Shown piece after piece: positions 1 through 57,906 of a stretch of DNA of 57,906 nucleotides. Location of the stretch: IMG/VR virus record IMGVR_UViG_3300020147_000010, positions 1 to 57,906 of that record; one strand, given 5' to 3'. Position 1 is the stretch's first letter. Each line of letters opens with the position of its first letter. The notes beneath the pieces are model-generated. The model searched no databases. It saw only the letters and a program-made list of their open reading frames with translations, and was not told where the DNA came from. The stretch is from a virus (taxonomy: Duplodnaviria; Caudoviricetes). Position numbers and translations under genes: made by a program.

Positions 1-303
1 GTGATCGTGCTCGTGATGATGCCGATGTTCTGGATGAACCCGTTCATCACTTGCTGGATCATGTTCAGGCCCTGTTGCATCAGGGCCGGTCCCTGGGTCG
101 CCAGGGTGTTAAGCAGCGTCGGGATGAGCTCGCCCTGGATCGTCGCCACGACCTGGGGGAGGGCCTGGCCGATCCCTTGGATGATCGCCGTGATGATGTT
201 GATGCCCAGGAGGAGGAGCTGGGGCGCGGCGCTGATGAACGCGCTCAGGATCTGGGGGATGGCCTGGATCAGCGCCGTGGCGATGGTCGGCAGGGCGGTC
301 ATC
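1..303. repeat. Terminal overlap, copy 1 (circular assembly / circularly permuted genome)
   Basis: 1-303 matches 57604-57906 except at positions 111 (A vs G) and 177 (T vs C); unit genome 57,603 bp. Confidence 0.97.
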
Positions 304-1793
304 AGGCCCGTGACCAGGCCCTGGATGAGCTGGAGCCCGGCCTGGATGAGCTGGGGGATCAGCCCGATGATGCCGGTGATCAGCGTCGTGGCGAGCTGGA
401 CCACGGCCGGGAGGAGCGTCGGCAGGGCGTTGACGATGCCGGTCACCAGGCCGTTGATCAGCGCTCCGGCGGCCTCCACGATCCGGGGCGCGCTCGCCAC
501 CAGCGCGTTGACCAGGCCGGTCACCAGCGAGACCACGCCCTGGACGATCTGGGGGATGATCGTCGGGAGGGCGTTCGCCAGCCCAGTCACCATCTGGAGA
601 ATGGCGTCCGTGACTTGCTCGCGGAAAGCGAGGATGTTCTGGATGATCGTCGGGAGATTGGCCGCCAGGTACTGGAGGCCCTGGCTCACCAGGCGCTGGA
701 TCGCACCCACGGCCCAGTCGAATACCTCGCCCCACGAGGAGAACCCGGTGGCGAACTCCCGAATGGCGACATAGGTACGCGCGGACCAGGCGATGAACTC
801 GCCCAGCTTGCTGATGATGAACTGGATTCCGTCGAAGAAATCACCGAAGAAAACGGCCAGCTCGGGCGCGGCTCCGGCGATGTTGTCGAACATATTGCGG
901 AGCGCGCCGCCGGTCTCGCTCAGCCCGGTGGCGAACGCTTGCATGATCGGGCCACTGGACTGGACCAGGTTGACGAACCCCGGGAGGGCGTTCTCCACCA
1001 GGCCGACCACGCCACCGGTCAGGACCGCGATCTGGGGAGCCAGGCCCTCGAACATCTGCCGGAGCTGGGGCGCGATGCGTACGGCCAGCTTCTCGAACTC
1101 GCCCAGCGCGCTGACCAGCGGCTGGAGCATCGGCTGGGCGGCGGCCGTGAACTCCGACTTGATCGTGTCGGTCAGGCTCTTGGCCGCGTTCTTGAGGGCG
1201 CTCTCCTCCTTCAGGAGCGCCACGGCCAGGCCGATACCGGCGAACCCGATCCCGGCCGCGATGCCCGCACCGATCAGCGAGCCGATGGCCGGGACGGCCG
1301 CGCCAGCGATGGCCCCCGCGATGCCGAGGCCCACGCCCACCAGTGCCGGTCCGGCGATGGCCGGGATGCGGCCCAGGCCCGCCGTCAGCGCGTTGGCGAA
1401 CAGCGTTGCGGTATCGGTGCCGGTCCGGCCGAACAGGCCCGCCAGGAACCGGCGGATGCCGCTCTCGTCGGTGTTGCGCTGGAGCCCCCGGCCGATGGCC
1501 TTCCCGGCCTCGCGCCCGGCCGCGTCACCGGCGGCCCGCCCGGCGCGCTCGCCCATCGCCACGAACCGGCCGTTGGCGTCGCGGAGCTTGCCGTCCGCGC
1601 CAACGGTGATGCCCTCCCCGAGCTCGCGCCCGGCCTCCAGCCCGCCCTTGCGCACACCGTCCGAGTCAATCGGGACGTTGACGGGCGTGATGTCGATCCG
1701 TGACAGTGCACGGTCAAGGTCGCGTTCGGTCTGCCGGGCGAAGTTGCGTACGTCGCCCTCAACCTCAACCCTGGCCTTGCCCACATCGGTCAC
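1..1793 (-). CDS. Tape measure protein, N-terminal part (continues across the origin to 56448; ~982 aa total)
   Basis: GTG at 1793 (MTDVGKARVEVEGDVRNFARQTE...) is in frame with the 56448..57905 ORF through the overlap; long Ala/Gly/Ile-rich amphipathic repeats; lies between tail chaperones and minor tail genes. Confidence 0.92.
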   Translation of the reverse strand, partial: MTDVGKARVEVEGDVRNFARQTERDLDRALSRIDITPVNVPIDSDGVRKGGLEAGRELGEGITVGADGKLRDANGRFVAMGERAGRAAGDAAGREAGKAIGRGLQRNTDESGIRRFLAGLFGRTGTDTATLFANALTAGLGRIPAIAGPALVGVGLGIAGAIAGAAVPAIGSLIGAGIAAGIGFAGIGLAVALLKEESALKNAAKSLTDTIKSEFTAAAQPMLQPLVSALGEFEKLAVRIAPQLRQMFEGLAPQIAVLTGGVVGLVENALPGFVNLVQSSGPIMQAFATGLSETGGALRNMFDNIAGAAPELAVFFGDFFDGIQFIISKLGEFIAWSARTYVAIREFATGFSSWGEVFDWAVGAIQRLVSQGLQYLAANLPTIIQNILAFREQVTDAILQMVTGLANALPTIIPQIVQGVVSLVTGLVNALVASAPRIVEAAGALINGLVTGIVNALPTLLPAVVQLATTLITGIIGLIPQLIQAGLQLIQGLVTGLMTALPTIATALIQAIPQILSAFISAAPQLLLLGINIITAIIQGIGQALPQVVATIQGELIPTLLNTLATQGPALMQQGLNMIQQVMNGFIQNIGIITSTI

Positions 1794-1865
1794 GTGACCA
1801 GCCTACGGGGCTTGACAATGCCCCGTCATTCCGGTGCAAGGGGGCATCTCGCGTAGGATGGCCGG

Positions 1866-2294
1866 ATGGATGTCTCGCGCGCTCAGCTCTCGAACCTCGG
1901 GGACGAGGTGGTCCTGGAGGACCCTGGGTTCCCCTGGACGGTCCGAGTCCGGCTGTCCAAGGATGCGGACCGGCCGGTCGTCCTGAGCCTCGCTGTGGAG
2001 TCCAGGGACGGCCAGCCGGTCAGCTCCACCGTGCTGGCCCAGATCCCGGTCCGCCAGCTCGCCAGCGTGGCCGCCAGCGCCCTGAAGGGCGAGGGGGAGG
2101 CCCAGTACAGGATGCTGGCTCAGCCGCGCCCCAGGGGCTCTAGGAGCTGGCCGCCCGAGCACTACCGGAACGTCCACCGCGTGGCGGCCTGGGCACGCGC
2201 GACGGGCCGCCCCGGCGGCGCGGCTGGGGCTGTGGCGGAGTTTTGGGAGGTCCACTACCGGACGGCTCGGCGCTGGCTACGGGAGCCGGTTTAG
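1866..2294 (+). CDS. Putative DNA-binding protein with C-terminal HTH (DUF6214-like)
   Basis: C-terminal AVAEFWEVHYRTARRWL is HTH-like; TAGGAT -10 lies 6 nt before the ATG (leaderless); inserted antisense between chaperone and tape measure. Confidence 0.6.
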   Translation: MDVSRAQLSNLGDEVVLEDPGFPWTVRVRLSKDADRPVVLSLAVESRDGQPVSSTVLAQIPVRQLASVAASALKGEGEAQYRMLAQPRPRGSRSWPPEHYRNVHRVAAWARATGRPGGAAGAVAEFWEVHYRTARRWLREPV

Positions 2295-2832
2295 GCCGGG
2301 GTCCGGCCATCGCCTCGAACTCGCTCACCACGCGCTCGCTCGGGCGGCGCTTCTTGCCCGGCTGGGTCAGGCTCTCGTCCTCCAGCAGCGCCTCGAACTT
2401 GGCCTGGGTCTCCTCGTCCGGGAACCGGCTGGTGACCTCGGCGTAGATGGCGTCCAGCGCCGCGCCCAGCGGCGCGTCCTCCCAGCGGAACCCCCGGCGC
2501 ATCAGCGCGCCGTTGATGCTCGCCCAGTGCATGTTCGCCACCGAGGCCAGCACCACGCACACGTGGACCGAGCGTCCGGCGGCGGCCTCCAGGGCGTCCG
2601 TCAGCGCCGGGCCGAGCTCGGCCTGGTCCACCTCCCCGGACAGGAGGAGGTCGTCCAGGTTGAACGGGTCCTCCGGGCTTGACACTACAAAGTCAAGGAT
2701 CTCGGTCAGGTCGCCGGAGGTCAGCACCGGCCACCAGTCCACAGCCGAGAGGGCCGGAACGTCGTACGTCCGGCCCCCCAGCTCCAGCTCGATGGCCCAG
2801 CACCGCATCGACGCGAGCGGGTCCACCTCCAC
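2140..2832 (-). CDS. Tail assembly chaperone (second, pre-tape-measure)
   Basis: GTG start at 2832 (MEVDPLASMRCWAIELELGGRTYDVPA...); immediately upstream of tape measure on the same strand; low-complexity tail overlaps the + strand HTH gene. Confidence 0.6.
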   Translation of the reverse strand: MEVDPLASMRCWAIELELGGRTYDVPALSAVDWWPVLTSGDLTEILDFVVSSPEDPFNLDDLLLSGEVDQAELGPALTDALEAAAGRSVHVCVVLASVANMHWASINGALMRRGFRWEDAPLGAALDAIYAEVTSRFPDEETQAKFEALLEDESLTQPGKKRRPSERVVSEFEAMAGPRPKPAPVASAEPSGSGPPKTPPQPQPRRRGGPSRVPRPPRGGRSGSARAASS

Positions 2833-2833
2833 G

Positions 2834-3205
2834 TCAGCCCGCCAGGCTCCGGGCCAGCTCCAGGAGCCGGTCCACCGTGGCGGACGGCGGCGCGCCGTCC
2901 CACTTGGGCGCGTGCTCGCGCTCGGGCACGGCCGCGAAGTCGTCCCAGTGCGCCAGCTTGTAGTGGTACGTGATCGTGCCGGTGGGGAGCTCGATCCCCA
3001 CGATGAAATACCCGCCCTCGAACATGGGCGAGTCGTCCGGGTGGTGAGCCTTGCTCCGCCAGGAGTCCCCGGCGCTGGCGGCGGCACCGGCCAGGACGGC
3101 GGTCAGCGCGCGCCGGTGGTCGTACAGCTCGCTGAACGTGTGGTGGCCGTCCGAGGTGTCGCTGGGCGCGTCGTCCTTCCAGACCATCTGGCGCGGCTGG
3201 GTCAT
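2834..3205 (-). CDS. Conserved phage protein (DGHHTFSELY...APKWDG, 'WDGH'-type family)
   Basis: ATGA-coupled start at 3205; motif string DGHHTFSELYDHR, WRSKAH, FIVGIELPTGTITYHY, APKWDG resembles a widespread phage family. Confidence 0.7.
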   Translation of the reverse strand: MTQPRQMVWKDDAPSDTSDGHHTFSELYDHRRALTAVLAGAAASAGDSWRSKAHHPDDSPMFEGGYFIVGIELPTGTITYHYKLAHWDDFAAVPEREHAPKWDGAPPSATVDRLLELARSLAG

Positions 3206-3561
3206 CGGCCCGGCTCCTCGAACAGCGGCGGGTCCACCACGATCTGGGGGCGCGGCACCGAACCGGCGCGGCCGGTGCTGTCCTTGATCCCGGCGCGGAC
3301 GGCCGCGTCCTTGGCCTGGATGAGCGTGTTCAGCGCGGTGGTGAGCTCGGGGGAGTCGGTCTCGATCTCCACCACCAGCTCCACGGCGGTCTGGTAGAAC
3401 GGCCGCGAGTAGCGCTGGAGCGGTTCGGGGAGGTGCGAGAAGGTCAGCCACTGGAGGGCGTCACGCACGCCCGGGTGGCGACCCTCGGTCAGGTGCTCGG
3501 CGTGCTCGCGCGTCCCGAGCTGGGACGCCGGGTTCGGCTCACGGGTGCCCAGGGGCATCAT
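3202..3561 (-). CDS. Small helical-hairpin phage protein (HLPxxLQxxSxPF...AKDAAVRA family; possibly Acb2/Tad1-like)
   Basis: ATGA-coupled; FSHLPEPLQRYSRPF...PELTTALNTLIQAKDAAVRA. Confidence 0.6.
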   Translation of the reverse strand: MMPLGTREPNPASQLGTREHAEHLTEGRHPGVRDALQWLTFSHLPEPLQRYSRPFYQTAVELVVEIETDSPELTTALNTLIQAKDAAVRAGIKDSTGRAGSVPRPQIVVDPPLFEEPGR

Positions 3562-3686
3562 GCGGTCTTCCTCCGTCGCTTCTTGGGGCGGAACGAGAGC
3601 TGGAGGGGGAGGAGCCGCTGGCGCTCCAGCTTGGCCGCGCGGCGCTCGGCCGCGCGGCGCTGGGTCCGCCTCCCCCGGCTGTTCAT
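3558..3686 (-). CDS. Small Arg/Lys-rich protein (42 aa)
   Basis: MNSRGRRTQRRAAERRAAKLERQ...; ATGA overlaps with both neighbours. Confidence 0.55.
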   Translation of the reverse strand: MNSRGRRTQRRAAERRAAKLERQRLLPLQLSFRPKKRRRKTA

Positions 3687-4117
3687 CGGGCCTTGCCCGG
3701 GGCCGCCTTCTTGCGCGTGGCCTTCTTGGCCGGGGCCGCCTTCTTGGCGGCGCGCCGGTCGGCGCGGTTGCCGTTCTCCTCGGCGTAGGTGGCGAACGCA
3801 TCCACCGTGCCGTTGATGATCTTGGCCGTGTCCATCAGCCCGATGGTCCCGGCCAACATCTCGTCGTCCAGCCACTCCTTGTCCGTGTCGTGGACCAACA
3901 GCGAGTCGATGATCAGGCGCGTCCGCTCCAGGGCGCGCATCACCTGCTCGCCGTTCCAGCCGGACACGTCCGCACCCTGGAGCTGGCGAAGCGTGCGCTT
4001 CCACACCAGGAGCTGTTCGGGGCTCGGCATCCGGACCCAGAGCTGGCGGCCCGCGAACGGGATCTCCAGCTCGGGCATCGTGGCGGCCTCGGCCGCCGGG
4101 GTCTCCTGTTCGGTCAT
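3683..4117 (-). CDS. Tail assembly chaperone (first)
   Basis: ATG 4117 (MTEQETPAAEAATMPELEIPFAGRQLWVRMPSPEQL...); NRADRRAAKK tail typical of actinophage chaperones; leaderless promoter upstream. Confidence 0.65.
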   Translation of the reverse strand: MTEQETPAAEAATMPELEIPFAGRQLWVRMPSPEQLLVWKRTLRQLQGADVSGWNGEQVMRALERTRLIIDSLLVHDTDKEWLDDEMLAGTIGLMDTAKIINGTVDAFATYAEENGNRADRRAAKKAAPAKKATRKKAAPGKAR

Positions 4118-4123
4118 GATGTC

Positions 4124-4151
4124 ACCATACCCCAGGGTGGGAGGACATCTC
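4124..4151 (-). promoter_or_regulatory. Leaderless late-type promoter with GAGATGTCC box
   Basis: GAGATGTCC-N13-TATGGT-N6-ATG; same architecture at 18415-18440, 28338-28365, 47560-47584, 52519-52546. Confidence 0.6.
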
Positions 4152-4566
4152 AGCCGATGGTGACCGTGAACCCCTCCTGGGCGGCCACCTCGCGGAACCC
4201 GGTGGACAGGTACGGCCGCCCGGCGCGCGCTGGCTGGCGGACCTGGCGCGCGTAGACCACGCGGCCGTCCACCACGAACCGGAGCTTGCCGCCCGGCCGC
4301 TTGGCCCGGATGGTCAGCGCCCGGCGGCCGTTGTGCACGGCCGCCGCATACTCCGCCGTGTACTCCACGCCCCCGATGACCAGCGCCCCGGCGTCGCGCC
4401 CGAGCTCCATCCGGCCGGACGCCCGGAGGTTGCCGGTGTCCACCGGGACCAGCACCTGGGAGCGGGTGTACGTCCGGCGGACCACCCGGTTGACCTTCTT
4501 GCGCGCCTCGTCCATCCCCACGCCGTGGAGGGTCGCCCGGTCGATGCGGAGCGAGTGAGCAGCCAT
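4150..4566 (-). CDS. HK97 gp10-like tail completion/neck protein
   Basis: VPVDTGNLRASG, EYAAAVHNG and RPYL motifs; position in head-tail module. Confidence 0.8.
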   Translation of the reverse strand: MAAHSLRIDRATLHGVGMDEARKKVNRVVRRTYTRSQVLVPVDTGNLRASGRMELGRDAGALVIGGVEYTAEYAAAVHNGRRALTIRAKRPGGKLRFVVDGRVVYARQVRQPARAGRPYLSTGFREVAAQEGFTVTIG

Positions 4567-4618
4567 GCGGCCAGCGTACCGGGTTGCCACATAGCCGTGA
4601 TGACTGTAAGGTTGAACC

Positions 4619-4783
4619 ATGAGTGACGACAAGATCACCAAGAAGCGTTCCGACCCGTACGGCCGTGACTGCCCGGCGGCCCAGCCGATGTGCCCGTGTG
4701 GCGCTCGCGGGTGCGCGCGAGCCGCCGAGCACGCGCGCACGATGGCCCCGGTGTCCACTCGCCGGTGGCGCTGGCGGCGCTGA
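4619..4783 (+). CDS. Small Cys-rich protein (54 aa), not in ORF track
   Basis: MSDDKITKKRSDPYGRDCPAAQPMCPCGARGC...; TAAGGT -10 just upstream (leaderless); fills the gap between two structural genes. Confidence 0.55.
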   Translation: MSDDKITKKRSDPYGRDCPAAQPMCPCGARGCARAAEHARTMAPVSTRRWRWRR

Positions 4784-4807
4784 CACTCCAGCGTCAACGG
4801 GGCCGGG

Positions 4808-5350
4808 TCAGCTTGCTGGCCCGGCCTCGCTGCAATCACAGGCCGGACCCCGGAGCGTGACCGGCATCAGCCCGCCCACGCACCCGCCCTGGACCTCGAT
4901 CGGTTGCCAGACGCCGGGGAGCACGTTCCGCGCCCGGTTGGGCTTGGCCTCGATGAAACAGCACAGCGCGCGCCGCATGGCCGCCGCGCCGTCCATCACG
5001 CCCTGGACCGTGGCGTCCCACTCCTCGCCGGTCGGGATGCGGTCCTCGTCCCCCACGGGCGCGCACCGGACGAACCCGAGCTCCAGGGTCACGCCCCAGG
5101 CGCTGATCCCCTTGGGCTGGGGCTGGGCGTCCTGGACCGGGAACGCGGCCGAGCTCGGGAAGAACGAGGCCGGGCGGACCCAGGCCAGCCCCTCGCAACA
5201 CTCGTCCTGGAAGGTGCTCAGGAGGTGGGAGACCACGTTCCCCGCCCGGAGCTGGACGTAGGCCGGGGGATCGTCCAGCTTGGCGAGCTCCTGGGCGTAG
5301 CACTCCAGCAGCTCGCGCGCCAGCGGCATCACCAGCGGGTCCGCGCTCAC
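4808..5350 (-). CDS. Tail terminator-like protein
   Basis: GTGA-coupled start; DECCEGLAWVR, LELGFVRCAP, QGGCVGG motifs typical of this actinophage position. Confidence 0.7.
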   Translation of the reverse strand: MSADPLVMPLARELLECYAQELAKLDDPPAYVQLRAGNVVSHLLSTFQDECCEGLAWVRPASFFPSSAAFPVQDAQPQPKGISAWGVTLELGFVRCAPVGDEDRIPTGEEWDATVQGVMDGAAAMRRALCCFIEAKPNRARNVLPGVWQPIEVQGGCVGGLMPVTLRGPACDCSEAGPAS

Positions 5351-6174
5351 GAGCCCGCCCCGATCACGGTCACCCGGTCGCACGACTCGGGGAGGTCGGG
5401 CGAGAGCAGCACCGGCGGACGCTGGCGGCGGCCGGGGTTGTACGTCGCCACCACGTCGTCCACCTCGCGGATGCCGGTCTTGCCGTCCGCCGGAGCCGGG
5501 GCCTCCAGCTCCACCTCCACGCCCTGGCGGGACAGCCGGGTCATCTTGGCCGGGAGACGGCACGCTCCGGCCTCGCTGGGCGTCAGGGCCTTGGCGTACT
5601 CACAGGCCAGGAGCGCCGTCGCCACCTGGAGGGGGAGCGGGACGGCGGTCCCCAGGCCGTACGTGACCTCAAACGTCCCGGCCTCCCCGGGCTCGTCGTT
5701 CATCCGCTGGCACGCGGGCCAGCACTGGCCGTCGATGCGGACCAGGAGGTAGACGCCCCCGGTCACGTCCACCCGGTACGCGCTCGGGGGGACCAGCTCG
5801 GAGCCCACGAGCACCGCGCCGATACTGGCGACCGGCCCCCGGAGCACCACGGCGCACGCCGAGTTGCCACAGCACGCCACGGCGCACCCGGAGTTGAACC
5901 ACTGGCCCGCGAACAGGAACGGGCCGCCCGGCACGCCGAGGCCGCTCAGGCCGGGCGCAACCGGCCAGGTCTGGTACGCGATGCCCTCGCCGCGCTGGGC
6001 CTGGCTGGGCCGCACGGTCACCGGGCACACGCCGAACCGGCGGCCGGTGGCCGCCCAGAGGAACGAGGAGGCGAGCGCCAGCGCGGTGGTCTTGGTGGCC
6101 TCGGGCTTCTCGGCCCAGCCCTCGCACACGCCCAGCTCTACGGGGTCCACGTCCCAGTCACACGGTGCCGCCAT
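5347..6174 (-). CDS. Head-to-tail adaptor
   Basis: LWAATGRRFGVCPVTVRP, LACEYAKA, CRLP..LSRQGV, TGIREVD motifs; GGAGGAG RBS. Confidence 0.8.
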   Translation of the reverse strand: MAAPCDWDVDPVELGVCEGWAEKPEATKTTALALASSFLWAATGRRFGVCPVTVRPSQAQRGEGIAYQTWPVAPGLSGLGVPGGPFLFAGQWFNSGCAVACCGNSACAVVLRGPVASIGAVLVGSELVPPSAYRVDVTGGVYLLVRIDGQCWPACQRMNDEPGEAGTFEVTYGLGTAVPLPLQVATALLACEYAKALTPSEAGACRLPAKMTRLSRQGVEVELEAPAPADGKTGIREVDDVVATYNPGRRQRPPVLLSPDLPESCDRVTVIGAGS

Positions 6175-6208
6175 CAGCTCCTCCTCCAGTCGGCTCCAGA
6201 GTACGGGA

Positions 6209-6241
6209 CAGGCCCGCCGGGATACCTCCCCGGCGGGCCTG
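6209..6241. terminator. GC-rich hairpin (putative intrinsic terminator)
   Basis: CAGGCCCGCCGGG...CCCGGCGGGCCTG inverted repeat in intergenic gap. Confidence 0.55.
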
Positions 6242-6255
6242 TTGACTGTTCAGTG

Positions 6256-6432
6256 TCAGGCGGGTCGATCCCGCTTGTGGATGTCGTTGGCCTGGCGGCG
6301 CATCACACCCGCGATGTCCGGGTCAGCGGACACGGCCCGGTCCTTCTCGTTCTGGGTGGCCGTGTCCTCGCTCCGGGTCCTGGGGTTGTCCTTGCCCGTG
6401 TTGCGGCCCTTGTTCCCGCCCTTGTTACCCAC
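6256..6432 (-). CDS. Small hydrophilic protein (58 aa), not in ORF track
   Basis: MGNKGGNKGRNTGKDNPRTRSED...; directly follows 6436..6621. Confidence 0.55.
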   Translation of the reverse strand: MGNKGGNKGRNTGKDNPRTRSEDTATQNEKDRAVSADPDIAGVMRRQANDIHKRDRPA

Positions 6433-6435
6433 GGG

Positions 6436-6621
6436 TCACTTCTTCTTCTTGAGGAACGCGGCGATGTCCCGGAGCCCGGAGCCCGGGGCCTGCTTGACCG
6501 CCTGGCCCTGGTTGTATTGCATCCCGGCCCCCTTCTTGGTGACCGCGATGACGTGATCGGTCTTCAGCGCCTGGGGGTGGTTCCGGAGCGCTTCCTTGGC
6601 CGCCTTCTCGCTTTTCTTCAC
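6436..6621 (-). CDS. Small basic protein (61 aa)
   Basis: GGAGGAGG RBS; own promoter TGGACA-N17-TAAAGT at ~6665-6693. Confidence 0.65.
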   Translation of the reverse strand: MKKSEKAAKEALRNHPQALKTDHVIAVTKKGAGMQYNQGQAVKQAPGSGLRDIAAFLKKKK

Positions 6622-6703
6622 CGTGTCCTCCTCCTGGACGAGGAACGTCCCCGCCTCGCCCTCTACTTTACAGGCGTGACGGGGACGTGTCCACTTGCTC
6701 CGG

Positions 6704-7396
6704 TCAGGAGCTCAGCGACTGGCAGCCACAGGACGGCTCCGGCGGAGCGAGCTGGGTCCAGATCGGGAGGTGGTGCGTGTCGCTCGGGATGGCCGTGAAC
6801 AGGGGAGCGGGGACGCCCGCCTGGTCGCGCACCACGTCGTACGGGCCGACGCCCCACGGCGTGCCCTTGCGGGTACGACCGGCCACCGTGAAGGTGATCA
6901 GGTCGTTGGTGATCACGATGTCCTCGGCCAGCGCGCCCTCCACCACCCAGGGGAGGAGGTTGTAGCCGTAGAACGGGAACGTGTCGCCGGGAAGGCACTC
7001 CTCCTCGGCGTTGCCCATCCACGCCTCCAGGGCGAAGTTGGCCGTGGCGAAGTCCGACTCCGTGACCGGGAACCCGATCGTGTTGCCCTGGTCGTCCTCG
7101 TACGGCTGGAGCCCGGTCACGATGGTGAACAGCTCCGGGTCCACCTCCTGGAACTGGATCGCCACGTCGTACCAGTTCAGCGACGGAGCACCGCGCTGGT
7201 TGATGATGGCGCGGCCCCGGGCGTTGCGCTGGAGGAAGCGTTCGCCCTCCTCGGCGCTCGGGGTCATCGTGATGGACACGAACCCGTCCGAGACGGCGTA
7301 CGCACAGTCCCCGAACTCGGGGTTGCCGCACTCGTCCAGGCGAGTCACGCGCATGGTCTCCCCCTGAAGGGGCTTGGCACACAGAAGGTTCGGCAC
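6704..7396 (-). CDS. Major tail (tube) protein
   Basis: MRVTRLDECG, SDGFVSITMT, VDPELFTIVTG, FALEAW, WGVGPYDV motifs; start GTG 7396 coupled to upstream stop. Confidence 0.85.
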   Translation of the reverse strand: MPNLLCAKPLQGETMRVTRLDECGNPEFGDCAYAVSDGFVSITMTPSAEEGERFLQRNARGRAIINQRGAPSLNWYDVAIQFQEVDPELFTIVTGLQPYEDDQGNTIGFPVTESDFATANFALEAWMGNAEEECLPGDTFPFYGYNLLPWVVEGALAEDIVITNDLITFTVAGRTRKGTPWGVGPYDVVRDQAGVPAPLFTAIPSDTHHLPIWTQLAPPEPSCGCQSLSS

Positions 7397-8208
7397 TACG
7401 AACCCACCTCCTCCAGAGGATCGAACTCCGCGCGGCCCGCGAAGCACTCGAACGCCACCGCGTACGTCCGCTCGGCCACCATCGTGACCTCGTTCGTCGG
7501 ACGCTCGAAAGCGTTGTAGACATCGACATCCGGCGCGCGCCAGACGGCGGTCTGGCCGGTCACGATGACCTCGCCAGACGGGTACGCGCCGAACACCCAG
7601 ATGGAGCCCATCGGGGTGACCTTGCGGTTCCCGTCCGGGATGACCAGACCGGCCTCGGCCGCGAACGCGGCGACCTCCACCGGCGCGTGGATGTAGGCCA
7701 CGCCCCCGTACTGGTTCTCCGTGTAGGCGAACCGCTCCAGCGCGCCCACCACGTCCGTGATCAGGCCCGGGTCATACCCGGCCGGGATCGCTGACGCTTC
7801 ACTGTCAAGCGACTGGATGCCGAGCGCGTTCCCCTCCAGGTCCAGGCCGGTCCAGAGAGCCCGCTCCACGGCGGCCATCTCCGAGCCCTCCAGACGCCGG
7901 AGGACCGCCTGGCGGTTCTCCTCGTCCGTGTAGCCCACCGCGCCACAGTTCAGCGTGGCGAGCACCGCGAACGAGCCCGAGGCCACCTCGTCGCCCCGGC
8001 CGTCCAGCGGCTTGTCCGGGGACGCCACCTCGCCGCCGTAGCAGTTGATGCCGTAGGCGTACGCCTCGCCGCACACGGGGACGAACTTGACGCCCCCGCC
8101 CTCCCCGTGCGTGGGGAGGTCGATCGGCCCGCTGGCCGCGTCGAACAGGCCGTACCGTCGCCGGAGCCGTTCCGGAGCCGGAACGCTCAGGCCAGGGATG
8201 ATTGCCAT
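7396..8208 (-). CDS. Second capsid protein (probable major capsid pentamer protein)
   Basis: RRYGLFDAA, VERALW, TPMGSIWVFGAY, NEVTMVAERTYAVAFEC; directly after the large capsid gene, as in cluster-B-like actinophages. Confidence 0.7.
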   Translation of the reverse strand: MAIIPGLSVPAPERLRRRYGLFDAASGPIDLPTHGEGGGVKFVPVCGEAYAYGINCYGGEVASPDKPLDGRGDEVASGSFAVLATLNCGAVGYTDEENRQAVLRRLEGSEMAAVERALWTGLDLEGNALGIQSLDSEASAIPAGYDPGLITDVVGALERFAYTENQYGGVAYIHAPVEVAAFAAEAGLVIPDGNRKVTPMGSIWVFGAYPSGEVIVTGQTAVWRAPDVDVYNAFERPTNEVTMVAERTYAVAFECFAGRAEFDPLEEVGS

Positions 8209-8281
8209 CCGCTACTCACCTCCTCGGTGGGTCGAGCCGAGCGCCGGGGGCTGGGGAGCCCCCGGCGCGCCGGGGAGTGGG

Positions 8282-9988
8282 TCACGGGCAGCAGCCGACG
8301 ACACCGGAGGTGTCGATCGGCACCTGGTACAGGCGCGAGTCGGCGCACATCTTGAGGACCGCGAACCCGTCCTCCGCGAACAGCGCGGTGTACTGGTTGC
8401 GGGTCAGGAGCGCGTTGTCGTAGATGGTGTCCAGGTTCACCACGTCGCGGACCGGCTTGACCCAGGTACCGGCCGGGTAGACCAGGAACTGGACGTTGGC
8501 GGGCCACGCCGTGATGGCGGTCTGGGCACCCGGGCCACCGGCGAGGCCGCTGTAGGCGTCCTGCCAGTCGTAGACGAACCGGGGAACCGCGCCGCGCGTG
8601 GTGAACGCGGCCAGGATCTCGGCGTCCGTGACGTTGATGGCGGCCACGCCCTGGCGACGGGCGAGCGCCGCGCGGATCGGGGCCATGACCCATGCGGGGA
8701 GCACGACCTCCATCGTGGCGTTGCGGCCCATCCGGTGCCGGTAGCGCATGTCCTCGATGGCGAGCTCCACGGCCGACAGCAGCGCGCTGGCCGCGTCGTC
8801 GCCCGAGGCGTCCGCCGCGATGGTGACCGGCGCGCCGGAACCGGCGACGATGCGCGAGATCACGGCCTCGTTCACCTTGTGGGCCAGCGCGACCATTGCG
8901 CCCCGGGTGAACCGGGTGACGGCCTCGGGGTAGCCCCGGCGCTGGAGGAGCGAGCCGGTGATGCACACGTAGGCCACGTCCAGCCGGACCTCCACGAAGT
9001 CCGGGCACGGGATCTCGACACAGACCTTTTCGACGCCGTTCTCCACGTCGTACTCGGTCAGGATCACGTCCCCCTCGTCACCGATGGAGTCGTAGATCGT
9101 GGAGAAGTTCGGGCCGCCGTCGTCCGGGACGAAGAACCCGCCGCGCGTGGCCTGGACCTCCGGGATGTCCAGCATCCCGTCCAGGGTCTCCAGCTCGCAC
9201 AGGTCGTAGATCGTCTCGGACGGGGCACACCAGCCCACGGCCGCCGTCAGGCTCTTGCCCGCGTTGACCTGGGCGGTCATCGACGCGACCAGCGAGCCAC
9301 CGGGGAGGCGGCTCTCCTGGGTCGCGTAGTCGAGCACCCGGAGCGCGTCCTTGGTGTCGGTGATCCGGAGGTTGTCCGGGAACTGGCGGGTGAACGCCAC
9401 GTTGCCGTGACGGACGACGGACCGGCCGCCCATCTTGAACCGGCCCGCACCGGCGTAGCGACCGGCCACCTCGGCGTCCGAGAGCTGGCGCTTGCCCGCC
9501 GGGTACGAGGCCAGGCGGCGCTCGATCAGCTCACCGGCCGCGCCGAACGAGGCCAGCTCGCCGCCGACGCCCGGGGCGTCCGCGCTGGCGACCATGACCG
9601 CGAACCGCTCGGGCTCGGTCTCGGGGGCCGGGTCCAGCGTGCCGCCACCGGCCGGGACCGGCTCGGTGCCGCCCGGGGCCGGGGCCGGAACAGGGGCCGG
9701 GGTGGGGGTCGGCTCGGGGGCCGGGGTGGGCTCCGGGGCCGGGGTCGGCTCGGCCAGACCGGCGGCCAGCTCCTGGCGCGCGGCGGCGGCCTGAGCGGCG
9801 AGCTCGGTCCGGCGGGTGTCCTCGGCGGTGACGCTGGCGAACAGCTCGCGCGTCGCCACGAGGAGGTCGGCGCTGGCGTTGTCGTCGGCCAGCGTGGTCC
9901 GGGCGAAGTCGCGGACCTGGGTCTGGAAGGCCGCGAACTGGTCCGCGCTGAGCGCGGTCAGGTCGGCCGGGATCTCGAACGGGAACAT
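8282..9988 (-). CDS. Major capsid (hexamer) protein with N-terminal scaffold-like extension
   Basis: N-terminal coiled coil plus EPTPAP linker, then AAVGWCAPSETIYDLC, CVEIPCPDF, LDTIYDNALL..NQYTALFAEDG. Confidence 0.9.
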   Translation of the reverse strand: MFPFEIPADLTALSADQFAAFQTQVRDFARTTLADDNASADLLVATRELFASVTAEDTRRTELAAQAAAARQELAAGLAEPTPAPEPTPAPEPTPTPAPVPAPAPGGTEPVPAGGGTLDPAPETEPERFAVMVASADAPGVGGELASFGAAGELIERRLASYPAGKRQLSDAEVAGRYAGAGRFKMGGRSVVRHGNVAFTRQFPDNLRITDTKDALRVLDYATQESRLPGGSLVASMTAQVNAGKSLTAAVGWCAPSETIYDLCELETLDGMLDIPEVQATRGGFFVPDDGGPNFSTIYDSIGDEGDVILTEYDVENGVEKVCVEIPCPDFVEVRLDVAYVCITGSLLQRRGYPEAVTRFTRGAMVALAHKVNEAVISRIVAGSGAPVTIAADASGDDAASALLSAVELAIEDMRYRHRMGRNATMEVVLPAWVMAPIRAALARRQGVAAINVTDAEILAAFTTRGAVPRFVYDWQDAYSGLAGGPGAQTAITAWPANVQFLVYPAGTWVKPVRDVVNLDTIYDNALLTRNQYTALFAEDGFAVLKMCADSRLYQVPIDTSGVVGCCP

Positions 9989-10119
9989 GTGGTCCGTCCT
10001 TCAGTCGGTCGGTGGTGCCTGATCGACTCCCCGCCGGACCGAATCCTGACACTGGGATGTCAAGCGCGATCGTAGCACCGGCGCGGACAACCTGGTCCGG
10101 ATGTCCTCTCCCCAGGGTG

Positions 10120-10148
10120 TTGACACTCCACAGTCATGGCTGTAATGT
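10120..10148 (+). promoter_or_regulatory. Sigma70/HrdB-like early promoter overlapped by a TGAC-N8-GTCA site
   Basis: TTGACA-N17-TAATGT. Confidence 0.8.
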
Positions 10149-10198
10149 TCTGGGTGTGAGGGGGACAGGCCCCCGGAGAACCGGAAGGATCACCGACG

Positions 10199-10930
10199 AT
10201 GAGCACCCAGACCCGCGAGCGGAACTACACCAAGAACCCCCACACGGCCCGCTTCCTCCAGGTCTTCCACTCGGGCATCGGGACCAACGGCGTCAACTAC
10301 CGGGAGGGCATCGTGACCGAGGAGAAGGCGCTGGAGCTGGAGGCCAACCAGGACGGGGACCTCCTGGACCTGGTGGACGACAGCGAGGTCCGCGACCTCC
10401 GGACCCCCGGCCAGGTCCGGTTCATGGACGAGCTGGTGGCCCGCATCACCCGGCTGGACGCCGAGACCGGGGAGGCCGCTCGGGCCTACACCCAGGGCAT
10501 GACCGAGCACGGCAAGTGGACCCCGGGCCGCGAGGGCAACGCCAGCGCCTGGATTGACCGGATGCTGGGCAAGGAGCGCGAGCTGAAGGCGGCGGCTCCG
10601 GCCCCGACCACCGGCCCGGCCGCCGAGGTCCCGAACGGCCGGTACGCGGTGGAGGAGGACGGCACCCTGAAGTTCTTCCACGTCCGCAACGGCAAGGCCG
10701 GGACGCGCTGGGAGGGCTTCACCTTCCTGGACATCCAGGCGTCGGACGAGACCTACGCCATCCGGGACCGCGCCCGGAAGGCCGCCATCCTGGCGACCAT
10801 CGCGGCCGACCTGGAGGGGGCCAGCCGCCGGTACGGCCAGGAGCTCGGGACGTGCGGCCGGTGCGGCCGGACGCTGACCAACGACGAGAGCCGGGCCTAC
10901 GGCATCGGCCCGGAGTGCCGCAAGAAGTGA
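10199..10930 (+). CDS. DUF6011-like protein with C-terminal zinc ribbon
   Basis: CGRCGRTLTNDESRAYGIGPEC at C-terminus; VPNGRYAV...LKFF motif; RBS and promoter upstream. Confidence 0.8.
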   Translation: MSTQTRERNYTKNPHTARFLQVFHSGIGTNGVNYREGIVTEEKALELEANQDGDLLDLVDDSEVRDLRTPGQVRFMDELVARITRLDAETGEAARAYTQGMTEHGKWTPGREGNASAWIDRMLGKERELKAAAPAPTTGPAAEVPNGRYAVEEDGTLKFFHVRNGKAGTRWEGFTFLDIQASDETYAIRDRARKAAILATIAADLEGASRRYGQELGTCGRCGRTLTNDESRAYGIGPECRKK

Positions 10931-10983
10931 CCACCGAGGGGGAGGGCTCCGGCCCTCCCCCGCCAGCCCCCGAGGAGGGCGTG

Positions 10984-11223
10984 ATGGGCAGGGCGTACGA
11001 GAAGGGCATCCGGGCCGCCCAGGCGGCCGTGGCCGAGGTGGGCGCGCCGCGCGAGCGGACCGAGCCCCGGAGCCGCGAGGAGGTGGAGTCGTTCGTGAAG
11101 GGGTTCGGCATGTCGGCGGCGGCCACCCGGCGGATCGTGGACGAGTGGTGCGCAGACCAGCAGCGCGCCCGGGATGCGGGCTGGGAGGCCCACGCGGACA
11201 GCGTGTATTACGACCAGTGGTGA
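10984..11223 (+). CDS. Hypothetical protein
   Basis: GAGGAGG RBS before GTG/ATG; phage-like codon usage. Confidence 0.65.
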   Translation: MGRAYEKGIRAAQAAVAEVGAPRERTEPRSREEVESFVKGFGMSAAATRRIVDEWCADQQRARDAGWEAHADSVYYDQW

Positions 11224-11255
11224 CCGGCCGACAGCCGCGCCGGTAAGGTGGTGGG

Positions 11256-11567
11256 ATGGAGATCCTGGAGATTCGCCCGGCGCGCGTCAGCGCCGGGCTG
11301 GTCGCCATCGGGGACATGCTGGTCACGTCCCCGATCGGCGCGAACGGACCGAGGCCGAGCCAGTGGATCGGCGCGGTGACCGAGCACGTGATCGTGGAGG
11401 AGCGCCCAGACCCGGAGCGCGAGGGCGAGACCATCGCGGTCCCCGAGGCCGAGGCCAAGCTGTGGCGCAAGTGGCGCGTGGGCCGCGTGGACGGGACCAA
11501 CGTGGAGACCGCCGTCGTCCCGGCGGACGGCTGGGTCTGGGTCCACCTCCCCATCGTTACCGGCTGA
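11256..11567 (+). CDS. Hypothetical protein
   Basis: TAAGGT -10 6 nt before the ATG (leaderless); followed by a hairpin. Confidence 0.7.
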   Translation: MEILEIRPARVSAGLVAIGDMLVTSPIGANGPRPSQWIGAVTEHVIVEERPDPEREGETIAVPEAEAKLWRKWRVGRVDGTNVETAVVPADGWVWVHLPIVTG

Positions 11568-11660
11568 CCGAGGCCCGGCCCCGTGCCGGGCCTCTCTCGG
11601 TGGCAACTTTGCAGTCCGTACGGTAAGGTAGAGCGAACAGGACGAGGAAGGGGAGGGGCC

Positions 11661-12341
11661 ATGCCCGCCATTACCGAGGAGCACCCGGTCCAGCCGGGGG
11701 CCACCATCACGAACGGCTCCAGCGCGCTCCGGATCACGGCGCGCGAGGAGCGCTCCACCCGCTGGCACGGCCCGGCCTGGCGCGGTCTGTGCGTCCCGCT
11801 GGAGGCATTCGGCGGCAACGCCGGGATGTCGGACAGCGTGCCGGACTACCTCCTGGGCTCGTGGCGTCACGTGCCGTTCGAGTGGGAGCCGGTCACCGGC
11901 GGCGGGGTGGAGGAGCGCTACGTGTGGACCGCCGACTGGTCCCGGCTCCAGCGCGAGGTCCGGCCGGTCCAGCCGGTCCACCTCCGCAACGGCTCCAGTT
12001 ACACGGGGGCCGAGTGCCGGGGGACCTGGGACGACAAGCTGTACCCCGAGGGGCCGACCGAGCTCACCACCGACCTGGACGCCGTGACGTGCCGCGCGTG
12101 CAAGGCCCACATGGTGGCCGAGGGCCAGTGCTCGGCGTGCGGCGCGTACCGGCTGGTCTGGTCGGCCGGGCCGGTCAAGCTGAACGGCATCGTGGACGGG
12201 CGGCTCACCATGCACGACGTGGAGACCCGGTTCTACCTCGGGTGCGAGGAGTGCTCCGAGACGCTGATCCACAACGTCAGCCCGGACGAGGTGGCCGCCG
12301 CGCTCACGGCGCGCCGCTGGCGGCCGGAGCCCCGCCGGTGA
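11661..12341 (+). CDS. Hypothetical Zn-finger protein
   Basis: GGGAGG RBS at 11661 start; CRAC, CSAC, CEEC motifs. Confidence 0.7.
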   Translation: MPAITEEHPVQPGATITNGSSALRITAREERSTRWHGPAWRGLCVPLEAFGGNAGMSDSVPDYLLGSWRHVPFEWEPVTGGGVEERYVWTADWSRLQREVRPVQPVHLRNGSSYTGAECRGTWDDKLYPEGPTELTTDLDAVTCRACKAHMVAEGQCSACGAYRLVWSAGPVKLNGIVDGRLTMHDVETRFYLGCEECSETLIHNVSPDEVAAALTARRWRPEPRR

Positions 12342-12622
12342 GCGCCACGGCGCGGCCAGCGCGGTGGTGGGAGACGGACGGCCCGATCCCCGAGGGACGC
12401 CAGGGCCGCCTCGTCTCCCCGGCCGGACGCTCCGGCACGGTGACGTGCCCCGAGTGCGGCCAGAACCCGGTGGTCTACAACGGGAACTATTTCTGTGACG
12501 GCTGGGTCTTCCCCGGCCCGGCGCGCCGCGAGGACGGCGAGTGCGAGTGGGCGCTGGCGCACCCGGCCACGACCAAGCGGGACCGGGCATTCTGCGACCT
12601 GGTGGGCCTGGACTATGAGTGA
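12338..12622 (+). CDS. Hypothetical Zn-ribbon protein
   Basis: GTGA-coupled; CPECGQNPVVYNGNYFC. Confidence 0.7.
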   Translation: MSATARPARWWETDGPIPEGRQGRLVSPAGRSGTVTCPECGQNPVVYNGNYFCDGWVFPGPARREDGECEWALAHPATTKRDRAFCDLVGLDYE

Positions 12623-12890
12623 CCCGCTCCCCCCGCTGTGCGGCCCGTGCTCGGCGGAGAGCGCGCGCTGGCTGGACACCCGGCCGAGCGTGCTCCTCCC
12701 CCGGGCCGGGTTCGCCCACGGCTCCGGCGCGGCGTACGACGTGAGCCCGGCCGGGCTCCGGGACAACGGCCGGGCGCGGCACGCCGAGTGGGCGGCCACG
12801 GTGCGCTTCCAGCGGCGGCTCGTGGCCGAGGGATGCCGGGCCGGGCGGCACGCCAGCCCCCGTGTTGACACTTCACAGTCAACGCTGTAA
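12615..12890 (+). CDS. Hypothetical protein
   Basis: Overlaps upstream stop; CGPC...C..GRH. Confidence 0.6.
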   Translation: MSDPLPPLCGPCSAESARWLDTRPSVLLPRAGFAHGSGAAYDVSPAGLRDNGRARHAEWAATVRFQRRLVAEGCRAGRHASPRVDTSQSTL

Positions 12891-12893
12891 TGT
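12865..12893 (+). promoter_or_regulatory. Early promoter with TGAC-N8-GTCA site
   Basis: TTGACA-N17-TAATGT, near-identical to the 10120 promoter. Confidence 0.8.
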
Positions 12894-12948
12894 TCTGGGT
12901 GTCGGGGCGAGCGGCCCCGGTTGAAAACTCCAGAGAGGCACAGCGGAC

Positions 12949-13152
12949 ATGAGCATCGTTGAGGCGCACGTCACGATCAACAGCAACCCGGACACCGCGC
13001 ACATCGGCCGTTACACCGTCCAGACCTTCCGCGACGGACGGCCCGGCCCGATCAAGGTCACCGCCGAGCCCGCCGAGCTGGTCCGCCAGCTCACGGCCAA
13101 GGGCCTGGAGCACGGGGTGTTCGTGGAGCTGGTGGACAACACCGGCGAGTGA
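12949..13152 (+). CDS. Hypothetical protein (67 aa)
   Basis: Follows promoter and GAGAGG RBS; followed by a terminator. Confidence 0.75.
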   Translation: MSIVEAHVTINSNPDTAHIGRYTVQTFRDGRPGPIKVTAEPAELVRQLTAKGLEHGVFVELVDNTGE

Positions 13153-13157
13153 GAGAC

Positions 13158-13187
13158 AAGGCCCCCGGCACCCGCCGGGGGCCTTGC
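13158..13187 (+). terminator. Intrinsic terminator-like hairpin
   Basis: CAAGGCCCCCGGC-accc-GCCGGGGGCCTTG. Confidence 0.65.
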
Positions 13188-13219
13188 TACTTTGTAGCCC
13201 GTGCTGTAAGGTAGTCCGT

Positions 13220-13396
13220 ATGAGCCAGAACAAGAACGACAAGCCCCACGCCGGACACCAGGAAGGGATGGAGTACGAGCGGGACCAGGCCGACACCCGG
13301 CCCGAGAAGGGCCGCCTGTTCGTCAAGCGCGGTGACGGGTCGGTCCTCCTGACCCAGACGGACAAGACGTTCGGCGGCAAGAAGGGCAAGAAGTAA
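13220..13396 (+). CDS. Small basic protein (58 aa)
   Basis: MSQNKNDKPHAGHQEG...GGKKGKK; leaderless after TAAGGT. Confidence 0.65.
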   Translation: MSQNKNDKPHAGHQEGMEYERDQADTRPEKGRLFVKRGDGSVLLTQTDKTFGGKKGKK

Positions 13397-13410
13397 CCCA
13401 CCGAGACGAG

Positions 13411-13443
13411 GAAGGCCCCCGGCAACGTTGCCGGGGGCCTTCT
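13411..13443. terminator. Bidirectional terminator-like palindrome between convergent genes
   Basis: AAGGCCCCCGGCAACGTTGCCGGGGGCCTT palindrome. Confidence 0.65.
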
Positions 13444-13503
13444 CCGCATCCCGGCCCACGGGGGAGGCCGGGGAGCTGGGCCGCTTCCGCCCAGCTCGCG
13501 CCA

Positions 13504-13656
13504 CTAGGTGGTGGCGGGCTTGATCACCTTACTGCCCGGGTGCTTGGCCGCGAACGCCGTAGCGGCGGCCTCGCTGGTCTTGGTGACCTTCAGGCCACCC
13601 GGGAGCTGGACCTGGTAGGTCCCCCGGTTCTTGGCCCCCTTGCACGCACACGCCAT
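13504..13656 (-). CDS. Small head-module protein (MACACK..., 50 aa), not in ORF track
   Basis: MACACKGAKNRGTYQVQLPGGLKVTKTSEAAATAFAAKHPG; MxCxC micro-proteins typically follow the protease in related actinophages. Confidence 0.7.
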   Translation of the reverse strand: MACACKGAKNRGTYQVQLPGGLKVTKTSEAAATAFAAKHPGSKVIKPATT

Positions 13657-13659
13657 CGT

Positions 13660-15090
13660 CTACTCCCCTCCCAGCGCGGCGGCCAGCGCCGCGCGCTCCT
13701 CGTCCAGCTTGGCACGGTCGGCCGCCAGCACCGGCTCCAGGTCGGCCGCCAGCGCGGCGCGCTCGGCCTGGGCGCGCCGGTCCTCCGCCAGGGCGGCCCG
13801 GACGGCCCCCTGGATGTCCAGCTCCCCGACCTTGAACGCCAGCGCCGGACCGGCGTCGGCGTCCGGCCCCAGCGCGGCCGTGAGGGCCACCTGGCGGCCC
13901 GCCCGGCTGAAGGTGCCCGGGATCGGGAACCCCGGCTCCGAGTGCCGCCGGGGGCCGGGCGAGAGCGCCAGCACCTCGACCAGGCTCAGGCCGTCCGGCG
14001 TCTCGCGCCAGTCGCCCGAGACCTTGCGCCGGTCCAGCGCCGCGCGGTGCGGGCTGTCCTCGGGGAGCTCGATCACGCCGCTGACCACGATGCCGTGGGC
14101 GTCGCTGTAGGCGCGCACGTGGGCGGCCGTGGCCTTGCCGTCGTAGACGGCCATCGTCCGGGGCGCGTCCAGGCTCAGCCCGGCGTGCTGGCCGCCGACC
14201 GTGATCCGGCCCGCCCACACGGTGCCGCCGTCCTCGGTCTCGACCGGGTAGCGGTTGAACGCCGCGTACGCGCCGCTCTCGTCCTTGGGCGCGGTCACGC
14301 ACACGTCCGAGTAACCCACGTGGCAGGTCTGCCAGGTGGCGATGTGGCCGAACACCCGGCCGGTCTCCCAGTCCCAGGTGATCGGCGTGGGGCCGTCCAG
14401 CTCGGGGAGGGCGAACGCGCCGACCGGCGGCCGGGTGCGCTCGGTGCCGCCGATGCTGGCGATGAGCGCGGCGGCCTTCTTGGTCTCCTCGGCCTCGTCC
14501 TCTTCGGGGTCGGCCGCGATGAGCTCCAGCGGCCGGGAGGTCTCAGCGAACGCCGGGATGGTCACCAGCGTGGCCGCGCGCACGCGGCCCTTGGTGATCA
14601 GGAGCTCCATCTTGGGCTCCTCCCCGTGCTCCTCGTAGTACGCCTCCACGGCCTCCCACGTCACGGGCTCGTCCGAGCCCTCGAACACCGGCGAGCCCTC
14701 GAACGAGTCCAGGTCCACCGAGGGGCCGAGCGTGCCAGCGCCCATCAGGTGCATCGCCTCGGCCACGTCCTCGGCCAGGCGCGGCATCTCCTCGCGGCTC
14801 ACGCCGTCGAACAGCTCGCCCTTGGCCCAGACGGCCTCCAGCTTGCCGTCCAGGCCCTTGGCCTTCTCGGCCGTGATGTAGTCCTGGGCCAGCGCTTCCT
14901 TGACGGTCAGGACGGCGGCCTCCTGGACCACGCCCACGGCCACCGCGCCGTTGTGCCCGCCCTCGCGCTCGCGCACCCACTCGAACGAGAACGGCGTCTG
15001 GTCCAGCTCGATCCCGCCGCTGGCGAACCGGCGGCCGTCGCCCGTGCTGAGCCCGATCGGTGCGAGCATCGTCCGGAACTTGGTTCCCAT
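13660..15090 (-). CDS. Capsid maturation protease
   Basis: Start ATG 15090 with GGAGGA RBS; TGDGRRF, GRVRAATLVTIPAF, GRVFGHIATW, VSGDWR, PGFPI motifs. Confidence 0.8.
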   Translation of the reverse strand: MGTKFRTMLAPIGLSTGDGRRFASGGIELDQTPFSFEWVREREGGHNGAVAVGVVQEAAVLTVKEALAQDYITAEKAKGLDGKLEAVWAKGELFDGVSREEMPRLAEDVAEAMHLMGAGTLGPSVDLDSFEGSPVFEGSDEPVTWEAVEAYYEEHGEEPKMELLITKGRVRAATLVTIPAFAETSRPLELIAADPEEDEAEETKKAAALIASIGGTERTRPPVGAFALPELDGPTPITWDWETGRVFGHIATWQTCHVGYSDVCVTAPKDESGAYAAFNRYPVETEDGGTVWAGRITVGGQHAGLSLDAPRTMAVYDGKATAAHVRAYSDAHGIVVSGVIELPEDSPHRAALDRRKVSGDWRETPDGLSLVEVLALSPGPRRHSEPGFPIPGTFSRAGRQVALTAALGPDADAGPALAFKVGELDIQGAVRAALAEDRRAQAERAALAADLEPVLAADRAKLDEERAALAAALGGE

Positions 15091-15113
15091 GTCTTCCTCC
15101 TCCTGGGGCCAGG

Positions 15114-15938
15114 CTACCGGGACCGGCGCATCTGGCGGTTGCTGAGATCGACGGTCTCCCCGGGCTCCACCAACAGCATGGTGCACCGGCACTGGATGAC
15201 CTCCTGGGGAGGCCCGCTCGGGTCGCCCGGGAAACGGAGGTCGAACCCGCCCACGCTGAACGTGCCGCCGACCGGTACCCGCTGGCCCTCGGCCGCCCGG
15301 TGGCTGGGCCGGGTCCGGCTGTCCGAGGTCGCCAGCCAGAACATCTCCAGGTCGTCCCCGGACTCCTCGGCCACCACGCGGAACGCCTCGGCGCGCCCGG
15401 CGTTCATCGCGCCGATGGCCTCGGTGCGGGCCACGACCACGGCGCGGTTCTGCCAGCGCTCGCTCCCCGTCGTTGACAGAACAGTGTCAACGCGCTGGGC
15501 CAGCTTGGGGATCGACTCGCCCAGGTTCACCCCGGCGGCCATCTGTCCGGCCACCAGGTCGTACACCTCGTCCGGCACCCGGACCAGGCGGTTGGTCACC
15601 TCGGCCAGGTAGCGCGTGATGGTCGGCCGCTGATCCCAGGCGTAGTCCTTGCCCAGGATGCGCTCGAACGCCGCGCCGATGGCCTTCCAGATTTCGCCCT
15701 GGACCAGGAGCTCCACGGCCTCGCGCCAGGCCGGGACGCGCGCCCACACGGCGTCCGGGTTCGGGACCGCCGTGTCCCCCCGGAGCACCCGGCGCGCGGT
15801 CTGGACCAACCAGTCCGAGAGCGCCGACCACACGGCCATCCGGATGTCGCGCTCCAGGGCGGCCACCTCCAGCCGGGCGTCCAGCCGCTGGGGGAGCCAG
15901 GGATCGGTCCCCCGGCCGTCCCACACCGGGCCGGTCAT
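15114..15938 (-). CDS. MuF-like minor head protein
   Basis: VARTEA, WLATSDSRTRPSH, LRFPGDP, EVIQCRC. Confidence 0.88.
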   Translation of the reverse strand: MTGPVWDGRGTDPWLPQRLDARLEVAALERDIRMAVWSALSDWLVQTARRVLRGDTAVPNPDAVWARVPAWREAVELLVQGEIWKAIGAAFERILGKDYAWDQRPTITRYLAEVTNRLVRVPDEVYDLVAGQMAAGVNLGESIPKLAQRVDTVLSTTGSERWQNRAVVVARTEAIGAMNAGRAEAFRVVAEESGDDLEMFWLATSDSRTRPSHRAAEGQRVPVGGTFSVGGFDLRFPGDPSGPPQEVIQCRCTMLLVEPGETVDLSNRQMRRSR

Positions 15939-16021
15939 CGCTCGCGCCCCAGCCAGCGGAACGCCGAGCCGGTCAGCACCAGGGCGGAGCCGACCAGCAC
16001 CAGCAACAGCTCGAACGTCAC
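15935..16021 (-). CDS. 28-aa single-TM peptide, not in ORF track
   Basis: MTFELLLVLVGSALVLTGSAFRWLGRER; GGAGG RBS; coupled at both ends. Confidence 0.55.
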   Translation of the reverse strand: MTFELLLVLVGSALVLTGSAFRWLGRER

Positions 16022-16143
16022 CGCTGGTCCTCCTTGGTCGTCGGCCGCTCGCGCTCGGCCTGGGCGCGCGTCGCGCGGAACAGGTCGTCCTCGCGGCTGG
16101 GCGGCACCCGGACCGGGCGCTGGGTGATGCGCTTCTCGGTCAT
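16018..16143 (-). CDS. Small hypothetical protein (41 aa), not in ORF track
   Basis: MTEKRITQRPVRVPPSREDDLF...; ATGA overlap with the portal stop. Confidence 0.55.
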   Translation of the reverse strand: MTEKRITQRPVRVPPSREDDLFRATRAQAERERPTTKEDQR

Positions 16144-18092
16144 GCGGCCACCAGGCCCTGGCCCCGGTTGGCGATGCTCAGCGCCGCGAACAGGAGGTCA
16201 TCGTGGTGGCGGATGCCCCGGGTCAGGAGCTCGTGGACGTAGCCCTGGAGGAGCGCGCCCAGATCGTCCGCGTCCACGCCGAGGTCCGAGGCCACCAGGG
16301 CCACGTGGGTCCAGGCCCCCTCGGTCACCTTGGCCGCCTTCTCCGGCGTGATCGGGCCGACCACGTGGTGGAGCTCGTGGCGCGGCACGTCAGCCCAGCG
16401 GCCCCGGCGCTCCTGGGGCGTGGTGAGGCGGCCACCGGCCAGCTCCAGCGCGCGCATCACCATCAGCTTGGCGCTGGCGTTGAACACGGCGGCCGGGGAG
16501 ACCGGCGCGGCCACGCGGGTGGCGGTCAGCTCGCGGATGCGGGTATCCAGCGCGGCCGTGATGGCGCGCGCCTCGTCCGGCGCTTCCACCTCCCCGCCGT
16601 TGGGCGGGCCGTCCGCCGGACCCTCGCTCGCGTCGTCGTCCAGGTCGCCATCGGTGCGCTGGGCGGCCGTGGGCGGAAGGCCCACGGACTGGACCGCCGG
16701 GAGACCAAGGAGCCGCTGGACCTCGGGGTCCAGGATGAGGTCCGGCTGGGTGGTCACCAGCTTGAGGAGGATCTGGGCCGCGCGGTCCTGGATGGTCGGC
16801 ATCTGGTCCGGGCTGAAGGCCCCGGCCTTGACCACCTCGTCGTCCCGGATGAGGAACCGATCGTGGAGCTGAAGCGCCTCCTCCAGCCGGTTGGGCTTGG
16901 CGGCCAGCGCGCTGGTGTCGAACGCGAACGCATAGCGCTCGGGGTTGGCGACGCCCAGCGCCTCCAGGGCGCGCCGGAGGAACCCCCGGGTGAGGGCGTC
17001 CGCGATGAGCCCGAGGTAGCCGCGAATCCAGCGGATGCCCTCGTCCGAGATCAGCCAGGCGGTCCAGTGGTTGGAGTCCGCGATGCCGGTCAGCACCTCG
17101 GCCGGGATCTCGGCGCTGGAGGCCAGGCGGCTGATCGCCTTGTCTTTCATCGGCGTGATCTCGGCGGAGAGCTCGCTCCAGAAGTTGATCGGGGCCAGCT
17201 TGTCCAGGTGCTCCAGGAGGTGGTCCGGGATCGTCGCCATGATCGGGACCATCGCGCTGGCGCGCGACTGGTCGGCCATGCTGGCGGCGGCGGCCCGCTG
17301 GATGTAGGCCATGAACCCGGCCATGCCCTCGGGGTCGCCCTCCTCGCGGGGGAAGTCGATCCCCTCGGGGAGGAACATGATCCCGGCCCCGGTGAGGCGG
17401 CTGTCCAGCTCCGCAAACTCGCGCTTGGTCAGGAGCTCGATCTCCCGGAGCGGCACAATGGCGGACCGCGTGAAGCTGTCCGCCTGGTCGGTGTCGTTGG
17501 GGTGCGGACGCCAGCACCGGATCAGGATGTCCCGGCCGTCCGTCAGCTCCAGCTTGTTGCCACCGCGCGTCTGGGGGCGGCGCACCATCACCTTGTCGCC
17601 GCTCTTGCTGAACGCCGCGCCGGTGACCACGAACCAGGTCCCCTCGGCCTGGTCGGGGTTGCGGGCCGCGCCCTCGCCCACGATCCAGCACTCCCCGCCC
17701 ACGGCCAGGTCGATCCCGGCCAGCCGGAGGTTGTCGTCCCGCTGGGAGCCGGTGCCGAGCGGCACGGCGGCCAGCCGCCGGATGCGCTCGTCCTGGACCT
17801 CGCCGGTCTCCTCGCCGGTGTCGTCCACCTCGGTCACGTAGAGCCGGGCCTGGGCCACCGAGTCACCGATGCGCCCGGCCAGGAAGTGGTGTTCCGGAAC
17901 GATGTCGTAGAGCCGCCACGCCTCGGTCTGCCAGTCGCGGTTCCCGAACTTCCAGGTCTTCCACGAGGAGCCCTCGCGGAGGTCCACCTGGGCCGTGGCG
18001 GCCGTGAGGGACGAGACGGGTACGCGCTGGAGCGGGTACGGGTTGGCGGGCTCCGGTGGTGCGGCGATGGCGCGCGGACGGCGGAAGGCCAC
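16140..18092 (-). CDS. Portal protein
   Basis: DWQTEAWRLYDIVPE, CWRPHP, SRLTGAGIMFLP, SNHWTAW motifs; upstream of MuF and protease. Confidence 0.88.
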   Translation of the reverse strand: MAFRRPRAIAAPPEPANPYPLQRVPVSSLTAATAQVDLREGSSWKTWKFGNRDWQTEAWRLYDIVPEHHFLAGRIGDSVAQARLYVTEVDDTGEETGEVQDERIRRLAAVPLGTGSQRDDNLRLAGIDLAVGGECWIVGEGAARNPDQAEGTWFVVTGAAFSKSGDKVMVRRPQTRGGNKLELTDGRDILIRCWRPHPNDTDQADSFTRSAIVPLREIELLTKREFAELDSRLTGAGIMFLPEGIDFPREEGDPEGMAGFMAYIQRAAAASMADQSRASAMVPIMATIPDHLLEHLDKLAPINFWSELSAEITPMKDKAISRLASSAEIPAEVLTGIADSNHWTAWLISDEGIRWIRGYLGLIADALTRGFLRRALEALGVANPERYAFAFDTSALAAKPNRLEEALQLHDRFLIRDDEVVKAGAFSPDQMPTIQDRAAQILLKLVTTQPDLILDPEVQRLLGLPAVQSVGLPPTAAQRTDGDLDDDASEGPADGPPNGGEVEAPDEARAITAALDTRIRELTATRVAAPVSPAAVFNASAKLMVMRALELAGGRLTTPQERRGRWADVPRHELHHVVGPITPEKAAKVTEGAWTHVALVASDLGVDADDLGALLQGYVHELLTRGIRHHDDLLFAALSIANRGQGLVAA

Positions 18093-18095
18093 GGG

Positions 18096-18407
18096 TTACC
18101 TCCCCAGGGAGTTGGTCATGCCGGTGATCTGGCTGAAGGCGAGCGCCAGCGCCGGTATCAGCATGACGGGCGAGTCCCCCCAGGCCCAGACCAGGGGAGC
18201 GGCGATGAGGGACACCCACATCCCGGCGCACCACGGACACGTGATCAGCGTGGCGAACCACTCGCCGCTGGAGCCGGGGGTGTCGTCCAGCCAGCCGATG
18301 ATCCGGTCCCGGATCGGCTCGGTGATGGCGTCGGCCGTGATGAGGCCGGTCACCCGGGCCACGGCCAGGGCGTAGATCAGGAGCTGGAGCCAGACCGGGA
18401 TCACCAT
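18096..18407 (-). CDS. DUF1360-like membrane protein
   Basis: LAVARVTGLITADAITEPIR, LITCPWCAGMWVS; hydrophobic helices; leaderless after TAGGAT. Confidence 0.8.
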   Translation of the reverse strand: MVIPVWLQLLIYALAVARVTGLITADAITEPIRDRIIGWLDDTPGSSGEWFATLITCPWCAGMWVSLIAAPLVWAWGDSPVMLIPALALAFSQITGMTNSLGR

Positions 18408-18468
18408 GTGCGCCATCCTACGGGGTCAAGGGGACATCTCGGCCGCGCTGGCCGTTGACACTTCACAG

Positions 18469-18969
18469 TCAGGACCGGGGGTTCACATCGAAGTACCGGC
18501 TGGGTGCGCCCCGGCCCGGTGCGCCCTTGGGCTTGTAGGTCATCCGGGGGTACCCGAGCTGGGTCAGGAGCCGGGCCAGCGCGACCTCGGGGAGGAGGTG
18601 ACGCCAGCCGCGCTCGCGCGCCAGCCGCCGGTACGTCTCGTCAATGAGGGCGTTCGAGTGGATGCCGGGGCCGAGCTCCTGGTGGACCTGACGCACGCGC
18701 TCGCGGTCCTCGGCGTCGGCGGCCTGGGCAGAGCCCGGCACGCGCCAGGAGTGGATCTCCTCGCCCCGACGCTTGACCCGGTGGCGGGTGCACCCGGCCT
18801 GGGTCAGCGCGCGGCCCAGGGCGTTCCGAGTGGCGATGGGCCGCCGGTCCTCCTCCATCAGCCGGACGTACAGCCGGAACATCTCGGTGGACGGCTGGAG
18901 CGAGCCGGGCCGTAGCTGGGCCAGGATGCGCTCCACGTCGTCCTGGGTCACCTCGGTTACCTCAGTCAT
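18469..18969 (-). CDS. Tandem winged-helix-like DNA-binding protein
   Basis: Two internal repeats (LRPG..STEMFRLY..ALGRALTQAG / LGPG..SNALIDETY..ALARLLTQLG) resembling primase C-terminal winged helices. Confidence 0.55.
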   Translation of the reverse strand: MTEVTEVTQDDVERILAQLRPGSLQPSTEMFRLYVRLMEEDRRPIATRNALGRALTQAGCTRHRVKRRGEEIHSWRVPGSAQAADAEDRERVRQVHQELGPGIHSNALIDETYRRLARERGWRHLLPEVALARLLTQLGYPRMTYKPKGAPGRGAPSRYFDVNPRS

Positions 18970-19025
18970 GGCACCACCATACACCACAATGGGACACCCA
19001 CCACGCCCCGGGCCGGGGGACCGGC

Positions 19026-19168
19026 GGGGGGACGGGGGGAGCGAATGGGACCACGGACCCCGGAGCCCGCCACAGCTACACATACGCGCGTCGTGCGCGC
19101 GCCGCGTACAAGACGTTTTCTCGGACGTGTGTAGGGGGAGCGGTCCCATTCAGTCCCCCCGTTCCCCC
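19026..19168. repeat. ~140 bp inverted-repeat-bounded non-coding element, copy 1
   Basis: GGGGACGGGGGGAGCGAATGGGACCAC ... GCGGTCCCATTCAGTCCCCCCGTTCCCC around a TACACATACGCGCGTCGTGCGCGC...TTTCTCGGACGTGTGTAGGGGGAG core; second copy at 47600-47735. Confidence 0.85.
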
Positions 19169-19319
19169 AGGGATGCGCGCCCGGCCGCCCTGGCCCACTC
19201 CTGTGAGGTGGTGTCTGACTCATGGCCCCGTAACGTGGCGCACCCAGCGCGCCCACCGGCAGGCCCCCGGGGGTCCGAGGGGTGCACGGTGAGCGGCGCT
19301 GGGTGTGGGGTCCACGGCG

Positions 19320-19676
19320 TCAGCGTGGCAACACCGTGCCGTCGAACTTGGCCCGGTGGGTCTTCCAGTCATGCCCGGCGGCGGCCACGGTCCGGCGTGC
19401 CCAGTCCTCGCGGAGCGCCGCGTCCCACGCCTCGTCCGGGCCGGGCCGCTCGTCGGTGAGCAGAACCCCCGGCGGGGGGACCAGGTAGCGCACCCGCTTA
19501 CCCGCGATGTACTCCACGCCCTCGTACGTCCAGCCCTCGGCTATCAGCCGCTCCACCAGCTCGGTGGCGTCGCCATCGGCCACCACAGCCGCGTCCACCT
19601 GGCGGCACTCCTTCAGGTGCTCCACCAGCGCCTCGGGTCCGTCCAGCTCGCGCTCGTCGTGCTCATGCCTGCCCAT
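19320..19676 (-). CDS. Hypothetical protein
   Basis: ATG 19676 with GGAG RBS; phage-like codon usage. Confidence 0.65.
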   Translation of the reverse strand: MGRHEHDERELDGPEALVEHLKECRQVDAAVVADGDATELVERLIAEGWTYEGVEYIAGKRVRYLVPPPGVLLTDERPGPDEAWDAALREDWARRTVAAAGHDWKTHRAKFDGTVLPR

Positions 19677-19854
19677 CGTCTGTCCTCCGCCTCTCGGGGT
19701 GGTCGGTCTTCCGGGGTACTTGCACTCCAGCAACGGTCTTGGTGCACTTCCAGCCGATGGCCGCTCCGCAGACCGGGCACGCACGCTTGCGCTTGCCCAC
19801 GTCCACGGCCTGGCGGCCGGAGAGCACCCGGCCGCCACGTCCTCGTCCGGTCAC
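19663..19854 (-). CDS. Small Zn-finger protein
   Basis: GTG 19854; CPVCGAAIGWKC...HPER. Confidence 0.65.
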   Translation of the reverse strand: MTGRGRGGRVLSGRQAVDVGKRKRACPVCGAAIGWKCTKTVAGVQVPRKTDHPERRRTDDGQA

Positions 19855-20432
19855 TTGCTTCTCGTCCTCCCCCCGGTGGAGCTGTTGCACGTGCCGCACG
19901 CGGGCCGGTATACACTGCTCACATGCGTATCTGTCGTGTCAAGGTCTGCCCCCTGCCAGTCAAGGCCAGGGAGCTGTGTCAGGGCCACTACTTCCGCCTC
20001 CTCCGCCACGGCGACCCCGGAGAGTCCCCGATCTCGGACCGGCGTCCGGCCCGGTGCTCGGTGGACGGATGCACGGGCCGATGGGTCCAGGGCTCCTCGG
20101 GGCTGTGCCTGAAGCACCACCGGCGCGCGGAGAAGGGTGGTTCCGTCGATTACGTCGGTGCCAACACCGGCCCCACGAACGGTTCCTGGAAGGGCAATGA
20201 GGTCGGGTACAACGCGGCCCACGATCGGGTCCGGCGTGCCCGGGGAGCGGCCAGCAAGCAACGGTGCGCCTGTGGCCGCCAGGCCCGTCACTGGGCGTAT
20301 GACCACCAGGACCCGGCCGAGCTGGTAGATCCCCGGGGCTACCGCTACAGCGGCGACCCCGGGCACTACCTCCCCCAGTGCGTCCCGTGCCACAAACGTG
20401 GTGACCTGGACCGCCTCACATACACACGTCAT
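19851..20432 (-). pseudogene. Probable remnant of an HNH gene; frame still open antisense to the inserted nuclease
   Basis: Ends RPACGTCNSSTGG, typical of the C-terminus of actinophage HNH proteins; the middle is the antisense shadow of 19923..20435. Confidence 0.45.
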
Positions 20433-20435
20433 TGA
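19923..20435 (+). CDS. HNH-type (His-Me finger) homing endonuclease-like protein
   Basis: Two CxxxxC...LCxxH Zn modules, WKG..VGYNAAHDRVRRARG, WAYDH, CVPCHKRGD; TACACT -10 6 nt upstream; atypical codon usage. Confidence 0.8.
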   Translation: MRICRVKVCPLPVKARELCQGHYFRLLRHGDPGESPISDRRPARCSVDGCTGRWVQGSSGLCLKHHRRAEKGGSVDYVGANTGPTNGSWKGNEVGYNAAHDRVRRARGAASKQRCACGRQARHWAYDHQDPAELVDPRGYRYSGDPGHYLPQCVPCHKRGDLDRLTYTRH

Positions 20436-20677
20436 GTCGCCAGGTGTCGCGGACGGTTCTTGGCGGCCACCTTGCGGCCCTTGCCCCGGTTGGCCTTCCC
20501 CAGCTCCCCGGCGTGGTACCAGCCGCACTGGTTGCAGAAGTACGTGTTGGAGGTGTGGGCCTTCCACTTCCCGGCCCGGATGAGCCCCCAGCGCTGGCCC
20601 TCGGCCGCCTCCTGGGTCGCGTGCTGCTTCTTGGGCTTGCCCCGGCTGGAGCACTTCTTGAGGTAGCCGACGCTCAC
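20429..20677 (-). CDS. Small basic Zn-binding protein
   Basis: C..KKQHATQEAA...YFCNQCGWYH; coupled start. Confidence 0.7.
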   Translation of the reverse strand: MSVGYLKKCSSRGKPKKQHATQEAAEGQRWGLIRAGKWKAHTSNTYFCNQCGWYHAGELGKANRGKGRKVAAKNRPRHLATQ

Positions 20678-21051
20678 GACCGGGCCGCCTTCCGAGCGTC
20701 CCGCATGGCCCAGCGCCGGGTGTCGTCGTGCGCCAGCTCGGGGTCCTCCAGGATGGCCTCCACCAGCCAGAGCGGCGCGTCCGAGTCGTTGCGGCCGACC
20801 CACGGCGCGGCACTGACGCCCAGGATGAACTTCCCGGCCACCAGCGTGATGAACACGTGGGAGTCGTAGGTCTCGCCCTCCCACATCGCCCACGCCTGGC
20901 CGGGCCGCTTCTCTCGGGCGTAGTCCGGCGTCGGCTGGGTCTTGGTCCACCGGATCGTGGCACCGACCCCGGTCCCGATGGCGGTCCACTCACTGGCGGG
21001 GTCGCCCGCCAGCTCCACCATCCGCTTGATGATCTTCTCCTTCAGCCTCAT
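20674..21051 (-). CDS. Hypothetical protein
   Basis: GAGAGG RBS; promoter TTGACA-N17-TAAAGT at 21091-21119. Confidence 0.75.
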   Translation of the reverse strand: MRLKEKIIKRMVELAGDPASEWTAIGTGVGATIRWTKTQPTPDYAREKRPGQAWAMWEGETYDSHVFITLVAGKFILGVSAAPWVGRNDSDAPLWLVEAILEDPELAHDDTRRWAMRDARKAARS

Positions 21052-21168
21052 GGCCGCTGGTCCTCTCTCGCTGGTTGACCTGTGGTTGGTACTTTACCGG
21101 CTCGCCTGCAATGTGTCAAGCGAGAGGGCGCGGCCAGCGGACTGACCGCGCCCCTTGTCACTTCACTG

Positions 21169-21852
21169 TCAAGACTGGCGGGGGATCTCCTCGGTGCGGT
21201 CCACCCGCCAGCGGGCCACGTCGATGGGCCGCAACGTCTCGCCCACGGCGCGCCGGGGGAGGCCCGCGTCGGTGATCTCCAGAACCTGGGTGTCCCCCGG
21301 GTCCTGGCCGCCGGTCAGCACCGGGGCCAGCCCGAGCCGGACGCGCATGGCCCGCGTGCCCGCGTCGTCCACCGGCCGGAGCTCGTCGGTGATCTCCAGC
21401 TCGCGGAGGTGACCGGCCAGGCTCTCCGGGTGCGTCCAGGGGAGCTCACGGGGGGTCTGCCAGTGCTCGCCCAGCCAGCCGTGGACCAGGTAGTGTCCGG
21501 CCCCGTCGTCCCACCGGACGGTCAGCACCTCGCCCACGTTGTCGCCGCGCCACGTGCCGGTGGCCGCCACCCGCTGGTCGTTGTCCCTCAGCGCGTCGCG
21601 GTGCTCGCGCTCCGCCTGGCGGGCCGCCGCTCGGCGCGCGTCCTCGCGCTGGCTCAGCTTGTGGGCGACCAGGGCCACGAACACGGCGGCCGTGAAGATC
21701 CCGAACACCACGGCGGCCAGGTGAACCCAGCTCCAGGTGTCCTCCCCGATGACCCGGAGGACCAGCCCGATGGTGATCCCGGCGGCCGATCCGTAGAGCG
21801 CCACCCACCACATGCTCGGCTCCCGGGGCGTATCCTTGCGGTGCTGGCTCAT
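21169..21852 (-). CDS. Membrane protein (2 TM plus soluble domain)
   Basis: Two hydrophobic helices near the N-terminus; GGAAGG RBS. Confidence 0.7.
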   Translation of the reverse strand: MSQHRKDTPREPSMWWVALYGSAAGITIGLVLRVIGEDTWSWVHLAAVVFGIFTAAVFVALVAHKLSQREDARRAAARQAEREHRDALRDNDQRVAATGTWRGDNVGEVLTVRWDDGAGHYLVHGWLGEHWQTPRELPWTHPESLAGHLRELEITDELRPVDDAGTRAMRVRLGLAPVLTGGQDPGDTQVLEITDAGLPRRAVGETLRPIDVARWRVDRTEEIPRQS

Positions 21853-21915
21853 CGTCCGCACCTTCCTTCCTGTTCGGTCTCGGCCCGCTCCCCGGTGGAG
21901 CGGGCCGTGGTCGTC

Positions 21916-22128
21916 TCAGCGGACCAGCGCGTCCGTGTCGCCGCCGATCAGCACCGGCTCGTGGCTGTCCACGTGCTCCTGGCCGAGCCGGAACGCGCGC
22001 TCCTCGGTCCAGAAGTGCATGGGCTTGCCGCACTCCGTACAGGTCCCGGCATAGCCCCGGTACGGCCCGGTCTTGAACACGACCCCGATACCGGGGTCTA
22101 CCTGGTTGAACACCACGAGTTGTGCCAT
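21916..22128 (-). CDS. Small Zn-finger protein
   Basis: CTECG...HVDSH; leaderless behind TTGACA-N17-TAACGT (22136-22164). Confidence 0.7.
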   Translation of the reverse strand: MAQLVVFNQVDPGIGVVFKTGPYRGYAGTCTECGKPMHFWTEERAFRLGQEHVDSHEPVLIGGDTDALVR

Positions 22129-22255
22129 GCCGAGTACGTTACCGGCACGACTGCAAAGTGTCAAGGGGTGTCCTGACTGGACACATTCCCGTCACGCCTG
22201 TAAGGTAGACACCAGTCGAGCCAGTGAGGCTCGCCGGACAAGGGGAGGAGCCCCG

Positions 22256-22387
22256 TTGATCGAGATCGGGGAGAACCTGGAGAGCCTGCTGACCACCGTC
22301 GCCATCATGGGCGCGCTGGCGGTCATGGTCTGGGCCACCAACCGGCCGTCGCGCCGCGAGCGTCGGCGCAAGGACGAGGAGGGCTGA
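22256..22387 (+). CDS. Small single-TM protein (43 aa)
   Basis: GGGGAGGAG RBS before TTG; divergent promoter TGGACA-N17-TAAGGT at ~22178-22206. Confidence 0.6.
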   Translation: MIEIGENLESLLTTVAIMGALAVMVWATNRPSRRERRRKDEEG

Positions 22388-22389
22388 GC

Positions 22390-22554
22390 ATGGGCGTCAA
22401 GGACAACGAGGGTCCGGGCCGGGGTCAGGACGGCTCGAACCACGGCAAGGCCACCGGGGCCGGGGGAGCTGGCACCGGGCCGGGCCGGGTCAAGGGCGGC
22501 GGCCGGGACGCGAACCAGAGCGGCGGCGGCACCGGCTCCGGCGGCCGGAAGTGA
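22390..22554 (+). CDS. Gly-rich small protein (54 aa), not in ORF track
   Basis: MGVKDNEGPGRGQDGSNHGK...; GAGGAGG RBS. Confidence 0.55.
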   Translation: MGVKDNEGPGRGQDGSNHGKATGAGGAGTGPGRVKGGGRDANQSGGGTGSGGRK

Positions 22555-22709
22555 TCCCGGGGTCAGGACCCGGCCGTGGGGTGCCCTGGTGGCGCTGGCG
22601 GCGGGTCCTGACCCTCCGGCCGGACCCGGGCCTGATCGGACCGGAGCCAGCGCCGAGGGGTCAAGCGCGCGAGGGTCGAACGGTGGCGAGGATCGGAAGG
22701 GCGTAGGAC

Positions 22710-22913
22710 GTGAAGGCGTGGCTGTACCGTCACGTGACCTGGGGGGACCGGCGGCACTGGGAGCTGACCATCGGGCGGCTGTCGGTGGACCGATGGTGCG
22801 AGGGCGCGCCGTGCGGGCTCCCCAACGGCATCAGCCACCGGCACCCGGTCAGCGTCCGGCGCTGGCGACGGTGCCCACCTCCCGGCGTTGACACTTCACC
22901 GTCACGACTGTGA
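22710..22913 (+). CDS. Possible small hypothetical protein
   Basis: Fills intergenic space before a terminator; weak support. Confidence 0.35.
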   Translation: MKAWLYRHVTWGDRRHWELTIGRLSVDRWCEGAPCGLPNGISHRHPVSVRRWRRCPPPGVDTSPSRL

Positions 22914-22924
22914 GCGGACACGAG

Positions 22925-22957
22925 AGAGGCCCGGCCCCACCAGGGGGCCGGGCCTCT
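22925..22957. terminator. Terminator-like hairpin between convergent units
   Basis: GAGGCCCGGCCCC...GGGGCCGGGCCTC. Confidence 0.6.
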
Positions 22958-22969
22958 CCGTCGCTCAGG

Positions 22970-23329
22970 TCAGCGAATCGCGCCGGTGGCCGGAGCGATC
23001 GGCTGACGGTCGTTGGCCGGGGTCACCTGGGGCCGGATGCCGAACAGCGCGAACCCGGCCAGGATGATCCCGCCCAGGCCCGTCACGGCCGCCTCGCTCC
23101 AGTTCAGGCCGTACTCCGCGAACAGCGCGGCGGCGGCCGACACGGCCGCCACGTACAGGCCCGGCGCGATCGGCCGCGTGGTGACCGCGATGATGACCGC
23201 CGTGATGGCGGTGGTGGCCGCCACGGCCTGGCCGGTGTTCAGGAAGTCGAACCCGAGGCCCGCCACCCACGTCAGCACCGAGCCGATGAGCCCGATCCAC
23301 AGAGCGGGCTCCCTACCGAAGATCCTCAC
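22970..23329 (-). CDS. Holin
   Basis: MRIFGREPALWIGLI...RPQVTP, four hydrophobic segments, directly after the endolysin. Confidence 0.85.
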   Translation of the reverse strand: MRIFGREPALWIGLIGSVLTWVAGLGFDFLNTGQAVAATTAITAVIIAVTTRPIAPGLYVAAVSAAAALFAEYGLNWSEAAVTGLGGIILAGFALFGIRPQVTPANDRQPIAPATGAIR

Positions 23330-23343
23330 CTGTTGTCCTCCTG

Positions 23344-24243
23344 CTACTGCTGGGCGGCGGCCACGTTGAGCGTGCCGCCCTGAACCTCCAGCACGCCGGT
23401 CAGCGTGCCGTCCTGCCCGGCCGGACCCTGGGGGCCAGCCGGTCCCGCCGGACCCTGGGGACCAGCCGGTCCCGCCGGGCCGCGCGCACCGGCCGCGCCG
23501 GGAGCCCCGGGCTTACCGGCGCGCTTGTCCATCATCGCGGCCAGCATCCGGAACCCGTGCCAGCCGGTGATCGTGGTGGACTTGCCCGCCGTCGCGCTCA
23601 GCTTGGCGCGGCTGGCGTTGACGGCGGCCTCCATCTTGGGGCCGTAGTCGCCGTCCACCTCGCCCACCTGGGCACCGAAACCGAGGTCGTGGAGGACGTA
23701 CTGCCAGAACACGACCTCCTGACCGTTGTCGCCCTTGCTGACCAGCATGTCTCCCTCTCCGATCTCGCCGCCGCCGGTGCCGCCGCGCACCGAGGCCAGC
23801 CCGAGCGAGCCGGTCCAGTTGTCGGCGGTCTGGGTGTAGTCGCCGCTGAAGTGCGCGTGCTTGTCGTGCTTGTTCGCCCCGGTGTAGGTCCGGGTCTTCC
23901 AGCCGTCCGAGCGTGCCCAGATGCGGCCCTTGTAGATGATGTAGCGGAACGGGATGTAGCCCCCGGCCCTGGCCTTCTTGACCAGGTACTGGACCACGAG
24001 CTCCATCCAGTCGATGGTGGAGCCCTTCACCAGGTCGCGGTCCACGTCGATGGCGCGCACCTCGTCCAGCGCGTCACCGTCCTTGTACTCCGCCTTGCCG
24101 GTCCGGTCGGGGTTGTGCCCAGAGCTCCCGGTCTGGTGGGCGAGGTCGCCCACCGAGCCGTCGCTGGCCTTGTCCCGGCCAGGGAACACGGCGTTGAACT
24201 CGCTCCGGACCGTAGTCAGGCCCTTGGTCAGCACCCAGGCCAT
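23344..24243 (-). CDS. Endolysin: Zn-peptidase (M15-like) domain, PG-binding domain and collagen-like tail
   Basis: SDGSVGD.AH..SGHNPD, RAIDVD, RYIIY, HDKHAHFS; KGDNG..V..WQ..L...VDGDYGP; (GPA/GPQ)n. Confidence 0.85.
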   Translation of the reverse strand: MAWVLTKGLTTVRSEFNAVFPGRDKASDGSVGDLAHQTGSSGHNPDRTGKAEYKDGDALDEVRAIDVDRDLVKGSTIDWMELVVQYLVKKARAGGYIPFRYIIYKGRIWARSDGWKTRTYTGANKHDKHAHFSGDYTQTADNWTGSLGLASVRGGTGGGEIGEGDMLVSKGDNGQEVVFWQYVLHDLGFGAQVGEVDGDYGPKMEAAVNASRAKLSATAGKSTTITGWHGFRMLAAMMDKRAGKPGAPGAAGARGPAGPAGPQGPAGPAGPQGPAGQDGTLTGVLEVQGGTLNVAAAQQ

Positions 24244-24419
24244 CAGGCGCTCACCTCCCCGATGGACGTGGTGCCCCAGTCGCGTTGCGCGTCGTCGTCC
24301 CAGGGGTCCGGGATCTCGTCGCCCAGGTGCTCCAGCGGGTCCTCGTCCGGGGCCGCCGCGTGCGCGTCAGTGCCGAACGTCAGCCGGTCGTCCACGGTCG
24401 GTTCAGTCTCGTCCGTCAA
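24243..24419 (-). CDS. Small acidic protein preceding the endolysin (58 aa), not in ORF track
   Basis: TTG start with GGAGGAGG RBS; DEDPLEHLGDEIPDPWDDD; TGATG coupling to the lysin. Confidence 0.65.
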   Translation of the reverse strand: MTDETEPTVDDRLTFGTDAHAAAPDEDPLEHLGDEIPDPWDDDAQRDWGTTSIGEVSA

Positions 24420-24465
24420 TGCGTCCTCCTCCCCTCGCTGTCACCTTACAGTAACAGCTTCAGGG

Positions 24466-24651
24466 CTACTTCTTGCTCCGCCGGGTGCGGGCCGCCTTGC
24501 GGGCCATCCGGGAGCGCTGGGCGTGGGAGACCCCGGCGTTGCTGATCCGGGCCGCCTTCTCCTTGCTCATGCCCTTGCGCCGGAGCGCCTTGTACGTCCG
24601 GTGGCGCGACCGGGCCACGTAGCCCTTGCGCCCTCCAGCACTCGACACCAT
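24466..24651 (-). CDS. Small highly basic protein
   Basis: YKALRRKGMSKEKAARISNA motif; GGAGG RBS. Confidence 0.7.
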   Translation of the reverse strand: MVSSAGGRKGYVARSRHRTYKALRRKGMSKEKAARISNAGVSHAQRSRMARKAARTRRSKK

Positions 24652-24741
24652 GCCGACCACCTCCACCTCCAGTGTCTACCCGGGGAGGGACACAGAGAAG
24701 CGCCCCGACCAGCGGCCGGGGCGCTTCTTGACTGTGAAGTG

Positions 24742-25188
24742 TCAGGCGTGGTTCTGGCGGGCCAGGATCAGACCACGCTTCTCCAGCTCGGTCTCCATCG
24801 CCTGGGCGCGCCGGTAGATCGGCCCGTCGTGCTTGGCGGTGTCCGCGATCACGTCCGTGAGGACGCTCTGGCTCTCGCGGTGATCCACGGCCGTGAGCTG
24901 GTCCGCGCCGATCATCCGCATGAACCAGTCGGCGGCCGTGCCCACGCCGGTGCCGCCAGCGCCGCGCGGCCCGGTGTACTTCTCCGCGATGGCGGCGGCC
25001 ATCGCGTGCTCCAGGGTGTTGTACCACTCGTTCACCCGCCCGGCCTGGCTGGAGCCCTCCACGATGGCCTGGGCGAACCCGTACAGCTTGCGGCCCTCGT
25101 AGGTGTCGCTGATCTGGCGGCCGTCGATCTCGGTAAAGATCCACTCCCCGATCGTCCAGGTCTGGGTGGGGTACAGGTCTCGGCTCAC
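24742..25188 (-). CDS. Hypothetical protein
   Basis: Coupled start; phage-like codon usage; terminator-like hairpin at 24698-24728. Confidence 0.7.
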   Translation of the reverse strand: MSRDLYPTQTWTIGEWIFTEIDGRQISDTYEGRKLYGFAQAIVEGSSQAGRVNEWYNTLEHAMAAAIAEKYTGPRGAGGTGVGTAADWFMRMIGADQLTAVDHRESQSVLTDVIADTAKHDGPIYRRAQAMETELEKRGLILARQNHA

Positions 25189-25679
25189 GGCTTCAGGCTC
25201 CTCTCGCTGTAGACGGGAGCCACGCCAACCTCACGCGCGGCATCGTCGATCATGTTCAGGATGTCGGCCAGCACGAACGGCTGTTCGTGGCTGGGCTTGC
25301 GGTCCCGGCGGCCCATCGCCTCCTCGTTCTCGGCCGCGCCGTCCGCCCAGCCCTTGGCGGCTCGCTCCATCGCCGCCAGGGCGTTGACCGCACCGGCCAG
25401 CTTGTCCGCCTCGGCCGTGACGCTGGTCCGGTCGGTGAGGATCGGCCCGGCGGCCGGAGTGACGCTCTCCGGCCGGAGGTCGCGGAGCCGGGTCGGGAGG
25501 TCGGTCAGCGCGGTGGGCGCGCCGTACTTCTCGGTGAACCGCTCCGGCTCGAACGTCCGGCGGCGGCACGCCGCGTCGTAGGGGTCGCTTCCCCAGGTCC
25601 AGCGGCCGTCCGCGAGCTCCCAGACGAAATCGCCGGAGTCGTCCACGCCCAGGAACCGGGGGTACGGGTGAGTGGTCAT
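25185..25679 (-). CDS. Hypothetical protein
   Basis: ATG 25679 with GGAGGG RBS. Confidence 0.65.
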   Translation of the reverse strand: MTTHPYPRFLGVDDSGDFVWELADGRWTWGSDPYDAACRRRTFEPERFTEKYGAPTALTDLPTRLRDLRPESVTPAAGPILTDRTSVTAEADKLAGAVNALAAMERAAKGWADGAAENEEAMGRRDRKPSHEQPFVLADILNMIDDAAREVGVAPVYSERSLKP

Positions 25680-25738
25680 CGGTGCTCGTTCCCTCCAGGG
25701 TGGGGCCGGGGGAGCCTGGCGGGGCTCCCCCGGGTGGG

Positions 25739-25867
25739 TCACTTCTTGTCGCGCTCGTCGGGCTGGCGGGGCTCGTTCTTGCCGCCCGGGGGCTGCTTGG
25801 CCTTCTCGATCTGCTCCGGCGTGATCTTCCGGCGGCCCTCGCCCACGCCCTCGTTCTTCTCGGCCAC
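25739..25867 (-). CDS. Small charged protein (42 aa), not in ORF track
   Basis: MAEKNEGVGEGRRKITPEQIEKAKQPP...; GAGGAGG RBS; promoter TTGACA-N17-TAAGGT at 25910-25938. Confidence 0.6.
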   Translation of the reverse strand: MAEKNEGVGEGRRKITPEQIEKAKQPPGGKNEPRQPDERDKK

Positions 25868-25972
25868 GGGGTCCTCCTCTCGCCGCGTCCCTCGCGGCTT
25901 CTGGTGACTACCTTACCGCCATCACTGCAAGGTGTCAACAGCGGGTCTCACCAGGGCGTTGACGTGCGAGTG

Positions 25973-27448
25973 TCAGCGGCCGATCGGGCTCAGGCCGGTG
26001 GAGGGGAGCGAGCCCACGGGCTCCACGAACGTGGCCGTGCCGGTCCGGTGCCGGTCGGCCCAGAGCGCCATTGCCACGGCGTCGCCACGGTCCGGGGAGC
26101 GGCCGAGCCGCTTCACCACGTCCTCCTTGGTCTCCACCTTGATCTTGGGCGGGACGCCGGTCGTCACGTCCCAGCGCGGCGTGGTCAGGTCGCTGATCAT
26201 CAGGTCGTCCGGGGGGAGCGCCAGCACCGGTTCGTACGCCGGGTCCAGGAGCTCGCGGAGGTTCCAGTACGCCGCGCTCCGGACGTTGGTGAACCCGTAC
26301 TTGCCGGAGCGGTCCCGGACCGGGGTCTTGCCAGAGCCGGTGTACGCCAGCGGCCGGACGCCCAGCTCCCGGAGCCGGTCGTAGACGCCAGCGCCCAGGC
26401 CGATCACGTCGATGATGGCGCGGCCCTCGCGGCCCTGGATCATGCCCACGGTCGCCATCGTGTCGCGCCGCCGGTGCGCCTCCAGCGTGACGGCCCAGCC
26501 GTCCCGGGCGGCCAGGACGGACTCGTCCCCGCCCCGGCCCACGTCCACGCCGGTCCACAGCGGCCCGCCGGGGGAGGGTCGGCCAGCGCGGTCCCACTCG
26601 TGCCAGCGCTCGATGGCCGCCTCCAGCCACGCCAGCGGGATCACGCTCTCCTCGTCGCTGGCGTGGAACTCGCCCAGCACGCGGTTGTGGTAGATGGCCG
26701 AGTCCGCGCCCCATTGCTCGCGGCGCTGCTCGGCCCACTGGCGCGAGATCCGGCCAGCGCTCACGGCCTCCTCGATCGTGACGTGACGGGTCCACCAGTC
26801 CGCGTACCCGGGCGCGCGCCGGTGGATGTCGTAGAACCGGCCGGACGGCGGGCCGGGCGTGCTCATAGCGAACGCATAGGCGTTGTCCGCCGTGTCGGGA
26901 CCGGCGTTCGAGAACGCGCCCTCAATGGAGTCCCAGGTGGCCGGGGGGATGATCTTGGCCTCGTCCAGGAGGTACAGCAACTCCTCGGCGTGCGCGCCCT
27001 CGATGCGCTCCGGCTGGTTGCTCGCCACGGCGGTGGCCGCGCCGTGGGTCAGCTTCAGCCGGAGGTCCAGGAGCTCGGTCCGGGGGTTGAACGGCGCGCG
27101 GCCCAGCGTGGTGAAGTCGATCCGGCCCGCCCACTTGTGGATCTCGGGCCACAGGTAGACCTCCAGGTGACGCCAGGCGCTGGCCGTCGTGATGATCTTC
27201 CAGTCCTTGCCCGCCAGGTCCCGGGTCGTGGCGAACCAGTTCACCAGGACCGAGCCCATGAACGACTTCCCGAGGCCGTGAGGGCCACGCACAGCCACGC
27301 GGCGCTGGACGGGGAGGGCGTCCAGAACCTCGCCCTGGTAGCCCGCCAGCTTCACGTTCAGGCACTCGTCCGCCCACGCCACCGGGCTGTGCATCCAGCG
27401 GGACAGCCGGGTCCGGCTCAGCACCTTGGCCGCCAGGTCGATCTTCAC
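25973..27448 (-). CDS. terL: Terminase large subunit
   Basis: Walker A GPHGLGKS, Walker B YLLDEA, STP motif, nuclease GVDVGRGGD and SPDRGDA; start GTG 27448. Confidence 0.93.
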   Translation of the reverse strand: MKIDLAAKVLSRTRLSRWMHSPVAWADECLNVKLAGYQGEVLDALPVQRRVAVRGPHGLGKSFMGSVLVNWFATTRDLAGKDWKIITTASAWRHLEVYLWPEIHKWAGRIDFTTLGRAPFNPRTELLDLRLKLTHGAATAVASNQPERIEGAHAEELLYLLDEAKIIPPATWDSIEGAFSNAGPDTADNAYAFAMSTPGPPSGRFYDIHRRAPGYADWWTRHVTIEEAVSAGRISRQWAEQRREQWGADSAIYHNRVLGEFHASDEESVIPLAWLEAAIERWHEWDRAGRPSPGGPLWTGVDVGRGGDESVLAARDGWAVTLEAHRRRDTMATVGMIQGREGRAIIDVIGLGAGVYDRLRELGVRPLAYTGSGKTPVRDRSGKYGFTNVRSAAYWNLRELLDPAYEPVLALPPDDLMISDLTTPRWDVTTGVPPKIKVETKEDVVKRLGRSPDRGDAVAMALWADRHRTGTATFVEPVGSLPSTGLSPIGR

Positions 27449-27618
27449 CGGTAGCTCCTCCCCATCACGCGCTCGAACTCGGTCACCGTGGCGGCCGTCC
27501 GGGCCGCCCTCGTCCGGCGGCTCTCGCGCGCCCTGGGGGAACGGCCGGGCCGCCAGTGCTCGCACCCGGTGGCGACCGGCACCAGCTCCCGGCACGCGCC
27601 GCACGGCCGGTGCGTCAT
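27445..27618 (-). CDS. Small Cys-containing protein
   Basis: MTHRPCGACRELVPVATGCEHW...; coupled at both ends. Confidence 0.55.
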   Translation of the reverse strand: MTHRPCGACRELVPVATGCEHWRPGRSPRARESRRTRAARTAATVTEFERVMGRSYR

Positions 27619-28331
27619 GCCTCGGTCCCGGTCACGTCGATGGACGCGAGGTGGGCCTGGATCAGCGCCGGGACCATCGCCTCCTGTTCGGGCGTCAGGT
27701 TCAGCCCGGCCAGGATCAGGGTCAGCCGGGACGCCACGATGTCGCCCCACTTCTCGGCCATGCCGGTCAGGCGCTCGCTGATACCCATGTCGTGGGCGGT
27801 CTTGGCGAACTTCACCACGCGGTCCCGCTCGGCGGCCTCCAGGGCCACCAGGGCGCGGACCTCCTCGCTGACGGCGTAGATGTGGCCGTCCTTGCCCGCC
27901 GCGCCGTACCGGTAGCCGATCAGGCCGGAGCCCTGGACGTGCTCGCCCTGGCCCGCCTGGAGGCCGTCGCGGTCCGGCTCCGGCGGCTCGTCTGTCACCA
28001 CCTGCTGGCGTAGGAGCTCGCCGTAGGCGGCGGCCCGGAGCCAGGTCATCTGGAGCATCCCGAGAACGGCCATGCTGGCGTCCAGCGGCTGGCCGCCGTG
28101 TGGTGCGCCGATGGCGGACCAGGCCGTGATGCGGGCCTCGCCCTTGGCGCGCGCCACCTCCAGCCGGTGACCGGCGTGGGTGGTGCAAGCGTCTAGGCCA
28201 CGGACGGCCATCGCGTGGCACGGTCCCCGGCCCTTGCTCCGGTTCTTGGTGCACTCCAGCCGCTCGTGCTCGTCGCACCACCGGGCGTTCCCGGGGTTGT
28301 TGTCCTTGGTCAGGCCGGGGGGTCGGGTCAT
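27615..28331 (-). CDS. terS: Terminase small subunit (probable)
   Basis: N-terminal Cys/His module (CTK...C...CTTHAG), ERDRVVKFAKTAHDMGISER helix; upstream of terL. Confidence 0.65.
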   Translation of the reverse strand: MTRPPGLTKDNNPGNARWCDEHERLECTKNRSKGRGPCHAMAVRGLDACTTHAGHRLEVARAKGEARITAWSAIGAPHGGQPLDASMAVLGMLQMTWLRAAAYGELLRQQVVTDEPPEPDRDGLQAGQGEHVQGSGLIGYRYGAAGKDGHIYAVSEEVRALVALEAAERDRVVKFAKTAHDMGISERLTGMAEKWGDIVASRLTLILAGLNLTPEQEAMVPALIQAHLASIDVTGTEA

Positions 28332-28494
28332 GCTGTCACTCTACCTTGCAGTAGGAGGGCATCTCACCTCGGAGCCGTGACAGTGAAGTGTCAGACGCAC
28401 CGAGCCCCCGGCCTGGACGGGGAGGTCAGGGGCCGGGGGCTCGGGCTGGACGGCTCCCCACTGTGTCCCGGGACGGGGGAGCCGCACAGTCAGG

Positions 28495-29064
28495 CTACCG
28501 CTTGCGGAGGTGCGCGCGCTGGCTCGTGGTGAGCACCATCCGGTACCGGTCCACGTAGGGGTTCATCAGGTTGCGCGCGTACTTGCTCGGGTGGCCGAGC
28601 CCGAACTGGTGGCCGAGCTCGTGGGTCAGGAGCCAGGTCCGGTGCCGGTCGTACTTGTACCAGCGCTTGTACCGGCTGTTCATCGCCTTGCCGGTGTCGA
28701 TGGTGATTGTGCTCCCCTGGCTCCAGCCGACCGGACCGGACTTCCAGGCACCCACCCGGCCCTGGCGGATCGTCACGCACCGGTACGCCTTGCCCGAGCA
28801 CCGGGCCACCAGCCGCATGTCCGAGGCCGTGTACCGGTCCAGCCAGTTGACGGCGGCCGACACCCGCCAGGCGCGCGGCGAGATCCGGTCCACCACCTCG
28901 ATCACCCGCTTACTCGGGGGCGGCGGCCCGGCCTTGCTCCAGTCGATGGTGGTCACCCAGGACGCGCGCACCGGCTCCGGCGCGGCGGCGGCCGGGCTCG
29001 GCGCACCGGTCAGGCCAGCCACCAGGCTGGCGATCATCATCAGGATGCGGATCAGGATGCTCAT
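28495..29064 (-). CDS. Secreted metzincin (matrixin/M10-like) metalloprotease
   Basis: Signal-peptide-like N-terminus ending AAA-A; HELGHQFGLGH and Met-turn LMNP. Confidence 0.8.
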   Translation of the reverse strand: MSILIRILMMIASLVAGLTGAPSPAAAAPEPVRASWVTTIDWSKAGPPPPSKRVIEVVDRISPRAWRVSAAVNWLDRYTASDMRLVARCSGKAYRCVTIRQGRVGAWKSGPVGWSQGSTITIDTGKAMNSRYKRWYKYDRHRTWLLTHELGHQFGLGHPSKYARNLMNPYVDRYRMVLTTSQRAHLRKR

Positions 29065-29115
29065 CGTTCGGTCCTCCTCGTCGTGTGCCCCAACCTTACC
29101 GTCAGGGCTGTGATG

Positions 29116-29394
29116 TCAGTGTGAAGCGAGCACCAGGCCGTAACACGCCAGGGCGCTGACGATCAGGCCCAGGCCCGCCGTGACGCACGCACGCGCCCAC
29201 AGCGGAGCCGGGGGCCGGGGCTTCACCGTGCGCGCCCACGGCGGCCGTCCAGGGCTGACGTACGCGGCCTCGCTGTCGATGGGCGGGGGAGGCGGCGGGG
29301 GAGCGCCCCAGGCGGCCAGCGCCTCCAGCGGCTCCGGACCCACCCGGGCCACGCCGCGCCGGTAGCCGGTGGCGGCCATCTTCTCGTTCACCAT
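29116..29394 (-). CDS. Pro-rich protein with C-terminal TM helix
   Basis: GGAG RBS; hydrophobic C-terminus. Confidence 0.55.
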   Translation of the reverse strand: MVNEKMAATGYRRGVARVGPEPLEALAAWGAPPPPPPPIDSEAAYVSPGRPPWARTVKPRPPAPLWARACVTAGLGLIVSALACYGLVLASH

Positions 29395-29464
29395 GTCGAT
29401 CTCCAGGGTTGGTTCGGGTGGTGCGGGCCGGTCGGCGGCCGGGTCTCCCCGGCCGCCGCGCCGG

Positions 29465-32400
29465 TCACTTCTCGTAGCACTTGCTCCAGTCGGTCCCGGT
29501 CTTGCTCACGTCGGCCAGGATCGGCACGCCGCGCCACTCGAACGAGAGCGCGTCCACCACGGTCCGGCCGATCTCCTCGGCGTGCTCGGCCGGGACGGAC
29601 AGGACGATCTCGTCGTGGATCTGAGCCCGCAGCATCGGCAGGATCTCGGCCGGGAGCCGGAGGAGCCCGGTCATCATGATGTCCCGGGCCGCGCCCTGGC
29701 CCATCAGCGCCGGACCCTGGGTGTGGGCGCGCTGGGGGTCGGCCCGCATCATCCGGCCGAACCCGTTGTCCATCAGCGCGCCACTCTCGGCCAGCGCCCG
29801 AACCTCGGTCTGCCACTCCACGAGCCGGGGGAAGCGCTCGTACATCGACCGGTCGAACTGGCGGACGATGGCCGGGTCCAGGTCGTTGCTCTCGCTGATG
29901 GCCTTGATCCCCCGGCCGTAGTTCCAGCCGTGGCCGATCGGCTTAGCCACCTCGCGCATCCCGGGGTCACCGAACAGGAGCCGGGCGATCTCGGCGTGGG
30001 GGTCCTCGGACATCAGCATCTGGATGTAGCCCTGGTCCTGGCTGAGCCCGGCCACGGCGCGCATGTCCACCTGGCTGAGGTCGGCCGAGATCAGCACCTC
30101 CCCCGGGTCGGGGAGGAGGACGGCCCGCTCCACGTGACGGCCGCCGCGCTTGCCGAGCACGGTCAGGCCGGGCGAGGTGACGGACCAGCGGCCGGTGGCC
30201 TGGTCGAACCCGATCCGGGGGTGAACCCGGCCGTCCGGGCCGAGGTTGTCCGAGAGCGTCTGGTAGACCGAGCGCGCGCCCACGATCCGGTACACGTTCT
30301 TGGCGATCTCGCGGACCGCCGGGAGGTGGCCGTACTCCTGGGCCAGGTGGCGCATGTGGTCGCCCGAGGTGTCCAGGTCCGCGCTCTTGCCGGTGCGCCA
30401 CAGGCTCGTGGCACCGGCGGCCCGGAGAGCGGCCTCCAGGGCCTCCTTGCCCGCCTTGCTCGCCAGCGGCGACTTGTACGCCTTGCCCTTGGCGTCGGCC
30501 AGCGGGATACCGGCGTGCTCGGCCAGCCAGGCCAGGCTCTCGGCCTTGCGCTGGTTGACCTCCTCCACCCGCTGGGCGAGGAGCGGCTGGTCCACCAGGA
30601 ACCCGTTGTAGCTGATCTGGGCGGCCAGGGCGGCCACCCGGTGCTCCCGGACCAGGTACTCCGGCACGGTGCCGCCCAGCTTCTCCAGGAGCGCGCCGTA
30701 GAGCGCCCGGCTGGCCTCCACGTCCCCGGCCATGTACCGGATGAACTCGGCCGCGTCGGCCGCGCGCTCCGGGTCCGGGTCGCTGGTGTCCCACGGGATG
30801 GCGTCCCAGCCGCCGTACTTCTTGGCGAGCGCGCCCGAGACCTCGGACAGCTTCTGGCCCACGCCGTACTGGTCCACCAGGCGGCCCAGGTCGTACTTGC
30901 GCGTCTGGTCCACGCCCTTGTCCCGGGCCATCGGCGGGTCGATGAACCGCGCGGCCAGGAGGGCATCGAACAGGCGGCCGTCCGCCGCGAGCTGGTGCAC
31001 CTCGGCCATCGTCAGCGCACCGGCGCGCACCAGGGCGGGGAGGTCGAACCCCATGATGTTGTGGCCGGTCACCACCTTGCCGGAGCGGATGGCCTGGGCG
31101 GCCAGCGCGGTGGCGGCCGGAGTCCCGGCGGCCGTGATGACCGAGCCGGTCTCCCGGGCGGCACCGGCCAGCCGGATGTACCCGGCCGGGTCGGCCTTGT
31201 GGAGGTCCCCGGCGTCGCCGGTCTCCAGGTCGAACGTCACCACGCCGGTGGGCTCGATGTCCGTCTCCCCGCCGGTCAGGTCGGACTCGTCGGCTCCCCG
31301 GGCCTCGCCGTGTTCGTTGTACGGGGCGGGCTCGGGCTCCATTGACGGTGGAGTGTCAACCGGCTCCGGGTTCGGGGTGACCGGCGGGGGCGTGGGCTCG
31401 CGGTCCGGGTTCTCGTCGGTCGGCTCGCTCTCGCCCTCCTCGTACACCCGCCACAGGCTGACGTGGCCGTGGGCAGAGCCCTGGCGCTCGATCCAAAGCC
31501 CCTCGTACCGGCGGCCCCGGAGCCGGGAGTACGCCTCGCCCAGCGCCTTGCCGTAGCCCTTGTCCGAGGCGTCGTCCAGCTTGGGCGGGGCCATGTACCC
31601 GGCCGGGTCGCTCAGCGCCTTCTCGCGCACCTGGGCGGTCCGGAACGGGTCGTCCCCGAACAGCTCGCGGAGCCAGCGGAGGTGCCCCATCCAGTACTGG
31701 GTGTCGAAATCGCTCTCCGAGCGCCAGACCTTCAGGTTGTCCAGGAACCCGGTCAGCCCGGCGGTCTCCACGATGCCGCCGACGATCTTCTCCCAGACCT
31801 CGAACGAGCCGAACGAAACGCCGCGCTTGGGCCGGGGCGCGCCCTTGGCGAACCAGGCCCGGACCAGCGTCAGGATGGCGGTCATCAGCTCGGCGCGGTG
31901 CTTGCGCGTCCAGCTCCCCAGGTCGAGCCCGGACTGGCCGGGGTGCCGGAAGGTCTCGGCCGGGCGGTCCTGGGGGTTGGCGTACCGGGGCCGGAGCGCG
32001 ATCCGGTAGACCCGGCGCGTCACGTCGCCCTTGACCTGGACGTTGTTGCCCAGGCTCATCCAGGTGATGACGTTCGGGAAGTTCGCCATCGTGCTGACAC
32101 CCAGGATGCGGTCCTGCCAGGTAGCGGCCGTGAGGGCCTGGGCCAGGGGAGCGCCCTCGACCACGTGAGCCTCATCGAACACGAAGAACTCCGCGCCGGT
32201 GCGGAACGCCGAGGTGATTTGCTTCCGGAGCTCGTCGGCCTCGCTGACCCAGTTCATCGGCTCGGCGGCCTGGCCGGTGTAGACGGTCAGGAGGCTGTCC
32301 GCCAGGAGGTTCTTCCCCACGCCCATCTGGAGGCCGTCGATCACGGCCAGCGGGACCTTGGGGACCATGCCCCGGATGGCCGGGGTGACGATCAGGGCCA

Positions 32401-33688
32401 GCACGTTGGCCCGGTCGGTGTCCGAGTCAAACGGGAAGTCACCCAGCCACTCGGTCAGGATGAGCTCGCGGGCCGCCTCGATCTCGGCCGGGCTGGGGTC
32501 CTCGGGCACCTTCAGTCCGTCGAACGCCGGGTCAGGGATCAGCATGGTCCGGGTGGCCTCGTCGTACCCGGGCTCGGTGACCACGGTCCCGTCCTCGCGG
32601 ACGAACGGCGCGTGGGCGATGCGGTCCAGCTTGGCGAACTGGTCCGCCCGGCTCATGGTGGCCGCCATCGTGCCGGGGTCCGGCCAGGAGAACGTGAACG
32701 TGGTCCCGTTGGCCCCCTCGTTCTTGTTCACCGTCCGGGCGGTCTCCTGGATCAGGTCGTGGAACGAGCCCCGATCCACCGGGTGCATCCCGTCCGCCTT
32801 GCGGCGGCTGATCACGCCACCGTGACAGAACAGCTCCACGGCGTTCCAGCGGTCCAGGAGCGCACCGGCCAGCGCGTTGATCACGTCGTAACGGTCCTCG
32901 TTCACCACGATGGTGACCCGGCCGTCCGAGGTGCCGCCCGGCTCCTCGCCGCGCTTCTTGCCCTTGGGCTTGGCGTCGGCGGGCTTGGGCTTGGCCCCCG
33001 AGACGATGCGGGCCAGGTAGTCCGCCCGGCGTGCCTCGGGCCGCTTTGACAGAACATCGTCAAGGCCCGCCTTGCCGCCGCTCCCGGGGAGGCGGCCGAA
33101 CGTGACCCGGGTCGCGCCCTCCATCGCCAGCGCCTCGGCCAGCGCCAGCCCGGCCTCGTAGACCTGGGGGTTGTCGGCCGCGTCGGCGTCCAGGATGACC
33201 ACCACGTCCCGGCCGTCCGCCACCATCAGGTCCGGGATCGGCTGGCCGTCGATCTGCCACATCCGGCACCCGGCCATGCCGTAGACGCCCACGCCCTCGG
33301 GTGCGTACGTGGCGGCGGCCAGGCATTGCTTGGTGCCCTCCACCAGGAGGATCTTCTCCGCGCCCTCCACGGGCCGGACAGCCCACAGGACCGGGGTCAT
33401 GTCCTTGCGGAACACGTACTTCCGCTCCCGGCCCCGGTTGTCGGCCGTGGGGTTGTCCGGGCGGACCTGGTACTCCACGTCCCCGGCCTCGTTCGTCCAG
33501 GGGAACAGGATGGCCGGGTGGTTGGCCCAGTTGCCCCAGACGCCCTCCTGGGGGTTGTCCTCGCGGCTCAGGAGCGACCGGACGCCCAGCCGCTCGGCCA
33601 GGTCCGGGTCCACGGCCTGGCCCGCCAGGAACGCGCGGTGGTCGTCGCTGAGCTGTGCTCGTGGGCTGGTCGTGTTATCGTCGGCCAC
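29465..33688 (-). CDS. Primase (TOPRIM) - SF3-like helicase - 3'-5' exonuclease - family A DNA polymerase fusion (~1407 aa)
   Basis: TOPRIM LLVEGTKQ/ILDAD/GLDD; Walker A GVGKN, Walker B FVFDE, SLGNN; ExoI FDLET, ExoII GHNIMGFDL, ExoIII YMAGDV; Pol motifs DLSQVDMR, R..AKPIGHGWNYG, IHDEIV. Confidence 0.9.
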   Translation of the reverse strand: MADDNTTSPRAQLSDDHRAFLAGQAVDPDLAERLGVRSLLSREDNPQEGVWGNWANHPAILFPWTNEAGDVEYQVRPDNPTADNRGRERKYVFRKDMTPVLWAVRPVEGAEKILLVEGTKQCLAAATYAPEGVGVYGMAGCRMWQIDGQPIPDLMVADGRDVVVILDADAADNPQVYEAGLALAEALAMEGATRVTFGRLPGSGGKAGLDDVLSKRPEARRADYLARIVSGAKPKPADAKPKGKKRGEEPGGTSDGRVTIVVNEDRYDVINALAGALLDRWNAVELFCHGGVISRRKADGMHPVDRGSFHDLIQETARTVNKNEGANGTTFTFSWPDPGTMAATMSRADQFAKLDRIAHAPFVREDGTVVTEPGYDEATRTMLIPDPAFDGLKVPEDPSPAEIEAARELILTEWLGDFPFDSDTDRANVLALIVTPAIRGMVPKVPLAVIDGLQMGVGKNLLADSLLTVYTGQAAEPMNWVSEADELRKQITSAFRTGAEFFVFDEAHVVEGAPLAQALTAATWQDRILGVSTMANFPNVITWMSLGNNVQVKGDVTRRVYRIALRPRYANPQDRPAETFRHPGQSGLDLGSWTRKHRAELMTAILTLVRAWFAKGAPRPKRGVSFGSFEVWEKIVGGIVETAGLTGFLDNLKVWRSESDFDTQYWMGHLRWLRELFGDDPFRTAQVREKALSDPAGYMAPPKLDDASDKGYGKALGEAYSRLRGRRYEGLWIERQGSAHGHVSLWRVYEEGESEPTDENPDREPTPPPVTPNPEPVDTPPSMEPEPAPYNEHGEARGADESDLTGGETDIEPTGVVTFDLETGDAGDLHKADPAGYIRLAGAARETGSVITAAGTPAATALAAQAIRSGKVVTGHNIMGFDLPALVRAGALTMAEVHQLAADGRLFDALLAARFIDPPMARDKGVDQTRKYDLGRLVDQYGVGQKLSEVSGALAKKYGGWDAIPWDTSDPDPERAADAAEFIRYMAGDVEASRALYGALLEKLGGTVPEYLVREHRVAALAAQISYNGFLVDQPLLAQRVEEVNQRKAESLAWLAEHAGIPLADAKGKAYKSPLASKAGKEALEAALRAAGATSLWRTGKSADLDTSGDHMRHLAQEYGHLPAVREIAKNVYRIVGARSVYQTLSDNLGPDGRVHPRIGFDQATGRWSVTSPGLTVLGKRGGRHVERAVLLPDPGEVLISADLSQVDMRAVAGLSQDQGYIQMLMSEDPHAEIARLLFGDPGMREVAKPIGHGWNYGRGIKAISESNDLDPAIVRQFDRSMYERFPRLVEWQTEVRALAESGALMDNGFGRMMRADPQRAHTQGPALMGQGAARDIMMTGLLRLPAEILPMLRAQIHDEIVLSVPAEHAEEIGRTVVDALSFEWRGVPILADVSKTGTDWSKCYEK

Positions 33689-33762
33689 AGTTCGGTCTTC
33701 CTTCCAGGGTTGATCTGGTCCGGGCGGCTCCCTCACGGGGGCCGCCCGGTTCCGTTTTCAAG

Positions 33763-33876
33763 CTACGCCGGGCGGCGCTGGCCGGTGCCGGTCGGCTGGC
33801 CCACCGGCGGCCGGTCGCGCCGGATCTCCTCCAGCGTGCGGACCCGCTCGGGCTGGCCCTCGTTCGCCTTGCTCAT
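33763..33876 (-). CDS. Small hypothetical protein (37 aa), not in ORF track
   Basis: MSKANEGQPERVRTLEEIRRDRPP...; GGGGAGG RBS; TAAGGT -10 near 33942-33947. Confidence 0.5.
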   Translation of the reverse strand: MSKANEGQPERVRTLEEIRRDRPPVGQPTGTGQRRPA

Positions 33877-33971
33877 CGGACCTCCCCGTCCTCTGGGGGG
33901 ACCGGGGGGACCTTGCGGCCCTCCCCGTTCCCGGAGTTGCAACCTTACAGCCTTGCCGGTCTGGTGGCAAC

Positions 33972-35657
33972 CTAGACGGCCACGCCCAGCTTCTTGACCG
34001 CCCGGCGGCCCTGGATGCGCGTCAGGAGGTCCGCCGCGTCGCCCGAGGTCCGCACCCGCACCAGCGCGCGCTCCGGAAGGCCCTCGCGCAACAGGCGCGA
34101 CTTCTGGAGCTGGCTAGCGGGCTGGTTGCGCCAGCGCGCCGAGCGCTCGGCCAGCTTCTGGAAGGCTTTCGCCCGGTCCTCCCCGATGCCCATCGCCCAC
34201 TCGCTCGGAAGCGCCTCGTGGAGAACGTGGACCTTGCCCGCCTCGTAGCTCGCCAGCCGCCAGGTGTCCAGGCCCTCGGGGACCATCACCACGACCTCCT
34301 TGCCAGCGCCCAGGACCCAGGCCGGGCCGACCGGGAGCCAGCTCAGCCGCGAGGCCCCGAACACGTCCACCTTGCCCGAGGTGCGGGCCTGGCAGTTCTC
34401 GTGACGGCGCTCGCCCACAGCGGTCAGCGAGGCGGGGAGGTAGCGGTGGCAGAGCTGGCACCGGTGGCCCTCGGGCGCGGCGCACTCGGCGCTCTCGCAC
34501 GTGGGGCACTGTTGCTTCTCCGGCTCGCCCTCCTTCTTGGTCCGGGGGTCGTCCAGGTCCAGCCCGAGGTCCACCACACCCACGAGCTCGTGGCGCTGGC
34601 TGGCCCCCACGATGTCGATCACCAGGAGGTCAGTCTTGCCCGGGGCCAGCCGGGTGCCCCGGCCCACCATCTGGACGTACAGGCCGTGGAACTTGGTCGG
34701 GCGGCCGACCAGGACACAGGAGATCGTGGGCTCGTCGAATCCCTCGGTCAGGACCGCGCAGTTGGTGACCCAGGTGGTCTCGCCGGTCTTGAGCCGCCGG
34801 AGGATCGCCTTACGCTCCTCCCCCTCGGTCGCGCCGTCCAGGTGCTCAGCCTTGACGCCAGCGGCCCGGAGAGCGGCGGCCAGGAGCTCCGAGGTGCGAA
34901 CCGTGGGGAGGAAGGCCACGCCCTTCCGGTCGGCCGCGTGCTCCAGCACGGCGGCCACCATCTGGCCGATGGCCCCGGACTCCTCCAGCTCGCGGCCGAG
35001 GTCGCCGCCGGAGAGGTCGCCGTCCCGACCCTTGCCGACCTTGCCCATGTCCATCCGGGTCTCGACCACCACGGCCGGGAGGATCGGCACCAGATAGCCC
35101 TTGTAGATGGCCTCTCGGATTGACATGTAATCGACAACCTTCTCCCAGACGCCCAACGTCTTGCCGTTGTCGCGCTCCGGGGTGGCCGTGAAGCCGATCG
35201 CCAGCGGGCCGTACGGGTTGAACGCACCGAGGCCGGTCAGCATCTTGGTCCAGGTCGGGGCCGGGGCGTGGTGCGCCTCGTCCACGATGATGGTCCCGAA
35301 CGGTCCGTACCGGCGGGTGGACTCCAGGATCTGGGCCAGCCGCTTGTCCCGGCTCCCCGTCTGGACGCTCGCCACCACCACGTCCGCGCCGACCTCGTTA
35401 CTCTCGGCCTTGACCAGGCCGGTGGAGAGCTCAGGAGCCTGCCACCCCAGCTTCTCGATGGTCTGGCCCGCCAGCTCGTCCCGGTGCACCATGACCAGGC
35501 TCCGGCCCTTGCCGCGCCGCTGGTCGATGGCCGCGCCGAACGTCACGGTCTTGCCGGTGCCGGTCGGGTGGACCACGAGCGGACGGCGGACGCCCTCGCG
35601 CTCGGCCTTCTCCACGTTCTCCAGCGCCCGTACCTGGTAGTCCCTGAGATCCAGCAT
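33972..35657 (-). CDS. SF2 DEAH-box DNA helicase
   Basis: LRDYQ, PTGTGKT, IVDEAHH, TATPER, LTEGFDEP, QMVGRGTR; promoter TTGACA-N17-TAAGGT at 35689-35717. Confidence 0.93.
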   Translation of the reverse strand: MLDLRDYQVRALENVEKAEREGVRRPLVVHPTGTGKTVTFGAAIDQRRGKGRSLVMVHRDELAGQTIEKLGWQAPELSTGLVKAESNEVGADVVVASVQTGSRDKRLAQILESTRRYGPFGTIIVDEAHHAPAPTWTKMLTGLGAFNPYGPLAIGFTATPERDNGKTLGVWEKVVDYMSIREAIYKGYLVPILPAVVVETRMDMGKVGKGRDGDLSGGDLGRELEESGAIGQMVAAVLEHAADRKGVAFLPTVRTSELLAAALRAAGVKAEHLDGATEGEERKAILRRLKTGETTWVTNCAVLTEGFDEPTISCVLVGRPTKFHGLYVQMVGRGTRLAPGKTDLLVIDIVGASQRHELVGVVDLGLDLDDPRTKKEGEPEKQQCPTCESAECAAPEGHRCQLCHRYLPASLTAVGERRHENCQARTSGKVDVFGASRLSWLPVGPAWVLGAGKEVVVMVPEGLDTWRLASYEAGKVHVLHEALPSEWAMGIGEDRAKAFQKLAERSARWRNQPASQLQKSRLLREGLPERALVRVRTSGDAADLLTRIQGRRAVKKLGVAV

Positions 35658-35754
35658 GTTCGGTGATCCCTCCTCGTCGTGTGATGTCACCTTACCGTGG
35701 TGACTGCAAAGTGTCAAACGGAGAGGCCCGGCCCCACGCGGGACCGGGCCTCGG

Positions 35755-36087
35755 TCAGACCTTGGCGGGCTGGCCGGACGTGCCGTCCGCCTCGCCCTCG
35801 GGGGAGGCCGGGAGCGGCCACACACGCCGCTGGCCGGTCACCAGCTCCACGTACTCCACCGTGCGGCCCTCACGCTCCAGCCAGCGGGCCACAGCGCCCC
35901 ATCCGGCGGCCGTGGGCACCCGGCCGGAGCCGCCGGTCAGGTACCAGAGGCCCCCGGCCTTCAGGGCCGCGTACGTGTACGTGGTGGCGCTCCCGGAGCT
36001 CTCCGGCCCCGGGTCGTACCGGATGCCGAACAGCAGGATGGTCCCGTCCGGGACGGCCCGATCGTTCAGCGTGAACTTGACGTTCAT
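35755..36087 (-). CDS. Hypothetical protein (paralogue of 38327..38680)
   Basis: PDGTILLF..Y...YTYAALKAGGLWYLTG...VARWL. Confidence 0.75.
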   Translation of the reverse strand: MNVKFTLNDRAVPDGTILLFGIRYDPGPESSGSATTYTYAALKAGGLWYLTGGSGRVPTAAGWGAVARWLEREGRTVEYVELVTGQRRVWPLPASPEGEADGTSGQPAKV

Positions 36088-36169
36088 CTGTCAACCCTTC
36101 CAGGGGGAGAGACGGGACGGGCCGCCCGGCGCGAATCGCTACCGGGCGGCCCGTGGGAGGTGGCGGGAC

Positions 36170-36628
36170 CTACTCGCCCTTGCGGCGCACGACCACGCCG
36201 AAGTGCTTGTAGGGCTTGCCAGCGAACCGGCCCTTCTTGATCGGCTTCTCACCGAAGTACTTCACGCCGATCATGTCGCCCACCCGGGGGTCGGCGTCCT
36301 TCAGCTCGCGCTTGAGCACCGCGCCGTACCCGATCACGCGGAACTTGTCCCCGCTCTTGGTCTGGATGGTGACCGTGGGGACCATCGGGTCCTCGCCGTC
36401 GTTGGCGAAGTCCGAGCGGGTCTCGCCCACCTTGACCACGACCCCGGCGATGCCCTCGCCCTTCTCGGTGGGCACCCAGCCCTCCGAGTCGTCCTCCTCG
36501 ACCTCGTTCAGGAGGTCGTCCACGTCCGCGAAGTCGTCCTCCGAGGGACCGGCCGTGGGAGCGCCGAACATCTCGTCCACGTCGTCCTTGGAACCGGCGG
36601 CGGCCTTGCTGGCGTTGCTGGGGGCCAT
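36170..36628 (-). CDS. Single-stranded DNA-binding protein (OB-fold, probable)
   Basis: Acidic N-terminus, W.P..GEGIAGVVVKV, P.VGDMIGVKYFG, YKHF; next to exonuclease; strong AGAAAGGGGAG RBS. Confidence 0.7.
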   Translation of the reverse strand: MAPSNASKAAAGSKDDVDEMFGAPTAGPSEDDFADVDDLLNEVEEDDSEGWVPTEKGEGIAGVVVKVGETRSDFANDGEDPMVPTVTIQTKSGDKFRVIGYGAVLKRELKDADPRVGDMIGVKYFGEKPIKKGRFAGKPYKHFGVVVRRKGE

Positions 36629-36629
36629 T

Positions 36630-36975
36630 AGGGCTCCCCTTTCTGTGAGTGAGCTAGTGAGCTGTGCTTTGTTGGTGCGGCCCGGCCGGTCCGTTGCGGG
36701 TCCTCGGCGTGCGCCTCGGTCTCGCTGTGGTCCGGCCGGACCCGGCGGATTCTGGTGGGCCGCCGCCCCAGGCCGTTAGGTAAGGCCCACACCACGGTTC
36801 CAGCGCGTCACGACTGCTCGCCCGAGGGCGGATCGTGTACCACCTGCCAGTCACCGCGAACCTGTCTCGGTGGCGCTCCCCCGTGGACTCGAACCACGGT
36901 GACCCTCATCCGGCATTCTTGGGCTGACAACTGCCTATCGAGAGCGCCGGGGTTGCCCCCGGGGTGTTGCTGGGT
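36630..36975 (-). ncRNA. Structured non-coding leader with several stem-loops upstream of ssb
   Basis: About 345 nt without a credible ORF, downstream of a TAAGGT -10 (36979-36984); long stems at 36862-36796, 36790-36753 and 36742-36673. Confidence 0.55.
36871..36945 (-). ncRNA. tRNA-like RNA (canonical T-arm, acceptor stem and encoded CCA; non-canonical D and anticodon arms)
   Basis: GCUCUCGAUAGGCAGUUGUCAGCCCAAGAAUGCCGGAUGAGGGUCACCGUGGUUCGAGUCCACGGGGGAGCGCCA. Confidence 0.7.
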
Positions 36976-36981
36976 CCTACC

Positions 36982-38142
36982 TTACAGCCTCGGCTCCGAG
37001 GTCGCAACCTCGGCCGCCAGCTTCTCCTTGACGGGCTTGGGGACGGTGATCGTCAGCCGCCGGTACGAGCTCCGCTCGGTGCACGCGGCGGCCACGTCCG
37101 GGTACTCCTCCTTCAGCTTCTCCACGTTGATCCGGGTGGAGCCGACCTCGGGGTAGCTGGTGACCTTCAGGCCCTCGGGCTTGCCGGGCCACGGCATGTA
37201 CCCGGCCCCGGCCTCGCCGGTCATCATGCGGAAGTAGTTCTTGGCCGCGTCCAGGTCGGCCTCGGCCTTCTTGAACGCCTCCTTGGCCCGCACGTACGCG
37301 GCCAGCCACTCCTCGGTGTCCTCGGGGAGGTCCACGCTCGGCTTGACCACCTTGGGCTGGAGCAGCTTCAGCAGCTCCTCGGTCTTGGGGTGCCGGAGGT
37401 CGTGCATCGGCGGCTCGTCGGCCAGGATGTTCTCGGTCCAGAACCGCTCGGCCTCGGCCGCCAGCTCCTCGAACCAGGCCCGGTCAAAGTGGATCTCCAC
37501 CGTGAAGAACTGGCGCTCCCGGCCGAGCACCAGGCACCCGAGGTAGGCCACGGGGAGCCCGATGATCCCCATCTGCCACTGGCATTGTGCCTGGTACGAG
37601 AGCGGCGCGGAGCCGGTCCCGTAGCCGTTCGGCCGGATGATGCCGGACTCCCAGTGCTCATCGTCACCGGCGGTCTTGCACTCGATCACGGCCTGGGCCT
37701 TCCAGGCCCGGGGCTTGGTGGCGAACCGGTCCGGCGTGACCCGGAGGAACGGCTTGTCCCGCCGCGCCCAGAGCCCGCCCCCGAACCGCGAGACCATGCC
37801 GATCTCGTCGGCCACCTTCTGGGCCACCACGTCCTCCAGGCGGTGGCCCCACTCGATGGCGGCCACGCCCTCCAGCTCCTTGTACGGGCGCTTCTTGGTG
37901 TTGTAGACGGACCAGGCGGTCTCGTACTCCGAGATCCCGACCAGCGCGCCGACCTCGGAGCCGCCGATGCCCGCCTGGCGCGCGGCCAGCCAGGGGCCGC
38001 GCCCGGCGCACTCGGGGAGGATCACCTGGGCCGGGCTGTTCGGAACCTGGGCGAATCGGTGGGCAGGGTGGGGGCACGCCAGGCGGCCCCCGGAGCGGGC
38101 CAGGTACTTCTCGACCTGGCCCGCCTCGGTGGTCGTGCTCAT
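36982..38142 (-). CDS. YqaJ/lambda-exo-like recombination exonuclease
   Basis: WLAARQAGIGGSEV, WGHRLE, TPDR, IECKT, YQAQCQWQM. Confidence 0.92.
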   Translation of the reverse strand: MSTTTEAGQVEKYLARSGGRLACPHPAHRFAQVPNSPAQVILPECAGRGPWLAARQAGIGGSEVGALVGISEYETAWSVYNTKKRPYKELEGVAAIEWGHRLEDVVAQKVADEIGMVSRFGGGLWARRDKPFLRVTPDRFATKPRAWKAQAVIECKTAGDDEHWESGIIRPNGYGTGSAPLSYQAQCQWQMGIIGLPVAYLGCLVLGRERQFFTVEIHFDRAWFEELAAEAERFWTENILADEPPMHDLRHPKTEELLKLLQPKVVKPSVDLPEDTEEWLAAYVRAKEAFKKAEADLDAAKNYFRMMTGEAGAGYMPWPGKPEGLKVTSYPEVGSTRINVEKLKEEYPDVAAACTERSSYRRLTITVPKPVKEKLAAEVATSEPRL

Positions 38143-38330
38143 GCTGTCGTGTCCCCCGGCTCGATCGTGATGGTGATCTCGGCCGGGAACTCGCCGCCGA
38201 CCTTCTCCAGGTGCTCCTTGTTCACGTACACCTGGCCCACGGCCACGGCCTTGATGTTCGGCACGGCGTAGACCACCGTGCCCTTGGTCTCGCGGACCTT
38301 GGGGAGGACAACCTGGGTCGCCACGATCAC
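38139..38330 (-). CDS. Small hypothetical protein (63 aa)
   Basis: RETKGTVVY...VYVNKEHL...PAEITITI; coupled at both ends. Confidence 0.7.
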   Translation of the reverse strand: MIVATQVVLPKVRETKGTVVYAVPNIKAVAVGQVYVNKEHLEKVGGEFPAEITITIEPGDTTA

Positions 38331-38680
38331 CGGCCCCCCATCCCCAGGAGCGCGGTCAGGTCCACGGCCGGGACGGTGCCGACCTCGAACTCCGCCAGCA
38401 CCTGGGCCAGCCGGAGGTGACGGCCGCCGGACATCAGCCACTCGGCCAGGTCGTCCGAGCTGACCTTGTTCGGGGAGCGCTCGCCGGTCACGTGCCAGGT
38501 GCCCCCGGCCTTGTACGCCACGACCGGGTACGGCCGGGACGGGCCGTAGGTCACGACCAGGCCCAGGACGGTCCCGTCCGCGAGCTCGCCCAGGTCCGGC
38601 ATCGCCTCCAGGCTCTCCAGGTACCGGGCCTTGCGCTCGATCTCGCGCCGGAGCTCGGCCTTGCGGTCTTCCAGTCCCAT
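38327..38680 (-). CDS. Hypothetical protein (paralogue of 35755..36087)
   Basis: ADGTVLGL..Y...YPVVAYKAGGTWHVTG...LAEWL. Confidence 0.75.
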   Translation of the reverse strand: MGLEDRKAELRREIERKARYLESLEAMPDLGELADGTVLGLVVTYGPSRPYPVVAYKAGGTWHVTGERSPNKVSSDDLAEWLMSGGRHLRLAQVLAEFEVGTVPAVDLTALLGMGGR

Positions 38681-39186
38681 CACGCCTCCAGGGTGATCTT
38701 GTCCAGGGACTCCCGGTTGAGGGCCGGGAGGTCGAACGGTGCGCGCCCGAGGTGGTCCTGGGTGGCGACCCACAGCCACCAGGCGTCACACGTGTTGTCG
38801 TCGGTGAACTCGACACCGGCCCGCTTGTAGGCGGCCAGGGCCATAGCCCGCTTGTCGGTCTTGCTGCCCCCGTTGCCGGTGGCGTACTTCTTGAGGCTGG
38901 ACGGGGGGAGCGTCCCGTACGGGATGCCCTCCTCCATCAGGAGCGCCCGGACGGCCCCGTGAACCATGCCGGTGATCCCGGCGCTCTTGCTGGCGTTCAG
39001 GTAGCCCTCCACCAGCACGAGCTCCGAGCCCCGGACGATCGGCCGGAGCCGGTCGCGGATCTCGACCAGCCGCCGGTCCCCCTTGGCCCGGGTGCGGATC
39101 AGCTCCCAGGTCGGCCCCTCCCCGTCCGTCCAGCACGCCCCCGTGGCGGTGATGGACAGGTCCAGGCCGGTGACCTTGACACTCAT
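38680..39186 (-). CDS. RuvC-like Holliday junction resolvase
   Basis: GLDLSITATG, VLVEGY, LKKYATGNG, DDNTCDA. Confidence 0.9.
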   Translation of the reverse strand: MSVKVTGLDLSITATGACWTDGEGPTWELIRTRAKGDRRLVEIRDRLRPIVRGSELVLVEGYLNASKSAGITGMVHGAVRALLMEEGIPYGTLPPSSLKKYATGNGGSKTDKRAMALAAYKRAGVEFTDDNTCDAWWLWVATQDHLGRAPFDLPALNRESLDKITLEA

Positions 39187-39189
39187 CTG

Positions 39190-39534
39190 TCAGTCATTCC
39201 AGCCAGCGCCGTGGCCCTGGCCGAGCTGGTAGCTGGTCTCGGCGCGCGCCGGGTCGGCCGCCTCGCGGATGCGGACCAGCTCGTCCGGGAGCTCGTCCGG
39301 GCTCAGCGCGGCCGTAGCCACCTGGGCCATCTCCGAGATCATCGCCAGCTCGGTCATCAGCGTGGCGAACTCCTGGACGGGGAGCTCCGCGTGGCGCTCC
39401 ACCATCGGGCTGAGCTCGAACACGGCGCACACCGTGGCGGCACCGGCCGGGATGTCGTAGCTGGTCCGGAGCCGGACCTGGAGCCGGTCCCACTGGCCGG
39501 TGCTCAGGTCCGCGATCTTGACTCGGGCTCGCAT
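39190..39534 (-). CDS. Hypothetical protein
   Basis: GGAAGGAGG RBS; TAAGGT promoter upstream. Confidence 0.65.
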   Translation of the reverse strand: MRARVKIADLSTGQWDRLQVRLRTSYDIPAGAATVCAVFELSPMVERHAELPVQEFATLMTELAMISEMAQVATAALSPDELPDELVRIREAADPARAETSYQLGQGHGAGWND

Positions 39535-39619
39535 GTGCGGCCCTCCTTCCTGTTGATGAAACCTTACCATGTTGACTGCAAGGTTTGCAACCGGGGAGGG
39601 CCGCACACGTTTGCCCAGG

Positions 39620-40366
39620 TCAGACGCGCGTACGGGGGAGGTGCTGGAAGTAGTACGGCCGGGTGCGGACCAGCACGCCCCCGCCCTCCACGGCGTCCAT
39701 CGTCACCCGGGTACGCGAGTTGTCCGGGTGCCACGAGCCGTTCGGCCGCTCCAGCCACGCGAGGAGGCTCCGGCGGTCCGTACTGGAGAGCTGGACCATG
39801 TGGTCCCGATCCGCGATGACGCGCGCCAGGACGGCCCTGTAGACCGCCTCGGCCACGTTCTCCACGGCGGCCATGCCCGAGGAGCCGAGCTCGTCGTAGG
39901 ACCCGCTGTAGAGCTCGTGGGCGTTGCTCCCGATGGTCACGCGCACGTGCTCATCGTCCGGGTAGTCCACCCGGAACATCAGCGCCTGGTTGTCCCGGTG
40001 CGTCGCCAGGCGCTCCTCCTCGTCCCGCCACGGGTAGTTCAGGAGCGTGGTCAGGTCGTCGGTGATGCGGTCCCGGGGCTGGAGCTCGTCGCGCCCCTCC
40101 AGCTCGTCCACGTAGCGCTGGACGGCCGCGCGGAACGTCGTCGGCTCCCCGTCCATCAGGTCCAGGACGGCCTCGTCCCCCATCGACGTGGTGGCGTCCA
40201 GCATCTCGGCCACCACCGTCCGGCCCTCGCCGGTCTCGGCCATCGCGTGCCGGATCACGGTCTCCCGGCTGACGGCCCGAATCAGCGCGTCCAGGTCGGC
40301 CTCGCCCTCCAGGGCCTCGGCCAGCGTCAGGCCAGCGCGGCCCAGGGTCTCGGTCAGGTCAGCCAT
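39620..40366 (-). CDS. Hypothetical protein (acidic)
   Basis: TGATG-coupled start at 40366. Confidence 0.7.
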   Translation of the reverse strand: MADLTETLGRAGLTLAEALEGEADLDALIRAVSRETVIRHAMAETGEGRTVVAEMLDATTSMGDEAVLDLMDGEPTTFRAAVQRYVDELEGRDELQPRDRITDDLTTLLNYPWRDEEERLATHRDNQALMFRVDYPDDEHVRVTIGSNAHELYSGSYDELGSSGMAAVENVAEAVYRAVLARVIADRDHMVQLSSTDRRSLLAWLERPNGSWHPDNSRTRVTMDAVEGGGVLVRTRPYYFQHLPRTRV

Positions 40367-40506
40367 CAGTCCCCCAGCTCCTTGAAAAACGTCGTCGCGC
40401 CGTCCCAGATGTCCGTGGCCGTGTCGGCCATGCCCTTGGGGTCCGTGACCAGCCACAGGATCAGCCCGGCCACGATCACCCACTTGAGCCAGTTCGGAAT
40501 CTCCAC
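40366..40506 (-). CDS. Small single-TM protein (46 aa)
   Basis: MEIPNWLKWVIVAGLILWLVTDPKG...; promoter TTGACA-N17-TAATGT at 40550-40578. Confidence 0.7.
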   Translation of the reverse strand: MEIPNWLKWVIVAGLILWLVTDPKGMADTATDIWDGATTFFKELGD

Positions 40507-40621
40507 GTCTCTCCCCTTCCAGGTGGCGGGACCTCTCCCACCGTCCATTACATTACCGTCATGCCTACAAAGTGTCAAGCCCGGTCCCCCGGGGAGGGGG
40601 ACCGGGCCGGAGCCCGGCCGC

Positions 40622-41380
40622 TCAGGCGGCCGTGAACAGCTCCGAGCACTGGTCACACCGGACCACGCCGAGGTCCAGCACCTTACGGCTCAGCCGGATG
40701 ATGATGGGCTCCTCGCACCCGCACGTGGCCTTGAGGTTGCCGCTCTGGGGCTTGGTCTCGCCCTCGCCCTCCTCGGTGCCGCCCTTGGGCTTGGCGATCT
40801 TCTCGCCGCCGCGCTCGTCCTCGTCCGAGTCGCCGCCCAGCCAGAACGGGAGGAGGCCGGTCAGGGTGAGCTCCTTCTCCAGCTCGGCCAGGAGGTCCGC
40901 GTACTTGACCTTGGTGGCCTCGGTCAGCGTGACGAACGAGAACCCGTGGGTCTTGTCCGGCGTGCTGGCCTTGTGCTCCAGGCCCAGCTCCTCGGCGGTC
41001 TTGCGGAACGTGCCGTTGTGGTACCGGTGCTGGCGGCTGGTGTCCTTGACGCCCCGGACGTTGCTCAGGGTGTGGGCGGCCTCGTGGATCGTGGTCTGGA
41101 GCACCTGGTGGGCTCCCTTGGCGAGGGCTTCCGAGGCCAGGAAGAACTCGTGACGCTTCTCCCCGTTGACGGTCTTCCAGGAGTTGGGGCGGAAGTGGCC
41201 CCACTTCACGAACTCGCCGGAGCCGGTGGTGACCACCACGGCCGGGAGCTCCGGGTGCTCGGCGCGGATGCGGTCCCAGACCCGCTCGATCAGGGCCACG
41301 ATCGTGGACCCGGTGTGGTCGATCTTGGCGGCCTTCTCGGCCTCGGTGGTCTGGGTCTCGGTGGCGGTGGTGGCGTTCAT
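40622..41380 (-). CDS. SprT-like zinc metalloprotease domain protein
   Basis: TTIHEAAH, DTSRQHRYHN..F...AEELGL, C-terminal CGC...CDQC; GGAGGAG RBS; own promoter at 41418-41446. Confidence 0.8.
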   Translation of the reverse strand: MNATTATETQTTEAEKAAKIDHTGSTIVALIERVWDRIRAEHPELPAVVVTTGSGEFVKWGHFRPNSWKTVNGEKRHEFFLASEALAKGAHQVLQTTIHEAAHTLSNVRGVKDTSRQHRYHNGTFRKTAEELGLEHKASTPDKTHGFSFVTLTEATKVKYADLLAELEKELTLTGLLPFWLGGDSDEDERGGEKIAKPKGGTEEGEGETKPQSGNLKATCGCEEPIIIRLSRKVLDLGVVRCDQCSELFTAA

Positions 41381-42256
41381 GTCGGGCTCCTCCAGGTCGT
41401 CCTCGCTGTTAGGACCAACCTTACCGGCCTGACTGTGAAGTGTCAACAGGAATGACGGTGCAATGTCAGCGAGTCGCACGAGCTCCCGGCCAGCGGCCCG
41501 GACGGGGAGGTGGTCCAGCACCGGCTCCGACTCGGTGGCGCGGAGGAGGTCCAGGGCGGCCGGGGCCGCCCCGGCGGCCGGAGCCGCCGGGGGGCACTCG
41601 GGGCACAGGATCAGGGCGCGCACCGGCGCGCTGGCGTGCCAGCCGTTCTCGCACCGGCCGGTGCGGGCCGGGTGCTCGGCGCTGGCGTAGTCGGTGCCGG
41701 TCGCGTCGTTGTAGACCCGGGCGCGCTCCTCGTCGGTCAGCTCGGGGGCCTCCTCGGGAGCCGGGGCGGTCCAGTTCGCGGCGGCCCAGTCGGCCAGCGC
41801 CTCGGCCGGGAGTCCCATCGCGGCGGCCATGATCTCGGCGGCCTCGGCCTGGGTCGGGGCGGTCCGGGCGGCCTGGGCCGCGTCCCGGACGGCGGCGGCC
41901 TGGTCGGCTCCGGTGGTGGCGGCCTCAACCTCGGCCGGGGTGGCCGCGCGGTCCTGGCGCTTGTTCTCCTCCAGGGCCTCCACGTGAGCCCGCTTCACGC
42001 CGGGGGCGTCCTCCGGGGCCAGGAACATGGTCTGGATCGGCTCGGCGTAGAAGCTACCCACGCCGGTGACGATGATGTAGCCGCGCCGGTTCGAGCACTT
42101 CAGCTTCTCCAGGACCCGGGTCACGACCACGCCCTCCCCGGTCTTGGTGGCGCTGGGGCGGATGGTGTCGCCCTCGTACGCTCCGCTGTTCGTGTTGACG
42201 ATGATCCGGTGGGTGTCGTTGACGTTGCTGGCGTTGATCTTGCCCTTGGCGGTCAT
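40622..42256 (-). CDS. Long in-frame form: Ala-rich early protein reading through into the SprT-like domain
   Basis: ATG 42256 with GAGGGAG RBS and promoter at 42298-42326; no stop codon before 40622. Confidence 0.6.
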   Translation of the reverse strand: MTAKGKINASNVNDTHRIIVNTNSGAYEGDTIRPSATKTGEGVVVTRVLEKLKCSNRRGYIIVTGVGSFYAEPIQTMFLAPEDAPGVKRAHVEALEENKRQDRAATPAEVEAATTGADQAAAVRDAAQAARTAPTQAEAAEIMAAAMGLPAEALADWAAANWTAPAPEEAPELTDEERARVYNDATGTDYASAEHPARTGRCENGWHASAPVRALILCPECPPAAPAAGAAPAALDLLRATESEPVLDHLPVRAAGRELVRLADIAPSFLLTLHSQAGKVGPNSEDDLEEPDMNATTATETQTTEAEKAAKIDHTGSTIVALIERVWDRIRAEHPELPAVVVTTGSGEFVKWGHFRPNSWKTVNGEKRHEFFLASEALAKGAHQVLQTTIHEAAHTLSNVRGVKDTSRQHRYHNGTFRKTAEELGLEHKASTPDKTHGFSFVTLTEATKVKYADLLAELEKELTLTGLLPFWLGGDSDEDERGGEKIAKPKGGTEEGEGETKPQSGNLKATCGCEEPIIIRLSRKVLDLGVVRCDQCSELFTAA

Positions 42257-42297
42257 CGCTGTCTCCCTCGCTTGCCGTTGTCCTGCTGACACGACAA

Positions 42298-42401
42298 ACA
42301 TTACAGGCATGACTGTGGAGTGTCAACGCCAGGAGGCCCGTTGTGGTCTACGTCACAGGCGGGCCTGTGAGGTTGACACTTCACTGTCACGCCTGTAATG
42401 T
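42298..42401. promoter_or_regulatory. Divergent pair of early promoters, each overlapped by a TGAC-N8-GTCA site
   Basis: Minus strand TTGACA-N17-TAATGT 42326-42298; plus strand TTGACA-N17-TAATGT 42373-42401. Confidence 0.8.
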
Positions 42402-42449
42402 AGTTCTCACGAGCGGGGCACACGGCCCGGCCGGGGAGGGACAGAGACG

Positions 42450-42626
42450 ATGAGCAGCGAGAAGCGCGCCAAGGGCAAGCTGGTCCGCAAGGTCGAGAAG
42501 CTGGACAAGGCGTGGCGAGCCGGTGGCAAGCAGGAGGGCCGGACCGAGAACGACCTGGCGATGTACCTGGGCCGCGCGTACCGGGCCGGGGTCGGCAAGG
42601 CCGCGCGCCGGGCTCAGGGCCGCTGA
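42450..42626 (+). CDS. Small basic protein (58 aa), not in ORF track
   Basis: MSSEKRAKGKLVRKVEKLDKAWRAGG...; GGGAGG RBS; promoter upstream and hairpin downstream. Confidence 0.7.
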   Translation: MSSEKRAKGKLVRKVEKLDKAWRAGGKQEGRTENDLAMYLGRAYRAGVGKAARRAQGR

Positions 42627-42748
42627 CACAGCGAGGCCCGGACCAGATGGTCCGGGCCTCGCGTGCTCCACCGCGCCGTGGCTTCCCGCCAGCGCCGCGT
42701 CCGGCGGCTGGGGTAGGGGACGGGCGGCGGAGGTCCCCCCTCGGGCTG

Positions 42749-43021
42749 TCAGATGGCCGCGCCCACCAGGTCGGTACGCGCGCCCTGGCCGGGCCGGTTC
42801 TCCTTCCACCGGTCCAGGCTCTCCCGGGTGAACACCGGGAGTAGGTACTGGCCGTCCGCCTCGCGCTCCGGCTCGGCCTCGGGGCCGATGCCGCGCGCCA
42901 CGTAGCTGGAGAGCGTGTTCCGCTTCAGGCCCAGGTACGCGGCGGCCGGGCCGTAGCCCACGAACCGGTCCGGCGTCTCGGTCTCCTGGCTTTCCACGGT
43001 CTCGCCTCCTCTCGTAGTCAT
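42749..43021 (-). CDS. HTH DNA-binding protein (AlpA/excisionase/MerR-like)
   Basis: AAAYLGLKRNTLSSYVARG..P.P, F....LDRW..NRPGQGARTDL; TATAGT -10 upstream. Confidence 0.8.
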   Translation of the reverse strand: MTTRGGETVESQETETPDRFVGYGPAAAYLGLKRNTLSSYVARGIGPEAEPEREADGQYLLPVFTRESLDRWKENRPGQGARTDLVGAAI

Positions 43022-43083
43022 GCGTCCGACTATACAGGCACGCCTTCCTAGCTGACAACCGGGAGATTCCCGGCACGGAGCGG

Positions 43084-43112
43084 TTGACACTTCACAGTCA
43101 CGCCTGTAATGT
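43084..43112 (+). promoter_or_regulatory. Early promoter with TGAC-N8-GTCA site
   Basis: TTGACA-N17-TAATGT. Confidence 0.8.
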
Positions 43113-43162
43113 AGTCATCAGCACCGGGGAACACGCCCCGGGCTGAGGCCAGGGAGGCCACC

Positions 43163-43660
43163 ATGACCCGCTCGATCATCGCCAGCATCACCGACGCGAA
43201 CGCCGTTCTGGCCGAGCGCACCTCGGGCGGACTGGCGGCGCACTACATCGCCATCCGCGATGACCGCCCGGCCTCATTCGGGGAGGCCGAGGCGTGGCTG
43301 GCCGAGCACGGCTACCGGGTCGTCGGCGGCTGGGACCTGTCCGCCATGCACACCGGCGTGGACGCCAAGGTCCGGCCGCTGGACAACCTGTTCAACGGCG
43401 TCCGGGCCGCTGGCCTGTGGGCCAAGGTCGGCACCACGCACACCGGCTGGGAGCTCGTCCCGGCCCGCGAGGTCGCCAACGGTGACCTGGTGACGGACTC
43501 CGACAAGTCGGAGCCGTACCTGGTGGCGGGCTCCTCCACCGAGGGCACCGTGACCAAGCTCCACATGGTGGGCGAGGGCAAGGAGTGGAGCGAGCGCCAC
43601 ACCGGCGAGTTTCACGGCCTGGTCTGGGCCGCGCGTCAGCGCGAGGTCCGGCCCGCCTGA
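43163..43660 (+). CDS. Hypothetical protein
   Basis: GGGAGG RBS, promoter upstream, terminator downstream. Confidence 0.8.
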   Translation: MTRSIIASITDANAVLAERTSGGLAAHYIAIRDDRPASFGEAEAWLAEHGYRVVGGWDLSAMHTGVDAKVRPLDNLFNGVRAAGLWAKVGTTHTGWELVPAREVANGDLVTDSDKSEPYLVAGSSTEGTVTKLHMVGEGKEWSERHTGEFHGLVWAARQREVRPA

Positions 43661-43667
43661 CCCTCCC

Positions 43668-43709
43668 CAGCAAGCGGCCCCGGACCTTTCGGTCCGGGGC
43701 CGCTTGCTG
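43668..43709. terminator. Terminator-like hairpin
   Basis: CAGCAAGCGGCCCCGGACC-tttc-GGTCCGGGGCCGCTTGCTG. Confidence 0.75.
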
Positions 43710-43738
43710 TTGACACTTCACAGTCAGGGCTGTAACGT
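43710..43738 (+). promoter_or_regulatory. Promoter firing antisense into the late membrane-gene pair
   Basis: TTGACA-N17-TAACGT with TGAC-N8-GTCA site. Confidence 0.65.
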
Positions 43739-43758
43739 AGTGGACGGTGGAGAAGGCC

Positions 43759-44097
43759 CTACTTGTGGTCGCGGTCCCGGCTCGGGCCGGGGTTCTGGCT
43801 CTGGATCTCCTGGCAGTGAAGAACGGCGCTCCACTGGCGCATGGACGCCTGGATGGCCCGCGAACGGTCGCCGTCCGGTCCAGCCGGTGGGGGCGGGGGA
43901 GCCAGGAACACCTCGATCATGGCGCACACGGCGCGGTCCTGTTCGAGCTGTAGCGCGGCCTCGTCCTTCTCTTGCTCCTGTTCGTTGTGCCAGATCCAGT
44001 ACGACAGGAGCCCGGCGATCATCAGCACGGCCGCGCCCCAGGAGAGGAGCACCAGCCAGACCGGCCGGGTCATCGGCTGACGGATGGCGTTCCTCAC
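43759..44097 (-). CDS. Membrane protein (single TM, two Cys)
   Basis: TM helix then DRAVCAMI...VLHC; end of the late tail unit. Confidence 0.7.
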   Translation of the reverse strand: MRNAIRQPMTRPVWLVLLSWGAAVLMIAGLLSYWIWHNEQEQEKDEAALQLEQDRAVCAMIEVFLAPPPPPAGPDGDRSRAIQASMRQWSAVLHCQEIQSQNPGPSRDRDHK

Positions 44098-44372
44098 GCG
44101 GCATCAGCTCCAGGGTCCGGCGTGGATGACGTAGGCGACGAGGAGGCCGACAGCTCCTCCGGCCCCGATGGCCCCGACGAGAGACTGTCCGCGATACCGG
44201 GTCGTGAGAGCCAGAGCCGCAGAAATCCCGGACCCAGCATCGTGGCGGCGCTGATCAGCATCAGCGGCCACGGGCCTTCCGTGTAGACCGTGTAGCTGCC
44301 CCATGCTCCTCCCAGGAGGAGGAACAGCACGTCCCGCTGGAGGGGTGGCCGTCGTCGTGCTCGCGTGGTCAC
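44094..44372 (-). CDS. Membrane protein (two TM, Ser-rich tail)
   Basis: RDVLFLLLGGAWG...WPLMLISAATMLGPG. Confidence 0.65.
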   Translation of the reverse strand: MTTRARRRPPLQRDVLFLLLGGAWGSYTVYTEGPWPLMLISAATMLGPGFLRLWLSRPGIADSLSSGPSGPEELSASSSPTSSTPDPGADAA

Positions 44373-44381
44373 GCACCATTC

Positions 44382-45116
44382 CTACCTTCCTCCGTACGGA
44401 GTCGTTGCCCGGGAGCGTACCCGGGACGGCCCAGACCTACTCGGGTAGCGCCGTGCCAGCATCGGATCAGTGACAGCCTGCCCGGTCCAGTTGATCTCCA
44501 GGGCACTGCCCCCATGCCATCGGCGCGCCACCCGGTCGGCGGCCCGGTGCTTGGTCAGCGAGGGGACCGGCCGGTGGTCCACGAGCGAGGGCCAGGTGTA
44601 CCAGACCTCGCGGTGAGTCTTCTCGGCCCAGCCCGCCACCCGCATGTCGTCCGGGTGGCCCGCCCGGCGCTCGGCGTAGGCCAGCATCTCCGGGATCAGC
44701 TTCACGGGGAGGGCGATGCACACGCCCCACATCAGTTTCAGGCTCCGGACCCACGGTACCCCGGCCGTGTCGGCCGCCCTTGCCATCGCCTCCCAGCGGA
44801 TCGGCACGGTGCGGCCAGTGCCGAGGTAGGGCGAGACCACGGCGTCCGGCGGGACGTAGACCAGGGCGCGCTCCAGGCCCGCGAGGAGGTCCGCGCACGG
44901 CCGCGCGTCGTCCTGGATCAGGACGTGCCAGTCCGCGTCCGGGTCGGCCAGCTCCCAGGTGCTCCGGGCGTTGCGCCACACCCGGTCATGGTTGCCGCTC
45001 GGCGCGCCGGTGTCCTCGTCCCAGTGCACGGGGACCGGCCGGTCCAGGGCGGCCACCAGCTCGGTGACCGCCTCGGACCGGCTCGGGTGCGCCATGATGG
45101 CGGCGGACAGCCTCAC
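44382..45116 (-). CDS. Glycosyltransferase (GT-A fold)
   Basis: IMAHPSR, WHVLIQDDA (DxD-like), PDDMR, WPSLVDH. Confidence 0.8.
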   Translation of the reverse strand: MRLSAAIMAHPSRSEAVTELVAALDRPVPVHWDEDTGAPSGNHDRVWRNARSTWELADPDADWHVLIQDDARPCADLLAGLERALVYVPPDAVVSPYLGTGRTVPIRWEAMARAADTAGVPWVRSLKLMWGVCIALPVKLIPEMLAYAERRAGHPDDMRVAGWAEKTHREVWYTWPSLVDHRPVPSLTKHRAADRVARRWHGGSALEINWTGQAVTDPMLARRYPSRSGPSRVRSRATTPYGGR

Positions 45117-46903
45117 CGGCCGTCCTTCAGGGCCTGGATGATCTCGCCCTTCTTGTCCTTGCGCGCGCCCAGGACGATCCCCCGGCGCTTGGCGAGCTCG
45201 CGGAGCTGGTCCACCTTCAGCTCCCCGATCGGCTGGCCCGGCCGGGAGTCCTCCAGGAACAGCGACTCCTCCAGCGAGACCACCTCGCGGCGCGGCTCCG
45301 GCCGCTCCTTGACCGGCTCGGGCTCGGTGACCACCGGCGGCTGGACCGGCTCCGGGTCGCTTGACGTGTCAGTGTCAACGACCACCGGCACCGGCTCCGG
45401 GTCGGCGGCGGGCTGGTCCACCGGCGTGCCGGGGCCTTCCGCCACCTGGCCCGGCGCGGCCGGGTACGGGGAGGGAGAGACGCCCTCCCCGGTGATGGCC
45501 GTGGGCGGCTCGGCCGGAGCCGGGGCGCTGTCCGGCGTGACGGCCGGAGCGGCTGGGGTCTCGGGCTCGCCCTTCAGCCGGGTGACGGCCAGCCGATCGT
45601 GGTAGATCACGACCGGCTCCAGGAACCCCTCGTCCACGAGCTCGTCCACGGCCAGGCGTACGCCGCACCAGTCCGGGTGCCCGTAGTCGTCCACCGCGAT
45701 GCGAGCGCCCGGGGCGAGGTGCGGAGCCCACGCCTCGATGTCCCGGCGCGCGCCCTCCTTGGTGTGGTCGCCGTCCACGTACAGGAGGCCCACCTTGGGG
45801 CCGCCCCAGCGCGCGGCCACGTTGTGCGAGAAGTCCTGGACCAGCGTGATGCTGGTGGAGTAGCCCAGGCTCTGGACCCAGTGCTGAGCCCACCGGCGGC
45901 TGGCGTCCTCGGTGAACGGCGGATCGTAGACGTTGCCCGGGAGCTCCCAGGGGTCGATGCCGGTCACGTGCGCGCCGTGGCCCTGGCGAGCGCCCCAGGC
46001 CATCATCAGCGCGGAGCGGCCCTGGAACACGCCGAGCTCCACGATCTCCTGGTCCGCCGGGACCTGGGTGGCGAAGTCGGCCAGGGCCAACATGACGTTC
46101 TCAGGGGTGGCCGCGCGCACGCGCTTGAAGAACCTCGGGTAGCGCATCATCTCTCCTCGTCGGTTGCCCGGCCGGATCGGCCGGGGTGCCCTCTCGTCGG
46201 CCCGACCGGCGCGGAGCTGGCGGACCACGGCCGCCTGGCTCGGGAGCTCCAGCCGTTGCCAGCGCTCGTACGCGGCCCGGTCCTTGGCGAACTGGCTCCG
46301 GTGGTTCACGCGCTGGTACTGCTCGTCCGTGGCGGCCTTCCCGGCCACCGGGTGCATGTGCTCTATCCGCACCTCGGGGAGGTGTCGGAGCGCTCCGGCG
46401 GCCGTGAACAGGTCCATCATCGCGTTGTCGCAATACATATGCTCCACCGGAGCGGGCACCATCCGGCCGAGGGCGCGCACCACGTCCGAGGTGATGGCCC
46501 ACTCGGTGCTCAGCTTGCGGCCCTGGTAGCCGTCGTCCCCGTAGACCATCCCGGTCCCGAGCTCGGCCAGCACGTCCAGGTAGCGCCTGGCCCAGCCGAT
46601 CGTCTGGGGGAGGTGGTCGTCACCGGCGAACGCCAGCGCCCGGTACCGACCGGCCGCCTCCCGGGCCGCCGCGTCCAGCTTGTGGACCATCGGGAGCCAG
46701 GCCGGGATCACCACGAGCTGGGCCGGGAGGCCGTCGTCCTCGGCCACGATCGACCGGTACGCGCCGATCTCGGGGTCGTCGGCGTCCGCCACCACGATCA
46801 TGTCCGCGTGGTCCCAGGCGTTGGTGAAGTCCCACGCGCCGATCACCCGGCGGATGTTCTCGGGGCGGCCCCGGGTCGGGATCAGGACGGCCAGGTCAGG
46901 CAT
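45113..46903 (-). CDS. GT2 glycosyltransferase - SAM-dependent methyltransferase - Pro-rich linker - Rho-N/HeH-like fusion
   Basis: VLIPTRGRP, FAGDDHLP, HMYCDN, EHMHP; IVELGVFQGRS, LLYVDGDHT, AVDDY; C-terminal LKVDQLRELAKRRGI...KKGEIIQAL. Confidence 0.85.
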   Translation of the reverse strand: MPDLAVLIPTRGRPENIRRVIGAWDFTNAWDHADMIVVADADDPEIGAYRSIVAEDDGLPAQLVVIPAWLPMVHKLDAAAREAAGRYRALAFAGDDHLPQTIGWARRYLDVLAELGTGMVYGDDGYQGRKLSTEWAITSDVVRALGRMVPAPVEHMYCDNAMMDLFTAAGALRHLPEVRIEHMHPVAGKAATDEQYQRVNHRSQFAKDRAAYERWQRLELPSQAAVVRQLRAGRADERAPRPIRPGNRRGEMMRYPRFFKRVRAATPENVMLALADFATQVPADQEIVELGVFQGRSALMMAWGARQGHGAHVTGIDPWELPGNVYDPPFTEDASRRWAQHWVQSLGYSTSITLVQDFSHNVAARWGGPKVGLLYVDGDHTKEGARRDIEAWAPHLAPGARIAVDDYGHPDWCGVRLAVDELVDEGFLEPVVIYHDRLAVTRLKGEPETPAAPAVTPDSAPAPAEPPTAITGEGVSPSPYPAAPGQVAEGPGTPVDQPAADPEPVPVVVDTDTSSDPEPVQPPVVTEPEPVKERPEPRREVVSLEESLFLEDSRPGQPIGELKVDQLRELAKRRGIVLGARKDKKGEIIQALKDGR

Positions 46904-47552
46904 ACGGGCTCCAGGTGAAATACGGGCTGAGCAGCGCGGAGCGCTCCCCCGGGGTGATGGCCCTGGGCGCGCGCCAGCGCGAGCCCTTGGGCGTGTAGAG
47001 GTAGTGGTACAAGATCCGGTTCACGACCACCTGAGTCTGGAGTACGCGGAGCCGCCGGAGCTGGTCGGCCCACTCGCGGTCCTCGGCGCGCCCGGCGCGC
47101 GTGCGGCTGAAGTCGGCCATCAGCGCGAGCCGGGTCCGGATCGGGTTGATGTGGCTGATGTCGCGCTCGTACCGGCCGGGGAGGTTGCGCCAGCGCCGGT
47201 GCTCCAGCGAGTGGTACGCCACCGCCGTGGGCTGGCCGTCCGAGTAGCACTGGACCTGGAACCCCACGTAGTCCGGCCGCTCGGCCAGCGCGCCCACGAT
47301 GTCGCGGACGTACGTCGGGGCCACCACGTCGTCATCGTCCACGAACGAGACGTACTCCGTCCCGGCGGTCTCCACCATGCGCTGGCGGATCTTGGGGAGG
47401 GACGGGCTCCCGTCGTTGTGCCAGCCGATCACGCGCACCCGGCCGCCGTACGGGTCGAGCTGAGGCAGAAGCCCGGCCATCAGCCGCTCGAACAGCGCGC
47501 GGCGCTCGCCCAGGGTCGGGACGAGGATCGACCAAGTAGGCGCGGCTGTCAT
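46896..47552 (-). CDS. GT2-family glycosyltransferase
   Basis: WSILVPTLGER, YVSFVDDDD, EDREW, ILYHY; leaderless ATG 47552. Confidence 0.85.
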   Translation of the reverse strand: MTAAPTWSILVPTLGERRALFERLMAGLLPQLDPYGGRVRVIGWHNDGSPSLPKIRQRMVETAGTEYVSFVDDDDVVAPTYVRDIVGALAERPDYVGFQVQCYSDGQPTAVAYHSLEHRRWRNLPGRYERDISHINPIRTRLALMADFSRTRAGRAEDREWADQLRRLRVLQTQVVVNRILYHYLYTPKGSRWRAPRAITPGERSALLSPYFTWSPYA

Positions 47553-47599
47553 GTCCCCAACCTTACAGGACGAGGGGGCATCTCGGGAGGCTCCCTCGC

Positions 47600-47735
47600 G
47601 GGGGGACGGGGGGACCGAATCGGACCCCCGCCCCCGCCCCGGCCCCACACGTACGCACGTCGTGCGCGCACGGGGTGAGACAGTTTCTCGGATGTGTGTA
47701 GGGGGAGTGGTCCCATTCAGTCCCCCCGTCCCCCC
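47600..47735. repeat. ~140 bp inverted-repeat-bounded non-coding element, copy 2
   Basis: GGGGGACGGGGGGACCGAATCGGACC...CACACGTACGCACGTCGTGCGCGC...TTTCTCGGATGTGTGTAGGGGGAGTGGTCCCATTCAGTCCCCCCGTCCCCC; same orientation as 19026-19168. Confidence 0.85.
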
Positions 47736-47737
47736 AG

Positions 47738-48091
47738 CTACTCGGGAGTAACCGGCTCCGGCTCGGCCGCCGGGTCCTCCCCGGGGCCGTCGCCCGGGTC
47801 CTCCGGCTCCTCCTCGGGCGGGTCCACCACCACGGGGCTGGTGGGCGTGGCGGACCAGACCCGGTACTCCGACTTCTGGCCCGTCACGTTGGCGGACGGG
47901 TGGCGGCCGGGCCACTCCTGGAGGTAGTCGATCAGGTCCACGAGCGCGGCATCCATCGCCGCGCCGTTGTCCGGCACGGACCCATCGCTCTGGACCATCA
48001 CCGTGACCGAGAACCCGGAGCCGTCCGGGACAGGGACGTTGATCTGGTGGGGCATCATCGGGACCACTTGCCCGTCCGGGCTGATCGGCAT
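47738..48091 (-). CDS. Hypothetical protein (tail-fibre associated, acidic C-terminus)
   Basis: AAGGAGGAG RBS before ATG 48091. Confidence 0.7.
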   Translation of the reverse strand: MPISPDGQVVPMMPHQINVPVPDGSGFSVTVMVQSDGSVPDNGAAMDAALVDLIDYLQEWPGRHPSANVTGQKSEYRVWSATPTSPVVVDPPEEEPEDPGDGPGEDPAAEPEPVTPE

Positions 48092-48116
48092 GTCTCCTCC
48101 TTGGGTCGGTGCCACC

Positions 48117-48629
48117 CTACGGGGCCAGGATGGCGGTCCAGCGCCACTCGCTGGTGGTGAAGGTGGTCGATGAGCCGAACGCAAAGATGGTGAACCCGGT
48201 CGTGGTGATGTTGATGGCCCGGACGTTCCAGCCCGCCGTGGCTCCGGCCCCGTTGTTGAGGTTGACGTGGACGTTGGGCAGGGCCGGGAAGGTCACGCCG
48301 TAGTTCACGTCCAGGGTCCAGGAGGTGGCCGCGCTCGGGCCGCCGCTGGCGGAGCCGGTCTTGACCATCGGGCCGTTCGCGCCGCCGGACGCCACCGCGC
48401 CGATCACCAGGAGCGAGCCGCGCTGGCTGATCATCTGGACCACCGTGTTGACGGTGGCGTACGCCGTCGCCAGCTTGGGGACGTTGGGGACGATCACGCC
48501 GCTGGACATGGTGATGTTCAGCGTGCCGTTGGCGTTGACCGCGCTCACCGTGCCCACGCGGAGCCGGAGAGTGTCCTCCCCGTCCTCGTCGGGGGTCAGC
48601 TTCTTGAGGAGCTTGGTGTAGTCGATCAT
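48117..48629 (-). CDS. Minor tail protein (spike-like N-terminus, H-type-lectin/gp53-like C-terminus)
   Basis: LRVGTVSAV..DG-like N-domain; VNYGVTFPALPNV...ITTTGFTI...WTA C-domain. Confidence 0.7.
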   Translation of the reverse strand: MIDYTKLLKKLTPDEDGEDTLRLRVGTVSAVNANGTLNITMSSGVIVPNVPKLATAYATVNTVVQMISQRGSLLVIGAVASGGANGPMVKTGSASGGPSAATSWTLDVNYGVTFPALPNVHVNLNNGAGATAGWNVRAINITTTGFTIFAFGSSTTFTTSEWRWTAILAP

Positions 48630-49702
48630 CAGAGCTCCCGGACCTGGAGGCTGGTGTCCCCGGCCAGGTCCAGCGTCACGGCGTCCACCGCGAGCGCCTG
48701 GCCCTCCAGGCTCACCACGTCCCCGGCGGAGATCGTGGGGTCGTACGGCCGGACCAGGGTGTAGGTCGCGCCAGCGCCCACGTTCTGGTTCAGGATCGTG
48801 TTGGCGGCGGCCTGGGCGGCGGCCACGGTCTTGATCAGCGGGGAGGAGAAGAACTCCGTTACGCGGCCGTACGGGCTGGTGCCCGGCCCGGTCCCGGCGT
48901 AGGTCGGGCTTGACGGATCACTGTCAATCGCCACGGCCTGGACCGGCGCGGTCCCGTCCTGGGCCTCGCCGCGCGCCACGATGACGTTGGGCGGCCGGGT
49001 GTCGTAGTCGGCGGACAAGCTGGTGAGCTGGTCCAGCGGGTACGCCGTGGCCGCGTCCGGCGTCAGCGTGCCGATCTGGATGTCCCCCACGCGGTTGTAC
49101 CAGGCCGTCCGGCTGAACCCGGCCAGCACGTCCAGGATCTCCGACCACGGGGCCGTGCCGGGGTCCAGGCCGAACACCCGGGCCGCGCCGAGCGCCACGC
49201 CCACGAGGCCCACGCCGGGGTTCTGGCCGGTGCGGTTGGTGACCACCGCGTTGATCATGTTCCCCAGGTCGGTCCCGCTCGCCACGGTCAGCGCGGTCTC
49301 GAACCGGTAGCGCTCCACGTTGTCGCTGATGTCGATCAGGCCCACGTCCACCACGCGCTGACCGGCCTCGGTCCGGGTGCGCGCCGAGGCCACCTCGTAG
49401 GTGCCGTAGGGCACGGTCGCCAGCGAGCCGTCCAGGAGCTCCAGGCCCAGCTCCACCTCCAGCCGCGTCCCGAATGGCGTCAGGAGGTCGCCCGGCCGCC
49501 GGGGGAGGAGCGAGTCCCCCACGAACGAGAGGCGGCCGTCCCAGCGCGCGTTCCGCCGGGCGTCCTGGGTGAGCGAGCCGCTGACCGGCTCCAGCTCGCG
49601 CGTGACGCCACCGCGCGAGAAGGTGAACCGAGACCAGCGCCGGAACCCGGTGGGCGTGCTGAGGGCCGCCTGGTGGCGCGCCGAGTTGAACCTGGTAGCC
49701 AT
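48629..49702 (-). CDS. Minor tail / baseplate hub protein (DUF5047-like)
   Basis: LLTPFGTRL, NVIVARGE, DSDPSSPTYAG..PYGRV..FFSSPLI. Confidence 0.8.
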   Translation of the reverse strand: MATRFNSARHQAALSTPTGFRRWSRFTFSRGGVTRELEPVSGSLTQDARRNARWDGRLSFVGDSLLPRRPGDLLTPFGTRLEVELGLELLDGSLATVPYGTYEVASARTRTEAGQRVVDVGLIDISDNVERYRFETALTVASGTDLGNMINAVVTNRTGQNPGVGLVGVALGAARVFGLDPGTAPWSEILDVLAGFSRTAWYNRVGDIQIGTLTPDAATAYPLDQLTSLSADYDTRPPNVIVARGEAQDGTAPVQAVAIDSDPSSPTYAGTGPGTSPYGRVTEFFSSPLIKTVAAAQAAANTILNQNVGAGATYTLVRPYDPTISAGDVVSLEGQALAVDAVTLDLAGDTSLQVREL

Positions 49703-52512
49703 TACAGGTACTCCTCCGGGTCGGGCGTCTCAGGCCAGGGCTGACGGACCATCGTCACCTGAACCACCTTCACGTTCGGGGCCGGGGCCGCCACGCGCCA
49801 GCCGCCCGGCGCGTACCAGCCCGGCTCGCCGCCGACCGGCGACCAGTAGACCCGCTCGCTGGACAGGATGCTCTCCAGCCGGTTGATGGCCTTCACGCCC
49901 TCCACCGCGATGGTCAGCGTCATGTCCTCCCCGGCCAGCGTGGTGGAGACCGAGGGGAGCCCGCCGTCCAGCGGGATGCTGTCCGAGACCAGCCGGGGGA
50001 AGGTGTGAGACCGGTCGGTGGTGACGGCCATCCGGTCGGTGAAGGTGCTCAGCCGGTCCAGGTCGTCCCCGTGGGTCAGGCTCGGCACCGTGGCGCTGGC
50101 GAAGTCCGAGACCTTGAGCTCCGGCACGGGGAGCGGGCCGCCGGAGATCGTGCCGTCCAGTCGGACGAAATGCACCTCCCGATACGGCGGGATGTGGCTC
50201 ACGCTGTTGGTGTTGCCGGAGCCGTTCGAGCTGACGCCGGGGGAAGCGCTCGCCGTGCTCCCCCCGCTGTGGTCGTGGGTGGTCGTGGGCGAGTCGCCCA
50301 GGTCACCGAACGAGGGCCGCTCGAACGAGCCCGTGGTGGACTGGCCCACGTCGATGGTGTGGCTGTGGTTGCCGATGTCGTGGGTGTGCGCCGGGGTCGT
50401 GTGGGAGTGGCTGGAGGTCCCCCCGGTGCTGTTCACCGAGTCGGAGCCCTTCTCCCTGGCGAACCAGGTCCGCATGTCCGGCGTGCCGTTCGCGCCGTTG
50501 CACAACGTCAGGAGCGGGTCCAGGTCGGCCACCGCACCGGTGTAGAGCCCGATGATCCGGGTCTGGGTGCCGCCACCGGTGTTCCGGAGGACCCTCAGCC
50601 GCCGGTTGGGCGGCTCCAAGTTGACCGCGTTCGTGGTCCCCCCGCCCACGCTGTTGGTGTTGCCGGTGCTGGCCGGGGCCACGTTCAGCGGGTGGGTGTG
50701 CCGGGGGAGCCAGCGCGGGGAGCTGGAGCCGTACCCGGCCTCGGTGCCGGAGCTCGGGTTCGAGAGCGAGGTGGAGCCGATGCTGTGGTCGTGGCTCACG
50801 CCGTTGTGGCTGTGCGCGTTGACGGTGTGCGAGTGGGTGGCCGCGCCGGAGGTCGCGCCGCCGTTGCCGCCCGAGGGCGCGCCCTTCAGGAACCGGCCCG
50901 CCGAGCTCGCGTCGTCGGTCCAGCCGGACACGCTCTCGGTCGAGAACCCGAGGATGCCGACCGGGTACGCGGCCTGAGCGCCGTCCGACTTGATCCAGAT
51001 CACGTCCCGAGCCGGGGGCGCGTTGTTGGCCGCGCTCGTGCCGGGAGCGGAGCTGGAGGTGTTGTACGGCCCGGCGCTCCCGGTGGAGCTCGGCCGGGTG
51101 TGCGTGTGCGGCTGGTCGGCCTGGGGCTGGCTCGCGCCGTTGAACCGCGCCGAGGTGGTGGAGCTGTTCGAGCTCCCCGTGGAGCCGCCCACGCTGTGGC
51201 TGTGGGCCGCGATCTGGTGCGTGTGGCCGGGCGTGGTGTGGCTGTGGCTGGCCGCGCCGCCGGTGGCGACCGGCGCGCCGGTGCCGTTGCTGCCTCGGGG
51301 GAACACGCCGTCCAGCGCGGTGACTCGCGTCCAGCCGGACGGGATGCTGGCGGCCGTGCCCGGCCAGCCCAGGATCATGTCATCCGGGATGGTGTCGGGG
51401 AGCTCCACGAACGTCGAGACGTAGCCCTGGTAGCGCACCCGGTACGTGATGTCGCACGGCTCGCTTGACACTTCACAGTCAGGACCGCTCGGGAGCGGGT
51501 CGAGCTGGGGGATCGCCAGGTCCAGGTACGAGCCGTTCAGCCCATCCGGCACGGTGGCGATGCGCTGGGAGCCGGTGCAATCGTCGCGCCAGACCTCGGC
51601 CACCACGTAGTCGTTGTCCCACGCCTGGCCGCCCGGGTACTCCCAGGTGACCCGGTAGCCGCCGAACTCCGGCGTCACGGTGACCAGGGGAGGGGACGGC
51701 GGGGGGACCGTGTTCTGGACGCTGAACGTCCGGGTCAGGCCGTGCTCGAACGGGTCGGAGCCCCGGATGGTGGAGCGGACCATGAACTGGGCCGTGTACG
51801 CCCCGTCGTCCAGGCCGGTGTCCATCGGCAGGGTGGCCGGGGGCGTGCCGGAGCCGGACTGGGTGAACACCGGCGCGTTGCCCGCGTCGTAGACGGTGAC
51901 GGACCAGTTCAGCGCCGGGAGCCCGTCGTAGGCCACCGCGCCGAACGCGAGGACCGGCTGGTTGGTGTCGGTGATCGTGCCGCCGGTCTGGTCCACCCCG
52001 GCGTTGTCCTGGACCTCGGGGTCGTACTGGGGCCGGAGCCGACAGTCGATGTCCACGTAGCACTCGGCCGTACGGAGCTCGGTCGGCGCGCCGGTCTCGA
52101 TGCTCGGCCAGCCGCCGCCGATGTTCAGGTCCGAGAGCGCTCCGGCCGTCGCCAGCCCGTAGTCCGAGGTCTGGTACCACTCCCCGGCCCGCTCGGTCAT
52201 GGTGTCGGTGACATCCACCGAGTCATATTCGATGTAGTCCTGGGTGCCGCGCCCCAGGTCGATGTCCTCGGTGGCCGTGCCCACGTCGGTCCGGATGCGG
52301 ATGCGACCCCTGATCCGGTGGCGCTGGTACCCGGCGGCCGGGGTGTGCGGCTCCAGCCGCAACGACCAGTTGCCGGAGTTGCCGGTCAGGAACCGGATGT
52401 AGGTCGAATCGGAGTTGTCCGAGGTGACCCCGGCCAGGGTGCCGGACGGGACGGCGGTCCCCAGCCCCGCCTTGAGCACCGAGACCGGTCGGAGAACGTT
52501 GGTCACAGCCAT
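49702..52512 (-). CDS. Large minor tail protein with three tandem collar/HxH repeats
   Basis: Three ~130-aa units, each with four HxH motifs; paralogous to 52545..56432. Confidence 0.85.
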   Translation of the reverse strand: MAVTNVLRPVSVLKAGLGTAVPSGTLAGVTSDNSDSTYIRFLTGNSGNWSLRLEPHTPAAGYQRHRIRGRIRIRTDVGTATEDIDLGRGTQDYIEYDSVDVTDTMTERAGEWYQTSDYGLATAGALSDLNIGGGWPSIETGAPTELRTAECYVDIDCRLRPQYDPEVQDNAGVDQTGGTITDTNQPVLAFGAVAYDGLPALNWSVTVYDAGNAPVFTQSGSGTPPATLPMDTGLDDGAYTAQFMVRSTIRGSDPFEHGLTRTFSVQNTVPPPSPPLVTVTPEFGGYRVTWEYPGGQAWDNDYVVAEVWRDDCTGSQRIATVPDGLNGSYLDLAIPQLDPLPSGPDCEVSSEPCDITYRVRYQGYVSTFVELPDTIPDDMILGWPGTAASIPSGWTRVTALDGVFPRGSNGTGAPVATGGAASHSHTTPGHTHQIAAHSHSVGGSTGSSNSSTTSARFNGASQPQADQPHTHTRPSSTGSAGPYNTSSSAPGTSAANNAPPARDVIWIKSDGAQAAYPVGILGFSTESVSGWTDDASSAGRFLKGAPSGGNGGATSGAATHSHTVNAHSHNGVSHDHSIGSTSLSNPSSGTEAGYGSSSPRWLPRHTHPLNVAPASTGNTNSVGGGTTNAVNLEPPNRRLRVLRNTGGGTQTRIIGLYTGAVADLDPLLTLCNGANGTPDMRTWFAREKGSDSVNSTGGTSSHSHTTPAHTHDIGNHSHTIDVGQSTTGSFERPSFGDLGDSPTTTHDHSGGSTASASPGVSSNGSGNTNSVSHIPPYREVHFVRLDGTISGGPLPVPELKVSDFASATVPSLTHGDDLDRLSTFTDRMAVTTDRSHTFPRLVSDSIPLDGGLPSVSTTLAGEDMTLTIAVEGVKAINRLESILSSERVYWSPVGGEPGWYAPGGWRVAAPAPNVKVVQVTMVRQPWPETPDPEEYL

Positions 52513-52544
52513 ACTGTCACCCTATCCTGGGCTCGGAGGACATC

Positions 52545-55500
52545 TCAGACCCCCACGTCCGCGAGCTGGGGAGCGGGCTCCGGGCCGGTCCCGATGAACG
52601 TCGCGGTGACCTGGCGGATGCGGCCCACCTTGACGATCCGGACGCTCTCGGTCACCGGCGCGGCCCAGACCTCCTCGGCGTCGCTCGGGCTGATCAGGAC
52701 CAGCGGCCGGGCGAGCACCGCGCGGAGCCGGGCCAGCTCGGCCTCGCTCTCCACGGCGGCCGTCATGCTCAGGTTCCGGCCGCCCGGGTCGGCGCTGGTG
52801 ACGAACCGCGAGCCCATCACGCCGGTGGCCGCCGTGAACGGCCGCTCCACGGCCCACTCGAACCGGCCGAGCACCGGAGCCCAGAGCGGGCCGTCCGGCC
52901 CGGTGGTCCGGATCAGGTGCTGGTCCTCGTCCCAGGTGAGGCAGAACAGGTCCGGGTCCGGCGGCGGAGTGGGCTCCTCCACGAGCTGGACGAACGCCAC
53001 CTCCTCGTACGGCGGCTCGGTCGTGGTGCTCGCCAGCGTCCCCGAGGTGGACTGGCCCACCGGCGGAGTGGCGTTGTCCGTGCTGCCAGCGCTGTGGGTG
53101 TGCGTGCCGGTCACGATCGTGACGGCCGCCGTGTTGCTCAGCGCGGCCGTGGGCGCGGCGGCGGAGCCGATGGTCTCGGTGTGGTTGTGCGTCCCCGTCG
53201 TGTGGTTGTGCTCGGGGCTGGTGTGCGTGTGCGGGTCCAGCGAGCCGCCGCTGGTGTTCACGGCCGCCGCGTCGGTGGTCACCCGGGGGTACCGGCCGAA
53301 CATATCCGGCGTCCCCTCGGTGCCGTCGCACAGCTTCCAGCCGTCCGGCACCGAGCCGATGGAGCCGCGCCAGAGGCAGATCAGGCCCACGGGGAGCGAG
53401 ACCCCGGCCGAGACGTTCTCCCGGAGCCGGAGCTGGCGGAACGGGGGGTTGAGCTGGCCGCTGGCCCCCGAGGTGCCAGCGCCGCCGGAGTTGAGGGCCG
53501 CCGTGGTGGACGTGCCCACGCTGATCGGGTGGCTGTGCGAGGTCGCCCACATGCCGGTGGTCGGACCGGCGAACACGGACCGGTTGCTGGCGAACGAACC
53601 GGTGTTCGGGCTGGTGTGCGTGTGGCTCGTCCCCGTGTGGGTGTGCGCGTCGATGGCGTGGGTGTGAGCCGCCACCGCGCTGGCCGCCGTGGTGCCGCCG
53701 TTGCCGCCGGGGGCCGCGCCCTTCAGGAACCGGCCGCCAGCATTCGCCAGCGCCGAGTCCGCCCAGCCTGACAGCTCAATGTCAAGGCTCAGCGCCGCCG
53801 CGCCGGGCGGCACGCCGAGGGGAGAGCCGTCCGACTCCACGAAAATGACCTCAGCGCGCGCCGGGTCGTTGCTGGCCGAGCCCACGCCGGGCGTGGTCGC
53901 ACCGCTGGCGACCGTGGCCGAGTTGGTGGGCGGCCGGGTGTGCGTGTGGGTGTTCAGCGCCACGGTGGTGCCCACCACGCCGTCCGAGGAGCTGAACGTG
54001 CCGGTGGCCGCACCGGTCGCGCCGGTGACGGTGTGGCTGTGGCTGATGTCGTGGGTGTGGCTCGGGAGCGTGTGCGTGTGCGTCGCCGCGCCGCCGGTGG
54101 TGCCCGGCTGAACGGCGGAGCTCGGGATGCCCTTGGGGTAGCGGCCGTCCAGCGCCGTGGTCCGGGTCCAGCCCGCCGGGATGCTGGCGTTCGTCCCCGG
54201 CCAGGCGATGATCAGGCCCGCCGGGACGCCCGGGTCGTACACGTCCGACCAGTCCGAGATCCGGAGGTCCCCGTCCACCCGGCCCACGGTGCGCGCCCGG
54301 TAGTACGAACAGCACTGCTCGGCCGGGTGGTCGCACGTCGCGCCCACGCCGGTCCGGGGGAGCGTGTAGTCCGTCCACGTGGCGCACTCATCGGACGCCA
54401 GCGGGCCGAGCATCGCCACGGTGTGCGTGGAGGTGGGCGAGTAGATCCGGCCGCCGCTGGCGACGCTCCAGGCGTTGCCCTGGGCGTCCTCGAACGTCGT
54501 CGTCCCGTCCAGGTGGTTGGTGAAGTCGGGCGAGAGCATGACCTGGCCGTCCGGCGCGTTGCGGAACTCGGCCGAGTAGATCCGGCCGGTCCACCGGTTC
54601 AGCGGGCCGGAGCCGCCCATGTACGCGCCCACGTAGTACGCGGCCGAGGAGTTGAACAGCGGCCGGGGCGCGCCGCCGGTCAGGGCCTCCCCGATCGGCC
54701 GCCAGTCGTCGTCCTCGGTGTCGCGCGTCGCGTACTCCACGCGCCACGCGCCGCCCTGGTCCGCCCAGAACCGGGTCCGGACCCAGGCGTTGCCGAACGG
54801 GTCCACCGGGACCGGCTCGGTGCTGATGGCGAACTCCAGCGCGCTGGTGCCGTCCTGGCTCCAGCCGAGCACCAGGCGGCCCCGGTCGTCCAGTGCCAGC
54901 CGCCAGGCGCGCTGGTCCGAGACGGTGCTGTAGTGGCTCGCCAGGGTGTCCTCGTCCCCCGGCTCCGGCCGCCAGCCGTCGTCCCGCCCGGCCTGGATGA
55001 CCACCTCCAGGTCCACCGGGGAGGTGATCTCCTCGAACGTGACCTGGGTGACGTAGACCTGGGTACCGTCCGGGCCGATGATCGTCGGGCCGTAGTTGCC
55101 GTAGGCCACGTCCACCGGGGCCACGCCCTCGGCCTCGTACTTGGTCCAGACCCCGGCGGCCAGCGCCGCGCCCGGCGTGTAGACGCCCCCGATGTAGTCC
55201 ACCCCGGCGTTGAACCAGTCGATGGCCGCCGTGACGCTGGCGATGGGCACCGGCGCGTACAGCCAGAAGGTGGTCCGGTAGGTCCGGCCCGCCACGACCT
55301 CGGCGGAGTTGAGCACGCCATCCGGCCGGACGTAGGTCTGGGCCGCGCCGCCGGTGACGGTGAGCAGCGCGGAGCCGTGGCCCTCGTGCTCCTGGGCGTC
55401 GCTGTGCACCAGCGAGCCGCCGGTGGGAGCCCAGCCTGACACTGACGTGTCAAAGTCCCCGGACACCCGGGCGCGCGAGATCGCCAGCTCGGGAGCCGGG

Positions 55501-56432
55501 GCGCTGGCGTAGCTGTCCCCGGTGCCGGTGAGCTCCAGGTAGCCGCCCACCGGGCAGTCCACCCGCTGGACCTCCACGTAGCCCACGCCCCCGTCCAGCT
55601 CGTCCACGAACGGGGCGCACGCCTCGATCTCGTAGAACGGGCTGTCCGGGACCGGGGTCACCTCGGGGTTGGCGGGCTTGGCGACCTGGCCCACGTTCAC
55701 CGTGAACGCCAGGTTGTTGATCATGCTGGCGTACGCGGTGTTCTGGCCGAGCGTGCTCCAGACCTGGGTGTGGGCGATATACGAGCCGTTGTCCAGGGCG
55801 GCGGTCTGCCGGTTGACGGCCGCGCCCGAGACCACGCCGGTGTCCCAGACCGTGGCCCCGTCGCGGGTCACCCAGTACCGGTACTGGCGCGCGGCCAGGC
55901 CATCCAGGTCGATGGAGGCCGCGCGGATCGTCGGCTGGGCCGTGTCGCTGACCGAGGTGGTGACCGAGCCGGAGCCGTCCAGGATCTGGGGCGTGAAGGT
56001 CGGGGCCTCCCGGCTGTCCACGTCCAGGTACAGCTCCTCGATCCGGACGCCGGTGGACTGGCCCGTGACGTAGGTGTAGAGCACGGTCGAGCCGTCGTGC
56101 GGCGCGCCGAACCCCCAGGAGCCGGTGACGGTCTCGGGGGAGGCCGGGAACTGACCGGCCGCACCGGCGACCAGCGCGCCGGAGCTGAGCCGCACGGCCC
56201 ACCAGGCGTCCCCGTCCTCGCCGCGCGCCCGGAGCCGGACCTGGTGCCGACGCTCGCCCACCGGCGGGGAGTCCACCGGCGTGGCGAGGATCAGCGCCGA
56301 GCCGGAGCCGCCCCAGGTCGCGTACGTCGCGTCCGAGTTGTCGCTGGTCACGCCGTGGAGCGTGCCGGTGCTCGGCGTCCAGCCAACCCCCGAGGAGGTG
56401 GCGGACGGCCGGAGCGTGGTGATCGTGCCCAT
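52545..56432 (-). CDS. Large minor tail protein: carbohydrate-binding-like and LamG-like inserts plus three tandem collar/HxH repeats
   Basis: First gene after tape measure; GDFDTSVSGW...VVAGRTY (CBM-like); RWTGRIYSAE (LamG-like); HTH/HSH repeats. Confidence 0.85.
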   Translation of the reverse strand: MGTITTLRPSATSSGVGWTPSTGTLHGVTSDNSDATYATWGGSGSALILATPVDSPPVGERRHQVRLRARGEDGDAWWAVRLSSGALVAGAAGQFPASPETVTGSWGFGAPHDGSTVLYTYVTGQSTGVRIEELYLDVDSREAPTFTPQILDGSGSVTTSVSDTAQPTIRAASIDLDGLAARQYRYWVTRDGATVWDTGVVSGAAVNRQTAALDNGSYIAHTQVWSTLGQNTAYASMINNLAFTVNVGQVAKPANPEVTPVPDSPFYEIEACAPFVDELDGGVGYVEVQRVDCPVGGYLELTGTGDSYASAPAPELAISRARVSGDFDTSVSGWAPTGGSLVHSDAQEHEGHGSALLTVTGGAAQTYVRPDGVLNSAEVVAGRTYRTTFWLYAPVPIASVTAAIDWFNAGVDYIGGVYTPGAALAAGVWTKYEAEGVAPVDVAYGNYGPTIIGPDGTQVYVTQVTFEEITSPVDLEVVIQAGRDDGWRPEPGDEDTLASHYSTVSDQRAWRLALDDRGRLVLGWSQDGTSALEFAISTEPVPVDPFGNAWVRTRFWADQGGAWRVEYATRDTEDDDWRPIGEALTGGAPRPLFNSSAAYYVGAYMGGSGPLNRWTGRIYSAEFRNAPDGQVMLSPDFTNHLDGTTTFEDAQGNAWSVASGGRIYSPTSTHTVAMLGPLASDECATWTDYTLPRTGVGATCDHPAEQCCSYYRARTVGRVDGDLRISDWSDVYDPGVPAGLIIAWPGTNASIPAGWTRTTALDGRYPKGIPSSAVQPGTTGGAATHTHTLPSHTHDISHSHTVTGATGAATGTFSSSDGVVGTTVALNTHTHTRPPTNSATVASGATTPGVGSASNDPARAEVIFVESDGSPLGVPPGAAALSLDIELSGWADSALANAGGRFLKGAAPGGNGGTTAASAVAAHTHAIDAHTHTGTSHTHTSPNTGSFASNRSVFAGPTTGMWATSHSHPISVGTSTTAALNSGGAGTSGASGQLNPPFRQLRLRENVSAGVSLPVGLICLWRGSIGSVPDGWKLCDGTEGTPDMFGRYPRVTTDAAAVNTSGGSLDPHTHTSPEHNHTTGTHNHTETIGSAAAPTAALSNTAAVTIVTGTHTHSAGSTDNATPPVGQSTSGTLASTTTEPPYEEVAFVQLVEEPTPPPDPDLFCLTWDEDQHLIRTTGPDGPLWAPVLGRFEWAVERPFTAATGVMGSRFVTSADPGGRNLSMTAAVESEAELARLRAVLARPLVLISPSDAEEVWAAPVTESVRIVKVGRIRQVTATFIGTGPEPAPQLADVGV

Positions 56433-56447
56433 GTCCCTACCTCCCCG

Positions 56448-57906
56448 TCATCGTGCCAAGGTAGCTTGCCCCAGGCGCTCCAGGATGGCCTCGGCGGCCT
56501 CCTGGCCCGCCTCGCGGCCCTGGCCCTGGACCACGATGGCCCCGGCCTGGATCGTCACGTGGACGCCCGGCGCGCCCAGCGCCGCGCCGTCGCCGCCGCG
56601 CGCCCGGCCAGCGGCGGCAGCAGCCGCCGAGGCCGCGAACGTGGGGAGGTCCCCCGTCAGCCCGGCCAGGGTCTTCTTGATCGTGCCGAACTCGCGCTCC
56701 AGGCCGGTCCCGAACCCTTGCATGACCAGGCGGCCGGAGTTTTCCAGGATGCGCTTGTCCACCTCGGCCGGACCCTTCCAGTCCGGGAGCATGGCGGTCA
56801 GCGAGCCCAGCAGCGAGCGCACCCGGCCGAACCCGGCCTGGATGCCGGAGATCAGGCCGTTGATGATCTGGCGGCCCGCGTTGACCAGCCACCCGGCGGC
56901 ACCGGCCAGCGCGCCGGTGACCGCGCCCCGGACGCTGGAGACGGCGGAGCGCACGTTCCCGATCGCTCCCCGGACCGCGTTCGCCATCCCGGTCATCAGC
57001 GACCGGCCAGCGCTCACCAGCCAGGAGGCCGCGCTGGCCGCCGCGCCCACGAGGGCGCTCCGGACCGCGCCGATGGCTCCGGCCGCCCGGCTCACACCGG
57101 CCGAGATCACCGAGCCGATGAACCCGGCCATCAGCCGGACACCGGCGGCCACGATCTGGCCGAGCGCCGAGAGGAGCCCCTGGGTGATCGCCGCGTTGAT
57201 CTTCAGGACCGCCCCGAGGATCTGGGGGATGGCCCGGATGAACGCCTGGGTCAGCATGACCATGATCCGGAGCGCGGCGGCGGCCAGCGCCGGGCCGTTG
57301 TCGATCAGCGCCTGGACCAGCGTCGGAATCAGGGTGTCCGTGATGAAACTGATGATCATCGGAAGCGACGTATTGAACGCCTCCACGATCTTGAGAATCA
57401 TCTGGATACCGGCCTCGAAAATGGCCGGGGCATTCTGGAGGAACGCGGCGAGCTGGGGGATCAGCGTCCCCGTGATGAACTGGACGAGGATCGGCAGATT
57501 GGCGACGAACGCATTCAGCAATTGCGTCATCACCGCGATTCCGGCCTCAATGAATTGCGGCGCGTTCTCGAACAGCGAGGTGATCGCCGGGATGATCACG
57601 CCGGTGATCGTGCTCGTGATGATGCCGATGTTCTGGATGAACCCGTTCATCACTTGCTGGATCATGTTCAGGCCCTGTTGCATCAGGGCCGGTCCCTGGG
57701 TCGCCAGGGTGTTGAGCAGCGTCGGGATGAGCTCGCCCTGGATCGTCGCCACGACCTGGGGGAGGGCCTGGCCGATCCCCTGGATGATCGCCGTGATGAT
57801 GTTGATGCCCAGGAGGAGGAGCTGGGGCGCGGCGCTGATGAACGCGCTCAGGATCTGGGGGATGGCCTGGATCAGCGCCGTGGCGATGGTCGGCAGGGCG
57901 GTCATC
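56448..57906 (-). CDS. Tape measure protein, C-terminal part
   Basis: Continuation of 1..1793; WLVNAGRQIINGLISGI and LPDWKGP..D..IL..SGRLVMQG motifs. Confidence 0.92.
   Translation of the reverse strand, partial: MTALPTIATALIQAIPQILSAFISAAPQLLLLGINIITAIIQGIGQALPQVVATIQGELIPTLLNTLATQGPALMQQGLNMIQQVMNGFIQNIGIITSTITGVIIPAITSLFENAPQFIEAGIAVMTQLLNAFVANLPILVQFITGTLIPQLAAFLQNAPAIFEAGIQMILKIVEAFNTSLPMIISFITDTLIPTLVQALIDNGPALAAAALRIMVMLTQAFIRAIPQILGAVLKINAAITQGLLSALGQIVAAGVRLMAGFIGSVISAGVSRAAGAIGAVRSALVGAAASAASWLVSAGRSLMTGMANAVRGAIGNVRSAVSSVRGAVTGALAGAAGWLVNAGRQIINGLISGIQAGFGRVRSLLGSLTAMLPDWKGPAEVDKRILENSGRLVMQGFGTGLEREFGTIKKTLAGLTGDLPTFAASAAAAAAGRARGGDGAALGAPGVHVTIQAGAIVVQGQGREAGQEAAEAILERLGQATLAR
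57604..57906. repeat. Terminal overlap, copy 2
   Basis: Matches 1-303 with two mismatches. Confidence 0.97.

What the first reader, a model, noticed from the sequence alone, without database searches (positions are those of the whole stretch)
1701..55452. Genome-wide lattice of TTGACA-N6-TGTCAA-type palindromes, including inside coding genes
Seen: at least 31 exact TGAC-N8-GTCA 16-mers (positions in features) plus about 6 one-mismatch copies. A rough base-composition estimate at ~72% GC predicts fewer than one by chance. About a quarter of the exact copies, and most near-matches, sit on the -35 box of strong early promoters. Many others lie deep in coding sequence: tape measure 1701, chaperone 2680, capsid pentamer 7792, MuF 15474, primase-polymerase 31343 and 33047, glycosyltransferase 45362, tail genes 48911, 51466, 53769, 55437. 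There they often use A/T-ending codons that are rare in this genome. Two straddle start codons (36078, 39177). Counting near-matches, no gap around the circle exceeds about 4 kb. Known analogues are the L5/Bxb1 stoperators (asymmetric) and the phiC31 conserved inverted repeats, both from temperate phages with a repressor; here I see no integrase or cI-like gene. Inference: a dimeric protein coats the chromosome at regular intervals. Possible roles are early-promoter shut-off with roadblocks, genome organisation, or self-marking against a nuclease or defence system. Each half-site is essentially a sigma70 -35 hexamer and often contains GACAC, the actinobacterial WhiA motif, so a host factor is also possible.
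Basis: partly seen in the sequence, partly recalled or inferred. Interest (0 to 1): 0.92.

Follow-up and report, generated by a model that had tools for sequence, protein, structure and literature searches.

The report
Phage-wide lattice of conserved dyad sites
A soil phage related to Actinoplanes phage phiAsp2 carries about 30 copies of one short two-fold symmetric DNA site, on its early promoters, at gene borders and written into genes with rare codons, which looks like a genome-wide docking pattern for a still unidentified DNA-binding protein.

Summary
The window has 32 exact TGAC-N8-GTCA sites against 1.04 expected. Intragenic copies number 16 against 0.50 in synonymous-codon shuffles. Only the 8-bp spacer is enriched.

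The window is a 98%-complete phiAsp2-like phage. PhiAsp2 and ten other complete relatives carry 8-36 copies each; four related genomes carry 1-3.

Cores are conserved at orthologous places in 38-76% of alignable cases, against 13-25% background. Intragenic copies use rare codons: 13 of the 20 TCA codons in the genome lie in sites.

Eight sites cover the -35 hexamer and spacer of sigma70-type promoters. The rest lie at stop or start codons, between genes, or in one reading frame inside long genes.

Sites show no orientation bias and are spaced more evenly than chance. Two Actinoplanes chromosomes are almost free of the site. No integrase, ParB or XRE repressor was found.

Best reading: operators of a phage-encoded dimeric regulator. 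The binder is not identified. The closest published parallel is the unexplained 17-bp palindrome of Cluster O mycobacteriophages.

The parts
1701..1716 (.). dyad inside g1 (3..1793 -, tail/tape-measure homologue of phiAsp2 pas27), frame xxT GAC..xxG TCA
   Evidence: core conserved in 4 of 5 alignable relatives
1813..1828 (.). dyad between divergent g1 and g2
   Evidence: core conserved in 0 of 5 at the exact place; phiAsp2 has a dyad 11 bp away
2680..2695 (.). dyad inside g3 (2140..2832 -), same frame
   Evidence: core conserved in 6 of 6 relatives, while only 3-7 of the 8 inner bases match
4781..4796 (.). dyad at the g9/g8 border (inside the called N-terminus of g8)
   Evidence: 0 of 1 aligned
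6243..6258 (.). dyad whose last three bases are the TGA stop of g11
   Evidence: 2 of 2 conserved
7792..7807 (.). dyad inside g14 (phrog_779), same frame
   Evidence: 1 of 5 conserved
10047..10062 (.). intergenic dyad 59 bp upstream of capsid gene g15 and beside promoter P10120
   Evidence: 5 of 6 conserved
10120..10148 (+). type-1 promoter TTGACAC-N17-TAATGT holding dyad 10121-10136; drives reverse block g16-g20
   Evidence: dyad conserved in 6 of 6
12865..12893 (+). type-1 promoter holding dyad 12866-12881; drives g21-g22
   Evidence: 1 of 1 conserved
15474..15489 (.). dyad inside MuF-like gene g24, same frame
   Evidence: 6 of 6 conserved
18456..18471 (.). dyad whose last three bases are the stop of g28
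   Evidence: 1 of 2 conserved
22889..22904 (.). intergenic dyad with a -35 but no -10 match, followed by a hairpin
   Evidence: not alignable
24729..24744 (.). dyad holding the stop of g39
   Evidence: 2 of 2 conserved
25960..25975 (.). dyad holding the stop of large terminase gene g42
   Evidence: 4 of 4 conserved
28378..28393 (.). intergenic dyad between g44 and g43
   Evidence: 2 of 4 conserved
31343..31358 (.). dyad in the Pro/Glu-rich linker of primase-polymerase/PolA gene g45
   Evidence: 1 of 2 conserved
33047..33062 (.). dyad inside g45, same frame; relatives encode the same residues with common codons
   Evidence: 0 of 6 conserved
35689..35717 (-). promoter upstream of helicase g47, holding dyad 35701-35716
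   Evidence: 0 of 2 conserved
36078..36093 (.). dyad covering the ATG of g48
   Evidence: 2 of 4 conserved
39177..39192 (.). dyad covering the stop of g54 and the start of RuvC-like g53
   Evidence: 1 of 2 conserved
41418..41446 (-). type-1 promoter holding dyad 41430-41445, embedded in the long ORF 40622..42256; drives g57C
   Evidence: 1 of 1 conserved
41453..41468 (.). second dyad 7 bp upstream of the former one; the only tandem pair in the window
42298..42326 (-). type-1 promoter holding dyad 42310-42325
   Evidence: 3 of 3 conserved
42373..42401 (+). type-1 promoter holding dyad 42374-42389; drives g58
   Evidence: 4 of 4 conserved
43084..43112 (+). type-1 promoter holding dyad 43085-43100; drives g60
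   Evidence: 3 of 3 conserved
43710..43738 (+). type-1 promoter holding dyad 43711-43726; points antisense into g61 and the late operon
   Evidence: 3 of 3 conserved
45362..45377 (.). dyad in a linker of methyltransferase-domain gene g63
   Evidence: not alignable
48911..48926 (.). dyad inside tail gene g67; three relatives encode the same DxDPSS with common codons and have no site
   Evidence: 3 of 6 conserved
49742..49757 (.). match in the other reading frame inside g68; possibly a chance copy
   Evidence: 0 of 6 conserved
51466..51481 (.). dyad inside tail gene g68; all 16 bases identical in 4 relatives
   Evidence: core conserved in 5 of 6
53769..53784 (.). dyad inside g69
   Evidence: 4 of 5 conserved
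55437..55452 (.). dyad inside g69
   Evidence: 1 of 1 conserved
21091..21119 (-). type-2 promoter: same -35 and -10, right half-site degenerate
22136..22164 (-). type-2 promoter (one-mismatch dyad 22148); its -10 lies 8 nt from the ATG of g33
25910..25938 (-). type-2 promoter (one-mismatch dyad 25922)
40550..40578 (-). type-2 promoter (one-mismatch dyad 40562)
42749..43021 (-). g59, 90-aa AlpA/excisionase-type winged HTH; the only recognisable DNA-binding protein; weak binder candidate
   Evidence: HTH_17 E 6.9e-05; phrog_597 E 6.8e-17; its own promoter TTGTCA-N18-TATAGT has no dyad (read); HTH invariant also in motif-poor G008
40622..41380 (-). g57C, 252 aa with HExxH and a CxC..CxxC zinc ribbon; the only gene whose presence tracks the lattice

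Best explanation
The TTGACA(C/G)T-N-A(C/G)TGTCAA dyads are binding sites for a dimeric, sequence-specific DNA-binding protein, most likely encoded by the phage.

At eight promoters one half-site is the -35 hexamer and the other lies in the 17-bp spacer. A bound dimer must therefore exclude RNA polymerase, which makes the site a shut-off or repression operator. Seven of the eight are 'type-1' promoters. Five of those drive the reverse-oriented gene islands and an antisense transcript, and two drive the first early genes.

The other roughly 24 sites are extra operators. Selection keeps them at gene borders and inside long genes, so that almost the whole genome lies within about 2 kb of a site. 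I infer that they act without regard to orientation. They could be roadblocks, or anchors for cooperative, long-range silencing of stray or antisense transcription, either after the early phase or in a dormant carrier state.

Shown: the enrichment, the selection on the DNA sequence, the promoter register, and the near-absence of the site from host chromosomes. Inferred: binding, the identity of the binder, repression, and the role of the dispersed sites.
For: Enrichment: 32 observed against 1.04 expected. Intragenic: 16 against 0.50, with 0 of 2000 synonymous-codon shuffles reaching 16. Only spacer N8 is enriched.

Half-site profile from 374 half-sites in 7 genomes: T at -1 in 236, A5 in 221, C6 in 152 and G6 in 154, T7 in 288. 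Specific bases are conserved, not mere complementarity, which points to protein-DNA contact and away from RNA structure.

Promoters: all 12 TTGAC-N(17-19)-TAnnnT matches have TTGACAC and a 17-bp spacer, against 0.39 expected. Eight hold the full dyad in one register.

Conservation of all 8 core bases at orthologous places: 19/25, 13/20, 10/18, 8/11, 5/13 and 16/22, against backgrounds of 0.25, 0.21, 0.14, 0.13, 0.14 and 0.17. Inner bases often differ.

Codons: relatives lacking a site encode the same residues with common codons. 13 of the 20 TCA Ser codons lie in sites, and 49.5% of site codons end in A/T against 5.3% genome-wide.

Family-wide: 8-36 sites in 12 complete genomes, with the reversed-pattern control at 0-1.

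Host chromosomes: TTGAC-N8-GTCAA occurs 2 and 1 times in two 11.3-Mb Actinoplanes genomes. TGACAST-N5-GTCA occurs 4 times in each, and 2 of each 4 lie in phage-like islands.

Spacing: maximum gap 4433 bp against a simulated median of 7010 bp, P = 0.009; phiAsp2 P = 0.005.
Against: No binder was identified.
- The only recognisable DNA-binding protein, g59, has an HTH that is also invariant in G008, which has 3 dyads (two of them on promoters), and it is 69% identical in G009, which has 1.
- The only gene that tracks the lattice, g57C, looks like a zinc protease, not a transcription factor. It is also missing from the syntenic interval of partial genome G010, which still has 7 dyads.

The ancestral promoter of the wider group, TTGACAC-N7-G[GC]CA, is one substitution from the dyad. 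Part of the promoter overlap could therefore be inherited rather than regulatory.

A roadblock that ignores orientation would also hinder the phage's own late transcription.

Spacing evenness is not significant in G002 (P = 0.12) or G004 (P = 0.22), and the genomes are not independent tests.

No expression or binding data exist; the public runs found are soil metagenome contigs.
Confidence: 0.5

Rival explanations
1. The sites bind a protein, but their main role is not transcriptional. They could organise or serve the DNA itself, as loading or recognition points for the primase-polymerase replication module, for compaction, or for packaging. The promoter overlap would then be a legacy of the promoter-like half-site.
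For: Even, Okazaki-sized spacing. Two-fold symmetry and no orientation bias: 32 against 33, with 26 ties. Sites are forced into long genes and linkers with rare codons. All 11 complete motif-rich relatives carry the g45-g50 replication module, and the three complete motif-poor genomes lack it. An integrated Actinoplanes island shares only the primase-polymerase half of g45 (55% identity) and g14 with the phage, and has 3 dyads in 7.4 kb. The authors of the Cluster O study argued that their palindrome is not a transcription-initiation element (PMC4351075, passage).
Against: G009 has the g45-g50 module (63-82% identity) but 1 dyad in 35 kb, and G017 has it with only 8. 103 of 292 sites in 12 genomes sit on promoters in one fixed register. 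No ParB_N domain was found. No sequence-specific domain is known in g45.
Confidence: 0.2
2. A host protein binds the sites, for example a developmental regulator, WhiA, or the sigma region 4 of RNA polymerase. The phage would use it to tie its programme to host physiology, as phi29 does with Spo0A boxes (recalled, not checked here).
For: Each half-site contains the -35 hexamer TTGACA. 24 of 64 half-sites begin TGACAC, which contains GACAC. No convincing phage-encoded binder was found.
Against: Two Actinoplanes genomes hold essentially no dyads outside phage-like islands. The exact 17-mer occurs as single copies in only 16 stretches of the 596-Gbp genome collection, against 88 stretches, many with several copies, in viral contigs. 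Closely related phages with the same promoters lack the lattice.
Confidence: 0.07
3. No dedicated binder exists. The sites are promoter-derived repeats that persist as substrates for homologous or illegitimate recombination, acting as module linkers for mosaic exchange.
For: Sites are about twice as frequent within 100 bp of homology breaks as random points: 9, 9, 11 and 15 of 32, against 4.5-5.7 expected (P = 0.029, 0.054, 0.011, 0.0002). Soil-metagenome contigs from two runs join 10174 to 13178, a 3-kb deletion between two directly repeated type-1 promoters.
Against: Homology breaks fall in intergenic and linker DNA anyway, so the enrichment is confounded. Intragenic sites such as 2680, 15474 and 51466 sit inside well-aligned genes and keep only the 8 outer bases, which is too short for homologous recombination. 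Strict N8 spacing with variable inner bases fits protein recognition.
Confidence: 0.08
4. The sites mark self DNA or act as decoys in a conflict with a host or phage nuclease or defence system. The bipartite 4-N8-4 form resembles a symmetric Type I restriction target.
For: The bipartite architecture. Even coverage of the genome. Near-absence from host chromosomes.
Against: Phages normally lose restriction targets rather than gain them. The only methyltransferase domain found is a Methyltransf_24 domain in a gene flanked by glycosyltransferases. The fixed promoter register remains unexplained.
Confidence: 0.05

Closest known systems
17-bp palindromic repeat of Cluster O mycobacteriophages (TGTTCGGNNNCCGAACA; PMC4351075, abstract and passages read)
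   Same: More than 30 dyad-symmetric copies spread over an actinophage genome of similar size. About one third lie within coding regions. There is no meaningful orientation. The site is absent from the host genome. The phages have no integrase or parAB and are not obviously temperate. The function and the binder are unknown.
   Different: The sequence and geometry differ: 7-N3-7 there, 4(5)-N8-4(5) here. Only 4 of 34 Corndog sites are near promoters, whereas 8 of 32 here, and 103 of 292 in 12 genomes, form part of the promoter in one register. The phage family is unrelated. Rare-codon, orthologous-conservation and spacing evidence is given here; I did not see it in the passages I read.
Repressor-stoperator systems of Cluster A mycobacteriophages (L5, Bxb1). 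Seen: the start of the abstract of PMC9283540 in the listing, and passages of PMC6550527
   Same: Tens of copies of an operator are spread over the genome. One class overlaps an early lytic promoter. Many lie at gene borders.
   Different: Stoperators are 13-bp, asymmetric, bound by a monomeric repressor, and predominantly in one orientation relative to transcription. Those phages are temperate, with integrase or parABS. Here the site is a dyad with no orientation bias, many copies lie deep inside genes, and no integrase, ParB or XRE repressor was found.
Repressor-stoperator system of Streptomyces phage R4 and the phiScoe phages (passage of PMC10276819)
   Same: An actinomycete phage whose repressor acts at an early promoter and at many further sites.
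   Different: Those phages are temperate with serine integrases, and their sites are reported in intergenic regions. The site lists are in supplements that I could not see.
phiC31 conserved inverted repeats, P1 C1 operators and RK2 KorB operators
   Same: A single regulator has a dozen or more dispersed, partly palindromic operators, some at promoters and some far from them.
   Different: These belong to temperate phages or a plasmid with a known regulator. No ParB_N domain is present here. I know of no reports there of copies forced into essential genes by rare codons.

Membership tests
Cluster A-type repressor-stoperator system | Asymmetric site of about 13 bp | tested here: not met
   The site is a 16-18 bp dyad. 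Both outer tetramers are invariant by definition, and the half-site profile is symmetric.
Cluster A-type repressor-stoperator system | Sites predominantly in one orientation relative to transcription | tested here: not met
   Of 91 intragenic sites in 12 genomes, the stronger half lies upstream in 32 and downstream in 33, with 26 ties.
Cluster A-type repressor-stoperator system | A copy overlaps the early lytic promoter | tested here: met
   8 of 32 sites span the -35 and spacer of TTGACAC-N17-TAnnnT promoters.
Cluster A-type repressor-stoperator system | Temperate phage with integrase or parABS and an immunity repressor gene | tested here: not met
   Six-frame searches in 5 genomes each found 0 of 5 matches for PF00589, PF00239, PF02195 and PF01381. 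The Cluster A Rep family itself was not searched.
Cluster O-type dispersed palindromic repeat | More than about 30 dyad-symmetric copies throughout a non-temperate actinophage genome, about one third in coding regions | tested here: met
   32 copies, 12 of them clearly intragenic. No lysogeny genes were found.
Cluster O-type dispersed palindromic repeat | Site absent from the host genome | tested here: met
   Two Actinoplanes genomes are nearly free of the site. The true host of the window is unknown.
Cluster O-type dispersed palindromic repeat | The same repeat sequence and homologous phages | tested here: not met
   The motif is different. The nearest named relative is Actinoplanes phage phiAsp2.
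ParB/KorB-type clamp with dispersed palindromic loading sites | A ParB N-terminal domain protein is encoded | tested here: not met
   PF02195 matched 0 of 5 genomes.
Type I restriction-modification target | Bipartite target together with a cognate specificity/methylase system, and avoidance of the target in phage genomes | tested here: not met
   The site is enriched about 30-fold rather than avoided. Only a Methyltransf_24 domain was found. HsdS/HsdM families were not searched by name.
RNA structural element | Pairing kept by covariation; match to a described family | tested here: not met
   The outer bases are invariant rather than covarying. The window has no Rfam match at gathering score.

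The most novel reading that the evidence does not exclude
A lineage of apparently non-temperate actinophages has built an evenly spaced, genome-wide grid of operator dyads. The copies were created in place inside essential genes by synonymous changes to rare codons. A still unknown phage protein uses this grid to silence or organise the whole chromosome, as a symmetric, lytic-phage counterpart of stoperators. The code appears to be shared with small integrated islands in Actinoplanes chromosomes. One island carries a serine recombinase, an XRE regulator and a primase-polymerase, and it carries the same dyads, so it may listen to the phage's regulator as a satellite would.
Probability: 0.25. 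Interest if true: 0.8.

Novelty: new variant of a known kind. Interest (0 to 1): 0.62.

Why it matters
Dispersed operator-like repeats in phages that are not obviously temperate have been an open puzzle since the Cluster O report.

This lineage offers a cleaner case for three reasons. There is a cultured member (phiAsp2) and many metagenomic relatives with graded site numbers, from 1 to 36. The promoter link is fixed in register. And the sequence itself shows selection on the DNA, through rare codons and orthologous conservation.

That makes the question of what such lattices do directly testable by pull-down, transcript mapping and synonymous recoding.

It also cautions annotators that strongly conserved synonymous positions in phage structural genes can be DNA signals. 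Finally, the conserved strong promoters may be useful parts for Actinoplanes genetics.

Tried and rejected
Binder hunt. Pfam, PHROGs and NCBIfam scans covered about 60 of my 70 called proteins. They gave only one DNA-binding domain protein, g59. No small protein is universal among the motif-rich genomes; g58 occurs in 5 of 11.

Presence/absence table of window genes over 16 relatives. Only g57C tracks the lattice. It is a clade marker, so this is weak evidence, and it is missing from the syntenic interval of partial genome G010. Its fold model has mean pLDDT 77.1. The best Foldseek match is a minigluzincin peptidase at E 0.14, and a profile search of PDB sequences found nothing below E 0.77.

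g59 homodimer job: no verdict. I do not count it either way.

Co-occurrence of g59 homologues with the motif. It follows phage relatedness. G008, G009, L164 and L165 break it.

A scan of the motif-poor relatives for another enriched palindrome found none.

A prophage search with the exact 17-mer in 596 Gbp of genomes found single copies only.

Rfam found nothing.

Sequencing runs were soil metagenome contigs only, with one RNA run holding a small share. Laying four DNA runs printed about 40 of roughly 880 differences, so I could not test for SNP depletion at dyads.

Literature. Searches for phiAsp2/Actinoplanes, stoperator(s) and Actinoplanes/Micromonospora phage(s) found no paper describing this motif. 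The primary phiAsp2 genome paper (Jarling et al. 2004, Virus Genes; recalled) is not in the library, so I cannot say whether it mentions the promoters or repeats. The GenBank feature table lists only CDS, RBS and translational-coupling features. Supplements were closed; the stoperator site lists in them might refine the comparison.

Full report
WHAT THE WINDOW IS. The window is a single IMG/VR virus record of 57,906 bp, rated 98% complete, with 70-73% G+C throughout. Its nearest named relative is Actinoplanes phage phiAsp2 (58,638 bp). The two are collinear at about 77-80% nucleotide identity. The window is the reverse complement of the phiAsp2 record and is circularly permuted relative to it. 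I called 70 genes from third-position G+C. Most lie on the minus strand, with a few reverse-oriented islands: g2, g16-g22, g58 and g60.

THE OBSERVATION. TGAC-N8-GTCA occurs 32 times, against 1.04 +/- 0.92 in dinucleotide shuffles; 0 of 100 shuffles reach 32.
- The effect is specific to the 8-bp spacer: 32 for N8, against 0-3 for spacers of 0-14. It is also specific to this tetramer; the other 23 permutations give 0-13.
- Copies with one mismatch (16) are no more frequent than chance. Four of them have motif-like inner bases, and three of those lie on promoters.
- In synonymous-codon shuffles that keep every protein and each gene's codon usage, intragenic matches average 0.50 +/- 0.63, against 16 observed; 0 of 2000 shuffles reach 16. 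Four of the 16 lie in ORF calls that are too long. Twelve are clearly intragenic.

THE MOTIF. Pooling 374 half-sites from seven genomes gives c-T-TGAC-A-(C/G)-T-(G/T). The full site is therefore an 18-bp dyad, TTGACAsT..AsTGTCAA. In the window both flanking bases are present in 8 sites, one in 21 and none in 3. The four outer bases of each half are invariant by definition and the inner ones are only preferred. Specific bases are kept, rather than complementary pairs, which argues for recognition of duplex DNA by a two-fold symmetric protein and against an RNA hairpin. Rfam finds nothing in the window.

THREE CLASSES OF SITE.

(a) Promoter sites. The window has exactly 12 matches to TTGAC-N(17-19)-TAnnnT, against 0.39 in shuffles. 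All 12 read TTGACAC and all have a 17-bp spacer.
- Eight contain a full dyad in one register, with the left half-site equal to the -35 hexamer and the right half-site in the spacer.
- Seven of these share the form TTGACACTTCACAGTCA-nnnCTG-TAATGT ('type 1'). Five of the seven point against the main direction of transcription and drive the reverse islands and an antisense transcript. The other two drive the first genes of the early region.
- Four further promoters ('type 2') drive lysis-side and other minus-strand genes. They keep the -35 and -10 elements but have a degenerate right half.
- The eighth dyad promoter, P35689 upstream of the helicase and polymerase genes, has type-2 inner bases with a full right half.

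(b) Border sites. Four sites use their own TGA as the stop codon of the upstream gene (6243, 18456, 24729, 25960). Two cover start codons (36078, 39177). Five lie in intergenic DNA or beside a promoter.

(c) Intragenic sites. Eleven lie in the frame xxT-GAC-xxx-xxx-xxG-TCA, inside the tail/tape-measure gene, g3, g14, the MuF-like gene, the primase-polymerase/PolA gene (two sites), the methyltransferase-domain gene and three tail genes. One more (49742) is in the other frame, is not conserved, and may be a chance copy.

Across 12 genomes the 292 sites split into 103 promoter, 98 border or intergenic, and 91 intragenic sites. Of the 91 intragenic sites, 80 are in that one frame (the gene calls there are crude).

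SELECTION ACTS ON THE DNA.
- At orthologous positions, all eight core bases are identical in 19/25 (phiAsp2), 13/20, 10/18, 8/11, 5/13 and 16/22 alignable cases. The same 4+4 pattern at arbitrary aligned positions is identical in a fraction of 0.25, 0.21, 0.14, 0.13, 0.14 and 0.17.
- Sites 2680 and 15474 keep the core in all six relatives, while only 3-7 of the 8 inner bases match.
- Codon alignments show that relatives lacking a site encode the same residues with common codons. At 48911, for example, the window has ATT GAC AGT GAT CCG TCA where a relative has ATG GAC ACC GAC CCC TCC.
- TCA makes up 20 of 913 serine codons, and 13 of those 20 lie in sites. A/T-ending codons are 5.3% of all codons but 49.5% of codons inside sites.
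- Two sites lie in Pro/Glu-rich linkers of large proteins, as if placed where the protein tolerates them.

DISTRIBUTION AMONG RELATIVES. The exact 17-mer occurs in 88 stretches of IMG/VR contigs.
- Complete relatives carry 36 (phiAsp2), 30, 29, 28, 28, 24, 23, 21, 17, 16 and 8 dyads, with the reversed-pattern control at 0-1.
- Related genomes G008, G011 and G012 (all complete) and G009 (partial) carry 3, 2, 1 and 1. Partial G010 carries 7 in 34 kb.
- These motif-poor genomes use the same promoter design, TTGACAC-N7-G(G/C)CA-YGnCTG-TAAnGT. The dyad is therefore one substitution from an ancestral promoter, and the dispersed lattice is a derived feature of the phiAsp2 subgroup.

SPACING AND ORIENTATION.
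- The largest gap in the window is 4433 bp, against a simulated median maximum of 7010 bp (P = 0.009). The corresponding P values are 0.005 for phiAsp2, 0.013 for G001, 0.026 for G005, 0.036 for G003, 0.12 for G002 and 0.22 for G004.
- These genomes share sites, so they are not independent tests. Regularly spaced gene borders may also contribute.
- Intragenic sites show no orientation preference: 32 against 33, with 26 ties.

HOST OR PHAGE FACTOR.
- In two 11.3-Mb Actinoplanes genomes the strict palindrome TGACAST-NN-ASTGTCA is absent.
- TTGAC-N8-GTCAA occurs 2 and 1 times.
- TGACAST-N5-GTCA occurs 4 times in each genome, and half of those copies lie in phage-like islands.
- In the 596-Gbp genome collection the 17-mer occurs only as 16 single copies.

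A host regulon built on this site is therefore unlikely. The window's own host is unknown.

LIFESTYLE. Six-frame searches of the window and four relatives found no tyrosine integrase, no serine recombinase, no ParB N-terminal domain and no XRE-type HTH. No multi-copy prophage was seen in bacterial genomes. By gene content these phages are not temperate.

WHO BINDS. This remains unsolved.
- g59 (90 aa) is an AlpA/excisionase-type winged HTH: HTH_17 at E 6.9e-05 and phrog_597 at E 6.8e-17, with weak similarity to RdfS at E 0.066. It lies in the middle of the type-1 promoter cluster. From the sequence I read that it has its own leaderless promoter, TTGTCA-N18-TATAGT, without a dyad. That is what one expects of a regulator that stays on while its targets are shut off.
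- However, its HTH and its C-terminal RPGQGARTDL motif are invariant across 25 homologues, including the one from motif-poor G008. G009 has a 69% identical copy and one dyad. If g59 binds the dyad, it does so in genomes that keep it only on promoters; two of the four promoter matches in G008 do carry full dyads. It could equally read another conserved promoter element.
- g57C is the only gene present in all 11 complete motif-rich relatives and absent from the four motif-poor ones. The only tandem dyad pair in the window sits at its promoter. But it carries an invariant HExxH and a CxC..CxxC ribbon, and its model resembles a small zinc peptidase only weakly. It may be a protease partner rather than the binder. 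The association is confounded by shared ancestry, and the gene is missing from the syntenic interval of G010.
- The replication module g45-g50 also tracks the lattice, except in G009.

MECHANISM. What follows from the anatomy is this. A dimer on a type-1 promoter occupies the -35 hexamer and the spacer, so it must compete with RNA polymerase. This class is therefore best read as a repression or shut-off operator. The role of the dispersed sites is inferred. They are symmetric, orientation-free, evenly spread and kept at a cost to codon usage. That fits extra operators used as roadblocks against read-through and antisense transcription, or as anchors for cooperative silencing. It fits almost as well a role in handling the DNA itself, which is the second-ranked reading.

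Weaker alternatives are recombination linkers, a host factor and defence-related marking.
- Sites are about twice as frequent within 100 bp of homology breaks as random points.
- Soil-metagenome contigs show a 3-kb deletion between two repeated type-1 promoters.
- Both effects are confounded by the intergenic location of many sites.

COMPARISON WITH KNOWN SYSTEMS. The nearest published case is the 17-bp palindrome of Cluster O mycobacteriophages. It has 34 copies, about one third of them in genes, no orientation, is absent from the host, occurs in phages that are not temperate, and has no known function (PMC4351075). Here the motif, its geometry and the phage family differ, and a quarter to a third of the copies are built into promoters. 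Cluster A and R4 stoperators share the idea of dispersed operators plus a promoter operator. They are asymmetric, oriented, bound by a monomer, and belong to temperate phages; two of their defining features were tested here and not met. I therefore rate this a new variant of a known kind, of good but not exceptional interest. The phenomenon is real and well supported, and it can be studied experimentally through phiAsp2. Its function remains open.

Paper supplements were closed. The primary phiAsp2 paper is not in the library. No binding or expression data were available.

Noticed in passing
G006:C4 about 172,000-186,200 (loci L133-L135, L124): Integrated island in an Actinoplanes chromosome. 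It holds a large serine recombinase (469 aa), an XRE-type HTH protein (397 aa), a homologue of the primase-polymerase half of g45 (55% over 743 aa) and a homologue of g14 (62%). It has three dyads in 7.4 kb, while the rest of the 11.3-Mb genome has almost none. It may be a satellite or integrative element that shares the phage's site.
   Followed up: partly
G007:C30 29,878-29,947 (L117, L136): Two dyads 54 bp apart in a second Actinoplanes genome, in a stretch that also holds a homologue of the endolysin g36 (47% over 150 aa). The 8 bases flanking one dyad are identical to those in the G006 island.
   Followed up: partly
window 40622-42256 (-): One open frame of 544 codons runs through promoter P41418, its dyads, a Shine-Dalgarno sequence and the ATG of g57C. 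In many relatives gene callers report fused proteins of 400-440 aa, in which the promoter DNA is translated as LTL(N/H)SQ..KV. It is unclear whether a fusion protein is made in addition to g57C.
   Followed up: partly
window 42749-43083 (-): g59 (AlpA-like) has an invariant HTH and an invariant C-terminal RPGQGARTDL motif across 25 homologues. Its leaderless promoter TTGTCA-N18-TATAGT shares GCCTGTA with the other promoters. It might read the conserved spacer/-10 region of the whole promoter family.
   Followed up: partly
window promoters listed in parts; G008-G012: The whole wider phage group shares an unusually long promoter consensus, TTGACAC-N7-G(G/C/T)CA-YGnCTG-TAAnGT, with a fixed 17-bp spacer. 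This is far more conserved than sigma70 recognition alone requires.
   Followed up: partly
window 43710-44100: Type-1 promoter P43710 points antisense into g61 and the end of the late operon. The arrangement is conserved in phiAsp2, G001 and G005.
   Followed up: no
window 10120-13178: Soil-metagenome contigs from two runs join 10174 to 13178, skipping 3003 bp. Contigs from three runs join 12622 back to 10120. These are natural variants that differ by recombination between the two directly repeated type-1 promoters.
   Followed up: no
window 44094-44372 (-): A stretch conserved in 10 of 11 motif-rich relatives, with weak third-position G+C. It probably encodes a small hydrophobic protein of 92 aa that my gene caller missed.
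   Followed up: partly
window 22128-22164 and 40548-40578: The -10 hexamers of P22136 and P40550 lie 8 and 2 nt from the called start codons. This suggests leaderless transcripts or wrongly called starts.
   Followed up: no
whole window: GATC-N8-GATC occurs 13 times, the second most frequent pattern of its kind after the dyad.
   Followed up: no
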